Shown here: piece after piece, positions 1-64,000 of the stretch
Layout: each line of letters starts with the position of its first letter
How positions within the stretch are numbered: the first letter of the stretch is position 1
From: a virus
Strand: one strand, 5' to 3'
IMG/VR virus record: IMGVR_UViG_3300033978_000724
Coordinates: 1-64,000 of that record
Length of the DNA stretch: 64,000 bases
Notes under the pieces: model-generated
The model's input: only the letters and a program-made list of their open reading frames with translations
Told to the model about the DNA's origin: nothing
Database searches by the model: none
Program-made: the position numbers and the translations under genes

Positions 1-74
1 GTGAGGTGTTACTATGTTTTTATGTTCTCGAAAGAGAATTAAATTAGTACCAATAAGCACGAATAAGGAACATT

Positions 75-1067
75 ATGAACACAGCATTATTAGACCAGTT
101 TGTTTCTCACACGACCGCCTCAACAGAGATACCTTATTGTCAGGTTATTTCTCCGCCAAACCTAAAGCCCGCCGAATTAGAGAAATGGGCAAAAAAAGAC
201 GACGCAAAAATAGGCTTTTTCATCAAAGCATCAGAGGCCGAAAAAGCCGGGTTCGAGCCGGATGATTCGTGGGAAGCATTTGAGGCATCTTTGGGAGATG
301 GAACAGAAGTAGGATTTATCTGTGCCAATCCTAAGTTTGTAATCGTCCACAAGTCTCAGAGGGAAGTTCAATTCAGACCTACTCCAGAGGATCGGTTTCA
401 ATTCGTAGGGCTTGCATGGGAAAACGGTGCTGAGACCGATCACTTAAGATCGGCGGTTGCTGACGGCAACAAACTTTATAAAATAGTTACACGCTATTTG
501 ATTTTATTCTTGGGAGCAGACGGTCAACCCTTGCACACCACTCCGATCCAGTACACAGCCAAGGGTGCGTTTGCTGGTAGTCTTTATGCCGAAACGACTG
601 AGTTATATAAACAACTTTCTAAGGTTTACTTTGCCAGATTAAAGATGGCAGGAAAACAAGCGACTGGAGGGACGCTATCACCTTATGCTTTGGCTTTTGC
701 TAAGGTTGGTATTAAGATTGGTTTCACACGAAATAAACCAGCAGAATCTCCCTTCTGTGTACCAGTAGAGATTGATTTTCCTACGGTTGATAATGTAGGG
801 GTTGATTTAGAAATAAGTCGTAAGAAGTGGAATAGAAATATGCTTTTACATGGAGTTAGCTTAGAGGATGCCATCGTCAATATGGAGTCAGAAGCGGGTC
901 AACTCATCAAAGAATGGTGGAATCAATACAAAGATTTTTCTTTACCACGCAAAGACCGTGTTGCTCCAGTAGAGGAAATAGTGCCAACACCAGTAGAAGA
1001 AAATCCATTCCCCTCTATCCCATCTGTAGCCGATGGATGGCCAGAGGAGAACGAACCGCCTTTCTAA
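75..1067 (+). CDS. DUF5895-like cyanobacterial mobile-element protein; possible ssDNA-binding/annealing protein
   Basis: RYLILFLGADGQPLHTTPIQYTAKG segment recalls DUF5895; acidic Pro-rich tail ending EENEPPF resembles an SSB C-terminus; AAGGA RBS. Confidence 0.6.
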   Translation: MNTALLDQFVSHTTASTEIPYCQVISPPNLKPAELEKWAKKDDAKIGFFIKASEAEKAGFEPDDSWEAFEASLGDGTEVGFICANPKFVIVHKSQREVQFRPTPEDRFQFVGLAWENGAETDHLRSAVADGNKLYKIVTRYLILFLGADGQPLHTTPIQYTAKGAFAGSLYAETTELYKQLSKVYFARLKMAGKQATGGTLSPYALAFAKVGIKIGFTRNKPAESPFCVPVEIDFPTVDNVGVDLEISRKKWNRNMLLHGVSLEDAIVNMESEAGQLIKEWWNQYKDFSLPRKDRVAPVEEIVPTPVEENPFPSIPSVADGWPEENEPPF

Positions 1068-1089
1068 CCACCAAATAAATCCCTAAACA

Positions 1090-1125
1090 TCAAAACCCGG
1101 TAGAAATAAATCTACCGGGTTTTGA
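1090..1125. terminator. Bidirectional intrinsic terminator
   Basis: Perfect 15-bp inverted repeat TCAAAACCCGGTAGA-aataaa-TCTACCGGGTTTTGA between convergent genes. Confidence 0.85.
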
Positions 1126-1192
1126 CTTCTGCACACACATACAAAGGACTTTGAAGCGATGGCATTATTTCGATGATAACACATTAGGCCGA

Positions 1193-1795
1193 TCAATCAA
1201 ACAAATTAAGAAACGGGTCAATTACATTATTTAATACCCATCGAGACTTAGAGTTAACCCCTTTCACTCCAAGGTTTCGCCACTTCGCCTCTGAACCTGG
1301 ACTGATTTTAATCCTGATAGATGCGGATGCAATCTCTCCAGGGATGGAGCAAATAGGATAATCAAAAGTATCAACGTCCAATTTTTCTATCTCTGAATCA
1401 ATTAATTTCCACAAAACAACCTTTGCCCCTGCTGATAATTTATTATACCTATCCTTAATAGATGGACGGCCATCTAAATATTTATACGTGGCAACGCAAG
1501 CCGACACCCAATCAGACGGGACATCAAACTGAGATAACTGAGTAACCCCAAAGGACTTTTCAGCCCGTTGATACCTAATACCTTTTTTGGACACATATAT
1601 TTTATTTCCACATCTATCTAATCCTTCATCCATTTTCTCTAGCCAATCTTTCATAGTGACTTGAGTTACACCATATTTCTCAGCCAAAGCCTTCGTCGTG
1701 AAAAAAGTTAATTTACCCGCTTTTTTGTCCAGATATATTCTCTGGAATAAATCATCACTTTCCTTTTTAGTCCTTCGCTTAGTCATTACCTGCAT
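1193..1795 (-). CDS. Hypothetical protein with N-terminal HTH-like motif
   Basis: TTKALAEKYGVTQVTMKDWL resembles an HTH; ACAAAGGAC RBS upstream. Confidence 0.55.
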   Translation of the reverse strand: MQVMTKRRTKKESDDLFQRIYLDKKAGKLTFFTTKALAEKYGVTQVTMKDWLEKMDEGLDRCGNKIYVSKKGIRYQRAEKSFGVTQLSQFDVPSDWVSACVATYKYLDGRPSIKDRYNKLSAGAKVVLWKLIDSEIEKLDVDTFDYPICSIPGEIASASIRIKISPGSEAKWRNLGVKGVNSKSRWVLNNVIDPFLNLFD

Positions 1796-1936
1796 AGTGT
1801 CCTTTGTATGTTTATTTTTATCCTACCACCAATCTTTATTTGGACCACATTTTTGACATTAAAATGACTGACTCTATATTTTATTTACTTGTTAGGTGTT
1901 ATAATAACTCTTGTAACATTTTACAAAGGACAACAT

Positions 1937-2218
1937 ATGACAACAGAAGTTTTAAGTAAACTGGAATCAGTTCAACGGGACTGCGAAAAGTTTGATGAGT
2001 TATTATCTGGTTTGGACTGCCAGACGGTAGCATTGATCATTGCCCGCACCCATGGGCAGAAGGTGACAATCGTAGGACGAAAACCATTGGCATTATTAGC
2101 TCTTTGGTCAGAGTCGGATGCTTATCTCAAAAAAATATTTAATGAGTGTCTCGCTCTTAAGGTATGTAACGGCAATCATCGTATGCCTTTATATAAAGCG
2201 GGGCAAGGCCATGTTTAG
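1937..2218 (+). CDS. Hypothetical protein (start moved to ATG 1937)
   Basis: ACAAAGGAC at 1923-1931 precedes ATG 1937. Confidence 0.65.
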   Translation: MTTEVLSKLESVQRDCEKFDELLSGLDCQTVALIIARTHGQKVTIVGRKPLALLALWSESDAYLKKIFNECLALKVCNGNHRMPLYKAGQGHV

Positions 2219-2284
2219 CTTTGGTTGTGACGACAGAGGGGAAAAGCGTTGCATCCCTAGTCAAACAGGGATGAGGATTTAAAT

Positions 2285-2653
2285 ATGTTTAGTTTAGTCG
2301 CTCCATCACCCCAAAGATTTTATTTCGGGTGTGATGAATTAGGCAAAAAAGCCTCTGAATTAGCAGAGGTGATTGAGTCCTTGATCGGGCGGGATAAGTT
2401 AGTTTTCTATCGGTCCCGTTATAGTGAGGTTAGGTTCACGGATTTTAATAAATCGTTTGAGTTGCATCTGTACGAAATCACGGATAAAACGCAGATAGAT
2501 CAATTGATGCCTTGTGATAACGACTGTACTTCACTATTCTATTTGACGGATGTGGAGTCTTTTCTAAAGAGAACTAAATCTGACTCCGATGAGATGGAAT
2601 CGCTGTTGTCTGGATTGGAGATATTCACCGATTTCTTTGACAATGAATACTAA
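2285..2653 (+). CDS. Hypothetical protein
   Basis: 122-aa ORF with GAGGA RBS, followed by a terminator. Confidence 0.65.
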   Translation: MFSLVAPSPQRFYFGCDELGKKASELAEVIESLIGRDKLVFYRSRYSEVRFTDFNKSFELHLYEITDKTQIDQLMPCDNDCTSLFYLTDVESFLKRTKSDSDEMESLLSGLEIFTDFFDNEY

Positions 2654-2664
2654 ATAATCCCCTA

Positions 2665-2702
2665 AAAAAGAACCCTCTGATTTGTATCAGAGGGTTCTTT
2701 TT
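2665..2702. terminator. Bidirectional intrinsic terminator
   Basis: AAAAAGAACCCTCTGAT-ttgt-ATCAGAGGGTTCTTTTT inverted repeat between convergent genes. Confidence 0.85.
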
Positions 2703-3288
2703 ATTTCTGCCAGTTACTGACAACCTGTTTCATATAATTATTCCTATATGTCCATCCCCTTAAATGTTTCCATGCAGTAGGAGCGTTGGTATAAAAAGTT
2801 TGCTGGCAATTTAGCATACTCATCGCATCAGGTCGTTTCAAGCATCTAGCAGAAGTACCATTGATAATCATGTTGAAGTATGCCAGTTTTTCCGGACCAC
2901 CTAAATCCTTCGGGACTCTCAACCAGTAAGACTTATAGTATATTTCATAAACCTTTTTCTTCGACATAGTACATGGGTCCTTGTATCCGTATTCCCTAGC
3001 TCTACCAATCGTAATCCCCATGTATGTTCTGCCACCCCGGTCATGAGGATCGTTAGAACATTTATCGTCACCTTCCCACTTGATGATATGTGGCATAGCT
3101 CGGTTAAAGTCTGGATCATTAATACCCGTTTTGCTTGCGTCAACAGAGGTAGTAGAAGCAACAGCGACCGCTTTATTATGGCTAACATCCTTTGTTTCAC
3201 CTGGGGTTACAGAGCTGAATATAGAGTAAAAAATAATAAATTGTAAAGCTATTAAGATAAATTCTAGTCCGCAAAATTCTTTTTTCAT
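2701..3288 (-). CDS. Membrane-anchored glycoside hydrolase family 108 lysozyme
   Basis: IIKWEG..SNDPHDRGGRTYMGIT matches GH108 EGG..N.P.DRGG.T..GIT; C-terminal RGWTYR; N-terminal hydrophobic anchor; probable start MKKEF at 3288. Confidence 0.85.
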   Translation of the reverse strand: MKKEFCGLEFILIALQFIIFYSIFSSVTPGETKDVSHNKAVAVASTTSVDASKTGINDPDFNRAMPHIIKWEGDDKCSNDPHDRGGRTYMGITIGRAREYGYKDPCTMSKKKVYEIYYKSYWLRVPKDLGGPEKLAYFNMIINGTSARCLKRPDAMSMLNCQQTFYTNAPTAWKHLRGWTYRNNYMKQVVSNWQK

Positions 3289-3290
3289 AA

Positions 3291-3866
3291 TTAATACCAT
3301 CCCGGTAAAACTGTCAGTGGATTAACATTCTGTCCATTAACTTTAATTCCTATGTGTAAATGAGGTCCCGTGCTTCGCCCTGTCGTTCCTACCTTGGCTA
3401 TCACCTCACCTTGCCTTACTTTTTGCCCTTCCTTCACCAAAATACCGCCTGGCATAATGTGACAATATTGCACTAAGTACTTCCCTGAATGAACCTCGAC
3501 CGTATTACCACAAGCACTAATAAATCCTGTGGTTTTTACTACTCCAGAAAAGATAGATAAAATTGGTGTACCTTCGGCTGCACTTATGTCATGTCCGTCG
3601 TGGAATTGTTTTTTACCAGTAACTGAGTTTATTCTCCATCCATAACTAGTAGATTCACGTCCAGGCAATTCCATTTTTGCCAAAGGTAATATTGCTTTTT
3701 CGTTGGTTCTTTTGGCTTGGTTAGTAGTTGATGGCTGAGATTGGTTAGTGTCACCTAATATCAAACTTGCATTTCCCCACAACTGACCAACTAATACCAG
3801 ACACGATACTCCGATAAGAAGTTCTAACTTAAACTCAGTCCGATCATTATTGATTAATTTTTTCAT
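3291..3866 (-). CDS. Membrane-anchored M23 family peptidoglycan endopeptidase
   Basis: HDGHD (HxxxD), YCH and GRSTGPHLH (HxH) zinc motifs; N-terminal hydrophobic segment. Confidence 0.92.
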   Translation of the reverse strand: MKKLINNDRTEFKLELLIGVSCLVLVGQLWGNASLILGDTNQSQPSTTNQAKRTNEKAILPLAKMELPGRESTSYGWRINSVTGKKQFHDGHDISAAEGTPILSIFSGVVKTTGFISACGNTVEVHSGKYLVQYCHIMPGGILVKEGQKVRQGEVIAKVGTTGRSTGPHLHIGIKVNGQNVNPLTVLPGWY

Positions 3867-3869
3867 AGA

Positions 3870-4619
3870 TTACCTGCCTAAATCTTTAATTGAAATAATC
3901 GTGGTAGGAAATCTGAAACTTCTATCTTGCCTGTACGCTGGATCGGTGTAGATCGTTGCCATAAATTGTTCATGTCCTGATTGACTCACTAGGCAACCTT
4001 CAGACCAGTTCCTTACCGTTGTGCCAGCCCCCCGATGTTGATTCATGCCAAACAATCCATAATCAGGATGCCAACTTCTACCCTGGTCTTTTGTTCTCAT
4101 CACCGGAATACTGCCTACTTGTTGCAAAGCCCTCCTGCCTTTGTGATAACCTACAGCCCATGAGTTTAAGTATTGACCAGGATTCACGACGGGGTATCCT
4201 TTAGGATTAGGTGGATTATTCCAAGAGGGCTTCCCACCTTTGATTGTAGCAGGCGAATCATGCACTATTACCGGCTGATTATTTTTATAAGTAAGAAGTA
4301 ATCGGCGGTCGCTCCATTCGTTGATAGTTGATTCAAAGTTAGGATTAAAAACGTAAACTACATTTAATTCACCTGGTCCGGTCCTAATTTGAAAACCTTT
4401 CTTTTGCATCGCCGATACTAATATTGCGGGGTTTATCTTGCTGGAGACAGTTGTTTGTTGTGTCTCGCCAACTTGGCTGGCGGTTGTGGATTGAGATTGG
4501 TTAGCGTCACCTAATACCATTCCTTTATTTCCCCACAACTGCCCAGCCAAGAACAGACAAGATAATCCGATAAGGCATTCTAGTATGAATTCATATCGGT
4601 CATCGTTGAGCTGTTGCAT
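3870..4619 (-). CDS. Membrane-anchored putative peptidoglycan enzyme with YkuD/L,D-transpeptidase-like His...Cys motif
   Basis: FGMNQHRG...NWSEGC motif; N-terminus paralogous to that of the M23 protein; GGAG RBS before ATG 4619. Confidence 0.6.
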   Translation of the reverse strand: MQQLNDDRYEFILECLIGLSCLFLAGQLWGNKGMVLGDANQSQSTTASQVGETQQTTVSSKINPAILVSAMQKKGFQIRTGPGELNVVYVFNPNFESTINEWSDRRLLLTYKNNQPVIVHDSPATIKGGKPSWNNPPNPKGYPVVNPGQYLNSWAVGYHKGRRALQQVGSIPVMRTKDQGRSWHPDYGLFGMNQHRGAGTTVRNWSEGCLVSQSGHEQFMATIYTDPAYRQDRSFRFPTTIISIKDLGR

Positions 4620-4833
4620 ATCGCTCCAATAATGCTTTGATATTTCTGGCATTATTCCGATTCTGCCAACCACCGGGTAAAATTAATTTCACCTTTTTAG
4701 GATTAGTCGGTGATACCTCGAAATGGATAGATAAGTCGCCGCACTTTAATCCGTTATTTCCTATTGGTTCCGGGTTGTTGGTGATACCGGATGCTTTTAC
4801 TTTCTTTGCTAGGTCTTTTTGGATGTTATTCAT
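4600..4833 (-). CDS. Hypothetical protein
   Basis: Overlaps both neighbours in the operon. Confidence 0.55.
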   Translation of the reverse strand: MNNIQKDLAKKVKASGITNNPEPIGNNGLKCGDLSIHFEVSPTNPKKVKLILPGGWQNRNNARNIKALLERYATAQR

Positions 4834-5020
4834 TTGGTTTATTCTCTGGGTTTTTTATCGAACCTTTGTCGCAAAATGCCACGGCCCTCTTTACTTCTGC
4901 CTCGTTCTGAGGATTGGAAATATGACCAAAAAACTCTCCTGTATTATGGTAGAGAGGCCATGTATTCTGTTTCTCGTCAGAACAAACTGCGTAAGAATAT
5001 TTGCCTAAGATGGTTTTCAT
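4826..5020 (-). CDS. Hypothetical protein
   Basis: AGGAG RBS; tightly packed operon. Confidence 0.55.
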   Translation of the reverse strand: MKTILGKYSYAVCSDEKQNTWPLYHNTGEFFGHISNPQNEAEVKRAVAFCDKGSIKNPENKPNE

Positions 5021-5025
5021 TTGGT

Positions 5026-5217
5026 TTATTCTCCTATGTTTTTATTAGAAATATTTGATGTTACAGAGCCTGAAACGTGACCTCCTCTCACTATATTCCC
5101 TCTGAAATCGCCTGTTATATTCAGAGTGTTATCGTCTTGTTCTTGCTTCCTTTTTAGGATGTTTATTATCTCTTTAGCCTTGTTTATTAGTTCTTTTTGG
5201 TAGTTATCGTTATTCAT
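5026..5217 (-). CDS. Hypothetical protein
   Basis: ATGA overlap with the upstream gene; GGAG RBS. Confidence 0.55.
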   Translation of the reverse strand: MNNDNYQKELINKAKEIINILKRKQEQDDNTLNITGDFRGNIVRGGHVSGSVTSNISNKNIGE

Positions 5218-5513
5218 TCGTTTTGTTCTCCAATGTTGAATTTATATTGAATGCCCCACTTTCTATTTTTAGGCGAAGGACTAACACTCGGTGAAGGTTG
5301 TGGGGTTGGTGTTACCTGAACCGGAGGTGTTACTTTTTCTTTATCCTCTTTAGGTGTTGCCTGTTCTTTGGTTTGGATTACTTCCGGGGGGGCGATAGTA
5401 ACCTTTGGTAGGAACTTTAAAAACGGCAACCGAGGTCCTAATTGGGGGTGAAGCATTAAAACTATTGCTAGCGCTGTCAACGCCCCCAACATTTGGAATC
5501 CTGATCGGATCAT
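5214..5513 (-). CDS. Small membrane protein with Pro-rich linker
   Basis: Hydrophobic N-terminus LGALTALAIVLML; PTPQPSPSVSPSP; ATGA overlaps at both ends. Confidence 0.65.
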   Translation of the reverse strand: MIRSGFQMLGALTALAIVLMLHPQLGPRLPFLKFLPKVTIAPPEVIQTKEQATPKEDKEKVTPPVQVTPTPQPSPSVSPSPKNRKWGIQYKFNIGEQNE

Positions 5514-5779
5514 TCGTTTCCTGGATTTAATTCATCTAATGCTATTGCTTCTGGTAAAGGACCCCCGACGTTACCAGGAACAGAATAACGACCTAATTCA
5601 GGAGCGACTAGACGACTACCTCCACTCACAGCAATTAAAGGGACCTCTCCAAATGCTTTAAATGTGATCCCTACGCCGGCTAAAGCCTTATTAATAGGAC
5701 CGGAAAAGATATTGTAAATAGTACAACAAAAGAAAAAGATTGCCCAGTGCATAGGGTTTCCCCAATCAAAACTTCTCAT
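5510..5779 (-). CDS. Small membrane protein
   Basis: WAIFFFCCTIYNIF hydrophobic helix; starts 2 bp after the ATPase stop. Confidence 0.6.
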   Translation of the reverse strand: MRSFDWGNPMHWAIFFFCCTIYNIFSGPINKALAGVGITFKAFGEVPLIAVSGGSRLVAPELGRYSVPGNVGGPLPEAIALDELNPGNE

Positions 5780-5781
5780 TT

Positions 5782-7083
5782 TTATACCGCACTAATTTGA
5801 TTTAGATAACTTTGAATTTTTTTGAATCTTGGTGTTCCCCTGCGGACTTTAGGGGTTACACTCTCGGCAATCTCGGATGCACTGATGTTTTCAGTTTTAG
5901 CCCGCTCCAATAATTGCCAGTGTTCGATTGACCACTCTTGCCACCAAACTTCTGCGTCATCAACCTGAATATTTATCTGTGAAGATAAATCAGGCATATT
6001 GATCGCCCGGTTGGCTCCGTTAATCTGAATTAACCCGGCCCTTTGTTTGTCTTTGATTAGGTTAATAAAGTCGTTTTTAACTTCATCCCGATCTGTTATG
6101 TCTAAGTAGCCAAATTGTCTGCTATTGGGTAAGTCTTTGTAACCTAACCACAACTTGGAAGTTTGAGCGTTGGATGCCATAGGTAAGTTGGATGTTTTGA
6201 AATCATAAGATTGCATTCCTAATACCACTTTCATCTTTAACGCCCGTCCCTGCTGGAGCAATAACTGCACTTTGGGGACGATATTGTATTTAAGCTCCTC
6301 TTGTAGATCAGACTGAAGACTGTTAAACTCATCAATCACAATTAACATGGGATTAAATTCTAGGTAATCTACTTCGTTTTTTACGGCATCACGACAGATT
6401 TGTAATCGTTTCTTTAGTTCGTCATGGATCGCATCCATTGACTCGGCGATGTCAGATAAACTTGCCTTCCCATAATTCTTAGCTAGTCCTTTCCAGTTGT
6501 TAGGTTTTCCACTTGAATCAGGCTTACCAATATTTGAGTCTAAAATAATCAACTCACCATTAGGATTCTGGTCTAGCCAAAGAGAGATGACAAATTGCAT
6601 CACGGTAGTTTTACCACAACCAGAATTGCCTGCTACCGACTGATGGGGCGTTTCTAACCACTCCAAAATATCTTTATCGGTGGCTCTTAGTTTTTCACTC
6701 CTAGATGTGACTTTTAATTTTCTAGGGGCGAAGACTGCACCGGCTTCATCTTCAGTTGATTCAGAGGGTAATTCATCGGGTAATAATTCTTTTGGCTCGT
6801 CGGGTTCCTTTTCTTCTTTATAGGCTTTTTCTATGAGTGGAGATAACAATACTCCAACATTAACCAAACCTAAAACCAAACCTAATGTCTGGAATCCTCT
6901 ATAAGGGAAACCTCTCTGAATGCTTAGGTTATACCCTAGTTGTCCATTGGAAAAGTCAGGCTTAATAAACTTTTTTCCAACTTCGACAAAATCAACTGAT
7001 GGTAACAGTTGGCAACCTAAACCCAACGTGATAGCAGACACCGATCCAATATTATTTAGTAGTTTCTTTACTGGTATCTCCAT
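5782..7083 (-). CDS. Membrane-anchored FtsK/SpoIIIE/TraB-like (FtsK-HerA superfamily) ATPase
   Basis: Two N-terminal hydrophobic segments; HQSVAGNSGCGKTT Walker A; LIVIDEFNSL Walker B; LLQQGRALKMKVVLGMQ arginine-finger/Gln motif. Confidence 0.82.
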   Translation of the reverse strand: MEIPVKKLLNNIGSVSAITLGLGCQLLPSVDFVEVGKKFIKPDFSNGQLGYNLSIQRGFPYRGFQTLGLVLGLVNVGVLLSPLIEKAYKEEKEPDEPKELLPDELPSESTEDEAGAVFAPRKLKVTSRSEKLRATDKDILEWLETPHQSVAGNSGCGKTTVMQFVISLWLDQNPNGELIILDSNIGKPDSSGKPNNWKGLAKNYGKASLSDIAESMDAIHDELKKRLQICRDAVKNEVDYLEFNPMLIVIDEFNSLQSDLQEELKYNIVPKVQLLLQQGRALKMKVVLGMQSYDFKTSNLPMASNAQTSKLWLGYKDLPNSRQFGYLDITDRDEVKNDFINLIKDKQRAGLIQINGANRAINMPDLSSQINIQVDDAEVWWQEWSIEHWQLLERAKTENISASEIAESVTPKVRRGTPRFKKIQSYLNQISAV

Positions 7084-7858
7084 CTGTCCCTAATTCCTTA
7101 ATTGCTTCTTTTGTGTCATCTTTTAGGTTTTGCTCGGTCTCGACCTGTAACCGATTTTTTTCGATAGATTCCCATAATTGTCTTTGGGTTTCCATCTTTA
7201 GTTCAACGTCTAAATTGGCTGATTGATCAAGCAATTTACCGACCGACACCCTAGATACTAATACTTCAGGTGAAATATATTCTGATGGCGTATCACGGAT
7301 AAACTCTAATGCCAATACAACTGCTTTTAAATCTATAACCAAAGCTCTTGCTTTCTCAGCGTCTTCAGCTTTACCCGTATATTCGCCTCCTAGTCCTGAC
7401 ACAGAGTTTTTCGACCTAGACAATAACTCTTGTTTCATTTTTTCTCTCATCGTTGCTAGGTCCTGGTTTAACCAGTATTGCAACGTTTTTCCTTTGGATG
7501 ATACTGAGTTCATCGCTTTACCTAATAAGAAATTTCTTCTTGATAGGACGGCATAAGTAATCTGTTTATCTAATTCCTCGTTTAATAGAGTTATTGTGGC
7601 TGCTACTTTATCTGTTTCTTCTGGTACAGGTTCGGGTGATTCTTCCGGTACAGGACTAGCACTAACATCTGGTTTTTCTATCTCTCCAGGTACATTATTT
7701 AAAAACTTATTATTAGTAGAGGGATTTTTAAATAAATAAAATAAACCAAATACTAATACATTTAAACCAATAAACCCGCATAACAGAATAACCTTAGACT
7801 TCTTACCGAAAACAACTTTTACGGCTTTACCAGGCAACGCACTATGTTCTGATGTCAT
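7052..7858 (-). CDS. Bitopic membrane protein with Pro/Glu linker and coiled coils
   Basis: VILLCGFIGLNVLVFGLFYLF TM helix, then SPVPEESPEPVPEE and a helical region; probable ATG 7858. Confidence 0.7.
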   Translation of the reverse strand: MTSEHSALPGKAVKVVFGKKSKVILLCGFIGLNVLVFGLFYLFKNPSTNNKFLNNVPGEIEKPDVSASPVPEESPEPVPEETDKVAATITLLNEELDKQITYAVLSRRNFLLGKAMNSVSSKGKTLQYWLNQDLATMREKMKQELLSRSKNSVSGLGGEYTGKAEDAEKARALVIDLKAVVLALEFIRDTPSEYISPEVLVSRVSVGKLLDQSANLDVELKMETQRQLWESIEKNRLQVETEQNLKDDTKEAIKELGTDGDTSKETTK

Positions 7859-7973
7859 TTTGCACAACCCTCACTGCCGTTATATGTGCATCGTGCAATC
7901 TTCTATCTTCCCCCGGTTTAGGCGATTCGGGTACAGGAGGATTCAATAGTATTAAAAGAGCTAAAATAAGCAT
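7842..7973 (-). CDS. Unannotated 43-aa peptide with signal-like N-terminus
   Basis: MLILALLILLNPPVPESPKPGEDRRLHDAHITAVRVVQNDIRT; fills the operon gap and overlaps both neighbours; GAGGTG upstream. Confidence 0.55.
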   Translation of the reverse strand: MLILALLILLNPPVPESPKPGEDRRLHDAHITAVRVVQNDIRT

Positions 7974-8161
7974 GGCATAATCACCTCACATTTATAGTTA
8001 TTTTGGAATACTTCTTCTGCTGTAGGGACAGATAAACGGATGATATTCACCGCTTTTGCTACTTCTTTTAATCGTCCAAAAATATAGTCAATCATTTCAA
8101 TTTCCTCTTCTATTAATTCATTTTGTGGTGGGAGTAGATGCTTTGCTATTTCATCTAACAA
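7961..8161 (-). CDS. Hypothetical protein
   Basis: ORF within the operon; start codon uncertain. Confidence 0.5.
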   Translation of the reverse strand: MLDEIAKHLLPPQNELIEEEIEMIDYIFGRLKEVAKAVNIIRLSVPTAEEVFQNNYKCEVIMPCLF

Positions 8162-8175
8162 AGCATCTATGGTTT

Positions 8176-8700
8176 CTATTTGATGGATGGTAATAGGCTG
8201 GCAATCGCTCCTACAGGGGTGATCTGCGGGAGGTCCTGGATAAAATTTTCAGTTGCCTGGATTTGGCTGTTGACCTGGTTTTGAATCTCAGTCAACCGAT
8301 GAGCTATACCTCTTACATAAAGTGATGTAAAATCAACTTGATCTTGAGCCATTGTCTTAGCGAACTTTGAGACGAATTTAGCAGACGCTAGGTGTGCCAA
8401 GGATTCTGCATCATTCTCAACGGAATCAAATAAATTGTTTATCGCCTGAGTGGATTGCATCCCAGAAGCAGCGATGGTTTGCTCTAATCCTGCTGGCTGG
8501 CTTTTCTCTTGTTTAGCCTCTGGTTTTTGTTGGGGTGGTAAAGCTACGGATTCCTTAGCCTCGTTGATTTTGTTTATCACTTGTTCAGCTAAGTTATCGT
8601 CAACATTTTCACCCTGAAAAGGGATGTTTAATGCTTGTAATATCTGTTTTGTATCGGTGTTAGACTTGCCGATCTGTTTACCCAAATCTGTTATTTTCAC
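8176..8700 (-). CDS. Hypothetical protein, N-terminal HTH-like segment plus helical region
   Basis: MKITDLGKQIGKSNTDTKQILQALNI; GAGG RBS before GTG. Confidence 0.6.
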   Translation of the reverse strand: MKITDLGKQIGKSNTDTKQILQALNIPFQGENVDDNLAEQVINKINEAKESVALPPQQKPEAKQEKSQPAGLEQTIAASGMQSTQAINNLFDSVENDAESLAHLASAKFVSKFAKTMAQDQVDFTSLYVRGIAHRLTEIQNQVNSQIQATENFIQDLPQITPVGAIASLLPSIK

Positions 8701-8962
8701 TTTGAAATACCTCTATTGTTAATAAATGTTTATTCTTGGAAAGATAGTCATAAACCCTGGAACCCCTCAAACCCTTGCTATATAATTGTTTTAGCTTCTT
8801 TAAGCACCACAATTGATATTCTGTAATTGGTTGTCTGGCTCCCCCTCTTGCCTCGGCATAAGCCGGTATGGATAAAGTAAGTATCTGGTCATACCGTCTT
8901 AATGTTTTCTCTGATATTCCAATTAGTTTTTCAGCTTTATTTCTAGCGATGAAACCTATCAA
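8678..8962 (-). CDS. Putative MerR/excisionase-like HTH DNA-binding protein
   Basis: IARNKAEKLIGISEKTLRRYD; first gene of the operon; CAAAGGAT RBS. Confidence 0.55.
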   Translation of the reverse strand: MIGFIARNKAEKLIGISEKTLRRYDQILTLSIPAYAEARGGARQPITEYQLWCLKKLKQLYSKGLRGSRVYDYLSKNKHLLTIEVFQSENNRFG

Positions 8963-9266
8963 AATATCCTTTGGACAAGGGACGTAACGCTTAATAGCTT
9001 GATCCGTACTCGATCACCTCCTTTTGTCTCAACCCGGCATGAAACCGGCATCAAAATAGTCTAAAAAATCAACCTCTGGTTTCGGTTCGTGGGTGAAATC
9101 TATCTACTTTCACTTAATCCCTTCGGCTATGAAATTAGATTAGCACTACAAAAATATTTTTCAACATTTGTAGTTTCCTATTTTGCTATTTTCTAAAATC
9201 TATTTAAGTGGGTATCTATATTTATAGGAATATTGTTTAATGTTTTCAATACTTATAGGGATTTAT

Positions 9267-9440
9267 ATGGAAGAAGGACAAAAGACTAAAGCGTTGAATG
9301 TAGCCATACCAGAGGACATTCATACGGCCACGAAGTTCTTGGCACTAAGGGACAAGACGACAATGCAAGAGGTGACGACCAAAGCTCTCATCTCTTATCT
9401 GATAAAGAAGAAAGTATTTAATAAACCGCAGGAGCGATAA
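9267..9440 (+). CDS. Ribbon-helix-helix (ParG/CopG-like) regulator
   Basis: KALNVAIPEDIHTATKFLALRDKTTMQEVTTKALISYL fits the RHH pattern; divergent from the ATPase operon. Confidence 0.7.
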   Translation: MEEGQKTKALNVAIPEDIHTATKFLALRDKTTMQEVTTKALISYLIKKKVFNKPQER

Positions 9441-9487
9441 AAGTGGTAAAATCATTTTGAATAACACCATACAAAGGACGAATCAAA

Positions 9488-10606
9488 ATGAAATTCACTT
9501 GTTCGCAAGAAGACCTAAATGGTTGCTTATCTTTAGTTATTAAGGCTGTCCCTAGCCGGCCTAGTCATCCTGTTCTAGGGAATGTCCTGGTAAAAACATC
9601 TAAAGAACTTCAAATGGTCTGCATTACCGGCTTTGATTTAAGTTTGGGTATTCAGTCTGCTTTTAGTGCCGTAGTAGAAAAAGAAGGGACGTTAACTGTC
9701 CCTGCTAAATTGTTTATTGATATTATTTCTCGGATGGAAGGGAATTTATCTCTTGCTTTAGACTCTGAAGATGAAAGCCTGATCCACATAAAATCTGGAT
9801 CGGGTAAATATAACATCAGGGGAATAAGTGCCGATGAATTTCCTGAACTACCTGAGATAACAGGAGATCAAATTGAGTTGCCAGCCAAGGAATTAATAAA
9901 AGGATTAAAAGGGACTTTATTTTCTGCATCACCCGATGAGACTAAACAAGTTTTGACGGGTGTGCATATCGTTGTGACTCCAGATGAAATTGAGTTTGCT
10001 AGTACAGACGGCCATCGCCTAACACGGGTGCAAACACCTATTGAGGATGGTGCTGATCTTGCGATGACTATTCCTGCTAGGGCATTAAAAGAAGTAGAAA
10101 AGATGTTGTCGGCTAATTCTACCCTGGAGTCAGTGGCTATTAGATTTGATGATAGCCAAATCGTCTTTGAGATGGGAACTCAAAAGTTAACCAGTCGAAA
10201 ACTAGAGGGACAATACCCTGTTTATAATCAACTCATTCCCAATAAGTTCACCGGATCAATAACCCTAGATCGCAAGGCATTCTTGAGTAGTGCGGAGAGA
10301 ATCGGAGTATTAGCAGACCAACGGAATAATATTCTGAAATGTTCTATTAACCATGATTCTCAGTCTATTTCTTTATCTGTGGATGCCAAGGAAGTGGGCA
10401 ATGGGGAAGAATCGGTTGCTGTTCAATGTGACGGCGACCTCAAAGAAATAGCATTTAATATCAAGTACCTAACAGAGGGATTAAAGAGCCTTAATTGCTC
10501 TGAGGTACAAATCCAACTAAACACGGCGACAAGCCCTGTGGTGGTGAAACCATTAACCGGAGAAAAGATAATTTATTTGATTATGCCTGTACAACTTAGG
10601 AATTAA
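9488..10606 (+). CDS. dnaN: DNA polymerase III beta sliding clamp
   Basis: KAVPSRPSHPVLGNVL, TGFDLSLGI, STDGHRL, IAFNIKYL and YLIMPVQLR are typical of cyanobacterial DnaN. Confidence 0.97.
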   Translation: MKFTCSQEDLNGCLSLVIKAVPSRPSHPVLGNVLVKTSKELQMVCITGFDLSLGIQSAFSAVVEKEGTLTVPAKLFIDIISRMEGNLSLALDSEDESLIHIKSGSGKYNIRGISADEFPELPEITGDQIELPAKELIKGLKGTLFSASPDETKQVLTGVHIVVTPDEIEFASTDGHRLTRVQTPIEDGADLAMTIPARALKEVEKMLSANSTLESVAIRFDDSQIVFEMGTQKLTSRKLEGQYPVYNQLIPNKFTGSITLDRKAFLSSAERIGVLADQRNNILKCSINHDSQSISLSVDAKEVGNGEESVAVQCDGDLKEIAFNIKYLTEGLKSLNCSEVQIQLNTATSPVVVKPLTGEKIIYLIMPVQLRN

Positions 10607-10618
10607 AAATAATGTGAC

Positions 10619-10655
10619 AAAAAGAGGATCGGGTTTTAATCCGATCCTCTTTTTT
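10619..10655. terminator. Bidirectional intrinsic terminator
   Basis: AAAAAGAGGATCGG...CCGATCCTCTTTTT inverted repeat. Confidence 0.85.
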
Positions 10656-11007
10656 ATGGACAGAAGGAATAGCTCAACCAAAGCCCATCTCTCAACGGAA
10701 TAGAGCAGGAGTACAAAACGGGGCTGCAGGTGAAAGAGAATTTGCTCTTGTATATTTCTCTTTTTAGTTCGGCCACGGGTGCAGATTTGTTTACATCTGA
10801 TACCGGGTATAGCTTGAAATTCACTTGGTAAGGATGACCCGAACTTGTGAATTGCGGGTTGATCAAAAAACAGTATTTTCCTGATGGGGAGGGTATAGGA
10901 GAATATATTTTTATCAACGGGGACGATTCATCAGAAAAAATAAACCACTTATCTGTTTTTCTTTCGAGTGCAAGATAAGTGGGATTAAATGTTGAGATTA
11001 TTTTCAT
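10654..11007 (-). CDS. Hypothetical protein
   Basis: 117-aa ORF; ATGA overlap with the upstream gene. Confidence 0.55.
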   Translation of the reverse strand: MKIISTFNPTYLALERKTDKWFIFSDESSPLIKIYSPIPSPSGKYCFLINPQFTSSGHPYQVNFKLYPVSDVNKSAPVAELKREIYKSKFSFTCSPVLYSCSIPLRDGLWLSYSFCP

Positions 11008-11156
11008 TTGGATTTTTTGACTTTAAGCTGAAAACTTTTTTCACAATCACGGCAGTAGTATCGAGGAATGACCTCACCTGATTTCATGGTATTAGCTCCA
11101 AATTTATAAGTGAGAATACCATTGCACCTCCGACACTTAACACGATTATCATTCAT
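11004..11156 (-). CDS. Unannotated 50-aa zinc-ribbon protein (InsA-like pattern)
   Basis: MNDNRVKCRRCNGILTYKFGANTMKSGEVIPRYYCRDCEKSFQLKVKKSK: two CxxC pairs; coupled to both neighbours. Confidence 0.7.
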   Translation of the reverse strand: MNDNRVKCRRCNGILTYKFGANTMKSGEVIPRYYCRDCEKSFQLKVKKSK

Positions 11157-11159
11157 AGA

Positions 11160-11399
11160 TTAAAGGTATTGCGGATATTCACCAGGCATAATTGCGGGAG
11201 TAATTGCCCTGATGTACCAATCCTCTACTTGCTCTATCGCCGGAAAATCTGGTCTAGATTGATCCAAATCAGATAAATCAAAACTAGAAATGCGAGAAGA
11301 AGAGAAAAAGGCAAAAGTTAGTTTCTTTTCTGTTATTTGTATATCAGGATTGATAGATTTTATTTGGCCGTAGATTTCAATAAAACTGTTGATAGCCAT
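11160..11399 (-). CDS. Hypothetical protein
   Basis: GGAG RBS within a leader shared with the 12563 gene. Confidence 0.6.
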   Translation of the reverse strand: MAINSFIEIYGQIKSINPDIQITEKKLTFAFFSSSRISSFDLSDLDQSRPDFPAIEQVEDWYIRAITPAIMPGEYPQYL

Positions 11400-11525
11400 T
11401 TCTTTTCTCCAATAGAGGTTGTTTTTGTTTTGTTCTTTTGCGGACCGGCTTTGTCTTTAAGGGAATAAATGTTGAGACTATTTCCCTTTTAAAGAGATAT
11501 AGAATAAGAATTTTTTGATGAATCT

Positions 11526-12563
11526 TTAATTTTGTACTTTGAATTTTTCAATTAACTCATCTAAATAAGCCTCAGCGGAAACAGAGAAATCCCCTAAAAG
11601 GTTTTTACTGCCTTGATAATTAAATTCCCCGTTAAATAAATCAATTAATTCATTCTTGAAGGTTTTTTGTGACTTTTCACTTAAGTTTTTTAATTCGACC
11701 TTCCAGTATTTTCTCTCTGGGACCCACTTCCCATACACTTTACAAAATGTTTTGACAGACTCCCAACGATTTCCTTTTGCCAGAATAGAAAGAGCAATCC
11801 CAATTCTTTCACCTTCTTTATCTTTGATCAGGCTTACTTTTAAATCAGGCTCTTTTTCTGATTCGGGTTTTGGATCGGCTACCTCGTCTGATTCAAATAC
11901 ATAATCCGGCCAAGGTTCTCCATTATCAAATCTGATATTAGGGTTGCTGTGGGGAAAGCACCAAACTTTATCACCATTTTCTAGTTTAAATTCTCTCCAA
12001 TAAGTACCCCATGCCATCTCCATATCTTTTGTCTTTTGCTCAGAACAACTTATCAGCACTCTAAAGTGTTTTTCCTGCTTGAAATCAACATAACCCTGGG
12101 GTTGCTCGATCTCCCCTACTTCTTTGATGTAATACAAAGGATCAGAAATATACTCTTTATCATCGGGATAAACATTGTGAATATCATACACCACCCCTAA
12201 TTCAGGGCTTTTATCTGGCGGGAATATTTCATTAAAAAACGTTTTCAATGATTCATTATATTTTTCACCCGCCCGGCTATCAAAAAAAACATAACAATAT
12301 TTATTGATTAATCCAAATTCCTCTAATTCTTTAGTCACTTCTATTGCCTGCGACTTTGACCCATCGAGAGGTACATACCACACCTTAAGGACTGGATGCC
12401 ATGAGCCACCATATTTCTTAGCCCATTGTTTGGCTTGATCTTTCAGATCATATCCGCAATTGATACATAAAGAACGCACTGCGGGTCCGTTCGTGGCAAC
12501 CACTTTTTGAATAGAAATGGTAGTAGAGTTATTGCTCAGGCTATTTGTAAATTCTACTTTCAT
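11526..12563 (-). CDS. Hypothetical early protein with DUF5710-like Trp motifs
   Basis: YDLKDQAK..GGSWHPVLKVWYV and YGKWVPERKYWKV; strong sigma70 promoter upstream. Confidence 0.6.
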   Translation of the reverse strand: MKVEFTNSLSNNSTTISIQKVVATNGPAVRSLCINCGYDLKDQAKQWAKKYGGSWHPVLKVWYVPLDGSKSQAIEVTKELEEFGLINKYCYVFFDSRAGEKYNESLKTFFNEIFPPDKSPELGVVYDIHNVYPDDKEYISDPLYYIKEVGEIEQPQGYVDFKQEKHFRVLISCSEQKTKDMEMAWGTYWREFKLENGDKVWCFPHSNPNIRFDNGEPWPDYVFESDEVADPKPESEKEPDLKVSLIKDKEGERIGIALSILAKGNRWESVKTFCKVYGKWVPERKYWKVELKNLSEKSQKTFKNELIDLFNGEFNYQGSKNLLGDFSVSAEAYLDELIEKFKVQN

Positions 12564-12638
12564 TATTTTTTCTCCAATAGAGTTTATTTTTGTTTTGTCC
12601 TTTTGAGGACATCCCTAATAGGGATTCAACTTATCTAA

Positions 12639-12667
12639 ATATTAACTAATCTTTTTTGATTTGTCAA
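12639..12667 (-). promoter_or_regulatory. Sigma70-type promoter
   Basis: TTGACA-N17-TAATAT on the minus strand. Confidence 0.75.
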
Positions 12668-12721
12668 TACATTTATCAAAATATTTTTGTGGGCCGGTTT
12701 TGTTTTTAAGGGAATAAATAT

Positions 12722-13048
12722 ATTAGGCCATAAAAGATTGTTCTCTTATTTCTTTTCCTTACAAGTTCTTATTAATATTATAAAGCAAATTCTGTCATCT
12801 CTACACGGCATATACACAAAGACTTTTAGCGATTCGTTCCCTGCGTGAATGATATGCGTTCGCAACAAATACCGACGGCTACGATCAACCTTTTTCGTTG
12901 GCGTTACATTTCGTTACTTTTCAGGTTGTTTTAGTAAAATACACTTTTTGTCAGGCGTGTAATCCATGCCTAGCAAAGATTATACCGGATCGTCACAGAG
13001 GCGAATGAAAATAGACTTTTGGCTAATTTATCTCAGGTATTTTGGGGT
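12722..13048 (+). repeat. Dispersed ~300-bp non-coding element, copy 1
   Basis: Colinear with 51521-51815 (+) and 62088-62372 (-); e.g. CCTGCGTGAATGATATGCGTTCGCAACAAATACCGACGGCTACGATCAACCTTTT is identical to copy 3. Confidence 0.95.
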
Positions 13049-13208
13049 CTGGCCGGCCCATACTTCAATATGGACATTATTTATTTAATTCCGTGGTCCA
13101 ACTTTAGAGCGAAAAATGTTATTCTTGAAAAAGAATAAATCGAATTGCGGGACGAGATTTATTGTTATTTCGAGTTGACCGGGTGGGGTGATCTAGCCAA
13201 GGAAAAAG

Positions 13209-14333
13209 ATGGTTTACCCTGATTTCACTTTGTCCTACGGGACCACGAGCGTGACGCTAAATAATCAGAATATAGTTAGCTGGTCAAGGGCGATGGTTGA
13301 GCCTGATGCCAATGATTTATACAAAGGGATTCCGGTTCGTATTCAAGGTGAAACACTGCATCGCTGGTCGTTGTCTTTGATCGCCAAGAGTGAAGACACG
13401 GGTTTTATTAAGCAAATATACAGGGAAGCGACTAGGGATAGATTTAATAAGGAATTACCCGGTGCTTTTGATGTGACGTTATTAGACAATGCAGAATTGT
13501 CTAATCAGGCAGTGACTCATAAAGTATTAATAGCAACTTGTACACCTAAACCAATGTCATGTGACAGGTATGAGATTGAATTAGAACTAATAGAGAGTCC
13601 TGAATATCTTTATATCCCTACTTTTTCTATTGGCGGTGTGACATTCAATCAATCAGAAGTAATAAGCTATGACTCGTCTGCTGTGGTATCAGAAGGAGAG
13701 CCTAATCTGTGGCAATGGTCGCTAGGTTTGATACTTGATTCTGCCAAAATGACATCATTAGGAAATGTTTATAACGCCCAAGTAATAGGTAAAAGCACTG
13801 CACCATATACTGGATGGGGCGTATTAGTAGTAGATGAAGTTGGATCGGCTCCGGTGGGAATGAAAGCAGAAATAATGAGTTTTTCCCATACGGTATCAGT
13901 GAGGGGTTTTGAAGTACAAATATCTTTATCAGCATTAAGACCAGATGCTGATACATCGGCATTAACATTTACTATTGGCAATGTAGTATTTGCGGGTAAA
14001 GAAATTCAATCAGCTAATAAGTCACCATTAGTATCTAGAAGTATTGAGATCATCCCTACCGGGGCAACAGTGGTAAGAGATAATTGCGGTCCTGGAGTAT
14101 GGCAATGGAATTGTAGTTTTGAATCAACTAGATTAAAATGTGATACAGTTGCCCAATTAGCATGGAGTCAGAGGTCAATTCAGTTAGATGAAGGAACCTG
14201 GTTAGTACCTGTTGCAGATGGAGTAAATGGTGGAGGTGCTGACTGTGCAATAGAATCAGCTAGTATTGCACATATACCAGATAAGCCAGGCAAATATACT
14301 CTGAGTGTTGATTTAAGACAAGTAAATGTATGA
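13209..14333 (+). CDS. Putative tail-tip (distal-tail-like) protein with three tandem domains
   Basis: Three ~120-aa units (FTLSYG..HRWSL / FSIGG..WQWSL / FTIGN..WQWNC); in the tail cluster. Confidence 0.55.
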   Translation: MVYPDFTLSYGTTSVTLNNQNIVSWSRAMVEPDANDLYKGIPVRIQGETLHRWSLSLIAKSEDTGFIKQIYREATRDRFNKELPGAFDVTLLDNAELSNQAVTHKVLIATCTPKPMSCDRYEIELELIESPEYLYIPTFSIGGVTFNQSEVISYDSSAVVSEGEPNLWQWSLGLILDSAKMTSLGNVYNAQVIGKSTAPYTGWGVLVVDEVGSAPVGMKAEIMSFSHTVSVRGFEVQISLSALRPDADTSALTFTIGNVVFAGKEIQSANKSPLVSRSIEIIPTGATVVRDNCGPGVWQWNCSFESTRLKCDTVAQLAWSQRSIQLDEGTWLVPVADGVNGGGADCAIESASIAHIPDKPGKYTLSVDLRQVNV

Positions 14334-14800
14334 CGATAAAAAAGACTCTAAATCAAGAAACTAAAACCATATCTGATGCCAAACAGATAATGTCTCAGAA
14401 TGAGAAAAATATTATTCAAGAGTCAAGGTATCAAAGCAATTTAAGACGTAATACGTCACCTCTCACCAAGCCAAGAGAACAAGCAAAAAACAACAAAGAA
14501 CCTCACGTAATAGTAAAAGGGTTTGACGTTGTTACCGGCAAAATGAGAGCTGAGGATAAAAGCACCGGCAAAATATTTAATGCTAAAGTATTAAGCGATG
14601 GTCCGTTGGCTGTGGGTAGTCGGGTGATGGGATTTCCACCGGCAAACGGAGAGTCAGAGGGATATATTAGGGGACCGATGAAAGGTCCGCCTGTGCCACC
14701 GTTGGAGATACCTAAGAAACCTAAGAAAAAAGAAGAGGAAATAGTCGAAGTGTTAGAATTAAGATATACATTGATAGCGGCTTTTTGTGCTTATAACTAA
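14330..14800 (+). CDS. Putative tail/baseplate protein
   Basis: Coupled to neighbours; GFD..G..R motif shared with 17654..17914. Confidence 0.5.
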   Translation: MTIKKTLNQETKTISDAKQIMSQNEKNIIQESRYQSNLRRNTSPLTKPREQAKNNKEPHVIVKGFDVVTGKMRAEDKSTGKIFNAKVLSDGPLAVGSRVMGFPPANGESEGYIRGPMKGPPVPPLEIPKKPKKKEEEIVEVLELRYTLIAAFCAYN

Positions 14801-15633
14801 TGCCAAATACATATACTTATTTCACGGAGAATTTTTTTAACTACTTAGCTACATCGTTTGGGACGATGATAGAAAGAATAGCGTTAGTAAAAAACGATGA
14901 CGACATAATATTAGAGAATGATCTAGTTATATCCGGGAGTGATGCTGAGTTAATAAATAATACGGAAAAAGAAATAACCGTGACAACAGACAATAATATT
15001 TTTGAATGCACAGCAAAAATAAAAAAAGCAAAAAAAGGTTGGAAGAATAAAACACCTGTTTTCTTTGGATCGTTGACAGCTTTGCTTAATTACTCTCTTA
15101 TTGACTCCATCAACAATGACTCTGATTTATTATTTGCGAATGGAAACCCTACAAAAGACTTATTTGAAACAGTCTTTTATAGTGTATTTAATACCTGTAC
15201 TGATTATAAGATATATGCGTTTAGTGGCACTCCTACCGTAGAAACAGCAGAATACGGTACTTGCACTTATGGCTACTGGGGGTCTCAAGTTGACTTTTTC
15301 TCAATCGCTACGACAAACACCGATACATTTTATCCTGCGTCATTAGGTTCATCACCAAGTACACTTACTTCTTTCCTCTACCAAAGTGAAACAAGTTTGA
15401 TGATGGGTACTTTTACGGAATTAGAAATGAGAATGTCAGGGACTCAAACTATTAATGGTTTTTTTGTTACAAACGAAAGTATCCCCGATCTGTTAAATAC
15501 GGAATCCCCTTTGATTTTATTTGGTTGCTCATTGGAAGGGGGTTTGTCTTTTTCTACTAAACCAGATAGAGAAAATTATGCAATCATAACCACGCCTAAA
15601 ATATCACTATCAATGGATGTAATTATTATATGA
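14800..15633 (+). CDS. Putative virion structural protein
   Basis: Thr/Ser/Phe-rich, acidic; translationally coupled in the tail operon. Confidence 0.5.
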   Translation: MPNTYTYFTENFFNYLATSFGTMIERIALVKNDDDIILENDLVISGSDAELINNTEKEITVTTDNNIFECTAKIKKAKKGWKNKTPVFFGSLTALLNYSLIDSINNDSDLLFANGNPTKDLFETVFYSVFNTCTDYKIYAFSGTPTVETAEYGTCTYGYWGSQVDFFSIATTNTDTFYPASLGSSPSTLTSFLYQSETSLMMGTFTELEMRMSGTQTINGFFVTNESIPDLLNTESPLILFGCSLEGGLSFSTKPDRENYAIITTPKISLSMDVIII

Positions 15634-16283
15634 AAGAGAAATTAAAGATTAGTAAAAAATCTTACGAAACAGCATTTACTTTTCACCTATCAGGAACACC
15701 CGCAAGTTTATTAGTTCCTACTCCTCTGCCTCCGCTTATTCCACCTCTCGCTCCTTTTCCTTCTAGCCCAGGTACTGACTGGTCTTCACCAGGGGATTCG
15801 CCTTTTCCTCCTGGTCATTTCCCACCTGTTGGACCTTATGAGGGGTACAAACAATGGGGAAAGGTTATTCACAGACGCACCAGGCAATACGTTTGGCGAG
15901 GGGAAAACTATAACTACGATCTCACTTATGACGAGGATGGAATGACCCGCTATAACACTTTTAAAAGCAACCACCAGGCAGGGGGTGGGACAGTAGTAAC
16001 CGCTGGTTTTCCCACGGACTGGGGAGTAGAAGATACTATTTTAGGATATTACCCGGTAGATAGTATGCCTGGAGGGTTTGTATCTAAAAGCAAAATCATC
16101 GTGGCGTGGAATGTTTATTTTTGGTTTCAAGAAGTGAATTATGGACCAGATGGACTGACAGAGGCACAGTTATCTAATCCTGATTTCGGAGCTGGAGCAG
16201 CACAATGGTTTCCTTTTATAGCAAGAAACGAAGCGTGGCAAGTATTTTTTTCTGATGATCCTGCCGATTTCTTTATGGCATAA
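15630..16283 (+). CDS. Putative virion structural protein with Pro-rich linker
   Basis: ATGA overlap; PTPLPPLIPPLAPFP linker then an aromatic-rich domain. Confidence 0.5.
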   Translation: MKEKLKISKKSYETAFTFHLSGTPASLLVPTPLPPLIPPLAPFPSSPGTDWSSPGDSPFPPGHFPPVGPYEGYKQWGKVIHRRTRQYVWRGENYNYDLTYDEDGMTRYNTFKSNHQAGGGTVVTAGFPTDWGVEDTILGYYPVDSMPGGFVSKSKIIVAWNVYFWFQEVNYGPDGLTEAQLSNPDFGAGAAQWFPFIARNEAWQVFFSDDPADFFMA

Positions 16284-16295
16284 TAAAAAATTGAA

Positions 16296-17123
16296 TTATT
16301 TGAAAATATCATATTTAACATTCCAGTCTTCATCCCAAATACCACAAATAGCATTTCTTGGTTGACCTGCTAAATGAAAATAATCGCCATCCCATGGGTA
16401 AATATAACAAAGGCTAGAGACATTATTCTCTATGGCAATACGTTTTATTTCATTAAGAAACTTAGTTTGCTGTTGAGGGGAAAACGGATCATGATAATAT
16501 CCCACCTCAGTAAAATGTATCGGCCAAGAGAACCAGTCTAGGTTTTTTATATGAGACAAGACTATTGGCAAGGATTTTAATATTAAATCTTTGCATAATT
16601 TATTTCCTATCGTTTGCACCCCTAGAGAGAGATTAGCACCAGGAAATTTCTCTTGTACTTTTTGGAGAAGACGTAATACTCCGTTGTCCTGGATACCGTT
16701 GCCTGTGTAATGAGTGATCCGGTATGTGTTCATCTCATTAAAAATAATCTCAACGTCAGATGATTGTTTTAGTATTAGTTCTAAGTATGTTATTATTTTT
16801 TGCTCATCAATACCGTTTTTTAAGTTGCCATCAATCTTAAACAATTCATTGAAAACAATCTGCTCTTTCCTTTTGATGCGGTTATGGCTTAACCGGATAG
16901 AACGATCAGCCATTCTTCTCCTAAAAACTCGCTCGTCTTTAAACTCACTCTCTCCTACTAAATAGGATCGAATAGGCAAGTTTATACTAGGATAAAACTC
17001 TGCTATCTTCTGCGAATAGCAATGCTGAGACGCTGTAATAAACCCTAATTGATTGATGTCTAAAATATCCGAGGGGATAATCTTAGAGGGGAGATAAAGC
17101 CCTATGGATAAATTTGTTGCCAT
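16296..17123 (-). CDS. Glycoside hydrolase clan A (GH10-like) protein
   Basis: IVFNEL (acid/base), IIFNEMN, LGVQT, IHFTEVG (nucleophile) and GIWDEDWNVK occur in GH10 order. Confidence 0.6.
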   Translation of the reverse strand: MATNLSIGLYLPSKIIPSDILDINQLGFITASQHCYSQKIAEFYPSINLPIRSYLVGESEFKDERVFRRRMADRSIRLSHNRIKRKEQIVFNELFKIDGNLKNGIDEQKIITYLELILKQSSDVEIIFNEMNTYRITHYTGNGIQDNGVLRLLQKVQEKFPGANLSLGVQTIGNKLCKDLILKSLPIVLSHIKNLDWFSWPIHFTEVGYYHDPFSPQQQTKFLNEIKRIAIENNVSSLCYIYPWDGDYFHLAGQPRNAICGIWDEDWNVKYDIFK

Positions 17124-17614
17124 TCTACATCACTCCAAATATAAATTGTTTTAGGTGTTGTACCTTGATCTATAAACATCTGACCAGGGCTGTCTCCTAT
17201 CACAGATGGACCAGACGACCCTCCGCTATAATCAAGAATATTTGTGTAAGAAATCAATATCCACACCCCGTTCGACCACCTATAAATTAGCTCTCTATCA
17301 GGGTATGTTTTAGTCAGAACGCAAATAGTTTTTCCTGCATCAGGAGTAGCGGGCAGGTCGTTTAATGCAAACTGAATAATGCTACCTTCGCTCCCAGTTT
17401 CTAATACGTGCCACCTACCCGGACCATTAGCCGAATAAACTAAATCATTATCAACAGTGGCACTTGATGTTTTCCTCCACATAACTATTTTAAAATTAGT
17501 AGCATCAGTCGCTACAGCAAATAGAATACCGTCTTCATCTGTACTATCTAATAACATACTTGACATTTCCCCAATAGAGAGAAAGGTCAGCATCTTTGAT
17601 TTATAATTAGGCAT
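17102..17614 (-). CDS. Putative tail fibre/spike accessory protein
   Basis: WRKTSSATVDNDLVYSANGPGRW and YRWSNGVW/YIWSDVEW motifs typical of fibre attachment modules. Confidence 0.5.
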   Translation of the reverse strand: MPNYKSKMLTFLSIGEMSSMLLDSTDEDGILFAVATDATNFKIVMWRKTSSATVDNDLVYSANGPGRWHVLETGSEGSIIQFALNDLPATPDAGKTICVLTKTYPDRELIYRWSNGVWILISYTNILDYSGGSSGPSVIGDSPGQMFIDQGTTPKTIYIWSDVEWQQIYP

Positions 17615-17653
17615 AATTTATAATATTAAATGTACCTCAAATAATTATATCAC

Positions 17654-17914
17654 ATGGATAGTAAGTCAGTAGCAAGATATAAAGCGGCGTTACGTCGGTA
17701 TAATTCAAATCCTATTACTCAAAAACAAGTCAAAACGGTCTCTAAGACAGGCTATGAGACAGCTAAATACTTAGGTTTTGACACGACATCAGGTAGTCAT
17801 CGGTTTGAAACTAGTTCAGGTATCAAATCAACTAAGAGTCTTAGTAATAACTCTATTCCTAAAGATGGCTATGGGTTATATGCTCAAGGATTCTCAGTTA
17901 ATCCTTATACTTGA
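17654..17914 (+). CDS. Small putative tail protein, paralog of 14330..14800
   Basis: YLGFDTTSGSHRFET..KSLSNN aligns with VKGFDVVTGKMRAED..KVLSDG. Confidence 0.5.
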   Translation: MDSKSVARYKAALRRYNSNPITQKQVKTVSKTGYETAKYLGFDTTSGSHRFETSSGIKSTKSLSNNSIPKDGYGLYAQGFSVNPYT

Positions 17915-20900
17915 CCATCCCCTCTAATCATCACAGTTCTCATTCCTAATCCATAGCTTAAATATTCCGCATGGCTTTGTACTTTTAATCTAGCAATACC
18001 ACCTACTCCTACTATGGCCGGCCATGCTGATATTAGGGTGTCGTCACCATCAATAATTATGGGATTAGTGATGTACACTGGCACGGTATCATCTGACTCC
18101 AAAGAAGCTGGTATAGTATCATCAATAAAAATATTATCTGATGGATAATAACCTGATGGTAATTCAATTCTATCAGGCGTTTCAATTACCGTCTGAGTAA
18201 GTGTGTCATTCCCTGATATTACTAATACATCACCGACAAAACCTGTAGGCACTTCTATCTGCCCGTCTGACACCCATGTATTGATAGTTTCATCGCCACC
18301 AATAATTGTTACCCATGTATTGTCAGGAATAGTTGGTGTAGAGACATAATTAGGAACCTGAGTTATTGTACCCTGAACAGTATCCGAGCCTATTGTAATA
18401 ACACCATTGCCATTATAATCACTAGGAGTTATCACGTATTGCGGGGGCGGGGCTATTATTATGCCAGTATCACCTATATCCCCGACGATATACTCATCAG
18501 GCGGATAACTCCAATTAGCGGTAGTCGTACCAGGATTATAACCAATTTGCCACAAATCCCATGACACAACCATTTCATCACTACCAATTGTGATACCTTG
18601 ACTATTGCCAATAAAAACTAAATCAGCATTGGTTTGACAAGATTCTTTCACTCTGATTGTTCTAACCGGCGGGAATCCACATACTTGAGGGTCTAGCTTA
18701 CAAATCAACTCATATTGAATAGATTGGGCTTGTCTCATATTCATTATGGTATTACCAAGTTTTCTTACGTAGGAAATATCATAAACTAACCCTAAATCCA
18801 TTACTTCTGTTGGCGGATCGTATTTACCTGTATGACATAGAAAACCGTCTATTTCTAATACGCCGGGTACATCTCGCCACTTAACTGTATCGGTCAATGC
18901 ACATGATAAAAACTCGCTACTAGCGGGACTTTCTCCACCGCCTGTACTTGAGTTAGTGATGGTGCGTTTGGTTACTAATTTTAAAAGGTCACTTCTGGTA
19001 ATAAAAGTAGGGATAATATCGTAATTATCATATTGCATTGTATAGCCTTCCCCTCCCGCTAATAACGACCAATCATCAGGGTATGGCGTATAAAAAGTGT
19101 CGTCATATTCATCAAGATTATTTCGTCTTAAGTATTCATCAAATCCCTCTTGTCTTGTTCCCCACATCCTTACCGTTATAAACTTATTAGGGGTTTCAGT
19201 GGTGAGAGTTGATTTACTTTGCTTCTTTAAATAATTAGTATTAGCGTCATAGACTTTAACATTTAAAATAACATTTAATGGCTGTGCATATTTTTCTTGC
19301 CTGATACCCTCTATCTCTGATGCGTATTCATATTTCAATACCTTTTCTTCGACCATGTGCTTTGTGCCACCGCTACAACTATAATCCCATGTCTCAGAGA
19401 CAATTGATGTAATAACTGTCGCTCCAGAAAAAGCTCCAGCACCCCCACCAAAACCACTATAGACTTGGAATACGGCTCTTTTTTCTGTTGGTTTTTGAGG
19501 ATCAGGCGTTAATATCTGAACTAAATCAACCCATTGATCTTTTTCTAAAATCTCAAAATCAAATTGCACATATTGATTTGTATTTGTTGGTGGGACTTCA
19601 AAATCAACTATTGCTTCGCCTGTTCCGTTAAAGCTATTGCCATTAAAATCAGGCATGGCTTTACTAATCGGCATCCAGGTAGTCGTTACTTTTCCCGCTA
19701 ATACCTGCGAGTCATTATAATAATATTTTGTTTCGCTGTATTCAGAGTCAGTAAGAGTCATATCATACTTGTTCTCTCCAGCCCGCCCTGATGGTAATAC
19801 AGCAGGAGAAATAGGCCCCCGACCAATAGCTAATTTGTATTGAAAGTCATCAACGCTGTTGCCCGTTCCTCCTTCTAATTGATCTGGAATATGCCAGTGT
19901 TCATGACTGCCAATCCATCCACCGTAAACAATTCCTATAGGCTCCTGTTTCCACATCGCCTCAGCTATTAGCAAGCCTTCTTCTGCGTCATAATATTCAT
20001 TCCTTAACTCATAATAAGAGTCGTTCAGACTAGTAACAGTTGACTCTGATCCAGGGAACAAATAACCAGGTAATGCTTTTTTGCTGACCTCTATCGCTTT
20101 AACATTTGCTTCGCCTATCCCAAAATAAGAAACCACAGTTCCTGACACTCCACACGCCACCCATTCGCAAGTCTTAGTTTCTTCTGATACTACCTCTACT
20201 GTGTCATCAGGATTCCCTGTAATATCCATACCAGGGGTTAGTTGAGAACTTGTATAACATCTTTCAAGCGTCTTATCACACTCTGCCTCTAACTCTTGCA
20301 AAGTATAAGTAACAACCAGCCGCTTAATCGGTTCCACACCCCCATCAACCGGATTATAATCCTTGTCTAATTCTGATTGTCCTAACGCAATACTAAACCC
20401 ATTATTAGGCGTGAAATCTATGGTAGTAATCCTAATATGTCCCCTATGGTCTGAATAGGCATAAGAGGGGCTTTCACTATTAAATATTAAAGTTCCTATC
20501 TCACTTAAAAGATTACCAGATGGAGTGTAAGGTAATCTTTTTTTACCTGCTACTCCACCGCTACAAGGCAAGTTTAAATGACGACACATCTCTTGAACTA
20601 TAGACGTGATTGTCACGTCTTTGATGATAGGTGATTCTTCAGGATTCTCTTCAATCGCAGTGCCGTCTCTATTCAATAATTCCCATTGTTGCCACCAATA
20701 CCTGATCTGTTGATCTGCACCTGGTATGGCATCAGTTAAAAAATCTTTTTCATCTTTGAAGTCATCAAAAGTTTTATTGCTTAAAAGTGAAATAACACAG
20801 CCAACATTTACCGATATTTCACCTGTTTTAATATCTAAAGGGGATACTGATTTTACGTATAACTCAGGCAACCATCCCGTCCCCATCCCCTCAACGGTGA

Positions 20901-21072
20901 TAGTTACTTTTTGTCCCCAGCAAAAACCATCTCGATTATTGGCGATGACAGTAACCGTTCCTTCAAAAGGCATCAAACCTGATGTATCTAAAGGTGAAAA
21001 ACCACCTGAGAACGATACTAGATGACCTAGATTACAAGTTGACTTTCTTGTTTGAGTGAATGTTACTGCCAT
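17905..21072 (-). CDS. Large tail protein (hub/central tail-tip protein)
   Basis: 1055 aa, acidic and beta-rich, downstream of the tail fibre gene. Confidence 0.65.
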   Translation of the reverse strand: MAVTFTQTRKSTCNLGHLVSFSGGFSPLDTSGLMPFEGTVTVIANNRDGFCWGQKVTITVEGMGTGWLPELYVKSVSPLDIKTGEISVNVGCVISLLSNKTFDDFKDEKDFLTDAIPGADQQIRYWWQQWELLNRDGTAIEENPEESPIIKDVTITSIVQEMCRHLNLPCSGGVAGKKRLPYTPSGNLLSEIGTLIFNSESPSYAYSDHRGHIRITTIDFTPNNGFSIALGQSELDKDYNPVDGGVEPIKRLVVTYTLQELEAECDKTLERCYTSSQLTPGMDITGNPDDTVEVVSEETKTCEWVACGVSGTVVSYFGIGEANVKAIEVSKKALPGYLFPGSESTVTSLNDSYYELRNEYYDAEEGLLIAEAMWKQEPIGIVYGGWIGSHEHWHIPDQLEGGTGNSVDDFQYKLAIGRGPISPAVLPSGRAGENKYDMTLTDSEYSETKYYYNDSQVLAGKVTTTWMPISKAMPDFNGNSFNGTGEAIVDFEVPPTNTNQYVQFDFEILEKDQWVDLVQILTPDPQKPTEKRAVFQVYSGFGGGAGAFSGATVITSIVSETWDYSCSGGTKHMVEEKVLKYEYASEIEGIRQEKYAQPLNVILNVKVYDANTNYLKKQSKSTLTTETPNKFITVRMWGTRQEGFDEYLRRNNLDEYDDTFYTPYPDDWSLLAGGEGYTMQYDNYDIIPTFITRSDLLKLVTKRTITNSSTGGGESPASSEFLSCALTDTVKWRDVPGVLEIDGFLCHTGKYDPPTEVMDLGLVYDISYVRKLGNTIMNMRQAQSIQYELICKLDPQVCGFPPVRTIRVKESCQTNADLVFIGNSQGITIGSDEMVVSWDLWQIGYNPGTTTANWSYPPDEYIVGDIGDTGIIIAPPPQYVITPSDYNGNGVITIGSDTVQGTITQVPNYVSTPTIPDNTWVTIIGGDETINTWVSDGQIEVPTGFVGDVLVISGNDTLTQTVIETPDRIELPSGYYPSDNIFIDDTIPASLESDDTVPVYITNPIIIDGDDTLISAWPAIVGVGGIARLKVQSHAEYLSYGLGMRTVMIRGDGQV

Positions 21073-21081
21073 AGTATTTCT

Positions 21082-21360
21082 TTAAATATTTTCTGGTTCG
21101 GGTGGAGTGGGTGGATTTAACAATTTATCCAAAGCAATAGGAACAGCTAGACCTGTCGCTTGAGTGACTAGAGACTCTAGATCAGGATGGTCGGCTAATA
21201 CTATATCCACTATCCCCGTCTCCACATAAGGCGGATTAGGAATAGGCTTTTGGTAACAAAATTGCAACACCGGACGGGTATGTTCTCCGGTTGTTTCATC
21301 GAAAAGAATATCGAACTGTACTCGGAAAAATCGGTATCCTTGAATAAGTGAATCTGTCAT
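21082..21360 (-). CDS. Putative tail fibre assembly protein
   Basis: Small ORF immediately after the tail fibre gene. Confidence 0.5.
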   Translation of the reverse strand: MTDSLIQGYRFFRVQFDILFDETTGEHTRPVLQFCYQKPIPNPPYVETGIVDIVLADHPDLESLVTQATGLAVPIALDKLLNPPTPPEPENI

Positions 21361-21364
21361 ATTT

Positions 21365-24300
21365 TTATACTGATGTGATTACTTGTATTGTACTTGATGT
21401 GGCAACGTATTCTATCTTGCCTGTAGTGGTATTAAGCCACATTTGCCCTAATGTACCAGCAGACGCTACAGGGCGGGTGGCTGTAGTGAATCGGTTTAGG
21501 ACTAGTTGTCCATTGAGTGATTGAGCGAATAAAGCACCACCAACGCCAACACCTCCAGGAGTAACTATTGCTCCGGTTGTGGTTGAGGTACTTGCTACCG
21601 TGCCATTTACTCTTAATACGGCGGTGGTTGCTAGGTTTATGCCATCGCCTTTTAATAAAGTAAAGGTACGGTTATTGGCTATGAATAAAGCATTTGATTC
21701 TGTGGTGGAATTATAGCCAGCCTCAAATCCCAGAAAAATATTTGAATACCCCGTTGTGTTGAAGAGCCCCGCATTCGCTCCCATAAAGGAGTTGCTACTC
21801 CCCGTTGTGTTAGCATACCCCGCATTCACTCCCATAAAGGAGTTGCTACTCCCCGTTGTGTTGGATTGCCCCGCATTCACTCCCATAAAGGAGTTGCTAC
21901 TCCCCGTTGTGTTGGCATACCCCGCATTCACTCCCATAAAGGAGTTGCTACTCCCCGTTGTGTTGAAGCGCCCCGCATTCACTCCCATAAAGGAGTTGCT
22001 ACTCCCCGTTGTGTTGAAGCGCCCCGCACTCGCTCCCATAAAGGAGTTGTTACTCCCCGTTGTGTTGGATTGCCCCGCACTTACTCCCATAAAGGAGTTG
22101 CTATACCCCGTTGTGTTGGATTGCCCCGCACTCGCTCCCATAAAGGAGTTGCTATACCCCGTTGTGTTGGATTGCCCCGCACTTACTCCCATAAAGGAGC
22201 ATCTATTACTTAGGGATTGAATGCGGTAACCAGTCCCTAACCCCAGAAAAGTAGAACTAAATCGCCCTTTTATTCCGTTAATTCCAGATACTAGACTGCT
22301 ACTAGGATTTATCAATCTCACAGACAATGATACCGTGCCATTGAAATCCGTTGTAGGCAAAAGACTAAAAGTATTGCCTGCAGTAGAAACAGGCAAATCA
22401 ATAGTAGATGAATCCGTAATACTGGGGATAGAATTTCCTCCAAAACCTAATGTAATACTCCCTACCGTTCTATTGGTAATATTTAAAGCAATTCTGTAAA
22501 CTTCGTTTAAAACCAAACTACTAGCTAAATTGCCAGTGATAAAATCAACACCTGTAGTATGAGTAGCATTACCCCCACTTATAGTCCATCCCGTAGCCAC
22601 ATCCCAACTAGTAAATAATTCTGTAGCAGAAATAGATGATTCTACTATTGTGTCATTAATGATTACCCCGCCGGTTAGAGTCTTTTGCCCGGTGATAGTT
22701 TGGGTAGATACAATATCAACTACTCCTGTTATTTTAGTTGAATCAAGAGTAGGAATATCACTGGCTAATAACGACCCACTACCAGTAACTAGCCCCTTAG
22801 AATTATAAGTAGGTTTAGCACTAGACCCGGCTGTCACTATATTAGGTAGAGTAGCAGTAATAGCGGTAGTACCAGAACCTGTTACATCTCCACTGATAGT
22901 TATATTCTGGTTTCCAGTTATGTATGTACTGCCATCAAGCCCCCATACGCCCCCGGTTTGCTTGAGAAATCCTGATGTTCCTGTTACTCCACTAATATTT
23001 GTTAGGGTAGTATTCAATGGCTGATAACTAGACATAGCAGACGATGTTGTCAGGTAAGTATTAGCATCAAGCGTATAAGAACCGTCACCTACTTTCCTGA
23101 CAAAACCTTGTGTATCAGCTAAAGCAATAAAAGCAGTCAATTCATTGTTGGTATTTTGTTTTGAGGCTAAAGACGTATTTACTTCTGATTTGCTGAAGCT
23201 ATAAGTGCTTATAGCCGTATCTGTTTCGGCTTTTGTATAAGCATTTGTTATCCCATAGCCTGATACGGTGGTGGGTTGCCCTGTTAATTTAGACCAATCT
23301 ATACCACCTGGAATATCAGAAGCAAGTAACGCTGTACCGCCGGTTATTAATCCTTTGGCGTTATAGGTTATTTTAGGATTACTACCAGCCGTCACAATAT
23401 CAGACAATGTAACTGTTATAGCTGTTGTACCAGAGCCTGAAGCATCTCCACTCAGTGTAATAGTTTGATTGCCAGTCAAATAAGCCGAAGCATCCAAAGA
23501 CCAAACGCCGGCTGTCATCTTAGGTACTCCAGCCGTACCCACTAATCCACTAATACCAGTTAAATTAATATTTAGAGGTTGATAGCTAGATAGGGCAGAC
23601 TCTGTAGTCAGATAGGTATTAGAGTCAAGCGTATATGAACCATCACCCACTTTTCGGACAAATCCTTGTACATCTGGTAATGCGGAAAAGCCCGATAATT
23701 CATTATTGGCTATTTGATAGTTATTTGAGTCTATTCCCCATACACCTGCTGTTTTCCTAATAATGCCGTTGCCTGTCAAACCGGCAATATCTGTTAAATC
23801 AGAATCTAATGGCTGGAATGGTCCTGAGACGGTTCGCCATGTATTAGTTCCTGTTCTTTCTAAATATCCGGTAGTAGATAAAGACGCAATTGCGGTTAAA
23901 TCACCGTCCTGTATTTGATATGAATTAGTATCCATACCCCAAGCACCGCCAACTTTAACAAGAAAACCATCAATAGTTAGCCCACCGATACTGGTTAATC
24001 CACTATTTAATGGCTGGTAAGAAGCTGACGCTGATGTAGTGGTCAAATATGAACTACTGTCTATAGCATAGATTCCATCGCTTATCTTTTTGATAAAACC
24101 TGGAGTATCTGATAACGCAGATAATGCAGATAATTCATTGCTTTTAGCTTGGTAGTCATTTGATAAAACCACCGCACCTATTTTCCCATCTACAGAGAAA
24201 ACGCCATCTGTAGGTGTGGGTAATTCCACCCAATTAGATAGAGACGTAGCAGGAGTGGATTGTAATATAAATGTTTTATTGTTGTCAGTTCGTACCGCTA

Positions 24301-24520
24301 TATCCCCTTTCTGGGCGATTAACTCCAACATTTCTGACTCTGAATCCACCACAAAAGTATCTGTGATAGAAATATTTGGCAATTGAGATTGAGGTACTTT
24401 AGCAGATGAATCTAATGTTGCAACACCATTAGCACTACCTCTTTGAGTGAGTGGGATGTAATCACCCGTTACCCCGCCACCTGTGCTAGTGCCGGCATCA
24501 GGGAAAAAGTTTACCGCCAT
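21365..24520 (-). CDS. Tail fibre / receptor-binding protein
   Basis: NGVATLDSSAKVPQSQLP and GDIAVRTD collar motifs; repeated YQPL..LT.ISG and NQTITLSGD..GSG shaft units; 17-aa G..AG..NTTG beta-roll repeats. Confidence 0.9.
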   Translation of the reverse strand: MAVNFFPDAGTSTGGGVTGDYIPLTQRGSANGVATLDSSAKVPQSQLPNISITDTFVVDSESEMLELIAQKGDIAVRTDNNKTFILQSTPATSLSNWVELPTPTDGVFSVDGKIGAVVLSNDYQAKSNELSALSALSDTPGFIKKISDGIYAIDSSSYLTTTSASASYQPLNSGLTSIGGLTIDGFLVKVGGAWGMDTNSYQIQDGDLTAIASLSTTGYLERTGTNTWRTVSGPFQPLDSDLTDIAGLTGNGIIRKTAGVWGIDSNNYQIANNELSGFSALPDVQGFVRKVGDGSYTLDSNTYLTTESALSSYQPLNINLTGISGLVGTAGVPKMTAGVWSLDASAYLTGNQTITLSGDASGSGTTAITVTLSDIVTAGSNPKITYNAKGLITGGTALLASDIPGGIDWSKLTGQPTTVSGYGITNAYTKAETDTAISTYSFSKSEVNTSLASKQNTNNELTAFIALADTQGFVRKVGDGSYTLDANTYLTTSSAMSSYQPLNTTLTNISGVTGTSGFLKQTGGVWGLDGSTYITGNQNITISGDVTGSGTTAITATLPNIVTAGSSAKPTYNSKGLVTGSGSLLASDIPTLDSTKITGVVDIVSTQTITGQKTLTGGVIINDTIVESSISATELFTSWDVATGWTISGGNATHTTGVDFITGNLASSLVLNEVYRIALNITNRTVGSITLGFGGNSIPSITDSSTIDLPVSTAGNTFSLLPTTDFNGTVSLSVRLINPSSSLVSGINGIKGRFSSTFLGLGTGYRIQSLSNRCSFMGVSAGQSNTTGYSNSFMGASAGQSNTTGYSNSFMGVSAGQSNTTGSNNSFMGASAGRFNTTGSSNSFMGVNAGRFNTTGSSNSFMGVNAGYANTTGSSNSFMGVNAGQSNTTGSSNSFMGVNAGYANTTGSSNSFMGANAGLFNTTGYSNIFLGFEAGYNSTTESNALFIANNRTFTLLKGDGINLATTAVLRVNGTVASTSTTTGAIVTPGGVGVGGALFAQSLNGQLVLNRFTTATRPVASAGTLGQMWLNTTTGKIEYVATSSTIQVITSV
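21740..22198 (-). repeat. Nine near-identical in-frame 51-bp tandem repeats in the tail fibre gene
   Basis: Unit SFMG[V/A][S/N]AG[QS/RF/YA/LF]NTTG[Y/S][S/N]N with a 51-nt period. Confidence 0.95.
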
Positions 24521-24522
24521 CT

Positions 24523-24885
24523 TTATTCACCATATCCTTTTATGTCTATCTTACCTGATACCGCATCTACAGCCACACGCAGAGAATAAATATACTCACA
24601 ATTAAATGAAATAATCCCCGCATCACCAGGAGCCAAATTATAAACATTAAAACCATGAATCCCTTTAATCATTGGCTGTGCCGGCCCTGCTGGATCGAAA
24701 TGACTTAAGATAGTTAACCATGGCTGTAACACACCACCGGGAGTAAATACCGCATCTATTTCAACACTTGTTAGCGGATTCGTGCCGGCATTAAAAAACT
24801 CCAAATTAAACCTAGTGGATGAGGTACAGTCAAAGGAAATAAGAGTATTAGTAGGTAGGTCTAAATTATAATGCTGGGTGTACAT
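24523..24885 (-). CDS. Putative virion structural protein
   Basis: Beta-rich 120 aa, ending 2 bp upstream of the tail fibre start. Confidence 0.5.
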   Translation of the reverse strand: MYTQHYNLDLPTNTLISFDCTSSTRFNLEFFNAGTNPLTSVEIDAVFTPGGVLQPWLTILSHFDPAGPAQPMIKGIHGFNVYNLAPGDAGIISFNCEYIYSLRVAVDAVSGKIDIKGYGE

Positions 24886-24936
24886 TTATTTATATTATTC
24901 TCCGAATTATTTTTTAGTTTAAATCCTTACATTATC

Positions 24937-25617
24937 TTACTCTATATAAACCCAGTTGAAGTCAAAAACATAAGAATCTTTTTCTTTAAGAAAATCACTC
25001 TCTTTCATTATTTTATGCCATTTTTTATTAATACCATCCCATCTAAATAATTTTTCTTTGGCTAAATCTTTTTGGTCGTAGGATACCACAGCAAATACTT
25101 TTACTTTTCTATCCAGCGACCTAGCGATTGCTTGCTCAATTAATCCTTTTAAATCTTTAGCCCGATCAAATAATTGAGCGATTAACTGGCAATCAGCTAA
25201 AGCTCTATGTGCCTGAGTGACGGCTATATGATGATTCAATGCTGTGTCTATCAAGTTAGTTTGCTTGTGATTTTCCGGCCAAACAAAATCATCAAAAGTG
25301 CACAACCATTTCTTGTCACCAGTTAATTCGGTTAGCCATTGCCTATCAAATTCTGCGTTATGAGCTACCAAATAGTCAGATTCTTTTACCAGGTATTTTA
25401 ACCATTCCATGGCTGGCCTTTCTGACACTTCTTTTGTAGCATCTGCATCAATTTTATTAATCTCTTGCGCTAGGTTCTCCTCGCATAAGCAAAGGGTAGA
25501 TACTTGCTGGAGAATACATTGATGATCCACAGAGTAAAGGATGGCTCCTACTTCTATTATTTGATGCGTCCCTGGTTCTAGCCCGGTCGTCTCTAAGTCA
25601 ATTATTAGTATTTTCAT
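24937..25617 (-). CDS. DEDDh 3'-5' exonuclease (DnaQ-like) with DUF5710-like C-terminus
   Basis: IIDLETTGL, LVAHNAEFD, AHRALADC; VSYDQKDLAK..FRWD..KKW. Confidence 0.92.
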   Translation of the reverse strand: MKILIIDLETTGLEPGTHQIIEVGAILYSVDHQCILQQVSTLCLCEENLAQEINKIDADATKEVSERPAMEWLKYLVKESDYLVAHNAEFDRQWLTELTGDKKWLCTFDDFVWPENHKQTNLIDTALNHHIAVTQAHRALADCQLIAQLFDRAKDLKGLIEQAIARSLDRKVKVFAVVSYDQKDLAKEKLFRWDGINKKWHKIMKESDFLKEKDSYVFDFNWVYIE

Positions 25618-25700
25618 TTTATGAGAGAATTAATGCTAAGATAAAAAAGGGGCTTGTTTTTGCGACATTGCTACTATCAAACAAAGGACATCTTTCTATT

Positions 25701-25949
25701 ATGAGTGAAAAACAAAAAAAGCAAACTCTTAAAGAATTAAGAGTACAGGCTCGGTTGACCCAACCAGATGTAGAGGAAATCACAGCGAAAAAAGATCGCA
25801 GGATTCCTCAAGCTACTTTATCTGATTGGGAGAATGGCAAAAAGAAACCAGACGTTGAAAACATCTTGACATTATCCGCTCTTTACAAGGTAAGCGTTGA
25901 GAAAATTGTGGACGCTTACCTCTACACCAAGGAACGTAACAAAAGATAA
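25701..25949 (+). CDS. XRE/Cro-CI family HTH regulator
   Basis: LKELRVQARLTQ...QATLSDWENGKKKP; ACAAAGGAC before ATG 25701. Confidence 0.88.
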   Translation: MSEKQKKQTLKELRVQARLTQPDVEEITAKKDRRIPQATLSDWENGKKKPDVENILTLSALYKVSVEKIVDAYLYTKERNKR

Positions 25950-26030
25950 ATTGAACCGCATTTGCGATATTTATGATAACATAAAGCTAGGTTAAAATCC
26001 TGGCTTTTTTAGTACATACAAAGGACAAAT

Positions 26031-26249
26031 ATGGAACAAGAAAAAAAAGAGACGATGTTATCCATGGAGCGTCAATTGAAATTGCGTGTCATGTGTGACG
26101 AGATTGATTCTGTCTCAGATATTCGTGTGGTCAAGCAAGGTTTTAAGGAATTAGCAGAATATGCCTTGACGATTCAACAGGTATTTGCTAACTGTCTTTC
26201 AGAAAACCCCGCTGATTTTGATTTTAGGAAGGTGGGTAAAAATGATTAA
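26031..26249 (+). CDS. Possible NblA-like phycobilisome degradation protein
   Basis: 72 aa; LSMERQLKLR..two amphipathic helices, resembling NblA LSLEQQF.IR; cyanophage context. Confidence 0.45.
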   Translation: MEQEKKETMLSMERQLKLRVMCDEIDSVSDIRVVKQGFKELAEYALTIQQVFANCLSENPADFDFRKVGKND

Positions 26250-27210
26250 ATTCATTGACCTATTTTCTGGTATAGGTGGGTTTCACCAAGGAATAAAACC
26301 CTATGGCGAATGTGTATTTGCTTGCGAAATAGATAAGCACGCCCAAGAGACTTATACGCATAATTTCCCGTCAACTTTTTTAGCGAATGACATCACAAAT
26401 ATTAGTCCCGATCAGATACCTGATCATGACCTGTTATGTGCCGGGTTCCCATGTCAGCCATTCTCTATTGCTGGACAGCGGAAAGGACTAGAAGACGAAA
26501 GGGGTTCTCTGATATTTAATATCATTCAGGTATTAGAGACTAAGAAGCCTCAAATGTTTTTATTAGAAAACGTCAAGAACTTAGTGAGTCATAATCACGG
26601 GTTGACGTTTCACTACATCAAAACCCAGTTAATGAATGCTGGGTATTACATCTCCTACCAGGTATTAAACACTGCTTATTATGGGAATATTCCTCAAAAT
26701 AGGGAGCGGGTTTATATCGTGGGATTCAGAGATAAAACTAAGTTCCTTAATTTCTCCTTCCCTTATCCTGTAGCGTTAACCGTCGGGGTAAGAGATTTGT
26801 TAGAGATGGATGTACCAGAAAGGTTTTATTGGCGGTCTGATCATACAAAAGATGTAGCTAAGGATGATCGGGTTTACCAGTGGCGGCGTAATTACATTCG
26901 AGCCAATAAATCTGGTTTATGTCCTACTCTCACCGCTAATACAGGAACAGGGGGTAATAACGTCCCTTTGGTTAGTGATAATCGTGGTGTAAGAAGGTTG
27001 ACAGATCGGGAGTGTCTAAGATTACAAGGTTTTCCTGATACTTTTGCTTTTCCAGATAATGTCTGCTTATCTCAACGATACAAACAGATTGGAAATAGTG
27101 TAAGTGTTCCCGTGGTGAGTTCTATTGTGGAGAAAATGCTATGGGCTTTTTACTCCAAAGAAGTTCCCACGATCAAAGATACTCAAGGCGTTCAATTAGG
27201 ATTGTTTTAG
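26242..27210 (+). CDS. DNA (cytosine-5)-methyltransferase, recalled as M.Bsp6I-like (GCNGC)
   Basis: FSGIGG, AGFPCQPFS, ENVKNL, QNRER, YKQIGNSV; TRD YQWRR.Y.R.NKS..CPTLTAN.GTGG.NVP; start moved to ATG 26242. Confidence 0.93.
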   Translation: MIKFIDLFSGIGGFHQGIKPYGECVFACEIDKHAQETYTHNFPSTFLANDITNISPDQIPDHDLLCAGFPCQPFSIAGQRKGLEDERGSLIFNIIQVLETKKPQMFLLENVKNLVSHNHGLTFHYIKTQLMNAGYYISYQVLNTAYYGNIPQNRERVYIVGFRDKTKFLNFSFPYPVALTVGVRDLLEMDVPERFYWRSDHTKDVAKDDRVYQWRRNYIRANKSGLCPTLTANTGTGGNNVPLVSDNRGVRRLTDRECLRLQGFPDTFAFPDNVCLSQRYKQIGNSVSVPVVSSIVEKMLWAFYSKEVPTIKDTQGVQLGLF

Positions 27211-27219
27211 GTGAATATC

Positions 27220-27390
27220 ATGCAACTAATAAAAGAACAAACTCAATTAACATCAGAACAAATCTGGCAACGGCACAAGGTTTGCCAACCCCAAAACCAA
27301 ACAGAAAAACTAGGGGATATTGGGGAATTAATCGAGTTAGAGCCTGGGGTAAAAGTCTGGTCAAACTTATTAGGGGATGAGAAAAGATGA
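27220..27390 (+). CDS. Unannotated 56-aa hypothetical protein
   Basis: AGGTG RBS, ATG 27220, ATGA overlap with 27387 (MQLIKEQ...GDEKR). Confidence 0.6.
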   Translation: MQLIKEQTQLTSEQIWQRHKVCQPQNQTEKLGDIGELIELEPGVKVWSNLLGDEKR

Positions 27391-27872
27391 AACCATTATC
27401 CCCGTTTGATGAGCCGATCAGAATCCATAATAGAAACTGGGTAACGTGTAAAAAACATTTACCTTATTATGTTGGCTTACTCCATGTGGTAGGCTCTCAC
27501 CCCGAAGGTATTATGGCTATAGAATTATTTAAGGAGTTTGAGGGATACTGCAAAATCCACAAAATAAAACAACCTTACAAAAACTTTAGGTCACTTTTGC
27601 CTGTCATGGATAAGATGAGTGATTGTGGTGCGTTCTCATTGGAGAAATCCATCAGAGCTATTCAGTCTAAGACCAAAAATAATGTTTCCTTTGTTAATCA
27701 TACTCATTGTTTTAAATGGATACCTAATGCTTTGTTGATAACTTTGACTGAATCAGGTTTATTAGAGCAATATGTATGGGGTTGTCTGAAGCAAAAGTAC
27801 AATCTGAAAGATCACCCGGTTTACGCAAATAAAGAGGATTTTGCTTGTGAAAAAAATAGACAAGAAAAGTGA
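27387..27872 (+). CDS. Hypothetical protein, possibly winged helix
   Basis: 161-aa coupled ORF. Confidence 0.55.
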   Translation: MKPLSPFDEPIRIHNRNWVTCKKHLPYYVGLLHVVGSHPEGIMAIELFKEFEGYCKIHKIKQPYKNFRSLLPVMDKMSDCGAFSLEKSIRAIQSKTKNNVSFVNHTHCFKWIPNALLITLTESGLLEQYVWGCLKQKYNLKDHPVYANKEDFACEKNRQEK

Positions 27873-28260
27873 TGCTTTTAAGTGGGCGATAAAGTCCCTC
27901 TTGACCGATCCACAGTTTATTGATTGGATATTTTTTGAGCGGTGGCAGATGGCTGTACCAAAACCTGATATTCAATCATTGCTTAATAAGTTAGTCAAGG
28001 AATCAACTAATGATCCGTTTCATGATTGGACGGTACACCCGCCTAATAAGACTGAGTATGTAATAGGGATTAACATGGAGACTTTTGTACCATGGGCTTC
28101 TGATGTTGAGTCAATGAATATCATTAAAAAGACTCTGGAGCGTCGGTCTTTGGTATTCTCTATTAATGATGTTAGCCCTGATTGGCGGTACTCGGTTCAT
28201 ACTTTTCTTGATGTTTATTTTGCTTTGGAAAAAGAGGATAAAGAAAGGAATAAAAAATAG
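27841..28260 (+). CDS. Hypothetical protein
   Basis: GAGGA RBS; followed by a terminator. Confidence 0.6.
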   Translation: MLVKKIDKKSDAFKWAIKSLLTDPQFIDWIFFERWQMAVPKPDIQSLLNKLVKESTNDPFHDWTVHPPNKTEYVIGINMETFVPWASDVESMNIIKKTLERRSLVFSINDVSPDWRYSVHTFLDVYFALEKEDKERNKK

Positions 28261-28291
28261 GCTCTTTTAACAAGCAAATTGATATGAATTG

Positions 28292-28329
28292 TAAAGCACA
28301 CCAGGTAATCTATTACCTGGTGTGCTTTA
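28292..28329. terminator. Bidirectional terminator
   Basis: TAAAGCACACCAGGTAA-tcta-TTACCTGGTGTGCTTTA perfect inverted repeat. Confidence 0.85.
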
Positions 28330-28341
28330 TTGTAGAGAAGT

Positions 28342-28974
28342 CTAAAACAGACTTAATTGTGTTTCTTTTGGCACTAATACTAATTTGTTTCTTGTTTTGT
28401 CGGGACTGTATTCGTGTAAAGATTCTTTTGTTTTTTCTCCATCGAGAAAATCTATAGTTGTGTAAGGATTGTAGGACTCGGCAATACTTTGCTGTGGAAA
28501 AAATAAATCAAACAAGCAAAATCCAAACCCATCAAACGACTCGTCTTTTAGCGTATATTTCCTTAGTTTATTTTTGGTGTTGTAACTAGCTAAATATTCT
28601 GCACTCTCTTTTTTACCCCCATACTGACAATACTTCAGTTTTTCAACAGGATATATTTTATTTCCCCACTGGTATTTTCGCTCATCCTTCACCCAAAACT
28701 CATAATCAGAGTGGTCAAAAAAGAAATCAGGAATAGGGACCAACCATATCTCGTAGTCATCAACAGAACAAAACTTCCCTGTTAACGCATCTATCCTTTT
28801 GTCCTTAGACCAACCTGATTCGTCATAAAAATAAATACTTGTCCTGGTCCTGTCGTAACCACCACGCCGGCGAGATGTTTTAGTCGTGTAATTATAGGAA
28901 GTCTCCCATCTGACCACATACCTCATTCCATCGTTTATCTGGATTAGTGGCTCTATTTGCTTTATAATACTCAT
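28342..28974 (-). CDS. Hypothetical protein with C-terminal clamp-binding motif QLSLF
   Basis: GAGGT RBS; ends ETQLSLF. Confidence 0.65.
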   Translation of the reverse strand: MSIIKQIEPLIQINDGMRYVVRWETSYNYTTKTSRRRGGYDRTRTSIYFYDESGWSKDKRIDALTGKFCSVDDYEIWLVPIPDFFFDHSDYEFWVKDERKYQWGNKIYPVEKLKYCQYGGKKESAEYLASYNTKNKLRKYTLKDESFDGFGFCLFDLFFPQQSIAESYNPYTTIDFLDGEKTKESLHEYSPDKTRNKLVLVPKETQLSLF

Positions 28975-29058
28975 ACAGTCTTACCTCAATTAAGATTGTC
29001 ACAACGGGGACATTCCACTGTCGCCCGTTATTTTTATTATAACAAATTATGAAATATT

Positions 29059-29349
29059 TTATCTATCTAAATAATACTCAGTCCGATCCACCCCTTTCTT
29101 GATCGGGCGATCAAATATCTTATTAAGTCCATTTAACTCTGTATTGACCAGCCAATAATTCATCTCTATTTGGTCAATTTCTTTCTCTACTTTTTCGGGT
29201 GTGGTTAGAATTGGGATGTGCTGGTCAAGGTCATCCAAGTCATTCTCTAATGAGTTAATCATCCCCTCAAGTTTGATTAATAATTCCTTGGCCGTAGCTA
29301 TTTCCTTTTTTCTTCTTTGGATGTATGGGATTAGTTTTGGGTTTATCAT
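29059..29349 (-). CDS. Hypothetical coiled-coil protein
   Basis: ATGA overlap with the upstream gene. Confidence 0.6.
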   Translation of the reverse strand: MINPKLIPYIQRRKKEIATAKELLIKLEGMINSLENDLDDLDQHIPILTTPEKVEKEIDQIEMNYWLVNTELNGLNKIFDRPIKKGVDRTEYYLDR

Positions 29350-30260
29350 TCAATCAATCCATTTATTGCCTGTGCATCAACATCAGTCCGAGGGTGTTTA
29401 AAAATAATCTTAACGGTTTGATTCGCAAAGACACTCAAGCAATAGAAGAACGCCCTAAACATCTCAGGCGGGTTATAGGTGTAATTAGGTAGATAAGAAT
29501 TAGAGAAAACACAAGCTAATGTCAGGATAGCGTCTGTTATTTGACGTTTCGCTTTTATTTTCTCAGGTGAATAATATTCTCTTTCCCATTCATTTTGTCT
29601 TTCTTCTAGTGCGTCCGTGTACTCCGAGTCGCATTCATACCTAGCACATTCATCAAAATCATATTCAAACTTGCTTTTAACATCCTTTTCTAACTCCAAA
29701 AGTTTTTCTATGTTTTTGATGATAGTAGCCACAGATTCTGCTATAAAATCAAAGTCGCCGGTTAAGTCTGTTTCAGTCAGAATATCAATCATCCTGATAA
29801 TCGTAGGACCTATATTGTCAACCTGATTTAATGGTGGAGCAGATAGTTGGGTGTATTCAAACTTATCTATATCAGAGAATTGATGGTTATATCTAATCTT
29901 GACCAACCTTTCTTCAAACGTCTTTAGTGATGAAAAGTATTTACCATAAAGTTCTGGACTCCCTTCTGATGGTAATAACTCATAACCCCAAAGACAAATT
30001 AATCTAACAATATTACCCGCTAAACGGTGGTAAACCATTTGCCATTCATGATTCTTGTCTAGCCAGGCGGTAGGACTTTCATTTAGAGTTTCTTCTATTA
30101 ATAAAAAGTTCTCTGAGTATATCTGGTCAATTTCTTTTATATCAGACTCGATTTTCCTAGCAAGAGTCCATAGTTTACTCCAGTCTTCTTTTGACAGGCT
30201 TAACCCTTTTATTCCAGCGTAAACAGCGTGTCCAAAATATTTTATTTCAGGTGTTGACAT
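29346..30260 (-). CDS. Hypothetical helical protein
   Basis: 304-aa ORF with ACAAAGGAC RBS. Confidence 0.7.
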   Translation of the reverse strand: MSTPEIKYFGHAVYAGIKGLSLSKEDWSKLWTLARKIESDIKEIDQIYSENFLLIEETLNESPTAWLDKNHEWQMVYHRLAGNIVRLICLWGYELLPSEGSPELYGKYFSSLKTFEERLVKIRYNHQFSDIDKFEYTQLSAPPLNQVDNIGPTIIRMIDILTETDLTGDFDFIAESVATIIKNIEKLLELEKDVKSKFEYDFDECARYECDSEYTDALEERQNEWEREYYSPEKIKAKRQITDAILTLACVFSNSYLPNYTYNPPEMFRAFFYCLSVFANQTVKIIFKHPRTDVDAQAINGLIE

Positions 30261-30349
30261 TTTTCTTTTGTCCTTTGTATGTCATTTTGTCTCTCTATTA
30301 TACCTTGAATCTGGTATCATGAGATTACACATAGACAAAGGAAAAACAA

Positions 30350-30922
30350 ATGTTGTTTATACCAGAAGAGTGGGAGCGTATCCGTTACTGCATAGGACCA
30401 GGTATCAACAGAGTCGTCACTATAGGGCAAATGATAGACGAAAGATACAGTGCTGATTTAAAGATAGGTTTTGCGTTGGATGGATTGTTATATAGTATTG
30501 AATCGGAAGACGAAACAGAAGACATGATCCGGCAGTATCCTGTTTATCAATACGGGAGAATAGCCACAAATATACCGGCTTTTGTGGTCCGTACGTCATA
30601 CGAAACCGTGTCTTACAGAATAGATTCTACTTCTTCTAGTGTCTCGTTGACGTTCACAGAAGACTACATAAAAGAATCTAATACTATTTGGAGCGAACTA
30701 AAAGAGTACGTGACAGAATTTAAGTTAGGCGATCCTAGTGACATTATTTCCACATTAACGGAAGAGGAAAAAATCAAAGAACAAGATGAAGACACAGGGT
30801 GGACGGCATGGGTAGGTGATTGGGTTATTTTCCCTCTTGTATATGACAGTTGTTATTTTTCAATTGGACACGCACCTAGAAATCCATGTGACAAAAAGAC
30901 TGGTCCTCTCGGTGACAACTAA
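30350..30922 (+). CDS. Hypothetical acidic protein
   Basis: ACAAAGGAA RBS; terminator downstream. Confidence 0.65.
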   Translation: MLFIPEEWERIRYCIGPGINRVVTIGQMIDERYSADLKIGFALDGLLYSIESEDETEDMIRQYPVYQYGRIATNIPAFVVRTSYETVSYRIDSTSSSVSLTFTEDYIKESNTIWSELKEYVTEFKLGDPSDIISTLTEEEKIKEQDEDTGWTAWVGDWVIFPLVYDSCYFSIGHAPRNPCDKKTGPLGDN

Positions 30923-30942
30923 TTCTTTCTATTGACAATTAT

Positions 30943-30989
30943 TAATTAATCTCACCCGGTCCTGAATCAGAACCGGGTGAGATTAATTA
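30943..30989. terminator. Bidirectional terminator
   Basis: TAATTAATCTCACCCGGT...ACCGGGTGAGATTAATTA inverted repeat. Confidence 0.8.
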
Positions 30990-31769
30990 TTCACCGATCA
31001 AACGCTGTCTTTCCTGTCCAAAGAGTAAAGTGATGACTTCATCGAGAGAATCAGCTTTGATATACTCACTCACAACAGGACGAGTCACAGCAGTAATTAA
31101 ATCATCACGACCTATTTTCTTGACCGATTCAACTACCCATTTCATTGACGGGACTTTTTGCCCAGTCTTTTTGGTAATAGAAGTGGTTAATTGTTCAGAA
31201 CTCAAGAACTTTTCTGTTTTATTAGTCTTTAGGCCTAACACCTCAGTCACGACCGTTTCAACTGTGACAATACTATCTGCATGACCACGCAACAATAAAA
31301 CAGTTTCTTTGCCGTGAATTTTTAGCATCGAATCATCTATTTCTTTGTTAGCCAACCTTAACTTTTCTAACTCAATTTGTTTATCCAATCGGATGTCTTC
31401 AATTGATTGAGCAACCTGAGGGTAAATTTGCTTAGTTAATTTCCAGTTCTTTTCACATTCAATAAAGTATTGACGTATTTGCCGTCCCTGGTCCGTTCTT
31501 GCCAAAAGACAAAACTGCTTAAGTCCATCACAAGACATTTTTATCTGAGTAATGCTACGACCCTTACCAGATGGATTTTTTACGGTGGTCCGTAAGAAGT
31601 CAACACCCTCAATTAAATTGTTTTGGACGCTAATAACGCCGTCCTGTTTTTTCTTGTACCCCGCTAATTGCCAGGCAATATCTAAATCAACTGGAAAGTT
31701 GACACCGCTATTCTCAGAAGTCAACCATTGAGATATTTGATCTTCTGTGTTATGATTAAAGTCCAACAT
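30987..31769 (-). CDS. AntA/AntB-like phage antirepressor
   Basis: FPVDLDIAWQLAGY..LIEGVDF..MSCDGLKQFCLLARTDQGRQIRQYFIECEK. Confidence 0.8.
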   Translation of the reverse strand: MLDFNHNTEDQISQWLTSENSGVNFPVDLDIAWQLAGYKKKQDGVISVQNNLIEGVDFLRTTVKNPSGKGRSITQIKMSCDGLKQFCLLARTDQGRQIRQYFIECEKNWKLTKQIYPQVAQSIEDIRLDKQIELEKLRLANKEIDDSMLKIHGKETVLLLRGHADSIVTVETVVTEVLGLKTNKTEKFLSSEQLTTSITKKTGQKVPSMKWVVESVKKIGRDDLITAVTRPVVSEYIKADSLDEVITLLFGQERQRLIGE

Positions 31770-31796
31770 GGTTTTAAGTGCTTTGTTGTAAAACTA

Positions 31797-31834
31797 ATTA
31801 ACACCCCAAAGATTTATTTCTCTGGGGTGTTAAT
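31797..31834 (-). terminator. Hairpin/terminator between 31878..32480 and the antirepressor gene
   Basis: ATTAACACCCCA...TGGGGTGTTAAT inverted repeat. Confidence 0.6.
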
Positions 31835-31877
31835 ATTATAACCCAAATTATCGCCCTTGCGATATTGCAGATAAAGA

Positions 31878-32480
31878 TTATCGGATAAGATAGGGATTAT
31901 CTGAGGATGCCAAGTTCGTCATAAAATCTAAAGTCTTACTCCGTTCAGATGGCTTTTTTATTTCTCGTAAGTCTTTCACCCAAAGATCAATAAAAACGCC
32001 CCATCTTTGCGTCTCTTCTTGTTCTGTTGGCTGTTTTTCAATCCGTTTCCCGTCTCCTTCCGCCACAGAATGTAACCCTATTTTTTTTAATTCATCAGTA
32101 AAATACTCCATTTTATCCTCTAAGCTCCATCGGGCGGGTGGTAACGTGCTAATTAACATTTCCTCTGATCCTTTAATATTTAGTCTCGCACTCCAAGGGG
32201 AATAGACGATCAAATAACTTCTATTTTGGCTCCCATGGTAATTTCCACTATCGCCATTTGGGGATAATATCTTTTTGTCTAAATCTGTTAACGGCCTTAA
32301 GTCTAAAAGTAAATGCGGGACGATAACAGAAAACCATTCATGTTTTCCCGCACCAACACACTCAGTCCGCAACCGAGAGAAAATACCGTCATAGACCAAA
32401 GTAATATTGACCTCTTTATTTCTATTAGAGGGAGAATCATAAAGAGAGATAGTGAAAGTTTTTTCTGTTGAGTTGTCCAT
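31878..32480 (-). CDS. Hypothetical protein
   Basis: ACAAAGGAC RBS 4 nt before ATG. Confidence 0.65.
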   Translation of the reverse strand: MDNSTEKTFTISLYDSPSNRNKEVNITLVYDGIFSRLRTECVGAGKHEWFSVIVPHLLLDLRPLTDLDKKILSPNGDSGNYHGSQNRSYLIVYSPWSARLNIKGSEEMLISTLPPARWSLEDKMEYFTDELKKIGLHSVAEGDGKRIEKQPTEQEETQRWGVFIDLWVKDLREIKKPSERSKTLDFMTNLASSDNPYLIR

Positions 32481-32532
32481 TTTTGTCCTTTGTTTATGTA
32501 CAAAAATATTATAACAGAATCTGGTCGAGGTG

Positions 32533-32934
32533 CTAATAGTAAAACCAGCCCTTCACCTTATTAATAAAATCCACATTAGTCTTTAATAAATAAGGATCAG
32601 ACATCACAGGCAATAACCTAATTTTCCCCACCTGAGTTTTACCCGGAGCCGTTTTTAACTCCACATCAGCATCACAAGGAAAACTAATATCAGGCGGGAA
32701 ATAATAGGGATTAATCAAATAACCAGACAGGAAAATATTATTAGCATTAATACCAGGCATATATTGAGTCGCCATAGTATCAGCTTTACCCGGCTCTAAT
32801 AAACATTGATAATCAATTATTTCCTTATCTAAAGATTGATTACCATATCGGTCAACCCCAACCCCGACAAGTACCCGTGGCAAGTGAATTACAGCATTAG
32901 CGTAATAAGTGAAAGGTGAACTATTTTTAATCAT
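32533..32934 (-). CDS. Putative head-tail connector/closure protein
   Basis: 133 aa, G.GVDRYGN motif, divergent from the capsid gene. Confidence 0.5.
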   Translation of the reverse strand: MIKNSSPFTYYANAVIHLPRVLVGVGVDRYGNQSLDKEIIDYQCLLEPGKADTMATQYMPGINANNIFLSGYLINPYYFPPDISFPCDADVELKTAPGKTQVGKIRLLPVMSDPYLLKTNVDFINKVKGWFYY

Positions 32935-32946
32935 TTTAATAATTGA

Positions 32947-32976
32947 TTGACATTTAACTATTTATTCTATTATAAT
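32947..32976 (+). promoter_or_regulatory. Consensus sigma70 promoter of the major capsid gene
   Basis: TTGACA-N18-TATAAT. Confidence 0.8.
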
Positions 32977-33134
32977 TGAGGGAACGTAGCGTGATGTACG
33001 TAGATCAAATTGATTAATCCAAGAAATTAATCAACCAAGTATGTAAAATAATATAGCGTGATGCTATCACTCAAATCTCTTCTTTGCGTGATGCTGACGA
33101 AGAGGGTAAACATTAGTTAACACCCTCATTTTTA

Positions 33135-34289
33135 ATGCCTAATAATTTAGACGCATTTATCCCTAGAGTCTTGGCTATGGCAGTCATGACCCTGCGGGAA
33201 TCAGTTGTTTTACCGGGTAAAGTTTATAGCTCCTTTGGCTCTGAATATAAAACCCATGGTTCGTCTGTTGATATTCCGTTGCCTGCCTCGATGATCGCAG
33301 AAGATGTTGTACCTTCTAATATTCCATCTGTTGGTCAGAATATTACTCCTAAGAGTATCAGCCTGAAGTTAGATGGCTGGATCAAATCAGGATTCCCGTT
33401 AACAGATTTAGAATATACATCGGTAATGGATGGCGTTGTACCCGTTCAATTAAAAGAAGCGGCGAGAGCAATTGCTAACCGGGTTGATACTGATTTATGG
33501 AGTATGTATAAGTCTGTACCCAATGTAATCGGCACAGCAGGTCAAGTACCGTTCCAGAACGTTACACCACCAACTCAGACCTATCATTTATTGAATGCTG
33601 CTAAAGAATCAAGACGCATCTTGAACTTGAATCGTGCATTACAGAATGACCGGATCATGTTGTTAGGGGTAGAGGCAGAAGCCAACGCATCCGCTTTACC
33701 TCAGTTTTTAAGTGCGGCGGATTCTGGTAGTACCGAGACTATTCGTGAGGGTCGTATTGGTTATAAATACGGCTTTGATTGGTTTATGTCTCAAAATTCA
33801 CCACTCCACGCTAACGCCACAACCGGCACAGTTGTTACTAATGGTTCCCCTCCTACAGTAAATGGAGTGGGTGCTACGACCTTGGTTGTGTCTGGTGCTA
33901 CAGCTATCGGTATTGGTGACAAATTCTCTATCGCTGGAGATACTACTCAATACACTATTAACGCTGGATCGAGTACCACTAATTGGTTGATTTATCCTGC
34001 CTTAAAAGTAGCTCCTGCCACAAGTACAGCAATCACTATTTATGCCAGTGGTGCTAGTGGTGCTGATGTTTCTTTGGCATTCCATCCTATGGCTTTTGCT
34101 TTCGCTAATCGCCCTTTAATTGATGTGATGGCGAATGGTAACACAATTCAAACTTTAACAGACCCTGACTCTGGTTTGTCTATGCGGTTAGAGATTGTAC
34201 GGCAAAACAAACAGACATTAGTAGAATTAGATTTCCTTTATGGTTACACTCCCTTGTTACCAGAGTTAGCAGTCGCTATTTACGGGTAA
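33135..34289 (+). CDS. Major capsid protein (P22 coat/gp5-like, HK97 fold)
   Basis: GSSVDIPLP, AARAIANRVD, GRIGYKYGFDWFMSQN, LAFHPMAFAFANRPL, ELDFLYG. Confidence 0.93.
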   Translation: MPNNLDAFIPRVLAMAVMTLRESVVLPGKVYSSFGSEYKTHGSSVDIPLPASMIAEDVVPSNIPSVGQNITPKSISLKLDGWIKSGFPLTDLEYTSVMDGVVPVQLKEAARAIANRVDTDLWSMYKSVPNVIGTAGQVPFQNVTPPTQTYHLLNAAKESRRILNLNRALQNDRIMLLGVEAEANASALPQFLSAADSGSTETIREGRIGYKYGFDWFMSQNSPLHANATTGTVVTNGSPPTVNGVGATTLVVSGATAIGIGDKFSIAGDTTQYTINAGSSTTNWLIYPALKVAPATSTAITIYASGASGADVSLAFHPMAFAFANRPLIDVMANGNTIQTLTDPDSGLSMRLEIVRQNKQTLVELDFLYGYTPLLPELAVAIYG

Positions 34290-34294
34290 AGAAT

Positions 34295-34507
34295 ATGAGT
34301 ATTTTAAGCACCGTAAAGATCAGGCATAGTGAAGTGCCGGCTGGTTACATCGTGATTAATCAATCAGACTATGACCCGGCTAAACATACTTTATTTGAAG
34401 TGCCTCCTTCGCCTGACCCGGAAAAACCGCCGTTGATGTTAGATGTGAATGAAGTGCCAATAGAAAAAAAGACGGCTAAAAAGTCTCAACCTGTTGATCA
34501 GACTTGA
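34295..34507 (+). CDS. Small head-associated protein
   Basis: Directly after the capsid gene; GYIVINQSDYDPAKHTLF. Confidence 0.6.
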   Translation: MSILSTVKIRHSEVPAGYIVINQSDYDPAKHTLFEVPPSPDPEKPPLMLDVNEVPIEKKTAKKSQPVDQT

Positions 34508-34893
34508 TAAATAGAGAAATCAACAGACCATCTCTGACCTATGACTGTTTCAGAGTATTCATTAACCGGGATAAAAATACAATTAGTAAAAACATCTTTG
34601 GTATCAATGTTATCAGTCATGGTCAGCAACCAACTCATGTCTTCATCTAAAGCGTGAATGTCGGCTGTTTTTATTAGGTCTAAAAAAGTGTTTTTTACAT
34701 TATCCACTAAGTAACACTGCACAGTCCACTTTGACTTAATAGGGCAGGTTTGCCGGTCAAATCTAGCAAAACCAAACTGGCTGTAACTTAATTCAGCACC
34801 CTGTAAAAAAGTGTAAGTAGTGGAAATAATAGGATTACACCAAGTACCGATAGTAACAGATACATCGCCTTTAGAAATAATCAGAGTTGTCAT
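34498..34893 (-). CDS. Putative distal-tail-like protein, paralog of the 13209..14333 domains
   Basis: Same layout: SVTIG..KWTV..LLTMTD..SVDFSIYQV. Confidence 0.5.
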   Translation of the reverse strand: MTTLIISKGDVSVTIGTWCNPIISTTYTFLQGAELSYSQFGFARFDRQTCPIKSKWTVQCYLVDNVKNTFLDLIKTADIHALDEDMSWLLTMTDNIDTKDVFTNCIFIPVNEYSETVIGQRWSVDFSIYQV

Positions 34894-34927
34894 ATAAATT
34901 CCTTTTCATTTTAAATATGAGGTAAAT

Positions 34928-35659
34928 ATGGCTAATCGCTATAAATCAACTGGAGCCGGTACAAAGATTGAGATATATCCTCAACATGACTGTTTATCCC
35001 GTACTCCCGCTCCTGTTTCCATAGCCACAACCGGAGCCGTTGCAGATGCAGGTGATACAACTATCACAGTTGCTTTTTCTCCTGCATTGACTAAGCCTAT
35101 TCTAGCACCAATGTGGGCGACAGCAACCGATCCAGCGACAGGAAAAGAGGTTGATTTTAAAATCACCGCTGATGTGGCTATTGGTGCAACTAGTTTAACC
35201 GTAGTGGCATTGGCTAATGATATTCCTAGCGGATCGTTGATTACTTTTCCTGTAACATTCCCCGGTCGTAGCTCCTGTAATTGGCAACCATCAAACCAAT
35301 CTGATGCTATGCAAACATTAGATGAAGCTGGCTGGGAGTCTTCTACACCTACCACAAAAGGCGGTAGTTTCCAGCTAGAAGGATACTGCTGGATGACGTT
35401 ACCAGCTTGGCGTATTTTAGAATACGCATCTCGGAATAATGAGATGGTATGGGCAAGAATCACCTATCCAAAACCCGCCTGTCCTGACTTTGACGGGTAT
35501 GATCATGGTGACGTGATTGAAGGGTTCTTTTTCCCTGATCAAGGCGTTCCCATTGATGCACCTGCTGAAAGTCCGATTATGAGTAGCATTACTTTGAAAT
35601 TGGATGGCGCTCCGCTTCGTTGGTTAGAGCCTGGTAAATATCCTTTACCCGCCCTGTAA
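34928..35659 (+). CDS. Major tail tube protein
   Basis: GAGTKIEI start, GWESSTPTTKGGSFQLEG, MVWARITYP, SITLKLDGAP; upstream of chaperone and tape measure genes. Confidence 0.85.
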   Translation: MANRYKSTGAGTKIEIYPQHDCLSRTPAPVSIATTGAVADAGDTTITVAFSPALTKPILAPMWATATDPATGKEVDFKITADVAIGATSLTVVALANDIPSGSLITFPVTFPGRSSCNWQPSNQSDAMQTLDEAGWESSTPTTKGGSFQLEGYCWMTLPAWRILEYASRNNEMVWARITYPKPACPDFDGYDHGDVIEGFFFPDQGVPIDAPAESPIMSSITLKLDGAPLRWLEPGKYPLPAL

Positions 35660-35749
35660 CACATCAAGGTATTATAATAGGTAGCAGTTGGAGTTATTTC
35701 TCTGACTGCTAAACTTTTAGATTAAAACAAATAAGAAGGACAAAAATAT

Positions 35750-36532
35750 ATGGGTTTTCCCTTTAAAACAAGAGCCACATCGGAGTTTGTGACACTTACC
35801 ACTAAGAACGGTGATAGCTTTGAGATTGAAAGCAGAAACGATATTACTGTATTAGAGGATAGTAAGTATCAACAGTTATTACAAGAACACAATGTCAAAG
35901 ATGAAACACGATTATTATTAGACTTAGCGGCGTTAATTAGTCGAGAAAAAGGTGTAACTGCTGACCGTGCATTAAAAGTTATTATTCCTACTCAAGAGGT
36001 GACAACCGATGAAGAAAAGGAATTAGAAAAAGAAAACGATAAAATCAGAGGGGAATATACTGGCAAAATTGTTGAGTTAAATACTGAGATTATTTTGGCT
36101 TCTGCTAGTAAGGCTTTATTTGGTGCTTACGTTATTTACCCTAGATTATTAGGTCCGATTGAGGCACGTATTAAAGAGATTAAAACCAAGTCTGCTGGTC
36201 GTGATTACACTGATGAAGAGAAAGTAGAAGTATCTATTTTAGAACAGCAAATAGACGACATCAATGATTGGAGTTTAGAAGACATCAAGCAATTACCAAA
36301 GCAGGTAGTTGAGGCATTGGCTAAATTCTTTAATACTGAATCCGCTGGCAAGCAGGAGGTGGCAGTAGATGAAGAATCGGGAAAATCATCATCCCCCAGA
36401 AAGAGCAAGTCCTCAAGTACAAAAGACAAGAGCCTACCGACTGGGGAAAAATCTACTGGAGAATCCAACGGTACTGGCCTCATGACCGAAGATTTAGTTA
36501 TGGTGAGTTCGGGTATCAGTCAAGAGGGTTAA
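35750..36532 (+). CDS. Tail assembly chaperone (gpG equivalent)
   Basis: Between tail tube and tape measure; contains slippery G-GGA-AAA at 36379-36385. Confidence 0.85.
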   Translation: MGFPFKTRATSEFVTLTTKNGDSFEIESRNDITVLEDSKYQQLLQEHNVKDETRLLLDLAALISREKGVTADRALKVIIPTQEVTTDEEKELEKENDKIRGEYTGKIVELNTEIILASASKALFGAYVIYPRLLGPIEARIKEIKTKSAGRDYTDEEKVEVSILEQQIDDINDWSLEDIKQLPKQVVEALAKFFNTESAGKQEVAVDEESGKSSSPRKSKSSSTKDKSLPTGEKSTGESNGTGLMTEDLVMVSSGISQEG

Positions 36533-37038
36533 TACTTCAGGCGTTGAGGGAAGGAGAGGAATTAGCAAGAGAACAATTACATTTACAGGAATTAGCCATA
36601 GCACAGCTAACTTCTGTTTATGTTAACTCTCAAAAAACAAAACCACCTTACACCAGTCCTAAAGACTTTTGCTTATTCCGTCCTTCTGACCAACGCTTTT
36701 CACCTATCTTGTGCCGGGTAGTCAAGTCATTGTTAAGGGAAAAGAAATTGCCTAATTGGGTGATAGGATGGCTACCTCACGATGAATTAACTCAGGGCGA
36801 TACCTTACCAGATCATGCAGTGCCAGTCAAACATTTAAGAGCGTTAATGGCTCCGGGTGTGGTGATCTTTTCCCCTAATGTGACTGACAACTATATTAAG
36901 TTTCCACTTGCTCTAATAGAGGGAGTACAAGGCAGTAAGAGAGTTTATTGCATTGATACTAGGGAACACTTTGATATAGAAATACCATCTGTATTTGATG
37001 AGTTTGTATTAGATGAGATTTGGGAGCGAGTATCGTGA
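36379..37038 (+). CDS. Tail assembly chaperone gpGT extension via -1 programmed frameshift
   Basis: The -1 frame is open from 36373 (after TGA) to 37038: IIIPQKEQ..DWGKIYWRIQRYWPHDRRF..LREGEEL; no ATG before the listed TTG. Confidence 0.85.
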   Translation, partial: GKIIIPQKEQVLKYKRQEPTDWGKIYWRIQRYWPHDRRFSYGEFGYQSRGLILQALREGEELAREQLHLQELAIAQLTSVYVNSQKTKPPYTSPKDFCLFRPSDQRFSPILCRVVKSLLREKKLPNWVIGWLPHDELTQGDTLPDHAVPVKHLRALMAPGVVIFSPNVTDNYIKFPLALIEGVQGSKRVYCIDTREHFDIEIPSVFDEFVLDEIWERVS

Positions 37039-37454
37039 GAAGACCGAAACAATCCAAGTTTAAAATTAATTATCAAGGTCTGGCGCAGTTAAAACGAATG
37101 ATCACTGAATCATTTGAAGAGACTATTAAAGAACTTGACATGGAATTTGAGGCGGTCATCTCAGATGCTAATGCTTTCGCCGATATAGGGGTATTTAACC
37201 AGGATATTATTTGGTCTGGTCGGTTAAAAGAATCTCAACAATTAGAGCTATCAACAGAAGGAAATAAAGTAAAAGCATCCTGGCAATGGGACCCGGTTGA
37301 TCCTGAAACTGGAGACCATTATGCCGGTGATGTTTTTGTTGGTTTTACTACCTGGTCCGGGCGGTTTATCCCTGGTAGAAACTGGCCGGATAAAGGGATT
37401 GAGAGATACGATCCATTCGACAATTTTGTGGTGAAGTTAAAGGCAAAATTATGA
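37020..37454 (+). CDS. Putative neck/tail completion protein (HK97 gp10-like)
   Basis: DIIWSGRLKES..YAGDVFVG..PGRNW; position; true start may be GTG 37035. Confidence 0.6.
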   Translation: MGASIVRRPKQSKFKINYQGLAQLKRMITESFEETIKELDMEFEAVISDANAFADIGVFNQDIIWSGRLKESQQLELSTEGNKVKASWQWDPVDPETGDHYAGDVFVGFTTWSGRFIPGRNWPDKGIERYDPFDNFVVKLKAKL

Positions 37455-37888
37455 GCAACATTGCTAATTATTTTTCTGATACAGCTATGACAATCAAGTC
37501 TAGCTGTATTTCTAATTTAAAGGATTTATTAACTACTTATACTTTACCTAGTGGTGTGATAGTAGATGCTATTGCTATTAATCCTATTTTAGGTAACGAT
37601 GTATTCCCGCCAGAAGGTACTAAAACAGGTGAGGGAATAGAGGTTGTTCTTTATTATCCTGAAGCGAGAGTCAACCAAATATTAGCAGGGTACTCACGTG
37701 ATTATTTATGGCAAATATACCTTAAACAATGGGATTTAAAAAGTGATACGTTAGAGGCATCGGAGTTATTAATTGATGCTTTACCTTATCAGGTTAAAAA
37801 TTGTTTTAGAAATAGACAAAATAGCTTGTTAAATCAGCCTGAAATATGTAAGATAGAAGTAATTATTGGTATTGCGGGGAGTTGGTAA
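37451..37888 (+). CDS. Putative tail terminator protein
   Basis: 145 aa, WQIYLKQWD, ATGA overlap, just before the tape measure gene. Confidence 0.55.
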   Translation: MSNIANYFSDTAMTIKSSCISNLKDLLTTYTLPSGVIVDAIAINPILGNDVFPPEGTKTGEGIEVVLYYPEARVNQILAGYSRDYLWQIYLKQWDLKSDTLEASELLIDALPYQVKNCFRNRQNSLLNQPEICKIEVIIGIAGSW

Positions 37889-37890
37889 TT

Positions 37891-40800
37891 ATGGTTATGG
37901 TAGGTGGCGTTGAGATTGCTGTTGAGTTAAACCTTGAGGGAATAGAGGAAGCCCTAAGAGATTTACACGAAAGGATTAAAAGTACATCTTTTTATGTTGA
38001 TGTAAAATATAACGCTACGCAACAAGGTAGTACAAAGCAAAGGCAATCACAGCCAACGTCTCGCAATCAAGTCCAACCATTTGCCGACACATCGAATAGA
38101 TTGTCTAATAGCATGAACGCTATTGGTAATATAAACTCAAAGGGGTTTGAGTCTTTACAAAGAGACTTAAGAAATCTATCTTCAACAATAGATAAGAGTT
38201 CTAGTAATACGCTATCTACTTCTAGTAACAAATTAAGCAATATTTCTAATATATTAGAGAAAGGGCATCGAGATATTTCTAGTGTATTCCAGAAAACATC
38301 AGAGCAGTCGTCAAAACAAATAAGTAGCCAGGTTAAAAAATCAGCTAGATATAGTTTAATAAAAGAAGTAAAAACGGCCGCAACACAAGGTCTTATTTAC
38401 AATACTTTCTTCCAAGAAGGTATTGATATGATGGGGAACAAGATAACGTCTAGCGTCCTTAAAAAAGCAGGTAGAGCGGTAAGAAAAGCAGAGGTCCCAT
38501 TAAGACTAATGGGAATGGGGAACGTGCCTGATAATTTTGACAAGGTACAAAAAAGGGCTGATGAATACGCTGGGCAAGTGACGCAGTTAATCAAAACCCC
38601 AGAGTTTGAAAAGAATGCAAAAGAAGCCTTTGAGACAATTAAATTGGCTTTTGTTTCGGCGACAAGTGACTCGTCTGATTTTTCAGGGTCTATACATGAA
38701 TTGGCGGTAGAGTCAAGGCAATCTTTCTCTCAATTGAAGTCGGCTATAAACGGAGTCCTTGATGGATTAACAAGTACAGCAAGTCAAGTAGAAGGTTTTG
38801 CTCAATTAGACGAGTTATCTAATTCTTTTAGCGACATAGTTGATGCAACAGAAGAGAACAGAGATGACATAGACAACTTTCTTACTGCGTACAGGGTCAA
38901 GCTAAAAGAGTTTTTATCTCAGCTACAAGATGGAGGGAATGAAGATTTAGACTTGTCATCTGTTAGTAAAGTAGCAGATGGGTTGTCAGTAACACTAAAC
39001 AGGCTGAATAGATCAATAAAGCAAAGGAGCGAAAAGACAGGGACAGCTTTTGTTACGTTAGAGCAGGCTATCCAAAAAACGAGTGAAGTATTTAGCAAGA
39101 CAGTATCTGAAACCAGAAAAAAACAGATAGGAAATACCATACAAGAGGTGGTTGATAAAAAAGAAACGGCACAAGGTTTTAATACAGAAGGGAAACCAGG
39201 TGTAGTGGTTTATTTGCCTGGGTTTGGTATAGAACCTGACGAAGCATTGCAGAAAAAAATAGAGTCCTTGACTGACACAGAGAACCAAGCATTAAATATA
39301 AGAACGTCTCCAGAGTTAGATCGGGATAGCAAACTAAAAGGAGGAAAGAATGACAATGCCCTTCAGTATGCTTATCGTGCTTTAAATACGAACCTAACTA
39401 ATTATTCGTCATTAACGACTGAAGTAATTGCAGACATAGTAAAAACGGTAGAAGACAACCCGGATTTAAAAGACGTAACAATAGTGGCTCATAGCCTTGG
39501 AGGGGCAATAGCCAGGGAAATAATAGAAGTTGTTAATACAATTGATTTAGTCAAAATAATAAAAGATTCGCTTGGTCGAGATATTACTATAAGCGGGCTG
39601 TCTTATGGTACGGCCACAATGGGATTAGCGAAACCTGTCGAGAATGCTCCCGACCCTAACAACCCTAACTTTGAATCTGTTTTATCACTAGATGATGCGG
39701 TGGCAAAAGTAGGGTTATTTAATCAAGGCTCTGTTAGATTTCCAGGGTTGCCACTTGAATCAACAGGTGGTGGACTACCAGGACATTCAACTGATGAATA
39801 CCTAGGAGGGCAAACTATAAGAGAATATATGCAGTCTAAGGTGCAGGTAGGGGTTGCACCAAAAGCAAAAGATGCCTCATCACTCCCGGATTCGCAAGCA
39901 GGAAAAGTATTAGAAGAATATAAAAAAGAATTGGAAAAAAGGACTATTCCTAAATTAAAAGATATTGTTTTTCAGTTAGGCATTAATCAGCAAAAAAACA
40001 AAGCACTATACATCGAAAAAATATTAGAAAGAAGCACAGAAGAAATAGATAATGCGATACTGGAGGCCGAAGGACGCAAAGATATGGCTCCTGTCACAAA
40101 AGAAAAAGAAGCATATATCTTGGACTTACTGCATGGGATGGAGTCGTCTGTAGATAAACAGCTACATGGGATGAAAAGTATTCCTGCGGACGACACAGAG
40201 AAAGGGTTAAAGATAATTGAAGAAGCCCAAAAAGCTATTGAGGCAATCAAGAAAGAACAAAGAGAGAATGTCTTTTCGCCATCAGCGTCAAAGCAATTAC
40301 AGGGTTATTTGCTTCACCTGAGAGGCAATATTAAACGAGTATCAAAAATGTTGCCAGCAGGCACATTAGAGAAGGCTGCTACAAAAAAACAAGAAGCATT
40401 ATTCAAAAAAGAAAGTGGCGTTTTATTTAACTCTTTAGCCGAAGTAGGAAAAAATATCACGCAAGGTCTGGAGTCAGGTATAGATATAGACGAAGTAGCT
40501 GACATGGGGATGTTGATTGGCGACACAATAACAGAAGCTACAAAAGACAGCTTAGATATTCACTCTCCAGCCGGTGAATTTGAAGAAATAGGCGAGAATA
40601 TAGGGGCCGGTTTAATACAAGGGTTGTCGTCTTTAGATGAGGTGGCTGTTGTTATACAGGATAAGATGGCGGCGATATTAGAACAAACAAATCGTCAGAT
40701 AGAAAAAAATAAAGAGATGTTTACCCTGGCATCTTATTTACGGGACGTAGATGCTAAGAGGAGTTCAAATTTATCCGCAGATATAAATAGTCTAACGTCT

Positions 40801-43800
40801 AATTTTGACCCGGCTGAGATAGAGAAAGAAATAGTAGAGAAAGAAGAACAGTACGGACGAAATAACAAAGGTATCCCCTCTTTATCTGATCTCTCTCAAT
40901 ATGTCGAGAAAAAGAATGTAATACCATCTCTATCTCAAGTCTCTAATTCCTTAAAAAAAAGAGAACCTTTGCCTACGGCATTAACCGAACCAGGTCCTGA
41001 CGTAATCTTTCCGCCATTCAAAGAAAAAATGGCTAGTGGTGTCCCTACATTGAAAGAAGTTGCCAATATATTAATCCAAAGAAAAGCGTCTGACGATGTA
41101 AGATTAGCCAAAACACTAGAGACCACATTTAAGTTGTTGTACAACAGGAATAAACAAAGAACACAAGACCCTGATTATTTGCCTGGAGATTACTTTGGAT
41201 CAAAAGAAGTAGATGCGTCTATGAAGGAGATAGAAAAAACTTTTGCGGGGGTAAAAAGAAAAGAAGAAGAAATACGGATGGCAAATGAGGAGGCAAAGAA
41301 AGAATTAGTGACCTTCACGGGGATAGTCTCTGCTACGAATCAAATATTAGAGAAGAAGACAAAGCAATCACTTCAGAACGCTGATCGAAATAGGGCGAGA
41401 CAATCGGCTGGTTTTGTTGAAAAAACAAGAAGCAGGGCCGGCATTGAAAGTATGCTTGGCTTAGAGGAGTCTCCTGATTTTGAGGAAATCGCAAAAGAGA
41501 TAGAAGAAAAAGAAAAGGAATGGCTTTCTGATATAGCAAAACTGTCAGATCAGGAGATGGACGCTAAATGGGAAAAGAAAGGAGTTTTAAAAGAGCAAAG
41601 CCAAACCCCGGTAAAACCACAGGGACTAACCGGGATGCCTGCTATTATGATGGCATTAAAACAGATTGAAAAACAACGGACTAAAGCGTTTGCAGAGAGT
41701 CTAACAAGAGAGTTAAAAGATTGGGATAAAGCAATAGAAGACTTGGAATTCACACAGATACTGGAGGACGCTAACTCTATAGTAGAAGAAATCTCTGACG
41801 CTTTTGCATCTGTTGTTATTGACAATTCTCCTGTCTTAGAGTCTCTTGATGACACAACAGAAGCAATAGAAAAATCATGGGATGAAATAGCATGGGTATT
41901 TAATAGAGTCGGTAGCACTATAGCAAATATAGATACAAAACCATTATTGGAGTTGGAGGATGGGTTGGCTAGTGCAGACATAAATACGTTGACTGATTCA
42001 TTGATTCAGATCGTAGATGGATACAAAGAAGCACAAGAAGAGACTAGCGTCGTAGCCCAATCAAATCCAACCAAAAAGACAAAAGGACGACCTTCTTTTA
42101 CAGAAATATTGGCCAGTAATTCAGCCTATATAGATGTGTGGGCAAAAACAAAAAAAGGAAAGAGAGACAGAGAAAAGCTAAATAGCGTAGAGAAAAGATC
42201 GCCTCTTAGTCGGTTGCTAAGTCAAATGGATGATGAGACTTTAGCCCACACCAGAGAAGTCAGCAAGAATGGGAAAAAAATATCATTAAAGTTCTTACCT
42301 GATAGAAAATTCTTTAAGCAATACGAAGAGAAGTTGAAGGCTATAGGAATTACTGACAGAAAAGAAATGTTTGATATATTCCAAGATGTTAGGGCTGGGA
42401 ATGTGGAGTGGTTAGCAAATCACATACAGAATAGCATGCTAGACGTTAAATCAAATAATCCAGAAGACTATAAGAAAAAAATAAAAGAATTACTTAAACA
42501 AGCGAAAGTAACAAAAGATGAAGCAGAAGGAATAATAGAGTTTTACATGAACTCTGGCAGCTGGAGTTTAAACAGACAAGAGAAAATGAAAAATACAAAA
42601 GGGAATCCTCTTGATGCTGTGGCACAGTTTTACGCTGAAAACAATGAAAGACTAAATGAAATAAAAAAACAGAAATCATTAACCCGAAGAGCCGGTCGAG
42701 CCGCTGGTAACTTAGTTAAAAACCGAGTAGGAAAACCTTTAGCCACCTTTGGCAAAAACAGAATAGTTGATCCATTGGCAAATACAAGAGCCGGTCAAAA
42801 AATAAAAGAAATCAGAGAGGACAGGAAAAAGAAAAACTCTTTTGAAGAGATAGACCCGTCGAAATTGTCACCTAAAAAAGTAGAAGAATACTTAAGGAAG
42901 TATGCAGATAGAACATCAGAACTAGCACCGGAAAAACTAGCAGAACTGACGGAAATAGCTGAAGAATATTTGGCTGATAAGTTCATGAAAGAGTTGAACT
43001 TAGACGCTATTTGGGACAAGATAATGATAGACAAAATGGACTTCAAAGATTTGGAGACCGTTCAATTTGCTTATTTGATGCAGTCAAAACAATCGGCAGA
43101 AGTAGCAAAGAAAACCTTTGAATCCTCTAAAACATACGATGCTATCGTCAAGGGATTTGACTCTTTTGTTCATGAGTGGATGCCAAATAAAGTAAAAGAA
43201 ACACTGAAAAAAGCAGAAGAGTTTTTCAGTAAAACAGAAGGGGGAAGGAAACTTGTTGACGGGGCAAAAGGTTTATACAAGACACTAGATAATTTGCAAG
43301 TCATATCGGCGGTCAAAGGTGCTGGTAAATTACTAGGTGCATCATTTAGTAAGATATATCAAGGATTGTTTATGATTATCGCCCCCATCACCGGGTTGGG
43401 CATTGTATTGGCATCACAAGCTGCGGTGATTGCGAGAGAGGTAGTTGAATCACCTCTATTGAGAGCTTTTGGGTCTGACATCATGGATGTTCTTGGTACT
43501 ATATTTGGGACGATAGCAGGGGACTTTAGAAAGTTAAGTTTGATGTTCCTTAATACTCCTTTTGGGAAGGTACTAGGTGAGACAGCGACAGGCATATTCT
43601 CTTTTCTGAAGGAAAGTGCAAAAGGCATAAAAGAGTTTATAGCTAAACCTGACTTCATAAAGTTATTTGGTGGGATGGAAAGCATCAAGGAAAATATAAG
43701 AAATTCCCCTATCGTAAAGTATGTAGCGGAGTCGCCTGTTGGTCAATATGTAAAAAAACGTGCGAGACCTGCTGTTAAATTCGTGAGAGACTCTGCCTGG

Positions 43801-46800
43801 GGGTCTGAGGATAAACCAGGATTTTTCCGTCCCGCACAGATTTGGTCTGTAGCAAAAATAGCTTTAGCCGCTAAGTTAATTAGTGACTACAAAGACGAAT
43901 TAATAGAAATGGGGATGGCATCTATTAAGGTGGCACAAGAGTTTCAGGTATTAGGGAAAACATTAGAGTTTATCACGGGAGGAACAAAAGAGGGGGCTAA
44001 AAAGCTAGAGGAATTAAGAAACTTGGCTAACAGTGTCGGGGTAGAAATCACTCCTTTAGTTGGTTCGTATAATCAGTTAGCAGCTGCCACTCGATTAACT
44101 CCAATGGAAGGACAGGTCACAGACGATATGATCGAGGGTATTGTCAGGATGGGGGCAACGTTTGGATTGTCAACAGAGCAGATACACGGGTCTATTAATG
44201 CTATAGCACAGATAGCAGGTAAAGGCGTTGTATCAGCGGAGGAATTACGAGGGCAGTTAGCAGAAAGAATACCAGGTGCTTTTCAGTCGGCGGCTAGGGC
44301 AATGAAAATGACTGAAAAAGAATTGTATCAGTTGATGTCAACAGGTAAATTGACAGCTAATGAGTTTATTACACTATTTGGGCCTCAGCTAATAAAAGAG
44401 TCTGCTTTTGCTGAGGGGCAGGTGACTACATCTATTGCTAACTTAAATAGGCTGAAAAACCAAGTGACAGAAGTTCAATTAGCTGCAGGAAAAGCGTTAA
44501 CGCCACTTTTTGACTTTGGGGTAAGAATAGCATCAGCGGGAATCGAAGCAGGGAAATTCGTTTTTGGCTTACTGAAAATGACAGTAGTAAATCAGCTTGT
44601 CTCTGGATTGATAGGTGCTTGGCCGTTGGCTAAATTTGTGGGAACAGTTGCTCTTTTAAAAACATTAGCCGAATCTATTAGTCTTTTTGGGGCTGGGGTA
44701 ACACTTTATCTAACTACTACAGGAATATCGCTGAAGGCATTTTTAATGGGAATAGCGAAAAGTATCGCAGTGATAATGGCACAGGCATTAGTGGCATGGG
44801 CGGTCATGAGTCAGGCTACTAAGATGATAGAGGCATGGGAAATGCAGTTTAGCAACAAACATAGTGTGTATAAAGTGTGGGCTGACAACGTTGAATCAAA
44901 CGCAAAGAGAGTAAAGAAGGCAATGGAAAGTGTTTCTTCTAAGGACGTAAAGGTAGTGCTGCCAGAGGTAGAAAATAGAAACAAGATAACTAAAACAGGA
45001 AACTGGATAACTGACTTTTTATCTATAAACCCCGACCAAGCTCAACACGTTATCAAGAGACTGAATGCGAAAAGAAAACGGCAAGGAAAAGCTGAGATGA
45101 CACCAGAAGAAGTTGATGCAATGTACGAAAACTTTAACACGGGCAATATCGTTAACATTAGCGGGGTACAAGAAGCCACCTATAGAGATATGATAATGAG
45201 AGGGGAAAGACAAGAACAATCAGACAGTCTTTTCTTTAAGCCAATTCAGTCAGCATTAGAAAGTTACAATATCAGCGGTGCAGGGGTATTAAAAACAATA
45301 TCTGATATAGATAAACAAATTAGTTTATTAGAGGCTAAAAAAGCAATCTTAGACCCTGCTGATGTTAATACAGCTAAGGCAATATCAGAGGAAATAAAAG
45401 GATTAAAGAAAAACAAAGAGGATTTAATTAATCCACTAGATGCCTCCGAACAGGGTTTAAAACAGTCATTAAAAGATAATGAAAAAATAATTAGTGATTA
45501 TGAAAAAGCATTAATAAACCAATCATCTCCAGATGAAAAGATCAGAAAAGAAGCCGACGCTTTATTGCAAAAACCAGGTATGGATAAATCTAGTATTAGT
45601 TTGGTCAGAGCGGAAATAGCTAACACTAAAAAGACACTTGACTCTTATGCAGAAGCTACGGCTAAATCAGGTGCTATTAGTAATACTAAAAAGTTAGCTA
45701 TGGCATTGATGGAATTGAGTGTGGCATTTTCTTCTGTCGAAAAGAGAATAGGAGAGATCCATACTGGCAAGCTAAAAGGCATAGCCCAAGCACAGGTAAA
45801 AGGATTTAGTACTGACCGATTTAATACTACAAATACAGGACTAAGAACGGCGGAGGAAAACTATAACCACACTCAGCGGATGTTAAAAGAAAGAAAATCT
45901 ACTATAGCAAAACTAGAAGAAGACTTGGCATTAAATCCAACAAAGGCATCAGCAGATCAATTGATCGCCAATCAAGAGGCTATTAAAAAGAGAAAATTAA
46001 CAAGTGAGGAAATAACACAACTAGCAGAGTTATATGGCGGTGAGGGGCAAGAGAAGTTAAAACAGGCACTAGATTCTGAAGCAGCGTTGAGAGAAGAAAA
46101 GTTAAAAAACCTCGACTTAGAAAAACAATCTGTAGATGATATTTACAATATCAGGCAAGCCAGACAAGCCCACTATCTAGCCATCTACGAAGATGCTATA
46201 GATGAAATAAAACAATTAGACCAACGCAATCTAAGCAATGCTATGACCGGAGCAAATAACGTATTGGCTAGAGGGTTACGGTCTGATTTAGGGGCAGAGG
46301 ATGCTTTTAATGTGAAGGCAACAGGGATGCAATATATTAAGGTACAAAAAGACATAGAAAATAATGCCTTAGCAATGAAGAGCCTAAAACAGGCTTACTT
46401 TGAAGGGAAGGAAAGTTTAGAACAATATACAACTAAGAGCCGGGCGTTATTAACAGAAGACGCACAACTAAAACAACAATTAGTTGAGCAAGAGATAGCC
46501 TATATTAGGGCTGTATCTCAAGCCAGAATGAACGCATTACAACGAATCAAAGAAAGTCGTGATGCTAATACAGAGATAGCTAATTCTGGCAGAACAAAAG
46601 CTATCACACAAAACTCTATTAGTAAGTTTAGGACTGATGAGTTCTTAACCAATAACGAGTCATTAGCTCAAGCCAAAAATGGATTAGTAGAAATACAAAA
46701 CCAACTTAAAAACACTAAATCAGAGTTGTCTGAATTAGAAGAGGCTTATGCGGGAGGAAAAGGTCCTTTATTATTAAATGAATACATCCAAAAGAAACGC

Positions 46801-49323
46801 CAATTATTAATCACTCAGGCACAGCAAGAATCTCAATTAGCCACAGCAGAAATGGCACGGATGCGGGCGATTGAAGACTATCGTTTGGCTATGTTGGATA
46901 GAATGCGAGATGTATCTAATAATAAAAATGCCATATTAAACGCTGAAGCATTAACTCAATTAGCACAATCTCAAATGTCGGGGCAAGTATCTGATTCTAC
47001 TATTAACCGTCAATCCGCAGAAATAGGTTTAGACAATGCTAAGAAGGCGGTAGATGTAGCACAAGATTCTTTATCTCAAGTACAAAAAGCATTCGCTAAA
47101 AAAGAATTATCTGCCGAGAAATACCAAGAAAGATTACGTACTATTAACCTGGAAATTGCACAAGCTAATCAATCGGTAGCCGAACAAGAATTGGCTGTAT
47201 TAAAAGCCAATGAACAAGAAAAGATAAGCATTATTGAAAAGTCTTTAGAAAAACAAGATAGACTTAATAAACTAAATGCAATTAAGGCGAAGATAAACAA
47301 TCCCGAACAATTAAGTGGGATGTTAGTATCAGGCGGGACTAGCGACTTAACTAGCTCTATCTTTAACAATCAAGAAACTAATACAGGTCAGGACCAACAG
47401 ATTACATCTTTAACAAGCAAACTTGTGGGGATGAAAGGTATTCTCAACCCCACCAAAGACCTACAAGATAAGATATTAGCGACAGAACAAGAGTTAAACG
47501 AGGCTGTTTTAACTAAACGATTGAATCTATTAAGCCAGTCGCTAGAGTACAAAAAACAGATGTTGAACGCCACTCAATTAGAGAATAAAGCAATTGAAAA
47601 CCAGTTGAACGTAATTGACTCTCAACATAAGATACAACAGGCTTTAGTCGAAATAACTAAGAAACGTTTAGAGAATGAGATTGTATCAATGGAGAGAGTT
47701 AAAACTTTAAGCGATGAAATAGGCTCGTCATCCATTGAATCTGTTAAGTCTCGCTCTCAGTTTGATGACGCTATTGCCTCTAAACGATTGAAAACATTAG
47801 GTATCGAATTAAAAGCCAATGTCCGTAATTTAGAGATAGAACAACAAAGAGAAATATTAGGTCAACGGAAAGCCGAAAACGAAAGTAGATTGGCTGTATT
47901 ACAGGCTAAAAATACTGCGTTAATAGCTAATCAATCAGGTAATAGCGATGCTATTGCCCTGGCACAGCAACAGTTGAGTCTAGCTAACGAGAGCCTTTCA
48001 GTTGTATTGCAACAGGGGCAGTCAATGTCTCGGTTACATGACACCCAAAGAACAAAGTTAGCATTAGAGCATAAAGGGACGTTAGAGGCTGAGAAATATG
48101 CCAAGATTCAGGACACGATTAATAGCAAATTAAAAACGGCTAATTCATACCTGGATAAACAGAAAGAACGGTTAGATAGCATCAATGAATTAAATAAAGC
48201 TATCAATAGTGCAAAGACTAATGTACTAGAAAAACGGGGCGGTATCATAGACCGTGGCATTGATTTGTTTGATCAAATTAACGGCACAGAAAAAGTCACT
48301 GATCCAGCAGAAAATCCTATCTTAATGAAGGAATTGCAGGAACAATTAAAAGCTAACACAGGTATTGATAACCTTAAAAATATAGACCCTAAAAAGATGT
48401 ACTCTGAGCGACTAAGATTAGAAGAGACATTGGCTAATCAAAAGATGGACTCTTTACTCGCTGAACAGAATATGCAAAAGACTTTATTGCAGATAGAGTT
48501 TGATAAGTTGCAACTGCAAGGCGAGGCACTTCTTCTTCAGGCTAAGATGTTGGCTTTACAGGCTAAGGGGACAGAAAACGAAGCGGACGCTAATCAAGCA
48601 GTAAAAGATGCCACATCAAACTTGACAGGGATTGCGGACAGACGTAAAAGTGCCGAGTCTGCATTAGGTGTTAATCAGTCAATGGAGCGATATAACCAAG
48701 AGATAGACAACGCTAATGCTATTAATGAAACCAGAAGACGTAGTGCAGAAGCAGGTTACAAACCAGAAGGAGACCCCGCTAAATATCCTGGAACACCTCG
48801 ATTTGCTGGAAAAAGTGTGGATGAGTTATTGGCAGGAGAACCTAAACGTTTTGGCTATGCACCTAGTTTTGATTTGAATAGGGAAGTAGAGGCTATGCTT
48901 AAAGGTGGTAGCACTGATAATCTATTTAGAAACATTGCCCAAGATGTTACACCTGGGAAAATAGATATAGCCAATATTCCTGAGACACAAGAAGCAACCT
49001 ATCAGCCATTAGACTTAAACAATGAGCTATTGATAGACGCTAACGATGCTACCAGAAAAAATACCACTGCGATGCAAGATTTGATCACAGCCCTTAAATC
49101 TGTAGTCGTACCAGAAGGACAGCCAAGCCAAAATACAACGCCAAAAGCGACTCCAGAATACGCAAATAATCCCGTAGGACCAGGAGGACCCACAGGACCA
49201 GGGATTCAACAGAATACTACTAACGTTAATTATGGTGGCGTTACTATTATTTCTAGCGACCCGACAGGCGATGCCAGAAAAGTGTTAACTGATTTGGCAA
49301 AAGCGAATAAAAATAGATTTTAA
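37891..49323 (+). CDS. Giant tape measure protein (~3810 aa) with an embedded alpha/beta-hydrolase domain
   Basis: Tape-measure core AIAQIAGKGVVSAEELRGQLAERIPGA (~43.9-44.5 kb); IHSP motif; long coiled coils; AHSLGG elbow; start ATG 37891 or 37897. Confidence 0.93.
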   Translation: MVMVGGVEIAVELNLEGIEEALRDLHERIKSTSFYVDVKYNATQQGSTKQRQSQPTSRNQVQPFADTSNRLSNSMNAIGNINSKGFESLQRDLRNLSSTIDKSSSNTLSTSSNKLSNISNILEKGHRDISSVFQKTSEQSSKQISSQVKKSARYSLIKEVKTAATQGLIYNTFFQEGIDMMGNKITSSVLKKAGRAVRKAEVPLRLMGMGNVPDNFDKVQKRADEYAGQVTQLIKTPEFEKNAKEAFETIKLAFVSATSDSSDFSGSIHELAVESRQSFSQLKSAINGVLDGLTSTASQVEGFAQLDELSNSFSDIVDATEENRDDIDNFLTAYRVKLKEFLSQLQDGGNEDLDLSSVSKVADGLSVTLNRLNRSIKQRSEKTGTAFVTLEQAIQKTSEVFSKTVSETRKKQIGNTIQEVVDKKETAQGFNTEGKPGVVVYLPGFGIEPDEALQKKIESLTDTENQALNIRTSPELDRDSKLKGGKNDNALQYAYRALNTNLTNYSSLTTEVIADIVKTVEDNPDLKDVTIVAHSLGGAIAREIIEVVNTIDLVKIIKDSLGRDITISGLSYGTATMGLAKPVENAPDPNNPNFESVLSLDDAVAKVGLFNQGSVRFPGLPLESTGGGLPGHSTDEYLGGQTIREYMQSKVQVGVAPKAKDASSLPDSQAGKVLEEYKKELEKRTIPKLKDIVFQLGINQQKNKALYIEKILERSTEEIDNAILEAEGRKDMAPVTKEKEAYILDLLHGMESSVDKQLHGMKSIPADDTEKGLKIIEEAQKAIEAIKKEQRENVFSPSASKQLQGYLLHLRGNIKRVSKMLPAGTLEKAATKKQEALFKKESGVLFNSLAEVGKNITQGLESGIDIDEVADMGMLIGDTITEATKDSLDIHSPAGEFEEIGENIGAGLIQGLSSLDEVAVVIQDKMAAILEQTNRQIEKNKEMFTLASYLRDVDAKRSSNLSADINSLTSNFDPAEIEKEIVEKEEQYGRNNKGIPSLSDLSQYVEKKNVIPSLSQVSNSLKKREPLPTALTEPGPDVIFPPFKEKMASGVPTLKEVANILIQRKASDDVRLAKTLETTFKLLYNRNKQRTQDPDYLPGDYFGSKEVDASMKEIEKTFAGVKRKEEEIRMANEEAKKELVTFTGIVSATNQILEKKTKQSLQNADRNRARQSAGFVEKTRSRAGIESMLGLEESPDFEEIAKEIEEKEKEWLSDIAKLSDQEMDAKWEKKGVLKEQSQTPVKPQGLTGMPAIMMALKQIEKQRTKAFAESLTRELKDWDKAIEDLEFTQILEDANSIVEEISDAFASVVIDNSPVLESLDDTTEAIEKSWDEIAWVFNRVGSTIANIDTKPLLELEDGLASADINTLTDSLIQIVDGYKEAQEETSVVAQSNPTKKTKGRPSFTEILASNSAYIDVWAKTKKGKRDREKLNSVEKRSPLSRLLSQMDDETLAHTREVSKNGKKISLKFLPDRKFFKQYEEKLKAIGITDRKEMFDIFQDVRAGNVEWLANHIQNSMLDVKSNNPEDYKKKIKELLKQAKVTKDEAEGIIEFYMNSGSWSLNRQEKMKNTKGNPLDAVAQFYAENNERLNEIKKQKSLTRRAGRAAGNLVKNRVGKPLATFGKNRIVDPLANTRAGQKIKEIREDRKKKNSFEEIDPSKLSPKKVEEYLRKYADRTSELAPEKLAELTEIAEEYLADKFMKELNLDAIWDKIMIDKMDFKDLETVQFAYLMQSKQSAEVAKKTFESSKTYDAIVKGFDSFVHEWMPNKVKETLKKAEEFFSKTEGGRKLVDGAKGLYKTLDNLQVISAVKGAGKLLGASFSKIYQGLFMIIAPITGLGIVLASQAAVIAREVVESPLLRAFGSDIMDVLGTIFGTIAGDFRKLSLMFLNTPFGKVLGETATGIFSFLKESAKGIKEFIAKPDFIKLFGGMESIKENIRNSPIVKYVAESPVGQYVKKRARPAVKFVRDSAWGSEDKPGFFRPAQIWSVAKIALAAKLISDYKDELIEMGMASIKVAQEFQVLGKTLEFITGGTKEGAKKLEELRNLANSVGVEITPLVGSYNQLAAATRLTPMEGQVTDDMIEGIVRMGATFGLSTEQIHGSINAIAQIAGKGVVSAEELRGQLAERIPGAFQSAARAMKMTEKELYQLMSTGKLTANEFITLFGPQLIKESAFAEGQVTTSIANLNRLKNQVTEVQLAAGKALTPLFDFGVRIASAGIEAGKFVFGLLKMTVVNQLVSGLIGAWPLAKFVGTVALLKTLAESISLFGAGVTLYLTTTGISLKAFLMGIAKSIAVIMAQALVAWAVMSQATKMIEAWEMQFSNKHSVYKVWADNVESNAKRVKKAMESVSSKDVKVVLPEVENRNKITKTGNWITDFLSINPDQAQHVIKRLNAKRKRQGKAEMTPEEVDAMYENFNTGNIVNISGVQEATYRDMIMRGERQEQSDSLFFKPIQSALESYNISGAGVLKTISDIDKQISLLEAKKAILDPADVNTAKAISEEIKGLKKNKEDLINPLDASEQGLKQSLKDNEKIISDYEKALINQSSPDEKIRKEADALLQKPGMDKSSISLVRAEIANTKKTLDSYAEATAKSGAISNTKKLAMALMELSVAFSSVEKRIGEIHTGKLKGIAQAQVKGFSTDRFNTTNTGLRTAEENYNHTQRMLKERKSTIAKLEEDLALNPTKASADQLIANQEAIKKRKLTSEEITQLAELYGGEGQEKLKQALDSEAALREEKLKNLDLEKQSVDDIYNIRQARQAHYLAIYEDAIDEIKQLDQRNLSNAMTGANNVLARGLRSDLGAEDAFNVKATGMQYIKVQKDIENNALAMKSLKQAYFEGKESLEQYTTKSRALLTEDAQLKQQLVEQEIAYIRAVSQARMNALQRIKESRDANTEIANSGRTKAITQNSISKFRTDEFLTNNESLAQAKNGLVEIQNQLKNTKSELSELEEAYAGGKGPLLLNEYIQKKRQLLITQAQQESQLATAEMARMRAIEDYRLAMLDRMRDVSNNKNAILNAEALTQLAQSQMSGQVSDSTINRQSAEIGLDNAKKAVDVAQDSLSQVQKAFAKKELSAEKYQERLRTINLEIAQANQSVAEQELAVLKANEQEKISIIEKSLEKQDRLNKLNAIKAKINNPEQLSGMLVSGGTSDLTSSIFNNQETNTGQDQQITSLTSKLVGMKGILNPTKDLQDKILATEQELNEAVLTKRLNLLSQSLEYKKQMLNATQLENKAIENQLNVIDSQHKIQQALVEITKKRLENEIVSMERVKTLSDEIGSSSIESVKSRSQFDDAIASKRLKTLGIELKANVRNLEIEQQREILGQRKAENESRLAVLQAKNTALIANQSGNSDAIALAQQQLSLANESLSVVLQQGQSMSRLHDTQRTKLALEHKGTLEAEKYAKIQDTINSKLKTANSYLDKQKERLDSINELNKAINSAKTNVLEKRGGIIDRGIDLFDQINGTEKVTDPAENPILMKELQEQLKANTGIDNLKNIDPKKMYSERLRLEETLANQKMDSLLAEQNMQKTLLQIEFDKLQLQGEALLLQAKMLALQAKGTENEADANQAVKDATSNLTGIADRRKSAESALGVNQSMERYNQEIDNANAINETRRRSAEAGYKPEGDPAKYPGTPRFAGKSVDELLAGEPKRFGYAPSFDLNREVEAMLKGGSTDNLFRNIAQDVTPGKIDIANIPETQEATYQPLDLNNELLIDANDATRKNTTAMQDLITALKSVVVPEGQPSQNTTPKATPEYANNPVGPGGPTGPGIQQNTTNVNYGGVTIISSDPTGDARKVLTDLAKANKNRF

Positions 49324-49760
49324 CTTTTAGGGCAAATTCGTCTATGAATAAAATCTATATGGCGAGAATCCGGCAATGTAGTTGAACGCCATAAGGGGTC
49401 TGGAGAATATTTATACCATTCTACTCCGCCCCTACTGTCACCTGTTACAAAGCCAATTAAGTCGTATTCTCCAGTACTACAAGACATGACACCATAAAAC
49501 TCATGATAGTCAAACGACAAAGACTTACTTCTTTGTTTTCTTTGTTCTCTAGTGATAAAACCGTATTTATCACTACCTAGAGGGATCAATTTTTTATCAA
49601 CTAAAAACACATCTATCGAGTCATCCCCTACTACTACAAACTGAGGCGGATTAGACCGTTGCCTTGCCCATTGAGGGTATCCTTGCCAATTTCCTTGTGC
49701 CAAAACATTCAACGGGACTAAAGCAATAATTGATGATAAAATAATAGTGGATAGTTTCAT
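49320..49760 (-). CDS. Secreted/periplasmic protein (moron-like)
   Basis: Signal peptide MKLSTIILSSIIALVPLNVLA; GAGGG RBS; convergent with the tape measure gene. Confidence 0.7.
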   Translation of the reverse strand: MKLSTIILSSIIALVPLNVLAQGNWQGYPQWARQRSNPPQFVVVGDDSIDVFLVDKKLIPLGSDKYGFITREQRKQRSKSLSFDYHEFYGVMSCSTGEYDLIGFVTGDSRGGVEWYKYSPDPLWRSTTLPDSRHIDFIHRRICPKS

Positions 49761-49839
49761 TTTGGTTCCCTCTTTTAGGTTAGGTTGATTAGTACCTATC
49801 ACTGTATTAAAATAGTGGTAGGTATTTTGATTTTAACAA

Positions 49840-50568
49840 ATGATCACCGATAAATATTTTACCGTCCAAGTGATAGCTAAGACGGTTAATCCACAACAAT
49901 CCGCATACTTAGCAATGCACCAGGATTATTCATCTGAATTAGTGGCTATTAACGAATCAATCCCTAGCGAGGAAAAGTGTGGGGAAATAATTGTCAACCG
50001 ATTATTAGCCGGCGATAGAGGACATTGGGGTCCTCTGGAGCATATTAATATTATTTTAAATTGTGGGTACTTCCCTCACTCAGTCATGCAACAGGCTACC
50101 AGACATAGGATAGCTAGTTTTGATGTGCAAAGTTTTCGATATACATCAGACCAAGTATTAGAAGTTGCCACCGGCGATAAAGATATTGAATCAGTATTCT
50201 ACCTGAGACCCGTCGGTGATTATTCTGATCGGAGTGGCAAAAAGTATCATTACTCAGAAGAACAAAGAGTAAATGATCTGCTGTGGTGCATGGAATCAGC
50301 TAAACGATATTATAAAGATATTAATGAGTATGGAATGTCTGAGGAACACGCCAGAGGTAAACTACCTTTTGACTACCGTCAACACTTTGTTGTTAGTTTT
50401 AATTGCCGTAGTCTCATGCACTTTTTGGATTTACGATCTAAAAAAGATGCACAATTAGAAATACAAATATTGTGTCAGCTGATGTGGAATCACTTTCAAG
50501 AGTGGGTCCCGCAAGTGGCTGAATGGTATCAGAAAAATAGATTAGGGAAGGCTAAGTTATCGCCATGA
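49840..50568 (+). CDS. thyX: FAD-dependent thymidylate synthase
   Basis: GHWGPLEH; RHRIASFDVQSFRY (RHR-x7-S); NCRSLMHFLDLR..AQLEI. Confidence 0.96.
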   Translation: MITDKYFTVQVIAKTVNPQQSAYLAMHQDYSSELVAINESIPSEEKCGEIIVNRLLAGDRGHWGPLEHINIILNCGYFPHSVMQQATRHRIASFDVQSFRYTSDQVLEVATGDKDIESVFYLRPVGDYSDRSGKKYHYSEEQRVNDLLWCMESAKRYYKDINEYGMSEEHARGKLPFDYRQHFVVSFNCRSLMHFLDLRSKKDAQLEIQILCQLMWNHFQEWVPQVAEWYQKNRLGKAKLSP

Positions 50569-50816
50569 ATAAGACTGAATTATTACAATCTATTCTCAAC
50601 CAAGCTGATCCTGACAGTGAATATTATGATGAAGATAACGATAACTGGCTTTTTGAAGCAGAATACCGCCCAAGGAAAGGTGGGTGGGCTATGCCGGTCG
50701 AAGCTAGACATTGGGGAGATGAAGGAGAGTATCTAGGAAAGGATATTAAAGAATCGTTGATAACATTGAAATACTTAGGATTTAGCGTACCTAAATATGA
50801 GAAAAAAGAAACTTAG
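50565..50816 (+). CDS. Hypothetical protein
   Basis: ATGA overlap; EYLG..I..L.YLGF end shared with the next gene. Confidence 0.6.
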   Translation: MNKTELLQSILNQADPDSEYYDEDNDNWLFEAEYRPRKGGWAMPVEARHWGDEGEYLGKDIKESLITLKYLGFSVPKYEKKET

Positions 50817-51048
50817 TAAAATAGAAATATTGCAATCTTACCTGGCATCTATTCCCACCAAAGAAGAATTTAAACACTTTATTAATAGTCAAGTTTTCTT
50901 TCGTGGTCCTGCCGGGTATTGGGTTGTGCTTGCCGGTCAAGAGGTTAAAAATCCTTTTGACGAAGAGACGGCAGAATATTTGGGCTTAAATTTTTCACAG
51001 GCTATGCACACTCTTAGATATTACGGATTTACTACTAATTATGATTAA
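50797..51048 (+). CDS. Hypothetical protein, likely tandem paralog of 50565..50816
   Basis: KIEILQS..EYLGLNFSQAMHTLRYYGF vs KTELLQS..EYLGKDIKESLITLKYLGF. Confidence 0.6.
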   Translation: MRKKKLSKIEILQSYLASIPTKEEFKHFINSQVFFRGPAGYWVVLAGQEVKNPFDEETAEYLGLNFSQAMHTLRYYGFTTNYD

Positions 51049-51229
51049 TATTACTACTCCAATTAAATTATGCCGTCGTGGCAGTTGTTGCCCTGAGTTA
51101 AGCATGACCGCCGCTGGCAATGTCAGGTTAACCGATGATTACGGAGGTAAAGTCATCCTTACTCAGGATGAAGTTGATATTTTGTATGTTGAGTTGGCCA
51201 AGTTAATAGCCCAAAAAGAGAATGTTTGA
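51041..51229 (+). CDS. Small Cys-containing hypothetical protein
   Basis: LCRRGSCCPEL..VRLTDDYGGKVILT; coupled. Confidence 0.6.
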   Translation: MINITTPIKLCRRGSCCPELSMTAAGNVRLTDDYGGKVILTQDEVDILYVELAKLIAQKENV

Positions 51230-51512
51230 TTTATTTGTCTGTAGCTACGGTCTAAGGTGGCTGATGTGGGAATACAAGTTATTCGACAATCAAAGGGCTT
51301 ATCTCGCAAATCTACACCCAATCCTGAAAGAATTAACCGGCTGTTCCTATTGCCAGATGATCGAGTGTTCTACTTTCCTTTGGGTCGTCTTTGAATTAAC
51401 CAACGTTCATCACTACCCAATTCCGATTGGTTTAGGGTATGTCCTCTTTTTTGGCTGGACAGCGTGGGTAATTTCCTTGCTAGAGAATTTACTCGACCGG
51501 CCCAAAGATTAA
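51222..51512 (+). CDS. Small membrane protein with CxxC (DUF1360-like)
   Basis: LKELTGCSYC followed by hydrophobic helices. Confidence 0.55.
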   Translation: MFDLFVCSYGLRWLMWEYKLFDNQRAYLANLHPILKELTGCSYCQMIECSTFLWVVFELTNVHHYPIPIGLGYVLFFGWTAWVISLLENLLDRPKD

Positions 51513-51520
51513 ATAATTAC

Positions 51521-51815
51521 ATTAGGCCAATAGATGATTTCTCTTTTTCTCTCTTACAGATTTGGTATATATATTATAAAGCATTTTCTGTCATCCCTAG
51601 GATTTAATACTAGAAACACTTTTAGCGATCCGGCGGGTGCGTGAATGAAGGCTATTCGCAACGAATACCGACGGCTAGGATGTACTTTTCCCGTCGGCGT
51701 TTCATTTCTTTACTTTTTAACCTGTTCTGGCTAAATACACTTTTTGTCAGCCGTCAAAGCTATGTCAGATATAGGATTATGCGATCCGCTGGTGTGGCGA
51801 ATGAAATCAGACATA
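51521..51815 (+). repeat. Dispersed ~300-bp non-coding element, copy 2 (most diverged)
   Basis: Shares ATTAGGCCA, ATATTATAAAGCA.TTCTGTCAT, ACTTTTAGCGAT, TGCGTGAATGA, AATACCGACGGCTA, AAATACACTTTTTGTCAG and GGCGAATGAAA in the same order. Confidence 0.93.
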
Positions 51816-51921
51816 GGTCGGGGTGTTTTTTAAAGTTGAGATTAATTATTTAGTATTTTGGACCAAACGTTAGCAAAAAAAGAGTCCCTTTGAGTAAATA
51901 TTCTGGACTCCTTTTTTGTGA

Positions 51922-53490
51922 CTAATTAACCTCGACCCCATTCTGATCGACAGGTATTTCCACTAAATCAACCCCACCCACCTGACTCTCTACCTTCCCC
52001 AAAATAGTCGGCAAATCCAATCCCTCACTAATCCCCTTGGCTACAGACTGGGGAGTAAGTACACCATATTTAAGCAATAAGTCATACCAGGGAATTAAAT
52101 CAGTAGCCAATGGCGAGACTTCTTTTTTCTCTTCTAAATCAAAATTATCTGGCAACCATTTACCCTCTTTCAATAAAGATAAATATTGTTCTGTGTTGAT
52201 GATACCTTTATCGTTTAACCCTCTGTATAACTCCGCTTTAGCTAAGTCAATTTGTTTTTCTAGTACAGCAGAATTAACCTTAACCGTCCCGCCTTTACCT
52301 GGTTTGTTCTCCCATAACGCCCAGATATTAAATACCGACTGAATAGCTGACTCCTTGTTTTTTGCCATATTAACCAAGTTAGCTTCTGACGATGCAGTGT
52401 CACGACTAATCTCTGTGGCTGTGGCTGTGGCTGTCCTAGCATTACCAGTCTGAAACGCCAAAGTTTTTAACCTCATCGCCTCAATTAATTTATCAATGTC
52501 ATTCTGCATCGGACCGATAGCTTCAGGACCGGGTGAGATAAATGATGCCTCACAATTCTTGATGTACATATTGGAGCCAATAGTTATTTCTTCATCCCCT
52601 AAAGCACCCGGACTTAATTCTTTTATCTGAAGGAACGGACATAATTTGTGGATAAGGTCATCTTTATTACTTGATTTTTGGAATAGCTGTAATTCCATCT
52701 CAGCTAAATCATAGAGTGGAATAGGTGACACTAGCGGGTCCTGAGATAATCCTGTGAGAGAATAGACAACGATAGGCATAACTGGCAGGGAATATTTGCC
52801 GTCTTCTATTAACACAGGGGTTTCAGTGTCTTCTTCCTCCTGCCAGACCTGATACCATTGATCGCCGATTACCCGGTATTGTTCTACTACCTTTTCCCCA
52901 AATGGTCCGTCTTCTACTATTAAAGATTGCTCAATAGTTAACTGAGTGATTGGATTATCTCTTGATTGGAGATTAGGGTTCGTTCTAGCATTAGGAATAT
53001 CTTTTCTCTCTATCAATACTAAATAAGGTCGTCGTCCTAACTGTCTTGATTCATATAAGGTGCTAGGCGTTTCGGTAGGGTAATCTATTAGAATCAAACA
53101 AAATCCATGCTTTAAAGATGCAATATCAGCTTGTTGAAAAAAGACCTCAATACTATTCCCTTTACCATCTATATTGTCTTTATGTTCTAACAGTGACTCT
53201 AATACGTCTTCATTTAATACAAAGTTTAGGAACCCGGCTGTACTTTGGATTGAATCTCTAAATACATTACGAAAATAAGAGTTAGCTATTCGTTTATGAT
53301 ATTGATCGCTAGGCTCCCCTGACTCTCTAGGGAGATAACGCATAATTTTTTCGCCATTATAAATACCCTCAAGCGGAGAATACCAAACACTCCGACCCTC
53401 GTACATATCATCCACAAACTCTAATTTCTTGTGTATCTCACGATAAAATAGTGATTCATAATTGGGAAAATCTTTGTTAGTATCGCTCAT
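51922..53490 (-). CDS. Portal protein (DUF4055-type)
   Basis: YLPRESGEPSDQYHKRI, NIDGKGNSI, RPYLVLI, PLYDLAEMEL, TATEISRD. Confidence 0.9.
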   Translation of the reverse strand: MSDTNKDFPNYESLFYREIHKKLEFVDDMYEGRSVWYSPLEGIYNGEKIMRYLPRESGEPSDQYHKRIANSYFRNVFRDSIQSTAGFLNFVLNEDVLESLLEHKDNIDGKGNSIEVFFQQADIASLKHGFCLILIDYPTETPSTLYESRQLGRRPYLVLIERKDIPNARTNPNLQSRDNPITQLTIEQSLIVEDGPFGEKVVEQYRVIGDQWYQVWQEEEDTETPVLIEDGKYSLPVMPIVVYSLTGLSQDPLVSPIPLYDLAEMELQLFQKSSNKDDLIHKLCPFLQIKELSPGALGDEEITIGSNMYIKNCEASFISPGPEAIGPMQNDIDKLIEAMRLKTLAFQTGNARTATATATEISRDTASSEANLVNMAKNKESAIQSVFNIWALWENKPGKGGTVKVNSAVLEKQIDLAKAELYRGLNDKGIINTEQYLSLLKEGKWLPDNFDLEEKKEVSPLATDLIPWYDLLLKYGVLTPQSVAKGISEGLDLPTILGKVESQVGGVDLVEIPVDQNGVEVN

Positions 53491-53541
53491 ATAACCTTTT
53501 TATGTATTATAATCATTGATAAATCATAACATTAAAACACT

Positions 53542-54348
53542 ATGGAAGAAAATCAAATAGCCGACGATTCTAACTTAGAAGAAGCACCCGCCGAGCGTTC
53601 CCTGGAGGAACAATTAGAAGTTACTAAATTGACGATGATCAAGGAGAGAAATAGAGGTAAACAGTTAGAAAAGGAAAATAAAGAGTTAAAAAGACAGCAG
53701 GACGCACAGCAGAAGCAGTTAGCTCAATTACAACAACAGTTTGAACTGTTTTCTTTGGGTGGTGATAAACCAGTTACTCCTGATGTTGTTACTCCACAAG
53801 AGAAAAGATCAGAATCTCCTGATTTGGCTTATCAACAAGCGGCTAAACAAGTAGTATCAGGATTGCAAAGAGAGAATGAAGAACTAAAAGCGGCGGCCGC
53901 TAATGAGAGAAAAGAGAGAAAAAATGCTGAATTAAAAAAAGCTATTTTCACTGAATTTGTAAAAGCGGGCGGTATTTTACCGAGCGATCCTCAAGTTCTG
54001 AATATGCAAAACTCAGATGATAGCCCCTATGAGAACGTTGAATTAAAAATAATGTCTTCTGTTAAAGAGGAAAACGATGAGATATTCTTTGTGGATAAAA
54101 ACGGGAACATAGAAACCGACGCTCAAGGAGTGCCTTTGACTATGGCGGGGAAAATGCAACGCATCCAACAGTCATTATCTTACAGCTCCTGTTTTAAATC
54201 TGATAATAATAATATAGGAATGGGAACACCAACGGGAACTAAAAATAATTATACAAAAGGTGCTTCGGTTCGTTCTGGTAAAGACATGGCAACCGGAAAA
54301 GTAAAGTTAGAGGATATTTTAAACGGAAAAGCTGTGATTAGAGATTAA
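53542..54348 (+). CDS. Capsid scaffolding protein
   Basis: Coiled-coil, acidic N-terminus; FK...G.G.P C-terminal pattern; divergent from the portal gene. Confidence 0.7.
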   Translation: MEENQIADDSNLEEAPAERSLEEQLEVTKLTMIKERNRGKQLEKENKELKRQQDAQQKQLAQLQQQFELFSLGGDKPVTPDVVTPQEKRSESPDLAYQQAAKQVVSGLQRENEELKAAAANERKERKNAELKKAIFTEFVKAGGILPSDPQVLNMQNSDDSPYENVELKIMSSVKEENDEIFFVDKNGNIETDAQGVPLTMAGKMQRIQQSLSYSSCFKSDNNNIGMGTPTGTKNNYTKGASVRSGKDMATGKVKLEDILNGKAVIRD

Positions 54349-54385
54349 TATAATTATTAAGGAATAATAAACAGAAGGGGAAATA

Positions 54386-54895
54386 GTGGCTAAAGACCGC
54401 ATTAGAAAATGTGCGATATTACATTTCAAAAACCCGAAAATCTGGCATTACCAAAAGTTAGCCAGTCTTTTTGGTGTATCTATCGCCACTATTTCCCGTT
54501 GGGCTAATAGCAAAGAATGGCAGTCAATGTCAGAGGCTTTTCAGTTCGTTGATATTCATTCTCAGGATGTAGTCGATCAGGTCTGGCAGGATAAACACCT
54601 ACAGGAATTACAGGAGTGGCAAGATAAACAGAAAACTATTGCCAACTTTCAGACAGGTATAGTGATCCAGTTATGCCAGTTAACAGCAGACCTAATCAAA
54701 GAAGTGAAGGACGAAGAGGTGGCAGGACTTAGTAAATTAAAACAGATTGGTAATTTTAATTCCCTTGCATCGGCGATAGATAAACTCCAGAACAGAAGCA
54801 CAGAAGCGATGACTCAGGTATTAAGTATTGACAAGATATTAGAGGCGATAGATAACCCGGAACCTAAACAATTAGAGTTGGATTTTGGCGGGTAA
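54386..54895 (+). CDS. Putative terminase small subunit
   Basis: HTH YQKLASLFGVSIATISRWANSKEW, then helices; in the packaging locus. Confidence 0.6.
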   Translation: MAKDRIRKCAILHFKNPKIWHYQKLASLFGVSIATISRWANSKEWQSMSEAFQFVDIHSQDVVDQVWQDKHLQELQEWQDKQKTIANFQTGIVIQLCQLTADLIKEVKDEEVAGLSKLKQIGNFNSLASAIDKLQNRSTEAMTQVLSIDKILEAIDNPEPKQLELDFGG

Positions 54896-54984
54896 TCAAA
54901 CCGCTTATATGGAGTGTGGAATTAAGCCATGCGACGCACTGAAGAAATATATGGCAGGTTAAATCACTGATCTAATTCTCGCTG

Positions 54985-55022
54985 GCCCGCCCTCCCGAAA
55001 CAGGACGGGCTTATTTTATTTT
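54985..55022 (+). terminator. Intrinsic terminator
   Basis: GCCCGCCCT..AGGACGGGC followed by a T-rich tail. Confidence 0.65.
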
Positions 55023-55084
55023 TACCATGAAACCATTGAGAACAAAGGAACCCAAAAAAGATTTAAAATATCTTTGAAAATGTA

Positions 55085-55113
55085 TTGACAATTCAAAAGT
55101 ATTAATCTAGTAT
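55085..55113 (+). promoter_or_regulatory. Sigma70-type promoter
   Basis: TTGACA-N17-TAGTAT; 22 bp identical to the 63.65-kb promoter. Confidence 0.8.
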
Positions 55114-55147
55114 AGGAAATGTAGATATTAAATACAAAGGACAAAAA

Positions 55148-55480
55148 ATGAAACCAACAATAGGAAGAGACGCTTTAGCAAATAAAGCCAAGAAATTAGA
55201 GAAATACTTGTCAAATAAAGGTATTAAAGTAATCCTGCTTAACCGCCTAAAATCTATTCACGGTCCCGATGATGACATCATTGAGTTAGACATAGAGAAG
55301 ACATCTCACCTTCGGCTGTTGGCATCGGACCACAACCCAGGCAAATTTGAATTGATTGGGATTGCTAGGTTGATTGAAAGAAATCAACTTACAGGCAATT
55401 TCTGGAACTTACTGGACGGACTAGACAAGAATATTCTTTTGCCTGAATGTCCTGAACCAGATGATCAATACAACTTCTAG
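55148..55480 (+). CDS. Hypothetical early protein
   Basis: Promoter plus ACAAAGGAC RBS. Confidence 0.7.
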   Translation: MKPTIGRDALANKAKKLEKYLSNKGIKVILLNRLKSIHGPDDDIIELDIEKTSHLRLLASDHNPGKFELIGIARLIERNQLTGNFWNLLDGLDKNILLPECPEPDDQYNF

Positions 55481-55529
55481 CAGGTATATCACCCGGACCC
55501 TCACCCGGTCCGGTATTCACTAATAAAAT

Positions 55530-55724
55530 ATGAAAAAGAAAACAGAAAACCGTGGGGGACCCCGCCCCAACTCTGGAGCCAAAAAGAAAGGCTCCGCCGC
55601 TAGAGTGAAAGTATCCTTCACCCTAGAGCCGGAGTGTAAAGAGTTTTTAAGTAGTTTAGCTTTAGATCAGGGGGTAACTAGGTCTGATTGGCTTAACCAA
55701 TTAATAAGAGAATTGATGGAATGA
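55530..55724 (+). CDS. RHH/CopG-like regulator
   Basis: RGGPRPNSG basic arm; VSFTLEPEC..GVTRSDWLNQLI. Confidence 0.75.
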   Translation: MKKKTENRGGPRPNSGAKKKGSAARVKVSFTLEPECKEFLSSLALDQGVTRSDWLNQLIRELME

Positions 55725-55761
55725 TTTTAATAACGACTAGGGGGACCTGGTCGTTATTTGT

Positions 55762-56811
55762 TTATGTCAACCATTGCTCAATAACTGCTTTAGCCACTTC
55801 ATACATCATTTTTGGCGGTACTGACATTCCTATAATGTATTTGCCTATTTTGTCGTTTCTTGCTTGGTAATCGTCGGGGAAGGAGCCTAGGCGTTTCCAT
55901 TCTCTGAAAGTTAGTCTTCTAGGACTGCTCCAGTGTTTGAATGAATCATAGGCAGAGGCTAAAGTGTAAGATGGTTTTTTGCTGTTTAACTTGACATGGT
56001 GAAATAATTTTCTCTTGGTCTCTCCGTTTCGTGTTACTCCAAACGAATAGTCTTCTCCTTCTTCTGTTAAATGCCAGTATTTTTTGTCGTAGTTACTTGA
56101 GAATAGCGTTTCTTCTATCTCATCCTGAGTCAAAACCTGTAAATCACTAGTAGCCTCACCCGCACTAATCCACCTATGTTTAGGATTTAATACCAACTTG
56201 TCAACAGAAATATCATTCCGAATAGCAATAAAAAATACCCGTTCTCTCTTTTGGGGAACCCCACAGTCAGCAGCATTAACAAGAAATAATTGTGGTCTAT
56301 AACCAATCTCTTTGTATCGGTCAAATACCATCTTGACATAACCTTTGGCGTTACCTTGAATCATTCCTTTGACGTTTTCTGCAATAGATACTTTAGGTCT
56401 TAATCGGTCAACTAAGTCCAGATAGTCAAAGAATAAATCATCTAATACCTGAACGGATTGCCCTTCTCTAAACTTCTTTCTCTTGCCCCAATCTTTTTCC
56501 CTATTCCCTGCCATAGAAAAAGCAGAACACGGCGGGGAACCATCCAATATGTCTAACTCATATAATTCTTGTGGTAAGTTTTTTTTTAATAAGTCTTTAA
56601 TAGGACAAAGAAAATAGTATTTAGGATGGTGATTGAGTTTGTAGTGATATGCCATCTCTGGATCAATATCATTAGCACCTATCATCTGACAGCCCGCTAA
56701 TTTATAGCCCATGGTGCTGCCACCACCACAGGCAAAAGTAGAAAATACTTTTATGTCTTTTTGGGGTACTGATTTTAAATCAGTCAAAAACCATGCGTGA
56801 GGATTAGTCAT
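55762..56811 (-). CDS. DNA (cytosine-5)-methyltransferase
   Basis: FACGGG, DGSPPCSAFS, AENVKG, PQKRER, GMSVPP; start ATG 56811 coupled to ParB. Confidence 0.93.
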   Translation of the reverse strand: MTNPHAWFLTDLKSVPQKDIKVFSTFACGGGSTMGYKLAGCQMIGANDIDPEMAYHYKLNHHPKYYFLCPIKDLLKKNLPQELYELDILDGSPPCSAFSMAGNREKDWGKRKKFREGQSVQVLDDLFFDYLDLVDRLRPKVSIAENVKGMIQGNAKGYVKMVFDRYKEIGYRPQLFLVNAADCGVPQKRERVFFIAIRNDISVDKLVLNPKHRWISAGEATSDLQVLTQDEIEETLFSSNYDKKYWHLTEEGEDYSFGVTRNGETKRKLFHHVKLNSKKPSYTLASAYDSFKHWSSPRRLTFREWKRLGSFPDDYQARNDKIGKYIIGMSVPPKMMYEVAKAVIEQWLT

Positions 56812-57433
56812 TGTATTCAAAACCACACTTAGGACATTGATGATTAAAACTAAAAGAATCAACGTCTATTTCCTTTGTGACTCCTTCTTTTTGTTCTTTT
56901 GGTTCCATGCCTTCTGGTTCGGCATCTCTTTCATACTCTGCCTCTGGTACGAAGGTCTCACTATTATATTCACTCTCAACCACCTCAATCCCCACCGTCT
57001 GACTTTCCAACTCCATCAATAACTTATCTAACTCCTCCCGACCATAACCAGTAGCATCAATATCATCCTGAAACCGTGTCAGTTCTTTTAACAACTTCTC
57101 AATATCATATTCACCCTCAGCGGATTTATTATCTAATAACCTAGCCTTATCAGCTACATCCGGTGACACATCTACTATTATCGCAGGGACGACCGGCCAA
57201 CCTTTTTGGATAGCCGCTTCTAAACGACCATGACCTTTGATAATAGACATATCCCTTTTATTCGCCACAACAGGCTGATCGAACCCGGTCAAATCAATTG
57301 ATCTTTTTAGTAATTCTATTTGTGATTGTGGATGTTTTTTTGCATTCAATAGGTAAAGTTTTAATTCCTCTACGGGTACTAACTTTATCTCAGTAGGTAT
57401 TTGATTGGGGTCAAATTGTTTTATTTTCTTCAC
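56804..57433 (-). CDS. ParB/Srx N-terminal domain protein with C-terminal CxxC
   Basis: NAKKHPQSQI..GFDQPVV..IIKGHGRLEAA..RLLDNK; CPKCG. Confidence 0.88.
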   Translation of the reverse strand: MKKIKQFDPNQIPTEIKLVPVEELKLYLLNAKKHPQSQIELLKRSIDLTGFDQPVVANKRDMSIIKGHGRLEAAIQKGWPVVPAIIVDVSPDVADKARLLDNKSAEGEYDIEKLLKELTRFQDDIDATGYGREELDKLLMELESQTVGIEVVESEYNSETFVPEAEYERDAEPEGMEPKEQKEGVTKEIDVDSFSFNHQCPKCGFEYND

Positions 57434-57584
57434 TGTTTCTTGTTATTAAAAACTGTTTTTTATTCTAGCAGATTGAATCGCAATTACGATATTTATGGTA
57501 AAATATTTATATAAAAATTCCCCTCGCTGGTTGGTACTGGAATACCGGGACCACAGGGGATGTAACCTAAATGGAGAGGTCACA

Positions 57585-58214
57585 ATGAGTAATTTATCAT
57601 ATCAAGGAAACAGTATAACCCAAAGAGATGGCGACGGGTATGTCAACGCTACCCAAATGGCAAAAGCTAATGATGCAAGGTTTGACAACTGGATCGCAAC
57701 CGAAAATGCTAAGGAATACCTGAAAGCCTTGCAGGAGTCTGATCTCCTGGAAATTCAGGAAAACAATAAAACCCTTATTGTTGTAGAGTCCAAAGGTTTT
57801 CCTGCTATTAAAACTATGTGGGTTCATCCTCTCGTTGCGATAGCCTTCGCTCAGTGGATTAGTCCAAGGTTTCATGTTTGGTGTAACCAGCATATTAAGA
57901 CGTTACTAGAAACAGGTAAAACCACAACAGGCAAGTTTAAGCACAATCTTGAATGGTATGACCGCCTACTTTACTACAAAGCTAGGACAAAAATAGAAGT
58001 TGGTTATTTCTCAATCTTTGAAGAATTAAACAATTCAATCATCAGCGAATTAGAACACTCTGGTTATACCTTGCCACTAGGTTCTGTCCCTGATATTAGC
58101 GTTGGACAATGTTTTTGTAATTACCTCAGAAGTATTGGCTATAACCTAGAGAAAATAACCAAACTTTATACTCATTATTATCCTGATGGACGGGTTATTT
58201 GCCAAGTTATCTAG
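57585..58214 (+). CDS. KilA-N domain DNA-binding protein; 3' end possibly frameshifted
   Basis: RDGDGYVNATQMAKA..WVHPLVAIAFAQWISPRF; GGAGAGG RBS before ATG 57585. Confidence 0.9.
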   Translation: MSNLSYQGNSITQRDGDGYVNATQMAKANDARFDNWIATENAKEYLKALQESDLLEIQENNKTLIVVESKGFPAIKTMWVHPLVAIAFAQWISPRFHVWCNQHIKTLLETGKTTTGKFKHNLEWYDRLLYYKARTKIEVGYFSIFEELNNSIISELEHSGYTLPLGSVPDISVGQCFCNYLRSIGYNLEKITKLYTHYYPDGRVICQVI

Positions 58215-58293
58215 GGCGGTCGCAATCTTAGCATTTCAACCCGGTGGAGTAGAAATATTTGGGCAAAAGTACGAGGCGAAGCTAACAAAATAA

Positions 58294-58366
58294 TGCGTCT
58301 TACTGGAATCGAACCAGCCTTAAGGTGAATTATGAGTTCACTGCCTCCCCAATCGGCCAAAAACGC
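58294..58366 (-). tRNA. tRNA with CAT anticodon (elongator Met or Ile2); no encoded CCA
   Basis: Acceptor stem GCGTTTT/AAGACGC, anticodon arm GTGAA-CTCATAA-TTCAC, T arm GCTGG-TTCGATT-CCAGT, discriminator A. Confidence 0.9.
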
Positions 58367-58387
58367 TAATGAGATTATTATACCTTG

Positions 58388-58855
58388 TTACGCCACATCT
58401 CTCAAATAAATCAGCAACCCATAATGAGCAATACATAAAGCATCTGCCATGCCATCATGTTGCTTCCTACATCTTGGTAAAATCAAATTAACCTGCGGAT
58501 AACGTCTGGTACAGAAATCTATCGCCGCATCTTTATCTTTAGCCGTACCACTCAATACCGATCCTTTCCACTTCTGAGGTGTTACTAATTCTAACGGTAT
58601 TCCCGCTCCCATCACCGCACCTAACACCATGCCGTAACCTTTGCCAAAAGAAAAAGTAGAAGCGACTCCCTGTCCTGGCATAGAATGAACCTGCTCTGAT
58701 ATTACTAACTCAACTTTATGACTTCTTAATGTCTCAATCAACGCCGAAACATTAATATCTTTACCAGAAATAGGAATAGGATAAGTAAACGCCTTATTGC
58801 CATCTATAATAGCTATTCCACCCTTCAAACCTGGATCAATTCCACATATAATCAT
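58388..58855 (-). CDS. ruvC: RuvC-like Holliday junction resolvase
   Basis: GIDPGLKGG, ISEQV, FSFGKGYG, VTPQKWK, DGMADAL. Confidence 0.88.
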   Translation of the reverse strand: MIICGIDPGLKGGIAIIDGNKAFTYPIPISGKDINVSALIETLRSHKVELVISEQVHSMPGQGVASTFSFGKGYGMVLGAVMGAGIPLELVTPQKWKGSVLSGTAKDKDAAIDFCTRRYPQVNLILPRCRKQHDGMADALCIAHYGLLIYLRDVA

Positions 58856-58890
58856 AGATATATTTTAACTAATTAATTTCTATAATTATA

Positions 58891-60360
58891 ATGCAGAAAT
58901 CTTCACGATCAACAAAAGAACTATTAACGCCATTAACTACCGCATCAGCTACCAGGTTTTTAAAGAATAAAATAAAATCATCTGATACTAAAGAGAAATT
59001 ATCATGGGTAGATTTTGCTAAGAAATGCCAGATACGGTCGGGGCGTGAGTTAATACCATTCACCCCGTATGATTGGCAGGAGCAGTTTTTAGAACAAATA
59101 GAAAAACATTCTGGTATCGTTTTATGCAAATCAAGGCAATTAGGAGCCACAGAATTTATTGGCAACTGGTTATTATGGCAGGCATCAAACGATCCTGGTT
59201 TCGTTGCAGTGGTATTCTCCAAAACTCAATCAGACTCTAGTGACATCGCCAAGCGAGTAAGAGATATGATTGTCACCTATCCTGACTTAGCATTTGAAAC
59301 TAACAACCAAAAAGATTTAAAATTATTGAATGGTGGCAGGATTATCTTTAAAGCATCAACACCTAACGCCGCCCGTGGTATTCCTTCGGTGGCAGTAGTA
59401 GTATTTGATGAATGTGCTTTTGTGGAAGGGGTAGAAACGATATACGCATCAGCACAGCCCGCTACTTCTATGTTAGGTGATAAAGCTAAGACAATATTAA
59501 TGAGTACCCCAAATGGTCAACAAGGTTTCTATTGGGAGATGTTACGAGAGGGGAACGAATCAGAAGAAATATTAAATATTTGCCGAGGCATCAGGACAGG
59601 AGAATTACCACCTGTCCTGTATTGGTCTGACAATCATTGGTGCAAGTTTTTTGTACACTGGAAATCTCACCCGGTTTATGCCTCTGATGAGAATTACTTA
59701 CAGAAAGTGAAGGACAGGCAGAAATTAACCGACGCTCAATTACAGAGAGAATATGACCTAAACTTTGAGGAAGCAGTAAACGCACTCTATCCACAGGAAT
59801 TAGTATTAAGAGGTGCTAGAGGCGTATTCCAGAACGCTATGCAAGGTAGAAAATACATAGCCGGCATTGATCCGGCATTTGGTGGTTCTGATTATTTCTG
59901 CTTGACTATTTGGGATGTTAGTTTTAATCCATACCAATTAGTCAGGATGTACCGAGAGAATAATAAGAGTAAGGATTATAACTTAGTGAACACGGTACAG
60001 ATATTAAGTCAATATCGCCCGTCTGTTGTGGGGGTGGAAAGTAATTCAGGCGGGCGGTTAATACTTGAGGATTTAATAAACAAGATGCCATGGTGCAAGA
60101 TTGAGGCTGTGAACACCACTGAATCATCTAAGATTGTCGCCACGGATAGATTATTATTACTATTGGAGCGTGATCAGGTGATCTACCCGGATTGTGAGTT
60201 AAAATCTGAACTACTCAACTTTAGGGAATCAATCAATGGTACCAGGAGAAAAAGAGAGGCAATAGCTGGTCATGATGATACTGTCATGAGTTCTGCTATT
60301 GCCTTTAGTGTGTTCTCTATTCCTTTCTTTGATGCTGGAATAGGAACGGTTAGATACTAA
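58891..60360 (+). CDS. terL: Terminase large subunit
   Basis: PYDWQ, KSRQLGAT, VVFDECAF, MSTPNG, QREY, AGIDPA, GHDDTVMS. Confidence 0.95.
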   Translation: MQKSSRSTKELLTPLTTASATRFLKNKIKSSDTKEKLSWVDFAKKCQIRSGRELIPFTPYDWQEQFLEQIEKHSGIVLCKSRQLGATEFIGNWLLWQASNDPGFVAVVFSKTQSDSSDIAKRVRDMIVTYPDLAFETNNQKDLKLLNGGRIIFKASTPNAARGIPSVAVVVFDECAFVEGVETIYASAQPATSMLGDKAKTILMSTPNGQQGFYWEMLREGNESEEILNICRGIRTGELPPVLYWSDNHWCKFFVHWKSHPVYASDENYLQKVKDRQKLTDAQLQREYDLNFEEAVNALYPQELVLRGARGVFQNAMQGRKYIAGIDPAFGGSDYFCLTIWDVSFNPYQLVRMYRENNKSKDYNLVNTVQILSQYRPSVVGVESNSGGRLILEDLINKMPWCKIEAVNTTESSKIVATDRLLLLLERDQVIYPDCELKSELLNFRESINGTRRKREAIAGHDDTVMSSAIAFSVFSIPFFDAGIGTVRY

Positions 60361-60414
60361 ACGAATCTCTCAGGATAGGCTCTCTTTGCTTGCTCCAAAG
60401 AGAAAAGTTTTATC

Positions 60415-60636
60415 CTATTTGGTTAAATTGACTCCGTTTAAACCGTTCACTACCATGTTGCTTAGTTCTTTTAGCACAATACAACTAAGCTCCGCCTCTG
60501 ACGAAGAGGCTATTATTTTTTTTGTCATTTCCTCGTCTTGTAAAAACTGTGAAACCATTTCCTTCTTTTCTTCAAAGGTAAGGCAATGCTCCTCACATAT
60601 ATTTTCGTAAGCTATTTTTAATTGCTGTCTATCCAT
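60415..60636 (-). CDS. Hypothetical protein
   Basis: GAGGG RBS. Confidence 0.6.
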   Translation of the reverse strand: MDRQQLKIAYENICEEHCLTFEEKKEMVSQFLQDEEMTKKIIASSSEAELSCIVLKELSNMVVNGLNGVNLTK

Positions 60637-60653
60637 TTTTCCCTCTTTGTTGG

Positions 60654-60821
60654 TTATTTGGTTAACTCTTTTAGCTCCTGATGGAGCCTCTGGTTTTTCT
60701 GCCTAAGACTGGTCACGGTCTTAAACAGGGCTTCGTTTTCTTTCAGGAGTCGCCTGACTGACTCTTCTAGCTCATCTCGTGTCATTTCTGACAACGGAAT
60801 AGGCGCACCTGGTTTATTCAT
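60654..60821 (-). CDS. Unannotated 55-aa coiled-coil protein
   Basis: MNKPGAPIPLSEMTRDELEESVRRLLKENEAL..LRQKNQRLHQELKELTK; overlaps the upstream stop. Confidence 0.6.
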   Translation of the reverse strand: MNKPGAPIPLSEMTRDELEESVRRLLKENEALFKTVTSLRQKNQRLHQELKELTK

Positions 60822-61035
60822 GTGGTTCTACCACTGAAATATACTTCTCTCCTTTTACATAGCGAAACTTTAAAAACCCGTCTCTAATTGCTTCGTCTAA
60901 ATCCTGGCGAATAGTACAATCTACTGACCTGGTTCCTAGTTGGGATACAATATTCACCCATGCCATCTCTTTATGGACCGACTTACTTATTAATTGTTTT
61001 ATTTTCTCTAGCATTGTTTGTTGATTTTCTATCAT
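60814..61035 (-). CDS. Hypothetical winged-helix-like protein
   Basis: AAGGAG RBS; TIRQDLDEAIRDGFL. Confidence 0.6.
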   Translation of the reverse strand: MIENQQTMLEKIKQLISKSVHKEMAWVNIVSQLGTRSVDCTIRQDLDEAIRDGFLKFRYVKGEKYISVVEPHE

Positions 61036-61083
61036 CGTTTTTCTCCTTTTATTTTTAGTTTATCGTCGTTTCGGACGGGACTA

Positions 61084-61587
61084 TTAAAATACTACTTCGG
61101 GGTCTAATAACACCTGTTGGGATAAGTCTCTGTGATGATAGATGAAGTATTGCACGTCTCTAGGTAATAAGTTGTTTTCTATTGCGTTGGTTGTCCAACC
61201 GATATTTTTCCTGAGGATGTCAATCACCCAAGATAATTGACCGGCTGTCCCCCATATCCCTAACTTTCTACAAACATCTGCTTTCTGTCTAGCAGTGCCG
61301 GCCATGAATATTTGATGGGCTAAGTTAGCCGCCCGGACTCTCTCCGGGGTAACTACGGGATTTTCAGTCTCTAGTTTCTCTATTTCTTTATTAATAGCGT
61401 TCAACAAATAACCAAACACATCAGCATAATACTTGGCGGTTGTGGCTACCTGAGTGTTTTCTGGATTGGCTTTAGCTACGGGTTCGTTATATCTAGTCAT
61501 TTCTAACAATAAACTAACAATTCTAGTTTTGTTGTTATATTTTTTTGCTACTTTTAGCTGGGCCAATAATACTTTTAAGTTTTTCAT
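61084..61587 (-). CDS. Hypothetical early protein
   Basis: Start ATG 61587 after a GGAGAGGA leader shared with the 63576 gene. Confidence 0.65.
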   Translation of the reverse strand: MKNLKVLLAQLKVAKKYNNKTRIVSLLLEMTRYNEPVAKANPENTQVATTAKYYADVFGYLLNAINKEIEKLETENPVVTPERVRAANLAHQIFMAGTARQKADVCRKLGIWGTAGQLSWVIDILRKNIGWTTNAIENNLLPRDVQYFIYHHRDLSQQVLLDPEVVF

Positions 61588-61785
61588 TTTATTTTCCTCT
61601 CCCTTAAGCCGGAGTCGCTTTTCATTTGTTTCTATATTTTTATAATACACGGTTATCTGTATTTTAACCAGATAGACCTATATAAATTATTTATACCCTT
61701 CAATGAAAATCCACTATTTCACTTATCATTTAAAACATAGATAACCGTGCTAACCTGAGAATCATATATATAAAGGATAAAAACA

Positions 61786-62016
61786 ATGGTAACTAGAAAC
61801 CCCAAAGGCAGTCCCGCCACTTTGACCTCATTCAAAGTAGAAGGACCATTAATCATCCCAGGCGACAGATTGTCTAAAAAGATGACTGCGATCCGACTCC
61901 AGCAAAAGGTAGAAGACGCTTTAAACAAAATCCCACCCAAAGAACGGCCCGCTTTTCTCAGAAAATGTATCACCGAAGCATTAGTCACAAGTGGACTTCT
62001 TGATCTGCCTGACTAA
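61786..62016 (+). CDS. Small RHH-like DNA-binding protein
   Basis: MTAIRLQQKVEDAL..RPAFLRKCITEAL; AAAGGA RBS. Confidence 0.6.
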   Translation: MVTRNPKGSPATLTSFKVEGPLIIPGDRLSKKMTAIRLQQKVEDALNKIPPKERPAFLRKCITEALVTSGLLDLPD

Positions 62017-62087
62017 GAATAATTACTTAATCACCTGGACTAATTTAAAAATAATCATGGGCCGTTATGGTCCTTTTTTGTTTGCCA

Positions 62088-62372
62088 ACCCCAAAATACC
62101 TGAGATAAATTAGTCAAAAGTCAATTTTCATTCGCCTCTGTGGTGGTCTGGTGTGATTCATGCCAGGTATAGATTACACGCATGACAAAAAGTGTATTTT
62201 GCTAAAACAACTTAAAATGTAACGAAATGTAACGCTAACGGAAAAGGTTGATCGTAGCCGTCGGTATTTGTTGCGAACGCATATCATTCACGCAGGTAGC
62301 GAATCGCTAAAAGTCTATCCTAGTATTGATTACAGAGATGACAGAATTTGCTTTATAATATAATAAGAACAT
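62088..62372 (-). repeat. Dispersed ~300-bp non-coding element, copy 3 (inverted)
   Basis: Reverse complement aligns almost without gaps to 12766-13048. Confidence 0.95.
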
Positions 62373-62403
62373 CTGCAATGAATAAATAATCATTCCTTGG
62401 TAA

Positions 62404-62837
62404 ATGTATATCAATCTAAAAATACAAAAAGTCCACCCGCTGGCGAAGTGTCCAAAATATGCCCATGAGTTTGATGCTGGCATGGACTTGTTTTCTGTGG
62501 AAGAAAAAATATTAGGGCCGGGCGAGAGTGGATTGATCGGGACCGGGTTAAAAATTGCTTTACCAAAATACACCGAAGCACAAATTAGACCTCGGAGCGG
62601 GTTGGCTTTAAATCATCAGATAACGGTGTTAAACAGCCCTGGGACGATTGATTCTGGTTATCGTGGGGAAATAGGCGTTATTCTGATTAATCACGGTTTA
62701 AGCCCGTTTAAAGTTGAGGTAGGGATGAAAATAGCACAGATGGTATTGGCTTCTGTGCTAAGAGGTCGAATATTGGTTGTGAGCGAGTTGGATGATACTA
62801 GCCGGGGGAGGGTGGTTTTGGGTCTAGTGGGATTTAG
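62404..62837 (+). CDS. dut: dUTPase; motif V lies in a shifted frame (G5 run at 62804-62808)
   Basis: AGMDL, QIRPRSGLA, PGTIDSGYRGEI, KIAQMV; adding one G restores RGEGGFGSSGI-stop at 62837. Confidence 0.93.
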
Positions 62838-62873
62838 CGAAAAGAAAACCGCCAGGTTAAGGCGGCGATGATG

Positions 62874-63185
62874 TCAATCATGGTACATGGGGTCAAATAA
62901 GTATTTTTCTACTTCAAAAAGTATTGCATCCCTATTCTGATTAAATTCTTCGTTAGGTATTTTTCGCCATCTTTCGGCGGAGCAATTAAAGTCAGGTGGT
63001 TCCCCATCACCCACTGCATTACTTCCCCAATAGCAGACAATATTAATTTGAGTATTCTTAGGGAATTGATTTATCTCTAATTCATAAAACGCATCAGGAT
63101 TGCACTCGTTTTCTCCTGTTAGTTTTATTACTTCAGAGGTAAACGGAATCTTTTTGCCGTCTGGCGTTGTGTAATGTTTAATCAT
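62874..63185 (-). CDS. Hypothetical protein (start moved to ATG 63185)
   Basis: ACAAAGGAC RBS at 63193-63201. Confidence 0.65.
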   Translation of the reverse strand: MIKHYTTPDGKKIPFTSEVIKLTGENECNPDAFYELEINQFPKNTQINIVCYWGSNAVGDGEPPDFNCSAERWRKIPNEEFNQNRDAILFEVEKYLFDPMYHD

Positions 63186-63249
63186 TGTTTTTGTCCTTTG
63201 TTTATGTGTGTATTTTAAGCCTTTTATACTCATGCTTGGGAGTTGAGAT

Positions 63250-63576
63250 TTAAAATTCTACAGCGGGGTCAAGATAAACCCCATTAAAAAACTTATCTTG
63301 ATTGAAAGGCGTTTCATTTGGGATGTCTCTAACCTGTCTAGGCTCTTTTGTATCCTTAGCACCTAAACTAGATGCCATCGAATATTTGCCGTCGGGGTAA
63401 ACCATCTCATATTCATCTCTGTAACTAGGCTCAATTCTTCTTGTGATTAATTCATTTGTCGCCAAACATTTAATGGTGACGGTTTTGGCGGTCCGTTTAA
63501 TAACGGAATAAGCGAATACATGATCACTTACTATAGATAAAGAATAATAAACAGTACCAACTTCAAACTTAATCAT
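63250..63576 (-). CDS. Hypothetical early protein (SH3/KOW-like FEVG..Y..VIKRTAKTV)
   Basis: Downstream of a promoter and the shared leader. Confidence 0.65.
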   Translation of the reverse strand: MIKFEVGTVYYSLSIVSDHVFAYSVIKRTAKTVTIKCLATNELITRRIEPSYRDEYEMVYPDGKYSMASSLGAKDTKEPRQVRDIPNETPFNQDKFFNGVYLDPAVEF

Positions 63577-63629
63577 TTTATCTTTCCTCTCCCTTAAGCC
63601 GGAGTCGCTAAACTTGTTTCAATAAAACC

Positions 63630-63658
63630 AATATAAATCAATACTTTTGAATTGTCAA
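63630..63658 (-). promoter_or_regulatory. Sigma70-type promoter
   Basis: TTGACA-N17-TATATT on the minus strand. Confidence 0.8.
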
Positions 63659-63794
63659 TACTTATTCAAAAGATTTTTACAAACCCACGAAAACAATAGA
63701 TCATAGCCGGCTGGACCAGATACCGGCCCGGCTTGTAGCGTGTTACTATTAGTCCAACTCATGATATAATATTAAAAACAAAGGACGATATATT

Positions 63795-64000
63795 ATGAGA
63801 AAACCTAAGCAACATTCCCATAGTACAAAATATAGAGATTATATCCAGTCAGATAGATGGCGGGCGTTAAGAGTAAAAACATTCAGCATGACCAATAATC
63901 GGTGCGTAGGATGCGGGGATAAATGCACCGAGTGTCATCATTTAAGTTATGACAACCTAGGAAAGGAAAGGATCGGCATAGACATTGTGCCTCTTTGTTC
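63795..64000 (+). CDS. HNH endonuclease (cut off by the window end)
   Basis: YRDYIQSDRWRALR..CVGCG..ECHHLSYDNLGKE..IVPLC; ACAAAGGAC RBS. Confidence 0.85.
   Translation, partial: MRKPKQHSHSTKYRDYIQSDRWRALRVKTFSMTNNRCVGCGDKCTECHHLSYDNLGKERIGIDIVPLC

Follow-up and report, generated by a model that had tools for sequence, protein, structure and literature searches.

Why would a tailed cyanophage carry, in one gene block, an FtsK-type membrane ATPase and a set of wall enzymes tethered to the membrane? We addressed this question in the lake cyanophage record IMGVR_UViG_3300033978_000724, which is 97,031 bp long and bears direct terminal repeats; the window is the stretch of 64,000 nucleotides of it that was analyzed. 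The best explanation is that this region represents an envelope module conserved on mobile elements of filamentous cyanobacteria, carried here by a tailed phage.

Organization of the operon

Fourteen minus-strand ORFs run from 8962 to 2701 (Table 1), and neighbors overlap or are separated by at most 14 nt according to their coordinates. The module is an operon-like block, in agreement with the original prediction of 14 co-oriented genes ending in a bidirectional terminator. The terminator is an inverted repeat whose perfect 17-bp arms enclose a 4-nt loop and which is set between an A run and a T run (dG of -24.9 kcal/mol, z of -6.06); it is missing from the output of a consensus terminator scan. 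The divergent intergenic region at the other end, with the 11-nt repeat TCAAACCGGCA, is likely the promoter and operator region, and a promoter scan found no excess of promoter-like sites within the operon. Two HTH-like proteins had been proposed for the start of the operon; one has a sub-threshold MerR match (E of 0.005), but the other has no match at all. The adjacent regulator is indeed divergently transcribed, but its RHH assignment is a weak one.

The virion genes of the phage include those for the major capsid protein, portal, and TerL, so that a TerL is already encoded, as had been stated. The module adjoins regulators and dnaN and lies about 24 kb away from the capsid gene (33135). Family searches of the record detected neither a relaxase (PF03432) nor VirB4 (PF12846 and PF03135), whose absence had also been noted.

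Table 1. Features of the operon and its flanks
Feature	Positions	Strand	Remarks
Bidirectional intrinsic terminator	2665-2702	.	Ends the operon and also the convergent gene 2285-2653
Membrane-anchored GH108 muramidase, 199 aa	2701-3300	-	PF05838, 7e-14; PHROG 315 endolysin; TM 8-33
Membrane-anchored M23 metallo-endopeptidase, 191 aa	3291-3866	-	PF01551, 1.5e-26; TM 12-30
Membrane-anchored PHROG 3000 protein, 267 aa	3870-4673	-	Start likelier at M19, coordinate 4619
Three small soluble ORFs, 77, 64, and 63 aa	4600-5217 (4600-4833, 4826-5020, 5026-5217)	-	No family match
Small membrane protein, 99 aa	5214-5513	-	N-terminal helix, then Pro/Thr/Ser-rich tail
Small hydrophobic protein, 89 aa	5510-5779	-	Directly after the ATPase gene; candidate holin or partner
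2-TM FtsK/TcpA-like ATPase, 433 aa	5782-7083	-	PHROG, NCBIfam, AF2, and fold searches
Bitopic protein, 268-271 aa	7052-7867	-	TM 23-47; 32-nt overlap with the ATPase gene
Two small ORFs, 43 aa (hydrophobic N terminus) and 66 aa	7842-8161 (7842-7973, 7961-8161)	-	Coding status uncertain
First two operon genes	8176-8962 (8678-8962, 8176-8700)	-	94-aa HTH-like protein (weak MerR match); 174-aa protein without family
Divergent intergenic region	8963-9239	.	11-nt repeat at 9029-9055
RHH-like protein, 66 aa	9240-9440	+	Sequence pattern only; upstream of the DnaN gene

A membrane-anchored motor

The center of the module is a hexamer-type motor of the FtsK clade anchored in the cell membrane, with a fold closest to that of TcpA. 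The AF2 model (pLDDT of 86.7) has two N-terminal helices (TM1, 5-25; TM2, 62-92) and a motor domain (126-375), which bears out the predicted 2-TM FtsK-family ATPase. A periplasmic beta loop (30-58) lies between the helices, a disordered acidic linker (97-118) precedes the motor, and a four-helix C-terminal domain (376-432) follows it. The enzyme has a Walker A motif (GNSGCGKTT), a Walker B motif (VIDEF), and the motif GRAxxMKVVLGMQS. All of 67 relatives keep the Gly-Lys of Walker A and the Glu of Walker B, and the closer ones also retain the GRG/A...K...Q motif. Pfam FtsK_SpoIIIE gives no match to the ATPase, and its P-loop core matches PHROG 1358 (E of 2.5e-13), a family of "FtsK/SpoIIIE-like" phage genes filed as "moron," whose profiles span about 1,380 positions and for which a link to anchored hydrolases has not been described. 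The top structural match is TcpA, the coupling protein of pCW3 conjugation (Foldseek E of 3.5e-9; superposition Z of 18.8, rmsd of 3.8 over 230 residues [VIA]), followed by E. coli FtsK (Z of 16.7) and EccC (Z of 16.0).

The family and fold searches also bear on an improbable alternative, a protein-export machine in which an EssC/EccC-like ATPase and the membrane proteins would export or release the wall enzymes or other small proteins across the cytoplasmic membrane, as an ATP-gated substitute for a holin. EssC and EccC models are the top NCBIfam matches (E of 1e-8 and 2e-6), and in the fold searches EssC/EccC domains (Z of 14.5 to 16) nearly equal FtsK. The gene set loosely recalls type VIIb loci, which have a 2-TM FtsK-like ATPase, bitopic proteins, and proteins of about 60 to 100 aa, and a 55-aa N-terminal module common to two of the wall enzymes could be a recognition tag. 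However, the 433-aa protein has a single ATPase domain, with neither an FHA domain nor tandem ATPase domains, and the enzymes have N-terminal membrane helices of their own and could use Sec. The DNA motors TcpA and then FtsK outscore the secretion ATPases in the structural comparison, and the conserved helical C-terminal domain suits DNA better. Three of nine such domains match Pfam HTH_73 weakly (E of 0.007); in searches of the C-terminal domains, no match to DNA-binding folds reached significance.

Wall enzymes and membrane proteins

The M23 and GH108 enzymes were confirmed with their predicted N-terminal anchors, one hydrophobic helix each. Judged by their motifs, both look catalytically intact: M23 retains H-x3-D and H-L-H, and GH108 retains W-E-G and D-R-G-G-R-T. 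GH108 is homologous to ORF122 of the Planktothrix phage PaV-LD and to the C-terminal half of an M23-GH108 fusion from Oscillatoria. The third enzyme had been called YkuD-like. An H...S-x-G-C motif and an atlas lead to Tlde1_dom (score of only 0.78) speak for this, but the call is weak: Pfam and PDB searches returned nothing, and its matches are to PHROG 3000 (function uncharacterized; 1.3e-17) and PHROG 33083 "endolysin" (2e-7). It is possibly an L,D-transpeptidase/Tlde1-like wall enzyme. Its N-terminal anchor is 55% identical to that of M23 (E of 6e-23).

Whatever else it does, the hydrolase end of the operon is very likely the lysis cassette of the phage, because no other lysin was found in the record among the families tested (T4-lysozyme, amidase_2, and SLT) and no second M23 occurs anywhere in its 97 kb. 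In PaV-LD, M23 (ORF123) and its neighbor ORF124 lyse or inhibit E. coli and Synechocystis, an action that depends on their membrane helices (PMC9096620). Since the PaV-LD M23 orthologue is bacteriolytic and none of the other lysin families tested is present here, lysis alone can explain the hydrolases in phages.

No clear holin had been recognized, but the 89-aa and 99-aa membrane proteins are possible holins, the former alternatively a partner and the latter a Spd-like partner. By position and composition, the 99-aa protein is the counterpart of an 81- to 83-aa TM and Pro-rich protein of Oscillatoria plasmids. The bitopic protein has a short basic N terminus, a TM helix, a Pro/Glu-rich linker, and a helical C-terminal part outside the cell membrane. 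The 5' ends of the three small soluble ORFs are repeats of 22 to 37 nt (D3/D5 at 4825, 5012, and 5209).

Recurrence of the module

We compared the window with PaV-LD, three IMG/VR kin, two Oscillatoria acuminata plasmids, two Laspinema contigs, and genomes G160, G085, and G214. A core of bitopic protein, 2-TM ATPase, small membrane proteins (one to three per locus), anchored M23, and anchored glycan-cutting enzyme is kept in 11/11 loci; loss of the linkage between ATPase, membrane, and hydrolase genes had been set as the refutation test, and the linkage holds throughout. Bitopic proteins of 250 to 364 aa stand upstream of the ATPase in all loci, with weak sequence similarity to that of the window (E of 0.001 to 0.8), and the slot directly after the ATPase always holds a small membrane protein. 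The carriers include a Mu-like prophage and a phage-plasmid-like element, and the two Oscillatoria plasmids have the module without virion genes. One of these, pOSCIL6304.02, encodes ParA, ParM, a primase, and a relaxase.

These loci bear most directly on a second alternative, possible but rather unlikely, that two adjacent functions are involved: the 3' half would be an ordinary holin/signal-anchored-endolysin lysis cassette, and the ATPase and bitopic protein would have an unrelated intracellular role, e.g., segregating or organizing replicating phage or episome DNA at the membrane, with adjacency maintained by common ancestry of a phage/phage-plasmid backbone. Besides the activity of the PaV-LD proteins and the lack of another lysin family in the record, it is favored by the contexts, which are mostly phage or phage-like (window clade, PaV-LD clade, Mu-like prophage, and contractile-tail element) with only one plasmid lineage known to carry the module. 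ParM immediately upstream of the module in G160 and the Oscillatoria plasmids fits a DNA-maintenance ATPase, and phages often carry FtsK-like genes of unassigned role, as in PHROG 1358. However, a purely lytic role misfits pOSCIL6304.02 because this plasmid has no virion genes, and intact anchored M23 and GH108 are kept beside the ATPase on such plasmids. The linkage persists across ATPases that are just 24 to 33% identical, and it survives in G085 and G214, where a membrane-anchored SLT takes the place of GH108 but M23 stays. This swap points to selection acting on the pair of activities; PrgK, CwlT, and TcpG also pair the two wall-cutting activities. In the window, abutting or overlapping genes leave no space for a separate promoter region, and promoter-like sites are not in excess. 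In the Mu-like prophage of G085, the whole block precedes the Mu-type transposase genes in the same orientation, an early-operon position.

The module was found only on mobile elements. This would suit a competition or exclusion device, in which motor and wall enzymes block or expel rival DNA or remodel the wall against superinfection, and the ATPase matches the PADLOC model mad8 weakly (E of 1.9e-7). We consider such a device very improbable: the match spans only the generic P-loop region, PADLOC found no other component of any system, and an active membrane-tethered M23 and muramidase would be an odd choice for exclusion.

HetR-positive hosts and proposed mechanism

Taking HetR as the marker for filamentous forms, we found that all module-bearing cyanobacterial genomes are HetR positive (4/4, versus 101/401 in the background sample), the outcome anticipated by the original prediction (hypergeometric p of ~0.004, or 0.015 without the center genome; uncorrected for phylogeny). 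The ATPase family is rare: it occurs in 4 of 401 cyanobacterial genomes, and 1.8 billion proteins yielded 171 representatives. For the window phage itself, we infer a filamentous host from DnaN and TerL similarity only. Five module-bearing genomes lack the FtsK gamma domain, and the motor was therefore not copied from host FtsK.

Our leading reading, held tentatively at somewhat less than an even chance, is TraB/TcpA-like DNA pumping across septa. The motor would sit in the cytoplasmic membrane, probably at the cell-cell septum, and export the element's double-stranded DNA, picked by the helical C-terminal domain of the ATPase. The bitopic and small proteins would form or line the passage, and the anchored hydrolases would make local openings in the septal peptidoglycan. 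Lysis at the end of the phage cycle would very probably be the work of these hydrolases too, with one small membrane protein perhaps serving as a holin. The operon resembles borrowed DNA-transfer machinery, the wall-cutting end of which probably doubles as the phage lysis kit.

The TcpA-like fold, conserved catalytic residues, 11/11 synteny, early-operon position, and HetR-positive hosts count for DNA transfer, and the absence of relaxase and VirB4 would parallel relaxase-free TraB systems. Counting against it are the resemblance of the fold to the protein-secretion ATPases EssC and EccC, the sufficiency of lysis as an explanation for the hydrolases in phages, the mostly phage-like contexts, and the rarity of the family. 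The DNA-spreading system originally predicted is partly supported: the FtsK/TcpA-type fold, the hydrolase linkage, and the HetR-positive hosts stand, but no clt-like array of short repeats was found in or beside the operon and a DNA-binding C-terminal domain is at most hinted at.

Comparison with known systems

ORF129L to ORF122L of PaV-LD (HQ683709) have the same gene order as the window: a small 2-TM protein, a 269-aa bitopic protein, a 475-aa 2-TM "FtsK/SpoIIIE" ATPase, three small proteins, the anchored M23 (41% identity), and GH108 (32%); the ATPases are 29% identical and fall into separate clades of the family tree. Unlike PaV-LD, the window has the additional PHROG 3000 enzyme, three more small soluble ORFs, and an anchor duplicated between two enzymes. 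The "holin" ORF124 tested in PMC9096620 has no detectable homologue in the window, and outside the module the two phages have few genes in common.

FtsK/SpoIIIE shares the motor fold, membrane anchoring, and proposed septal action but has four membrane helices instead of two; the window ATPase lacks the FtsK gamma domain and is encoded on a mobile element. TcpA of Clostridium perfringens pCW3 (PDB 6o1w/6o1x), the best structural match, likewise has two membrane helices followed by an FtsK-like domain, with only 16% sequence identity. pCW3-type systems and the window both have membrane-anchored wall hydrolases that pair peptidase and glycan-cutting activities. TcpA is partnered with TcpG/TcpI, and ConQ of ICEBs1 and the pCF10 system have CwlT and PrgK, respectively. 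Unlike pCW3, the window phage has no VirB4-like TcpF, VirB6-like TcpH, or relaxase, and its system resides in a diderm cyanobacterium on a tailed phage.

To our knowledge, Streptomyces TraB systems have no dedicated M23 or GH108 enzymes. Their TraB has a winged-helix C terminus, whereas that of the window ATPase has no significant match to DNA-binding folds, and their clt-type repeats have no counterpart at the window operon. What the window operon has in common with double-strand DNA conjugation and intramycelial spreading in Streptomyces (e.g., PMC4447253), the parallel drawn in the original prediction, is a lone FtsK-like motor in the membrane with neither relaxase nor VirB4, small membrane proteins flanking it, and carriage on elements of multicellular filamentous hosts.

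At the septum, the two kinds of filament may pose one task. The outer membrane does not enter the septum of a filamentous cyanobacterium, which leaves two cytoplasmic membranes and one wall layer to cross. Gram-positive conjugation and Streptomyces TraB/Spd spreading face this same crossing problem, which would account for a gene set that is monoderm-like.

The phage operon

The 97,031-bp record, of which the window is the first 64 kb, carries direct terminal repeats, and an HK97-type major head protein, a portal, and a large terminase are encoded in the window, which together indicate a tailed phage with the usual DNA packaging; the large terminase also bears out the original prediction that the phage has its own TerL. 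Downstream of the head genes there is a single ORF of 3,813 aa, presumably a giant tape-measure or tail protein.

Fourteen minus-strand ORFs form a block in which adjacent ORFs overlap or leave gaps of no more than 14 nt, with a 433-aa ATPase at the center and wall enzymes at the 3′ end (see the table). A co-oriented 14-gene run ending in a bidirectional terminator had been proposed, and both the coordinates and the hairpin fold agree with this. Judged from its sequence, the hairpin could end both the operon and the neighboring convergent gene. Promoter-like sites within the block showed no excess, with 19 found versus 18.5 expected from shuffled sequence. Upstream of the block is a 277-nt intergenic region, and beyond it are a divergent 66-aa gene (RHH-like) and dnaN. 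The intergenic region contains 2.5 copies of an 11-nt repeat, TCAAACCGGCA, which is likely an operator. Another repeat, of 22 to 37 nt, is present in three copies spanning the ribosome-binding sites and first codons of consecutive 77-, 64-, and 63-aa ORFs. Two of these three small proteins start with MNN..QK-[DE]-L, and the three may be a small paralogous family.

Coordinates of features of the phage and of related loci (window positions unless another locus or the record is named)
Feature	Position	Strand	Description
Convergent gene	2285-2653
Terminator	2665-2702	both	perfect 17-bp hairpin, A run and T run at flanks; dG -24.9 kcal/mol, z -6.06
Block of fourteen ORFs	8962 to 2701	minus
GH108 muramidase	2701-3300	minus
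M23 peptidase	3291-3866	minus
PHROG 3000 protein	3870-4673	minus
Repeat coding for M23 and PHROG 3000 anchors	3716-3853; 4472-4609		138-nt direct repeat, 74% identity
Repeat at starts of 77-, 64-, and 63-aa ORFs	4825-4846; 5012-5033; 5209-5230
ATPase	5782-7083	minus
Bitopic protein	7052-7867	minus
11-nt repeat	9029-9055
DnaN (beta clamp)	9488-10606
3,813-aa ORF	37882-49323
Replicase	record 90241-94002		1,253 aa, past the window
Anchored SLT in place of GH108	L033 6710-7363; L034 7322-7990
Mu-like prophage of G085	L033 1-1284; L038 10286-19841
Element of G160	L032 6619-7656; L032 15498-18690; L042 1508-8959

The ATPase and its family

Sequence models place the ATPase only loosely. It matched PHROG 1358 "FtsK/SpoIIIE-like" with an E value of 2.5e-13 and the EssC/EccC NCBIfam with 1e-8, its generic P-loop Pfam matches were all below threshold, and PF01580 (FtsK/SpoIIIE) was absent from its Pfam matches at E ≤ 0.1. 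Pfam misses the family, as PF01580 was matched by only 3 of 67 relatives at E ≤ 1e-3. An exhaustive profile search yielded 171 family representatives at E ≤ 1e-3 among 1.8 billion entries, most of them 420 to 500 aa long. One member, P0016, carries the NCBI label of an Actinomycetota metagenome-assembled genome; either it is a mis-binned phage or plasmid contig, or the family extends to another filamentous phylum. Sequence searches of the PDB gave no significant match to the ATPase, the PHROG 3000 protein, or the RHH-like or HTH-like protein.

AlphaFold prediction with an 8-sequence alignment was unusable (pLDDT of 52), while a 67-sequence alignment gave a confident model, with a pLDDT of 86.7. 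The modeled protein has a helix (residues 5 to 25), a small beta loop (30 to 58), a second helix (62 to 92), a disordered acidic linker, a RecA-type motor (126 to 375), and a four-helix C-terminal domain (376 to 432). The motifs GNSGCGKTT, VIDEF, and GRAxxMKVVLGMQS, together with the structure scores, assign the motor to the fold of the FtsK-HerA clade, and the family retains both Walker motifs (A and B) as well as GRA...K...Q. The C-terminal domain is also conserved; it had no match in a PDB profile search, and HTH_73 was matched weakly in 3 of 9 members. The comparison of the fold with FtsK and TcpA that had been suggested as a check put TcpA, the conjugative coupling protein of pCW3, first both by Foldseek (E value of 3.5e-9) and by an independent all-against-all aligner (Z of 18.8). 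FtsK was also matched, and in the latter alignment FtsK (Z of 16.7) and EccC/EssC (14.5 to 16; EccC, 16.0) ranked below TcpA.

Two other roles were weighed for this protein. Type-VII-like protein export appears improbable, as EssC/EccC have two to four tandem FtsK-like domains and an FHA/DUF region at the N terminus, whereas the ATPase has a single such domain and starts with a 2-TM hairpin. An exclusion role is more improbable still; the sole PADLOC result was a weak mad8 match, and it covered the P-loop only.

Wall enzymes and membrane proteins

Three anchored peptidoglycan enzymes had been predicted. Two of them, the M23 peptidase and the GH108 muramidase, can be assigned without ambiguity and have intact catalytic motifs, and one N-terminal membrane helix is present in each of the three proteins. 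The claim stands less well for the third enzyme, described as YkuD-like, which belongs to PHROG 3000, of unknown function; it carries an H...S-x-G-C motif and points only weakly to L,D-transpeptidase-like folds. The anchors of the M23 and PHROG 3000 proteins are homologous (55% identity over 55 residues, E value of 6e-23) and are encoded by a direct repeat, a pattern suggesting that the anchor module was duplicated or swapped between two unrelated enzymes. One tag common to all three enzymes was considered and rejected because the GH108 anchor is not alignable with the other two.

Two small membrane proteins (89 and 99 aa) are holin candidates. By BLAST, none of the window's small membrane proteins resembles ORF124, the "holin" neighbor of the M23 gene in Planktothrix phage PaV-LD. 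The gene just before that of the ATPase encodes a bitopic protein with a membrane helix at residues 23 to 47 and an otherwise helical structure. Its sequence relatives are confined to the window's own clade, and the ESM Atlas yielded no lead that could be used. Complex prediction of the bitopic protein with residues 1 to 130 of the ATPase scored 0.00 in a run without controls and speaks neither for nor against an interaction.

Recurrence of the module

When phage and plasmid records were searched at the protein level, the ATPase turned up in PaV-LD and on two plasmids of Oscillatoria acuminata PCC 6304. They share a gene order in which a small 2-TM protein is followed by a bitopic protein (250 to 364 aa), the 2-TM ATPase, one to three small membrane proteins, an anchored M23, and GH108. 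On the Oscillatoria plasmids, M23 and GH108 are fused into one anchored 375-aa protein. Plasmid pOSCIL6304.02 encodes ParA, ParM, a primase-type replicase, an integrase, and a MOBP relaxase and has no virion genes. The same block was found in PaV-LD-like IMG/VR contigs, in Laspinema and Oscillatoria genome contigs, and in three more cyanobacterial genomes, these from a survey of 401. Linkage of ATPase homologs to membrane and hydrolase genes, on which the original prediction depended, held throughout: the module was present in all 11 loci (the window included), each with an anchored M23 and either GH108 or SLT. The replacement of GH108 by a membrane-anchored SLT lytic transglycosylase, with the anchored M23 kept, was seen in two genomes (G085 and G214).

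In G085, the element is a Mu-like transposable prophage encoding an rve plus Mu HTH transposase, a second transposase protein, a ParB-like protein, and TerL, and the module lies at the prophage end, upstream of and co-oriented with the transposase genes, in the place of an early operon. In another genome, G160, a ParM-like actin (30% identity to the Oscillatoria ParM, E value of 6e-39) is directly upstream of the module, as on the plasmids. The same 85-kb contig encodes tail sheath and tail-collar proteins and a protein of 558 aa that ends in an M23 domain and also matches lipoprotein-precursor and tape-measure PHROGs. With ParM upstream and tail genes nearby, the G160 element looks like a phage-plasmid and is possibly one. 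Homologues of the ParM, ParA, integrase, and ParB of the plasmid and prophage versions were not found in the phage by tblastn. The replicase of the phage shows weak homology (E value of 4e-12) to a primase-helicase of DUF5906 type encoded on the Laspinema contigs, which are counterparts of the Oscillatoria plasmids, and is a second gene that the phage shares with that plasmid backbone.

The family tree shows the window clade and the PaV-LD clade as separate lineages in one well-supported group, with the plasmid clade distant. No window-clade relatives were found by locus search in viral contigs and metagenome contigs. In Anabaena phage YongM2, an ATPase of weak similarity (E value of 6e-6) has no annotated hydrolase within 6 kb, and this phage was not counted as having the module.

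In the main rival explanation, the hydrolase end is a plain lysis cassette and the ATPase a neighbor with another role. Peptidoglycan-degrading enzymes are what a canonical phage lysis cassette contains, and the module has two with M23 and GH108. The PaV-LD orthologue of M23, ORF123, is bacteriolytic with ORF124 in Escherichia coli and Synechocystis (PMC9096620). Most module contexts are phage-like, and the 97-kb record has a single M23 and no PF00959, PF01510, or PF01464 lysin. However, a canonical lysis cassette is confined to viruses, defective ones included, whereas the same block occurs on the virion-free O. acuminata plasmids. We regard this explanation as rather unlikely; if it is right, the result amounts to a small gain in the annotation of a rare protein family. 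Whatever the role of the ATPase, the phage very likely uses the wall enzymes for lysis, which is compatible with a role of the module in DNA transfer.

Hosts

The ATPase was detected at E ≤ 1e-20 in 4 of 401 sampled cyanobacterial genomes and, in PLSDB, on the two Oscillatoria plasmids only. HetR (Pfam PF03574) is known essentially only from filamentous cyanobacteria. All module-bearing genomes encode it, versus 101 of 401 in the sample (P of ~0.004, or 0.015 without the center genome, in a statistic that ignores relatedness). With HetR as the marker, the module-bearing genomes fit the suggested recurrence in filamentous hosts.

The window phage was recovered from metagenomes of lake water. 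It encodes a DnaN of cyanobacterial type (up to 59% identity), with the ten best matches in the 401-genome sample all HetR positive, and its TerL is nearest to those of phages of Cylindrospermopsis and Nodularia. These similarities make a filamentous host likely.

The FtsK gamma domain (PF09397) is absent from the five filamentous-type genomes G001, G002, G085, G160, and G214, and these cyanobacterial hosts seem to be without a canonical sequence-reading FtsK. Synechococcus elongatus was likewise not among the positive control genomes for this domain.

Possible transfer of DNA across septa

The ATPase is obligately linked to membrane partners and to a membrane-tethered peptidase/glycosidase pair and is carried only by mobile elements, including virion-free plasmids. 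As had been noted from the sequence, no relaxase or VirB4 is evident in the phage; profile searches of the 97-kb record, which is estimated to be 79% complete, found none with PF12846, PF03135, and PF03432. On one Oscillatoria plasmid a relaxase is 32 kb away, and none is annotated on the other. The absence of relaxase and VirB4 means that partners are missing and is not proof that the motor suffices.

Based on the membrane motor, the obligate linkage, the carriage by mobile elements only, and the lack of relaxase and VirB4 in the phage, we tentatively favor septal transfer of double-stranded DNA, which would be driven by a membrane motor of the DNA-translocase/coupling-protein clade. The outer membrane of filamentous cyanobacteria does not enter the septa, so passage into a neighboring cell needs to cross only two cytoplasmic membranes and the septal wall. 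Such a route would account for the presence, in a diderm host, of a gene set of monoderm style.

The full proposal is that the double-stranded genomes of a tailed cyanophage, and of plasmids in the same hosts, pass virion-free and directly from an infected cell into the neighboring cells of the filament, with an FtsK/TraB-like pump that they encode themselves and a locally opened septal wall; in our judgment it is unlikely. A single adsorption could then lead to several productive cells or to a whole-filament carrier state. If DNA is indeed pumped between cells, this would be the first description, for a tailed phage, of conjugation-like spreading that does not depend on virions. It would also extend TraB/TcpA-like transfer to a diderm phylum and reveal a new influence of multicellularity on mobile elements. 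Consequences for bloom ecology would follow as well; what has been described there is compatible with a persistent state that spreads within filaments but is no evidence for it.

Comparison with known systems

The gamma winged-helix domain of FtsK reads DNA. At its C terminus the ATPase has the conserved four-helix domain, for which 3 of 9 family members gave the weak HTH_73 match. The Streptomyces TraB/Spd system works with a single FtsK-like motor and no relaxase or VirB4, and the phage is likewise without these partners. The clt locus of that system consists of short direct repeats bound by the C terminus of the motor. Apart from the 11-nt repeat in the promoter region, no clt-like short-repeat array was found at positions 2600 to 9500, in a search that a dispersed site could escape.

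In TcpA-type (MPF_FA) systems the coupling protein works with three partners carried by the same element (a VirB4-type ATPase, a VirB6-like channel protein, and a relaxase), in which the phage differs from them. Their coupling protein has two N-terminal membrane helices and one FtsK-like domain, as does the ATPase, and a membrane-anchored peptidoglycan hydrolase is encoded in the same locus, as it is in the module. The closest working analogues are found in Gram-positive conjugation (TcpA with TcpG, ConQ with CwlT, and PrgK) and in Streptomyces TraB/Spd.

What the first reader, a model, noticed from the sequence alone, without database searches (positions are those of the whole stretch)
12722..62372. 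Three dispersed copies of a modular ~300-bp non-coding element bracket the virion and packaging modules
Seen: copies at 12722-13048 (+), 51521-51815 (+) and 62088-62372 (-). Each has a pyrimidine/AT-rich end (ATATTATAAAGC) and two sub-modules TGTCA-N49-GAATGA (156 bp apart in copy 1: 12793/12949 and 12847/13003). Between them is a central GCAAC..CCGACGG..CCGTCGG/CGTTGG..GTTAC inverted arrangement. Substitutions cluster in the two imperfect-palindrome spacers after TGTCA while box spacing is preserved, which suggests protein-binding sites rather than neutral decay. No shared ORF, transposase or terminal inverted repeats. Copies 1-2 (direct) enclose the tail/capsid region; copies 2-3 (inverted) enclose the portal-TerS-MTase-ParB-RuvC-TerL block. 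Inference: multiple replication origins, recombination/inversion sites generating genome isomers, loading sites for the FtsK/TraB-like translocase, or a structured RNA family.
Basis: partly seen in the sequence, partly recalled or inferred. Interest (0 to 1): 0.82.

Follow-up and report, generated by a model that had tools for sequence, protein, structure and literature searches.

The report
Candidate multi-copy replication origin of cyanophage
A lake cyanophage carries three full copies and one half copy (the half copy inside its own replication-initiator gene) of a private ~300-bp non-coding element with fixed sequence boxes at fixed spacing, most likely DNA sites where a protein complex assembles, and my best guess is that they are replication origins.

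Summary
Copies lie at 12708-13069 (+), 51505-51848 (+) and 62066-62399 (-). A fourth, half-length copy lies outside the window at genome 90535-90669 (+), inside the primase-helicase gene.

Each full copy is two homologous ~156-bp units. Each unit has a TTyTGTCA box and a GnGAAyGA box 54 bp apart. The three full copies align over 271 columns without an internal indel. Substitutions cluster strongly (P<5e-5).

The element was found only in this phage and one close relative. It was absent from host genomes, isolate phages and Rfam. The structured-RNA reading is not supported: fold z-scores are near 0 and 11 units give no consensus pairs. The inversion-site reading lacks a recombinase. It does not look like a MITE.

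The initiator is a primase fused to a herpesvirus UL9-type origin-binding helicase (profile E 5e-17; Foldseek E 1.5e-11 along the whole UL9 chain). Each copy has a very AT-rich arm. No classical iteron array exists elsewhere in the genome.

Best reading (about 0.4): redundant origins or initiator-loading sites, as in SPP1 oriL/oriR or the three HSV-1 origins. No binding, replication or transcription data could be obtained, so the function is inferred.

Another first-stage note of this scan made the same origin suggestion for the half copy.

The parts
12708..13069 (+). Copy 1, full element (AT-rich arm + unit A + central segment + unit B). It lies between a leftward DUF5710-like gene and a rightward gene that starts at 13209.
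   Evidence: nhmmer E 3e-107; sequence read; ORF context.
12715..12790 (+). AT- and pyrimidine-rich 5' arm of copy 1, a candidate DNA-unwinding element. It ends in the invariant box ATATTATAAAGCA (12775-12787).
   Evidence: The least stable 40-bp window starts at 12745 and lies at the 99.66th percentile of the genome. The box is invariant in copies 1-3; TATAAAGCA is also kept in the partial copy.
12790..12852 (+). Core of unit A. It holds TTCTGTCATC (12790-12799), a variable 22 nt, ACTTTTAGCGAT (12822-12833), a variable ~8 nt, then TGCGTGAATGA (12842-12852). TGTCA to GAATGA is 54 bp.
   Evidence: Invariant runs and spacing. The same core is present in the partial copy in the replicase gene.
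12845..12863 (+). Imperfect dyad GTGAATG-N5-CGTTCGC joining box 4 to box 5 (GTTCGCAAC, 12858-12866). It is kept in all four copies with changes that preserve pairing.
   Evidence: Pair table. The partial copy reads TGAACG-N5-TGTTCA. GTTCGCAA is 7/8 identical to HSV-1 OBP Box 1 GTTCGCAC, but this is not significant.
12868..12917 (+). Central segment. It holds the invariant AATACCGACGGCTA (12868-12881), the inverted partner TCGTTGG (12895-12901), and two 10-bp direct repeats CGTTAC(A/T)TTT (12902-12921).
   Evidence: TRF period 10, 2.1 copies.
12926..13030 (+). Unit B, homologous to unit A at an offset of exactly 156 bp. It holds AAATACACTTTTTGTCA (12937-12953), a variable ~46 nt, then GGCGAATGAAA (13000-13010).
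   Evidence: In-register identity A vs B is 46/100 against a background of 26, z 4.4, with the maximum exactly at offset 156.
51505..51848 (+). Copy 2, full element, the most diverged (76-77% to copies 1 and 3). It lies downstream of ThyX and small ORFs and converges on the portal gene (51922-53490, minus). A bidirectional terminator-like hairpin follows at about 51885-51925.
   Evidence: In a close relative a 623-bp insert with a co-oriented 114-aa ORF follows it directly.
62066..62399 (-). Copy 3, full element, inverted, 90% identical to copy 1. It diverges from the dUTPase gene (62404-62871, +). Its 3' end faces a terminator (62059-62073) and a 76-aa + strand ORF (61786-62016).
   Evidence: In the + ORF, 15 of 18 strain differences fall at codon position 3.

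Best explanation
The elements are cis-acting DNA sites on which a sequence-specific protein complex assembles. Most likely they are redundant replication origins, or initiator-loading and arrest sites, for the phage's own initiator. That initiator is a 1253-aa zinc-finger primase fused to a UL9-type SF2 origin-binding helicase.

Proposed mechanism (inferred). The initiator, through its C-terminal winged-helix region, binds the fixed boxes of a 156-bp unit (TTyTGTCA and GnGAAyGA, five helical turns apart) and the GTGAAY-N-RTTCRC dyad. Two units per full element allow cooperative binding. The adjacent, very AT-rich arm then melts, and the fused primase and helicase start synthesis.

The half copy inside the linker-coding part of the initiator gene would be the counterpart of SPP1 oriL in gene 38, or of lambda ori in gene O. 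The three intergenic copies would correspond to SPP1 oriR or to the three redundant HSV-1 origins.

Shown here: copy number, box and spacing conservation, unit duplication, location of the half copy, the nature of the initiator, the AT-rich arms, and the lack of RNA structure. Inferred: that the initiator binds these boxes and that replication starts or pauses there.
For: (1) Seven units in the genome keep invariant boxes at fixed spacing while the spacers are saturated with changes and carry no indels. This is the pattern of a phased nucleoprotein site.

(2) A half copy (AT arm + unit A) lies in the hypervariable linker of the initiator gene. In a 71-73% identical homologue the peptide it encodes is 93% identical, within the top 9% of windows, with changes only in the element's variable spacer. 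Homology ends right after it. Homologues at 38-45% identity lack it.

(3) The initiator family hits herpesvirus origin-binding proteins at E 5e-17, with the next hit at 7e-4. The AF2 model of residues 400-1110 (pLDDT 85) has HSV-1 OBP as its top four Foldseek hits, E 1.5e-11 over 777-863 columns, against about 350 columns for generic helicases. Residues ~999-1055 form a three-helix plus two-strand winged helix. That region's best wide-search match is the UL9 DNA-binding domain bound to OriS (Z 5.2, 171 residues aligned).

(4) The AT-rich arm of each copy lies in the 99.1-99.96th percentile of duplex instability. The arm inside the coding region is the sixth least stable place in the genome.

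(5) TRF finds no iteron-type tandem array anywhere else in the genome.

(6) Precedents: SPP1 has oriL inside gene 38 and oriR among late genes, with the same organisation (PMC6316719). HSV-1 has three redundant origins bound by UL9 (PMC12543377).

(7) Context argues against an mRNA leader. Copies 2 and 3 face convergent genes and the half copy is antisense inside a gene.
Against: No experiment or read-depth profile links the elements to replication. GC skew follows gene orientation and is uninformative.

The boxes are not classical iterons. There are only two homologous units per element and no run of three or more short repeats.

The box resembling HSV Box 1 is absent from the half copy, and its match is within chance.

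The fold match of the C-terminal region to the UL9 DNA-binding domain is weak (Z 5.2). UL9-like helicases also occur in phages without proven origin binding, such as T5 D2 (PMC3632103).

The high conservation of the half copy could reflect a recent mosaic exchange rather than DNA-level selection: the N-terminal 92 residues are also 98% identical.

Four origins in 97 kb is unusual for a phage.
Confidence: 0.4

Rival explanations
1. Small non-coding RNA genes, or promoter cassettes that make priming or antisense RNA. Each unit would carry a -10-like box (TATAAA / TAAAAT or TACACT) a few bases before TGTCA. The transcripts would act in trans, or as R-loop primers as at T4 or T7 origins. The half copy would give an antisense RNA to the initiator mRNA.
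For: An AT-rich -10-like box precedes TGTCA in both units. The small hairpin GUGAAUG/CGUUCGC keeps pairing through G-U-compatible changes only on the element's sense strand. Copies 2 and 3 are followed by terminator-like hairpins. In the relative, copy 2 precedes a co-oriented ORF.
Against: There is no Rfam match, even at E 5. Fold z-scores are -0.41, -0.23 and +0.34, and +0.31 for the opposite strand of copy 1. RNAalifold over 11 units gives zero pairs, and the 3-copy fold has a positive covariation term with only one compensatory pair. The sigma-70 scan finds no sense-strand promoter at a common position. The pairing-preserving changes are all transitions, which dominate anyway (table 1). 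The variable segments have no above-chance complement in the genome. No RNA holder is listed among public runs, which is uninformative.
Confidence: 0.2
2. Binding arrays for a different phage DNA-binding protein, not the initiator. Candidates are a transcription regulator (KilA-N, Bro-N or HTH proteins), the ParB_N protein acting as a clamp-loading or genome-organising site, or the small terminase (auxiliary pac-like sites).
For: The same box and spacing pattern argues for a nucleoprotein complex but does not identify the protein. The genome encodes two KilA-N proteins, one Bro-N, an HTH_23 small-terminase-like protein and one ParB_N protein. Copies 2 and 3 flank the packaging genes.
Against: No ParA partner is encoded. 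The boxes do not recur in other intergenic regions, as operators of a global regulator would. The copy inside the initiator gene has no obvious rationale for packaging or transcription. Multiple pac sites would be unusual.
Confidence: 0.2
3. A selfish or passive dispersed repeat with no cis function. It would be maintained by gene conversion, and its main effect would be as a homology patch for recombination and module exchange, as with mobile regulatory cassettes or boundary sequences.
For: Mosaic junctions coincide with element edges twice. A 623-bp insert follows copy 2 directly in the relative. The initiator's C-terminal domain is swapped directly after the half copy. The B-spacer of copy 3 differs from its orthologue by about 34% and partly resembles copy 1, which suggests conversion between copies.
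Against: Uniform decay is rejected. The same boxes stay invariant across paralogues that are about 50% diverged in their spacers. There are no terminal inverted repeats, target duplications or transposase. The element is absent from 185,579 prokaryotic species genomes and from all other viral contigs searched.
Confidence: 0.1
4. Crossover sites of a programmed site-specific inversion or excision system that generates genome isomers.
For: The copies occur in both orientations. Copies 1 and 3 are 90% identical over 229 nt.
Against: No tyrosine or serine recombinase is encoded. No joint in public contigs links the copies, and the loose ends at 62088 and 62361 are the flanks of copy 1 cross-mapped. 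The elements are ten times longer than known crossover sites.
Confidence: 0.03

Closest known systems
Bacillus phage SPP1 origins oriL and oriR (bound by the origin-binding protein gp38)
   Same: Both have more than one origin-like element of similar organisation, with repeats next to an AT-rich unwinding region. One copy lies inside the initiator's own gene and another lies in an intergenic gap among virion genes. The distal SPP1 copy is proposed to stall forks and trigger the switch to concatemeric replication (PMC6316719).
   Different: SPP1 has two copies, short direct repeats, and a separate DnaB-type helicase and loader. Here there are three and a half copies made of 156-bp units, and a single primase-UL9-like helicase fusion. 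Nothing is shown experimentally here.
Herpes simplex virus 1 oriS/oriL with the UL9 origin-binding protein
   Same: The phage initiator's helicase core, and its overall layout as far as the C-terminal DNA-binding region, match UL9. HSV-1 uses three redundant origin copies. Spacing between OBP boxes and an AT-rich segment matter, and an imperfect inverted pair of boxes forms a hairpin (PMC12543377).
   Different: The phage protein carries an N-terminal primase. The RVKNL recognition motif was not identified. The phage element is not a Box1-AT-Box2 palindrome. The only Box 1-like 8-mer (GTTCGCAA) is within chance and is missing from two of the four copies in that form.
Lambda ori inside gene O, and P4 ori/crr bound by the alpha primase-helicase (from established knowledge, not tested here)
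   Same: Lambda's origin lies in the linker-coding part of the initiator gene. P4 alpha is a primase-helicase with a C-terminal winged-helix DNA-binding domain that binds repeats at two separate loci (ori and crr).
   Different: Those origins are arrays of short iterons. P4 alpha has an SF3-type helicase. No sequence similarity to either was found.
PeSL-type mobile regulatory cassettes of T4-like phages (from established knowledge)
   Same: Both are dispersed, conserved non-coding cassettes at module boundaries that coincide with mosaic junctions.
   Different: PeSLs are about 50-100 bp, consist of an early promoter plus a stem-loop, and are numerous. Here no consensus promoter or stable stem-loop was found, and one copy is inside a gene.

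Membership tests
Initiator-bound phage replication origin (SPP1 oriL/oriR, lambda ori type) | Repeated initiator-binding motifs | tested here: inconclusive
   There are two homologous 156-bp units per element, and boxes recur at offset 156. ACTTTT-type 10-mers occur three times and CGTTACATTT twice. There is no array of three or more identical short iterons.
Initiator-bound phage replication origin (SPP1 oriL/oriR, lambda ori type) | Adjacent AT-rich DNA-unwinding region | tested here: met
   The 5' arm of every copy lies in the 99.1-99.96th percentile of nearest-neighbour instability (40-bp windows).
Initiator-bound phage replication origin (SPP1 oriL/oriR, lambda ori type) | A copy within or next to the initiator gene | tested here: met
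   The half copy at genome 90535-90669 lies inside the primase-helicase ORF 90241-94002.
Initiator-bound phage replication origin (SPP1 oriL/oriR, lambda ori type) | Specific binding by the initiator, and replication starting there | not testable with these tools
   Only assembled contigs of public runs were available, with no raw reads and no RNA holder. GC skew is uninformative.
Herpesvirus-type origin (UL9 boxes around an AT spacer) | A UL9-type origin-binding helicase is encoded | tested here: met
   The profile matches PDB UL9 chains at E 5e-17. Foldseek gives E 1.5e-11 over the whole chain. Pfam PF02399 scores 25.2 bits on homologue P0002.
Herpesvirus-type origin (UL9 boxes around an AT spacer) | Inverted GTTCGCAC-type boxes flanking an AT-rich spacer | tested here: not met
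   Only a 7/8 match is present, in copies 1 and 3. Copy 2 has 6/8 and the half copy has none in that form. The dyad spacer is 5-7 nt and not AT-rich. Enrichment is not significant.
Structured non-coding RNA family | Match to a described family | tested here: not met
   Rfam 15 gives 0 matches at gathering threshold over the window. Only two chance-level matches appear at E up to 5 in the three loci, neither on the element core.
Structured non-coding RNA family | Conserved secondary structure with covariation, and stability above shuffles | tested here: not met
   z-scores are -0.41, -0.23 and +0.34 for the sense strand of copies 1-3, and +0.31 for the opposite strand of copy 1. Eleven units give 0 consensus pairs. 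The three-copy fold has covariation term +0.91 and 1 compensatory pair out of 52.
MITE / non-autonomous transposon | Terminal inverted repeats, target-site duplication, and copies in the host or in many genomes | tested here: not met
   No terminal inverted repeats or duplications are shared by the copies. Only chance hits appear in 185,579 species genomes and in JGI metagenomes. Only one close relative holds it in IMG/VR.
Site-specific inversion system (Gin/gix-like) | A cognate recombinase gene | tested here: not met
   PF00589 and PF00239 are absent from the genome while the controls are positive.

The most novel reading that the evidence does not exclude
A tailed phage runs a herpesvirus-like initiation system. 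A primase-fused UL9-type origin-binding protein would recognise a new kind of composite origin, made of phased 156-bp units next to an unwinding arm. That origin would be present as three redundant full copies plus a half copy embedded in the initiator's own linker-coding DNA. This would couple initiator expression or evolution to origin function, and would make the origins the breakpoints of module exchange.
Probability: 0.3. Interest if true: 0.72.

Novelty: new variant of a known kind. Interest (0 to 1): 0.55.

Why it matters
Replication origins of uncultured phages are almost never identified, and cyanophage origins are essentially unknown. If these elements are origins, the phage would be a compact bacterial counterpart of the herpesvirus UL9/oriS system, with three redundant origins and one embedded in the initiator gene. 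That would add replication initiation to the capsid and terminase features already shared by tailed phages and herpesviruses.

It would also give a defined protein-DNA pair that is easy to test: residues ~850-1110 of the initiator against a 156-bp unit. The coincidence of element edges with mosaic junctions suggests that such sites also shape phage genome shuffling.

Tried and rejected
Searches for the element elsewhere:
- blastn against 50,697 isolate phages gave no match.
- Exact-pattern scans of IMG/VR with three boxes found only one close relative plus chance 16-mers (nhmmer re-check).
- The GTDB species genomes gave 0 hits and 1 chance hit in a Lysinibacillus.
- The JGI metagenome scan gave one chance hit in GC-rich coding DNA.

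Searches for relatives of the phage:
- Relatives were sought through TerL, the initiator and an initiator alignment in IMG/VR. Only the same relative, or nothing, was found.
The DNA of the informative homologues P0002-P0005 could therefore not be read.

Public sequencing runs:
- No RNA holder was listed, and all holders are kept as contigs.
- Contigs break at the element because it is a repeat, and no joint links the copies.
- The strain variants seen equal the IMG/VR relative.

Readings rejected:
- Small ORFs in the element. The 29-37-aa sense ORF shows mostly non-synonymous change. The antisense ORF of unit A is open in all copies, but its conservation is at the DNA-box level.
- Guide or antisense function of the variable segments. 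The longest matches elsewhere in the genome are no longer than for shuffled controls.
- A partition system. There is no ParA.
- A late sigma factor. There is no sigma-70 region 2.

Uninformative tests:
- GC skew follows gene orientation.
- Local alignment of unit A against unit B was not significant. The in-register test was.
- Foldseek of the C-terminal model alone gave only weak MarR-type winged-helix hits (E 0.13 or higher).

Full report
**Setting.** The window is the first 64 kb of a 97,031-bp IMG/VR virus record with GC 38.5%. Its 127-bp terminal repeat looks like an assembler overlap of a circular or permuted genome. The large terminase is nearest to those of Cylindrospermopsis and Nodularia cyanophages, at 34-36% identity. 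All public runs that hold the DNA are lake, pond or lagoon metagenomes. Distant homologues of its initiator come from Microcystis, Prochloraceae and Chamaesiphon assemblies. It is therefore a freshwater cyanophage of a sparsely sampled lineage.

- The repeat finder recovers the three copies.
- A profile built from them finds exactly three full copies in the whole genome: 12708-13069 (+), 51505-51848 (+) and 62066-62399 (-).
- The same profile finds a fourth, partial copy at genome 90535-90669 (+), outside the window.
- Copies 1 and 3 are 90% identical over 229 nt. Copy 2 is 76-77% identical to both.

**Anatomy.**
- The three full copies align over 271 columns without a single internal indel, although 109 columns vary.
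- The invariant columns form blocks: seven runs of 10 nt or more against 0.57 expected, and none of 20,000 shuffles gives as few runs.
- The blocks are, in order: ATATTATAAAGCA, TTCTGTCATC, ACTTTTAGCGAT, TGCGTGAATGA, TTCGCAAC, AATACCGACGGCTA, a pair of CGTTAC(A/T)TTT repeats, AAATACACTTTTTGTCA and GGCGAATGAAA.
- The two sub-modules are homologous. When each copy is compared with itself at all offsets, identity peaks exactly at 156 bp in all three copies (43-51% against 26%, z 3.9-5.2).
- A full element is therefore an AT/pyrimidine-rich arm, unit A, a central segment and unit B.
- In every unit TGTCA and GAATGA are 54 bp apart, about five helical turns. The units are 156 bp apart, about fifteen turns.
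- The partial copy is the arm plus unit A only, with a 55-bp spacing.

**Distribution.** The element is private to this phage lineage.
- It is absent from 50,697 isolate phages and from Rfam.
- It is absent from 185,579 prokaryotic species genomes apart from one chance hit.
- It is absent from JGI metagenome contigs apart from one chance hit.
- In IMG/VR only one 32-kb fragment of a close relative carries it, at the orthologous places of copies 2 and 3.
- It is therefore not a host MITE, and it has no terminal inverted repeats, target duplications or transposase.

**Is it RNA?** The evidence points away from a structured RNA.
- Each copy folds no better than dinucleotide shuffles: z = -0.41, -0.23 and +0.34, and +0.31 for the opposite strand of copy 1.
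- The three-copy consensus fold has a positive covariation term and only one compensatory pair out of 52.
- Eleven units (seven from this genome, four from the relative) yield no consensus pair at all.
- The consensus promoter scan finds no sense-strand promoter at a common position.
- One small hairpin, GUGAAUG-N5-CGUUCGC, does keep pairing in all four copies through one-sided changes. All of those changes are transitions, which dominate strain differences anyway.
- As DNA, this hairpin is an imperfect dyad, which suits a dimeric binding protein equally well.
- The variable spacers have no above-chance complement elsewhere in the genome.

**Is it a 5' leader?** Only copy 1 sits directly upstream of a co-oriented gene.
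- Copy 2 runs into the 3' end of the portal gene.
- Copy 3 runs into a terminator and a convergent 76-aa gene, whose reality is supported by 15 of 18 strain differences at codon position 3.
- The half copy is antisense inside a gene.
- In the relative, a 623-bp insert with a co-oriented 114-aa ORF follows copy 2. A promoter role therefore cannot be fully dismissed.

**The half copy and the initiator.**
- The half copy lies in a 1253-aa ORF (genome 90241-94002, minus strand) with an N-terminal zinc finger, a primase-like region and a Walker-A helicase.
- A profile of 22 family members matches herpesvirus origin-binding protein (UL9) chains at E 5e-17, while the next PDB hit is at 7e-4.
- Pfam Herpes_ori_bp passes its threshold on the closest homologue.
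- An AlphaFold model of residues 400-1110 (pLDDT 85) has HSV-1 OBP as its four best Foldseek hits, E 1.5e-11 and aligned along the whole 811-residue chain. Generic SF2 helicases follow, aligned over the core only.
- Residues ~999-1055 form a three-helix, two-strand winged helix.
- The wide structural search of residues 850-1110 ranks the UL9 C-terminal DNA-binding domain bound to OriS first. The score is weak: Z 5.2, rmsd 5.9, 171 residues aligned.
- Directly after this region comes a low-complexity linker that is unalignable among homologues at 38-45% identity. The half copy sits in that linker.
- In the 71-73% identical homologue the peptide encoded by the half copy is 93% identical, within the top 9% of 46-residue windows. 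Its substitutions fall in the element's variable spacer, and similarity ends right after it, where a different C-terminal domain follows.

**Support for an origin reading.**
- The AT-rich arm of every copy is among the least stable 1% of 40-bp windows. The arm inside the coding region is the sixth least stable place of the genome.
- No iteron-type tandem array exists anywhere else in the genome.
- A very distant family member on a Prochloraceae contig sits 4.3 kb from a textbook array of about ten 20-bp iterons.
- SPP1 offers a direct precedent. It has two origins of the same organisation, one inside the origin-binding protein's gene and one in an intergenic gap among late genes. The latter is proposed to arrest forks and trigger concatemer synthesis (PMC6316719).
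- HSV-1, whose OBP is the closest solved relative of this initiator, uses three redundant origins. There, box spacing, an AT-rich segment and a hairpin of two imperfectly inverted boxes matter (PMC12543377).

**Cautions.**
- The element's box GTTCGCAA is 7/8 identical to HSV Box 1. However, there are 17 such matches in the genome, the two inside elements are paralogues, and the half copy lacks it. I treat it as coincidence until tested.
- UL9-like helicases occur in other phages without proven origin binding, such as T5 D2 (PMC3632103).
- Conservation of the half copy could reflect a recent mosaic exchange.
- GC skew follows transcription.
- No read-depth, RNA or long-read data were available.

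**Other readings.**
- Programmed inversion lacks a recombinase and any joint in public contigs.
- A partition role lacks a ParA.
- Passive repeats are contradicted by the box pattern. Even so, element edges coincide with mosaic junctions twice, so the copies probably also serve as recombination patches.

**Verdict.** This is a real, statistically well-defined and lineage-private family of cis elements built of phased 156-bp units. The most likely function is as origin or initiator-loading sites of a primase-UL9-like initiator (about 0.4). Small RNA or primer promoters (about 0.2) and sites for another DNA-binding protein (about 0.2) are the main rivals.

Noticed in passing
genome 90241-94002 (outside the window; L039:2242-6003, minus strand): The replication initiator is a 1253-aa fusion of a zinc-finger/primase module with a herpesvirus UL9-type origin-binding helicase (profile E 5e-17; Foldseek E 1.5e-11 over the whole UL9 chain). 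Its C-terminal ~85-aa domain is swapped for an unrelated one in a 73% identical homologue.
   Followed up: yes
L044:5483-5706 (Prochloraceae MAG contig JASJDA010000100.1): A distant homologue of the initiator lies 4.3 kb from a classic array of about ten 20-bp iterons (unit ATCGAAGTTATCCCGTCGCG) with an AT-rich flank. This is probably the origin of a cyanobacterial plasmid or prophage.
   Followed up: partly
L006:575-1199 versus window 51829-51908: The close relative, also seen in lake runs X6 and X8, has a 623-bp insertion directly after copy 2. It carries a 114-aa ORF with no homologue in this genome, a moron-like gain or loss at the element's edge.
   Followed up: partly
L005:7596-8970 versus genome 66266 / 73487: In the relative, sequence continues from 66266 into 73487 in inverted orientation, next to a ~115-bp repeat also present at 57487-57599, 66080-66191 and 78542-78640. 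These are the KilA-N/Bro gene leaders noted by another reader. This is a rearrangement at a dispersed repeat.
   Followed up: no
window 55064-55109 and 63634-63679; similar at 12638-12680: A 46-nt inverted repeat (83%) contains TTGACA with a -10-like box. At 12667-12639 it scores TTGACA-17-TAATAT on the minus strand. It is probably a shared sigma-70-type early promoter.
   Followed up: no
window 11403-11445 and 12568-12610: A 43-nt direct repeat (91%) lies immediately upstream of two leftward genes, so they share a 5' leader or ribosome-binding region.
   Followed up: no
window 21615-22250: Nine tandem 51-nt (17-aa) repeats at 85-91% identity lie inside the 1051-aa ORF 21365-24520 (minus strand). 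This is one of two proteins that match the podophage fiber family Gp80.
   Followed up: no
window 61786-62016 (+): A 76-aa ORF with its own terminator (62059-62073) appears to be a real gene, with 15 of 18 strain differences at codon position 3. The overlapping 89-aa minus-strand ORF is probably spurious.
   Followed up: partly
whole genome ends: The 'direct terminal repeat' is 127 bp, a common maximum assembler k-mer size. It probably marks a circular assembly rather than true physical ends.
   Followed up: no
window 58294-58366 (-): A tRNA-Met (CAT) gene lies between the KilA-N gene and the RuvC-like gene. It is the only tRNA in the window.
   Followed up: no
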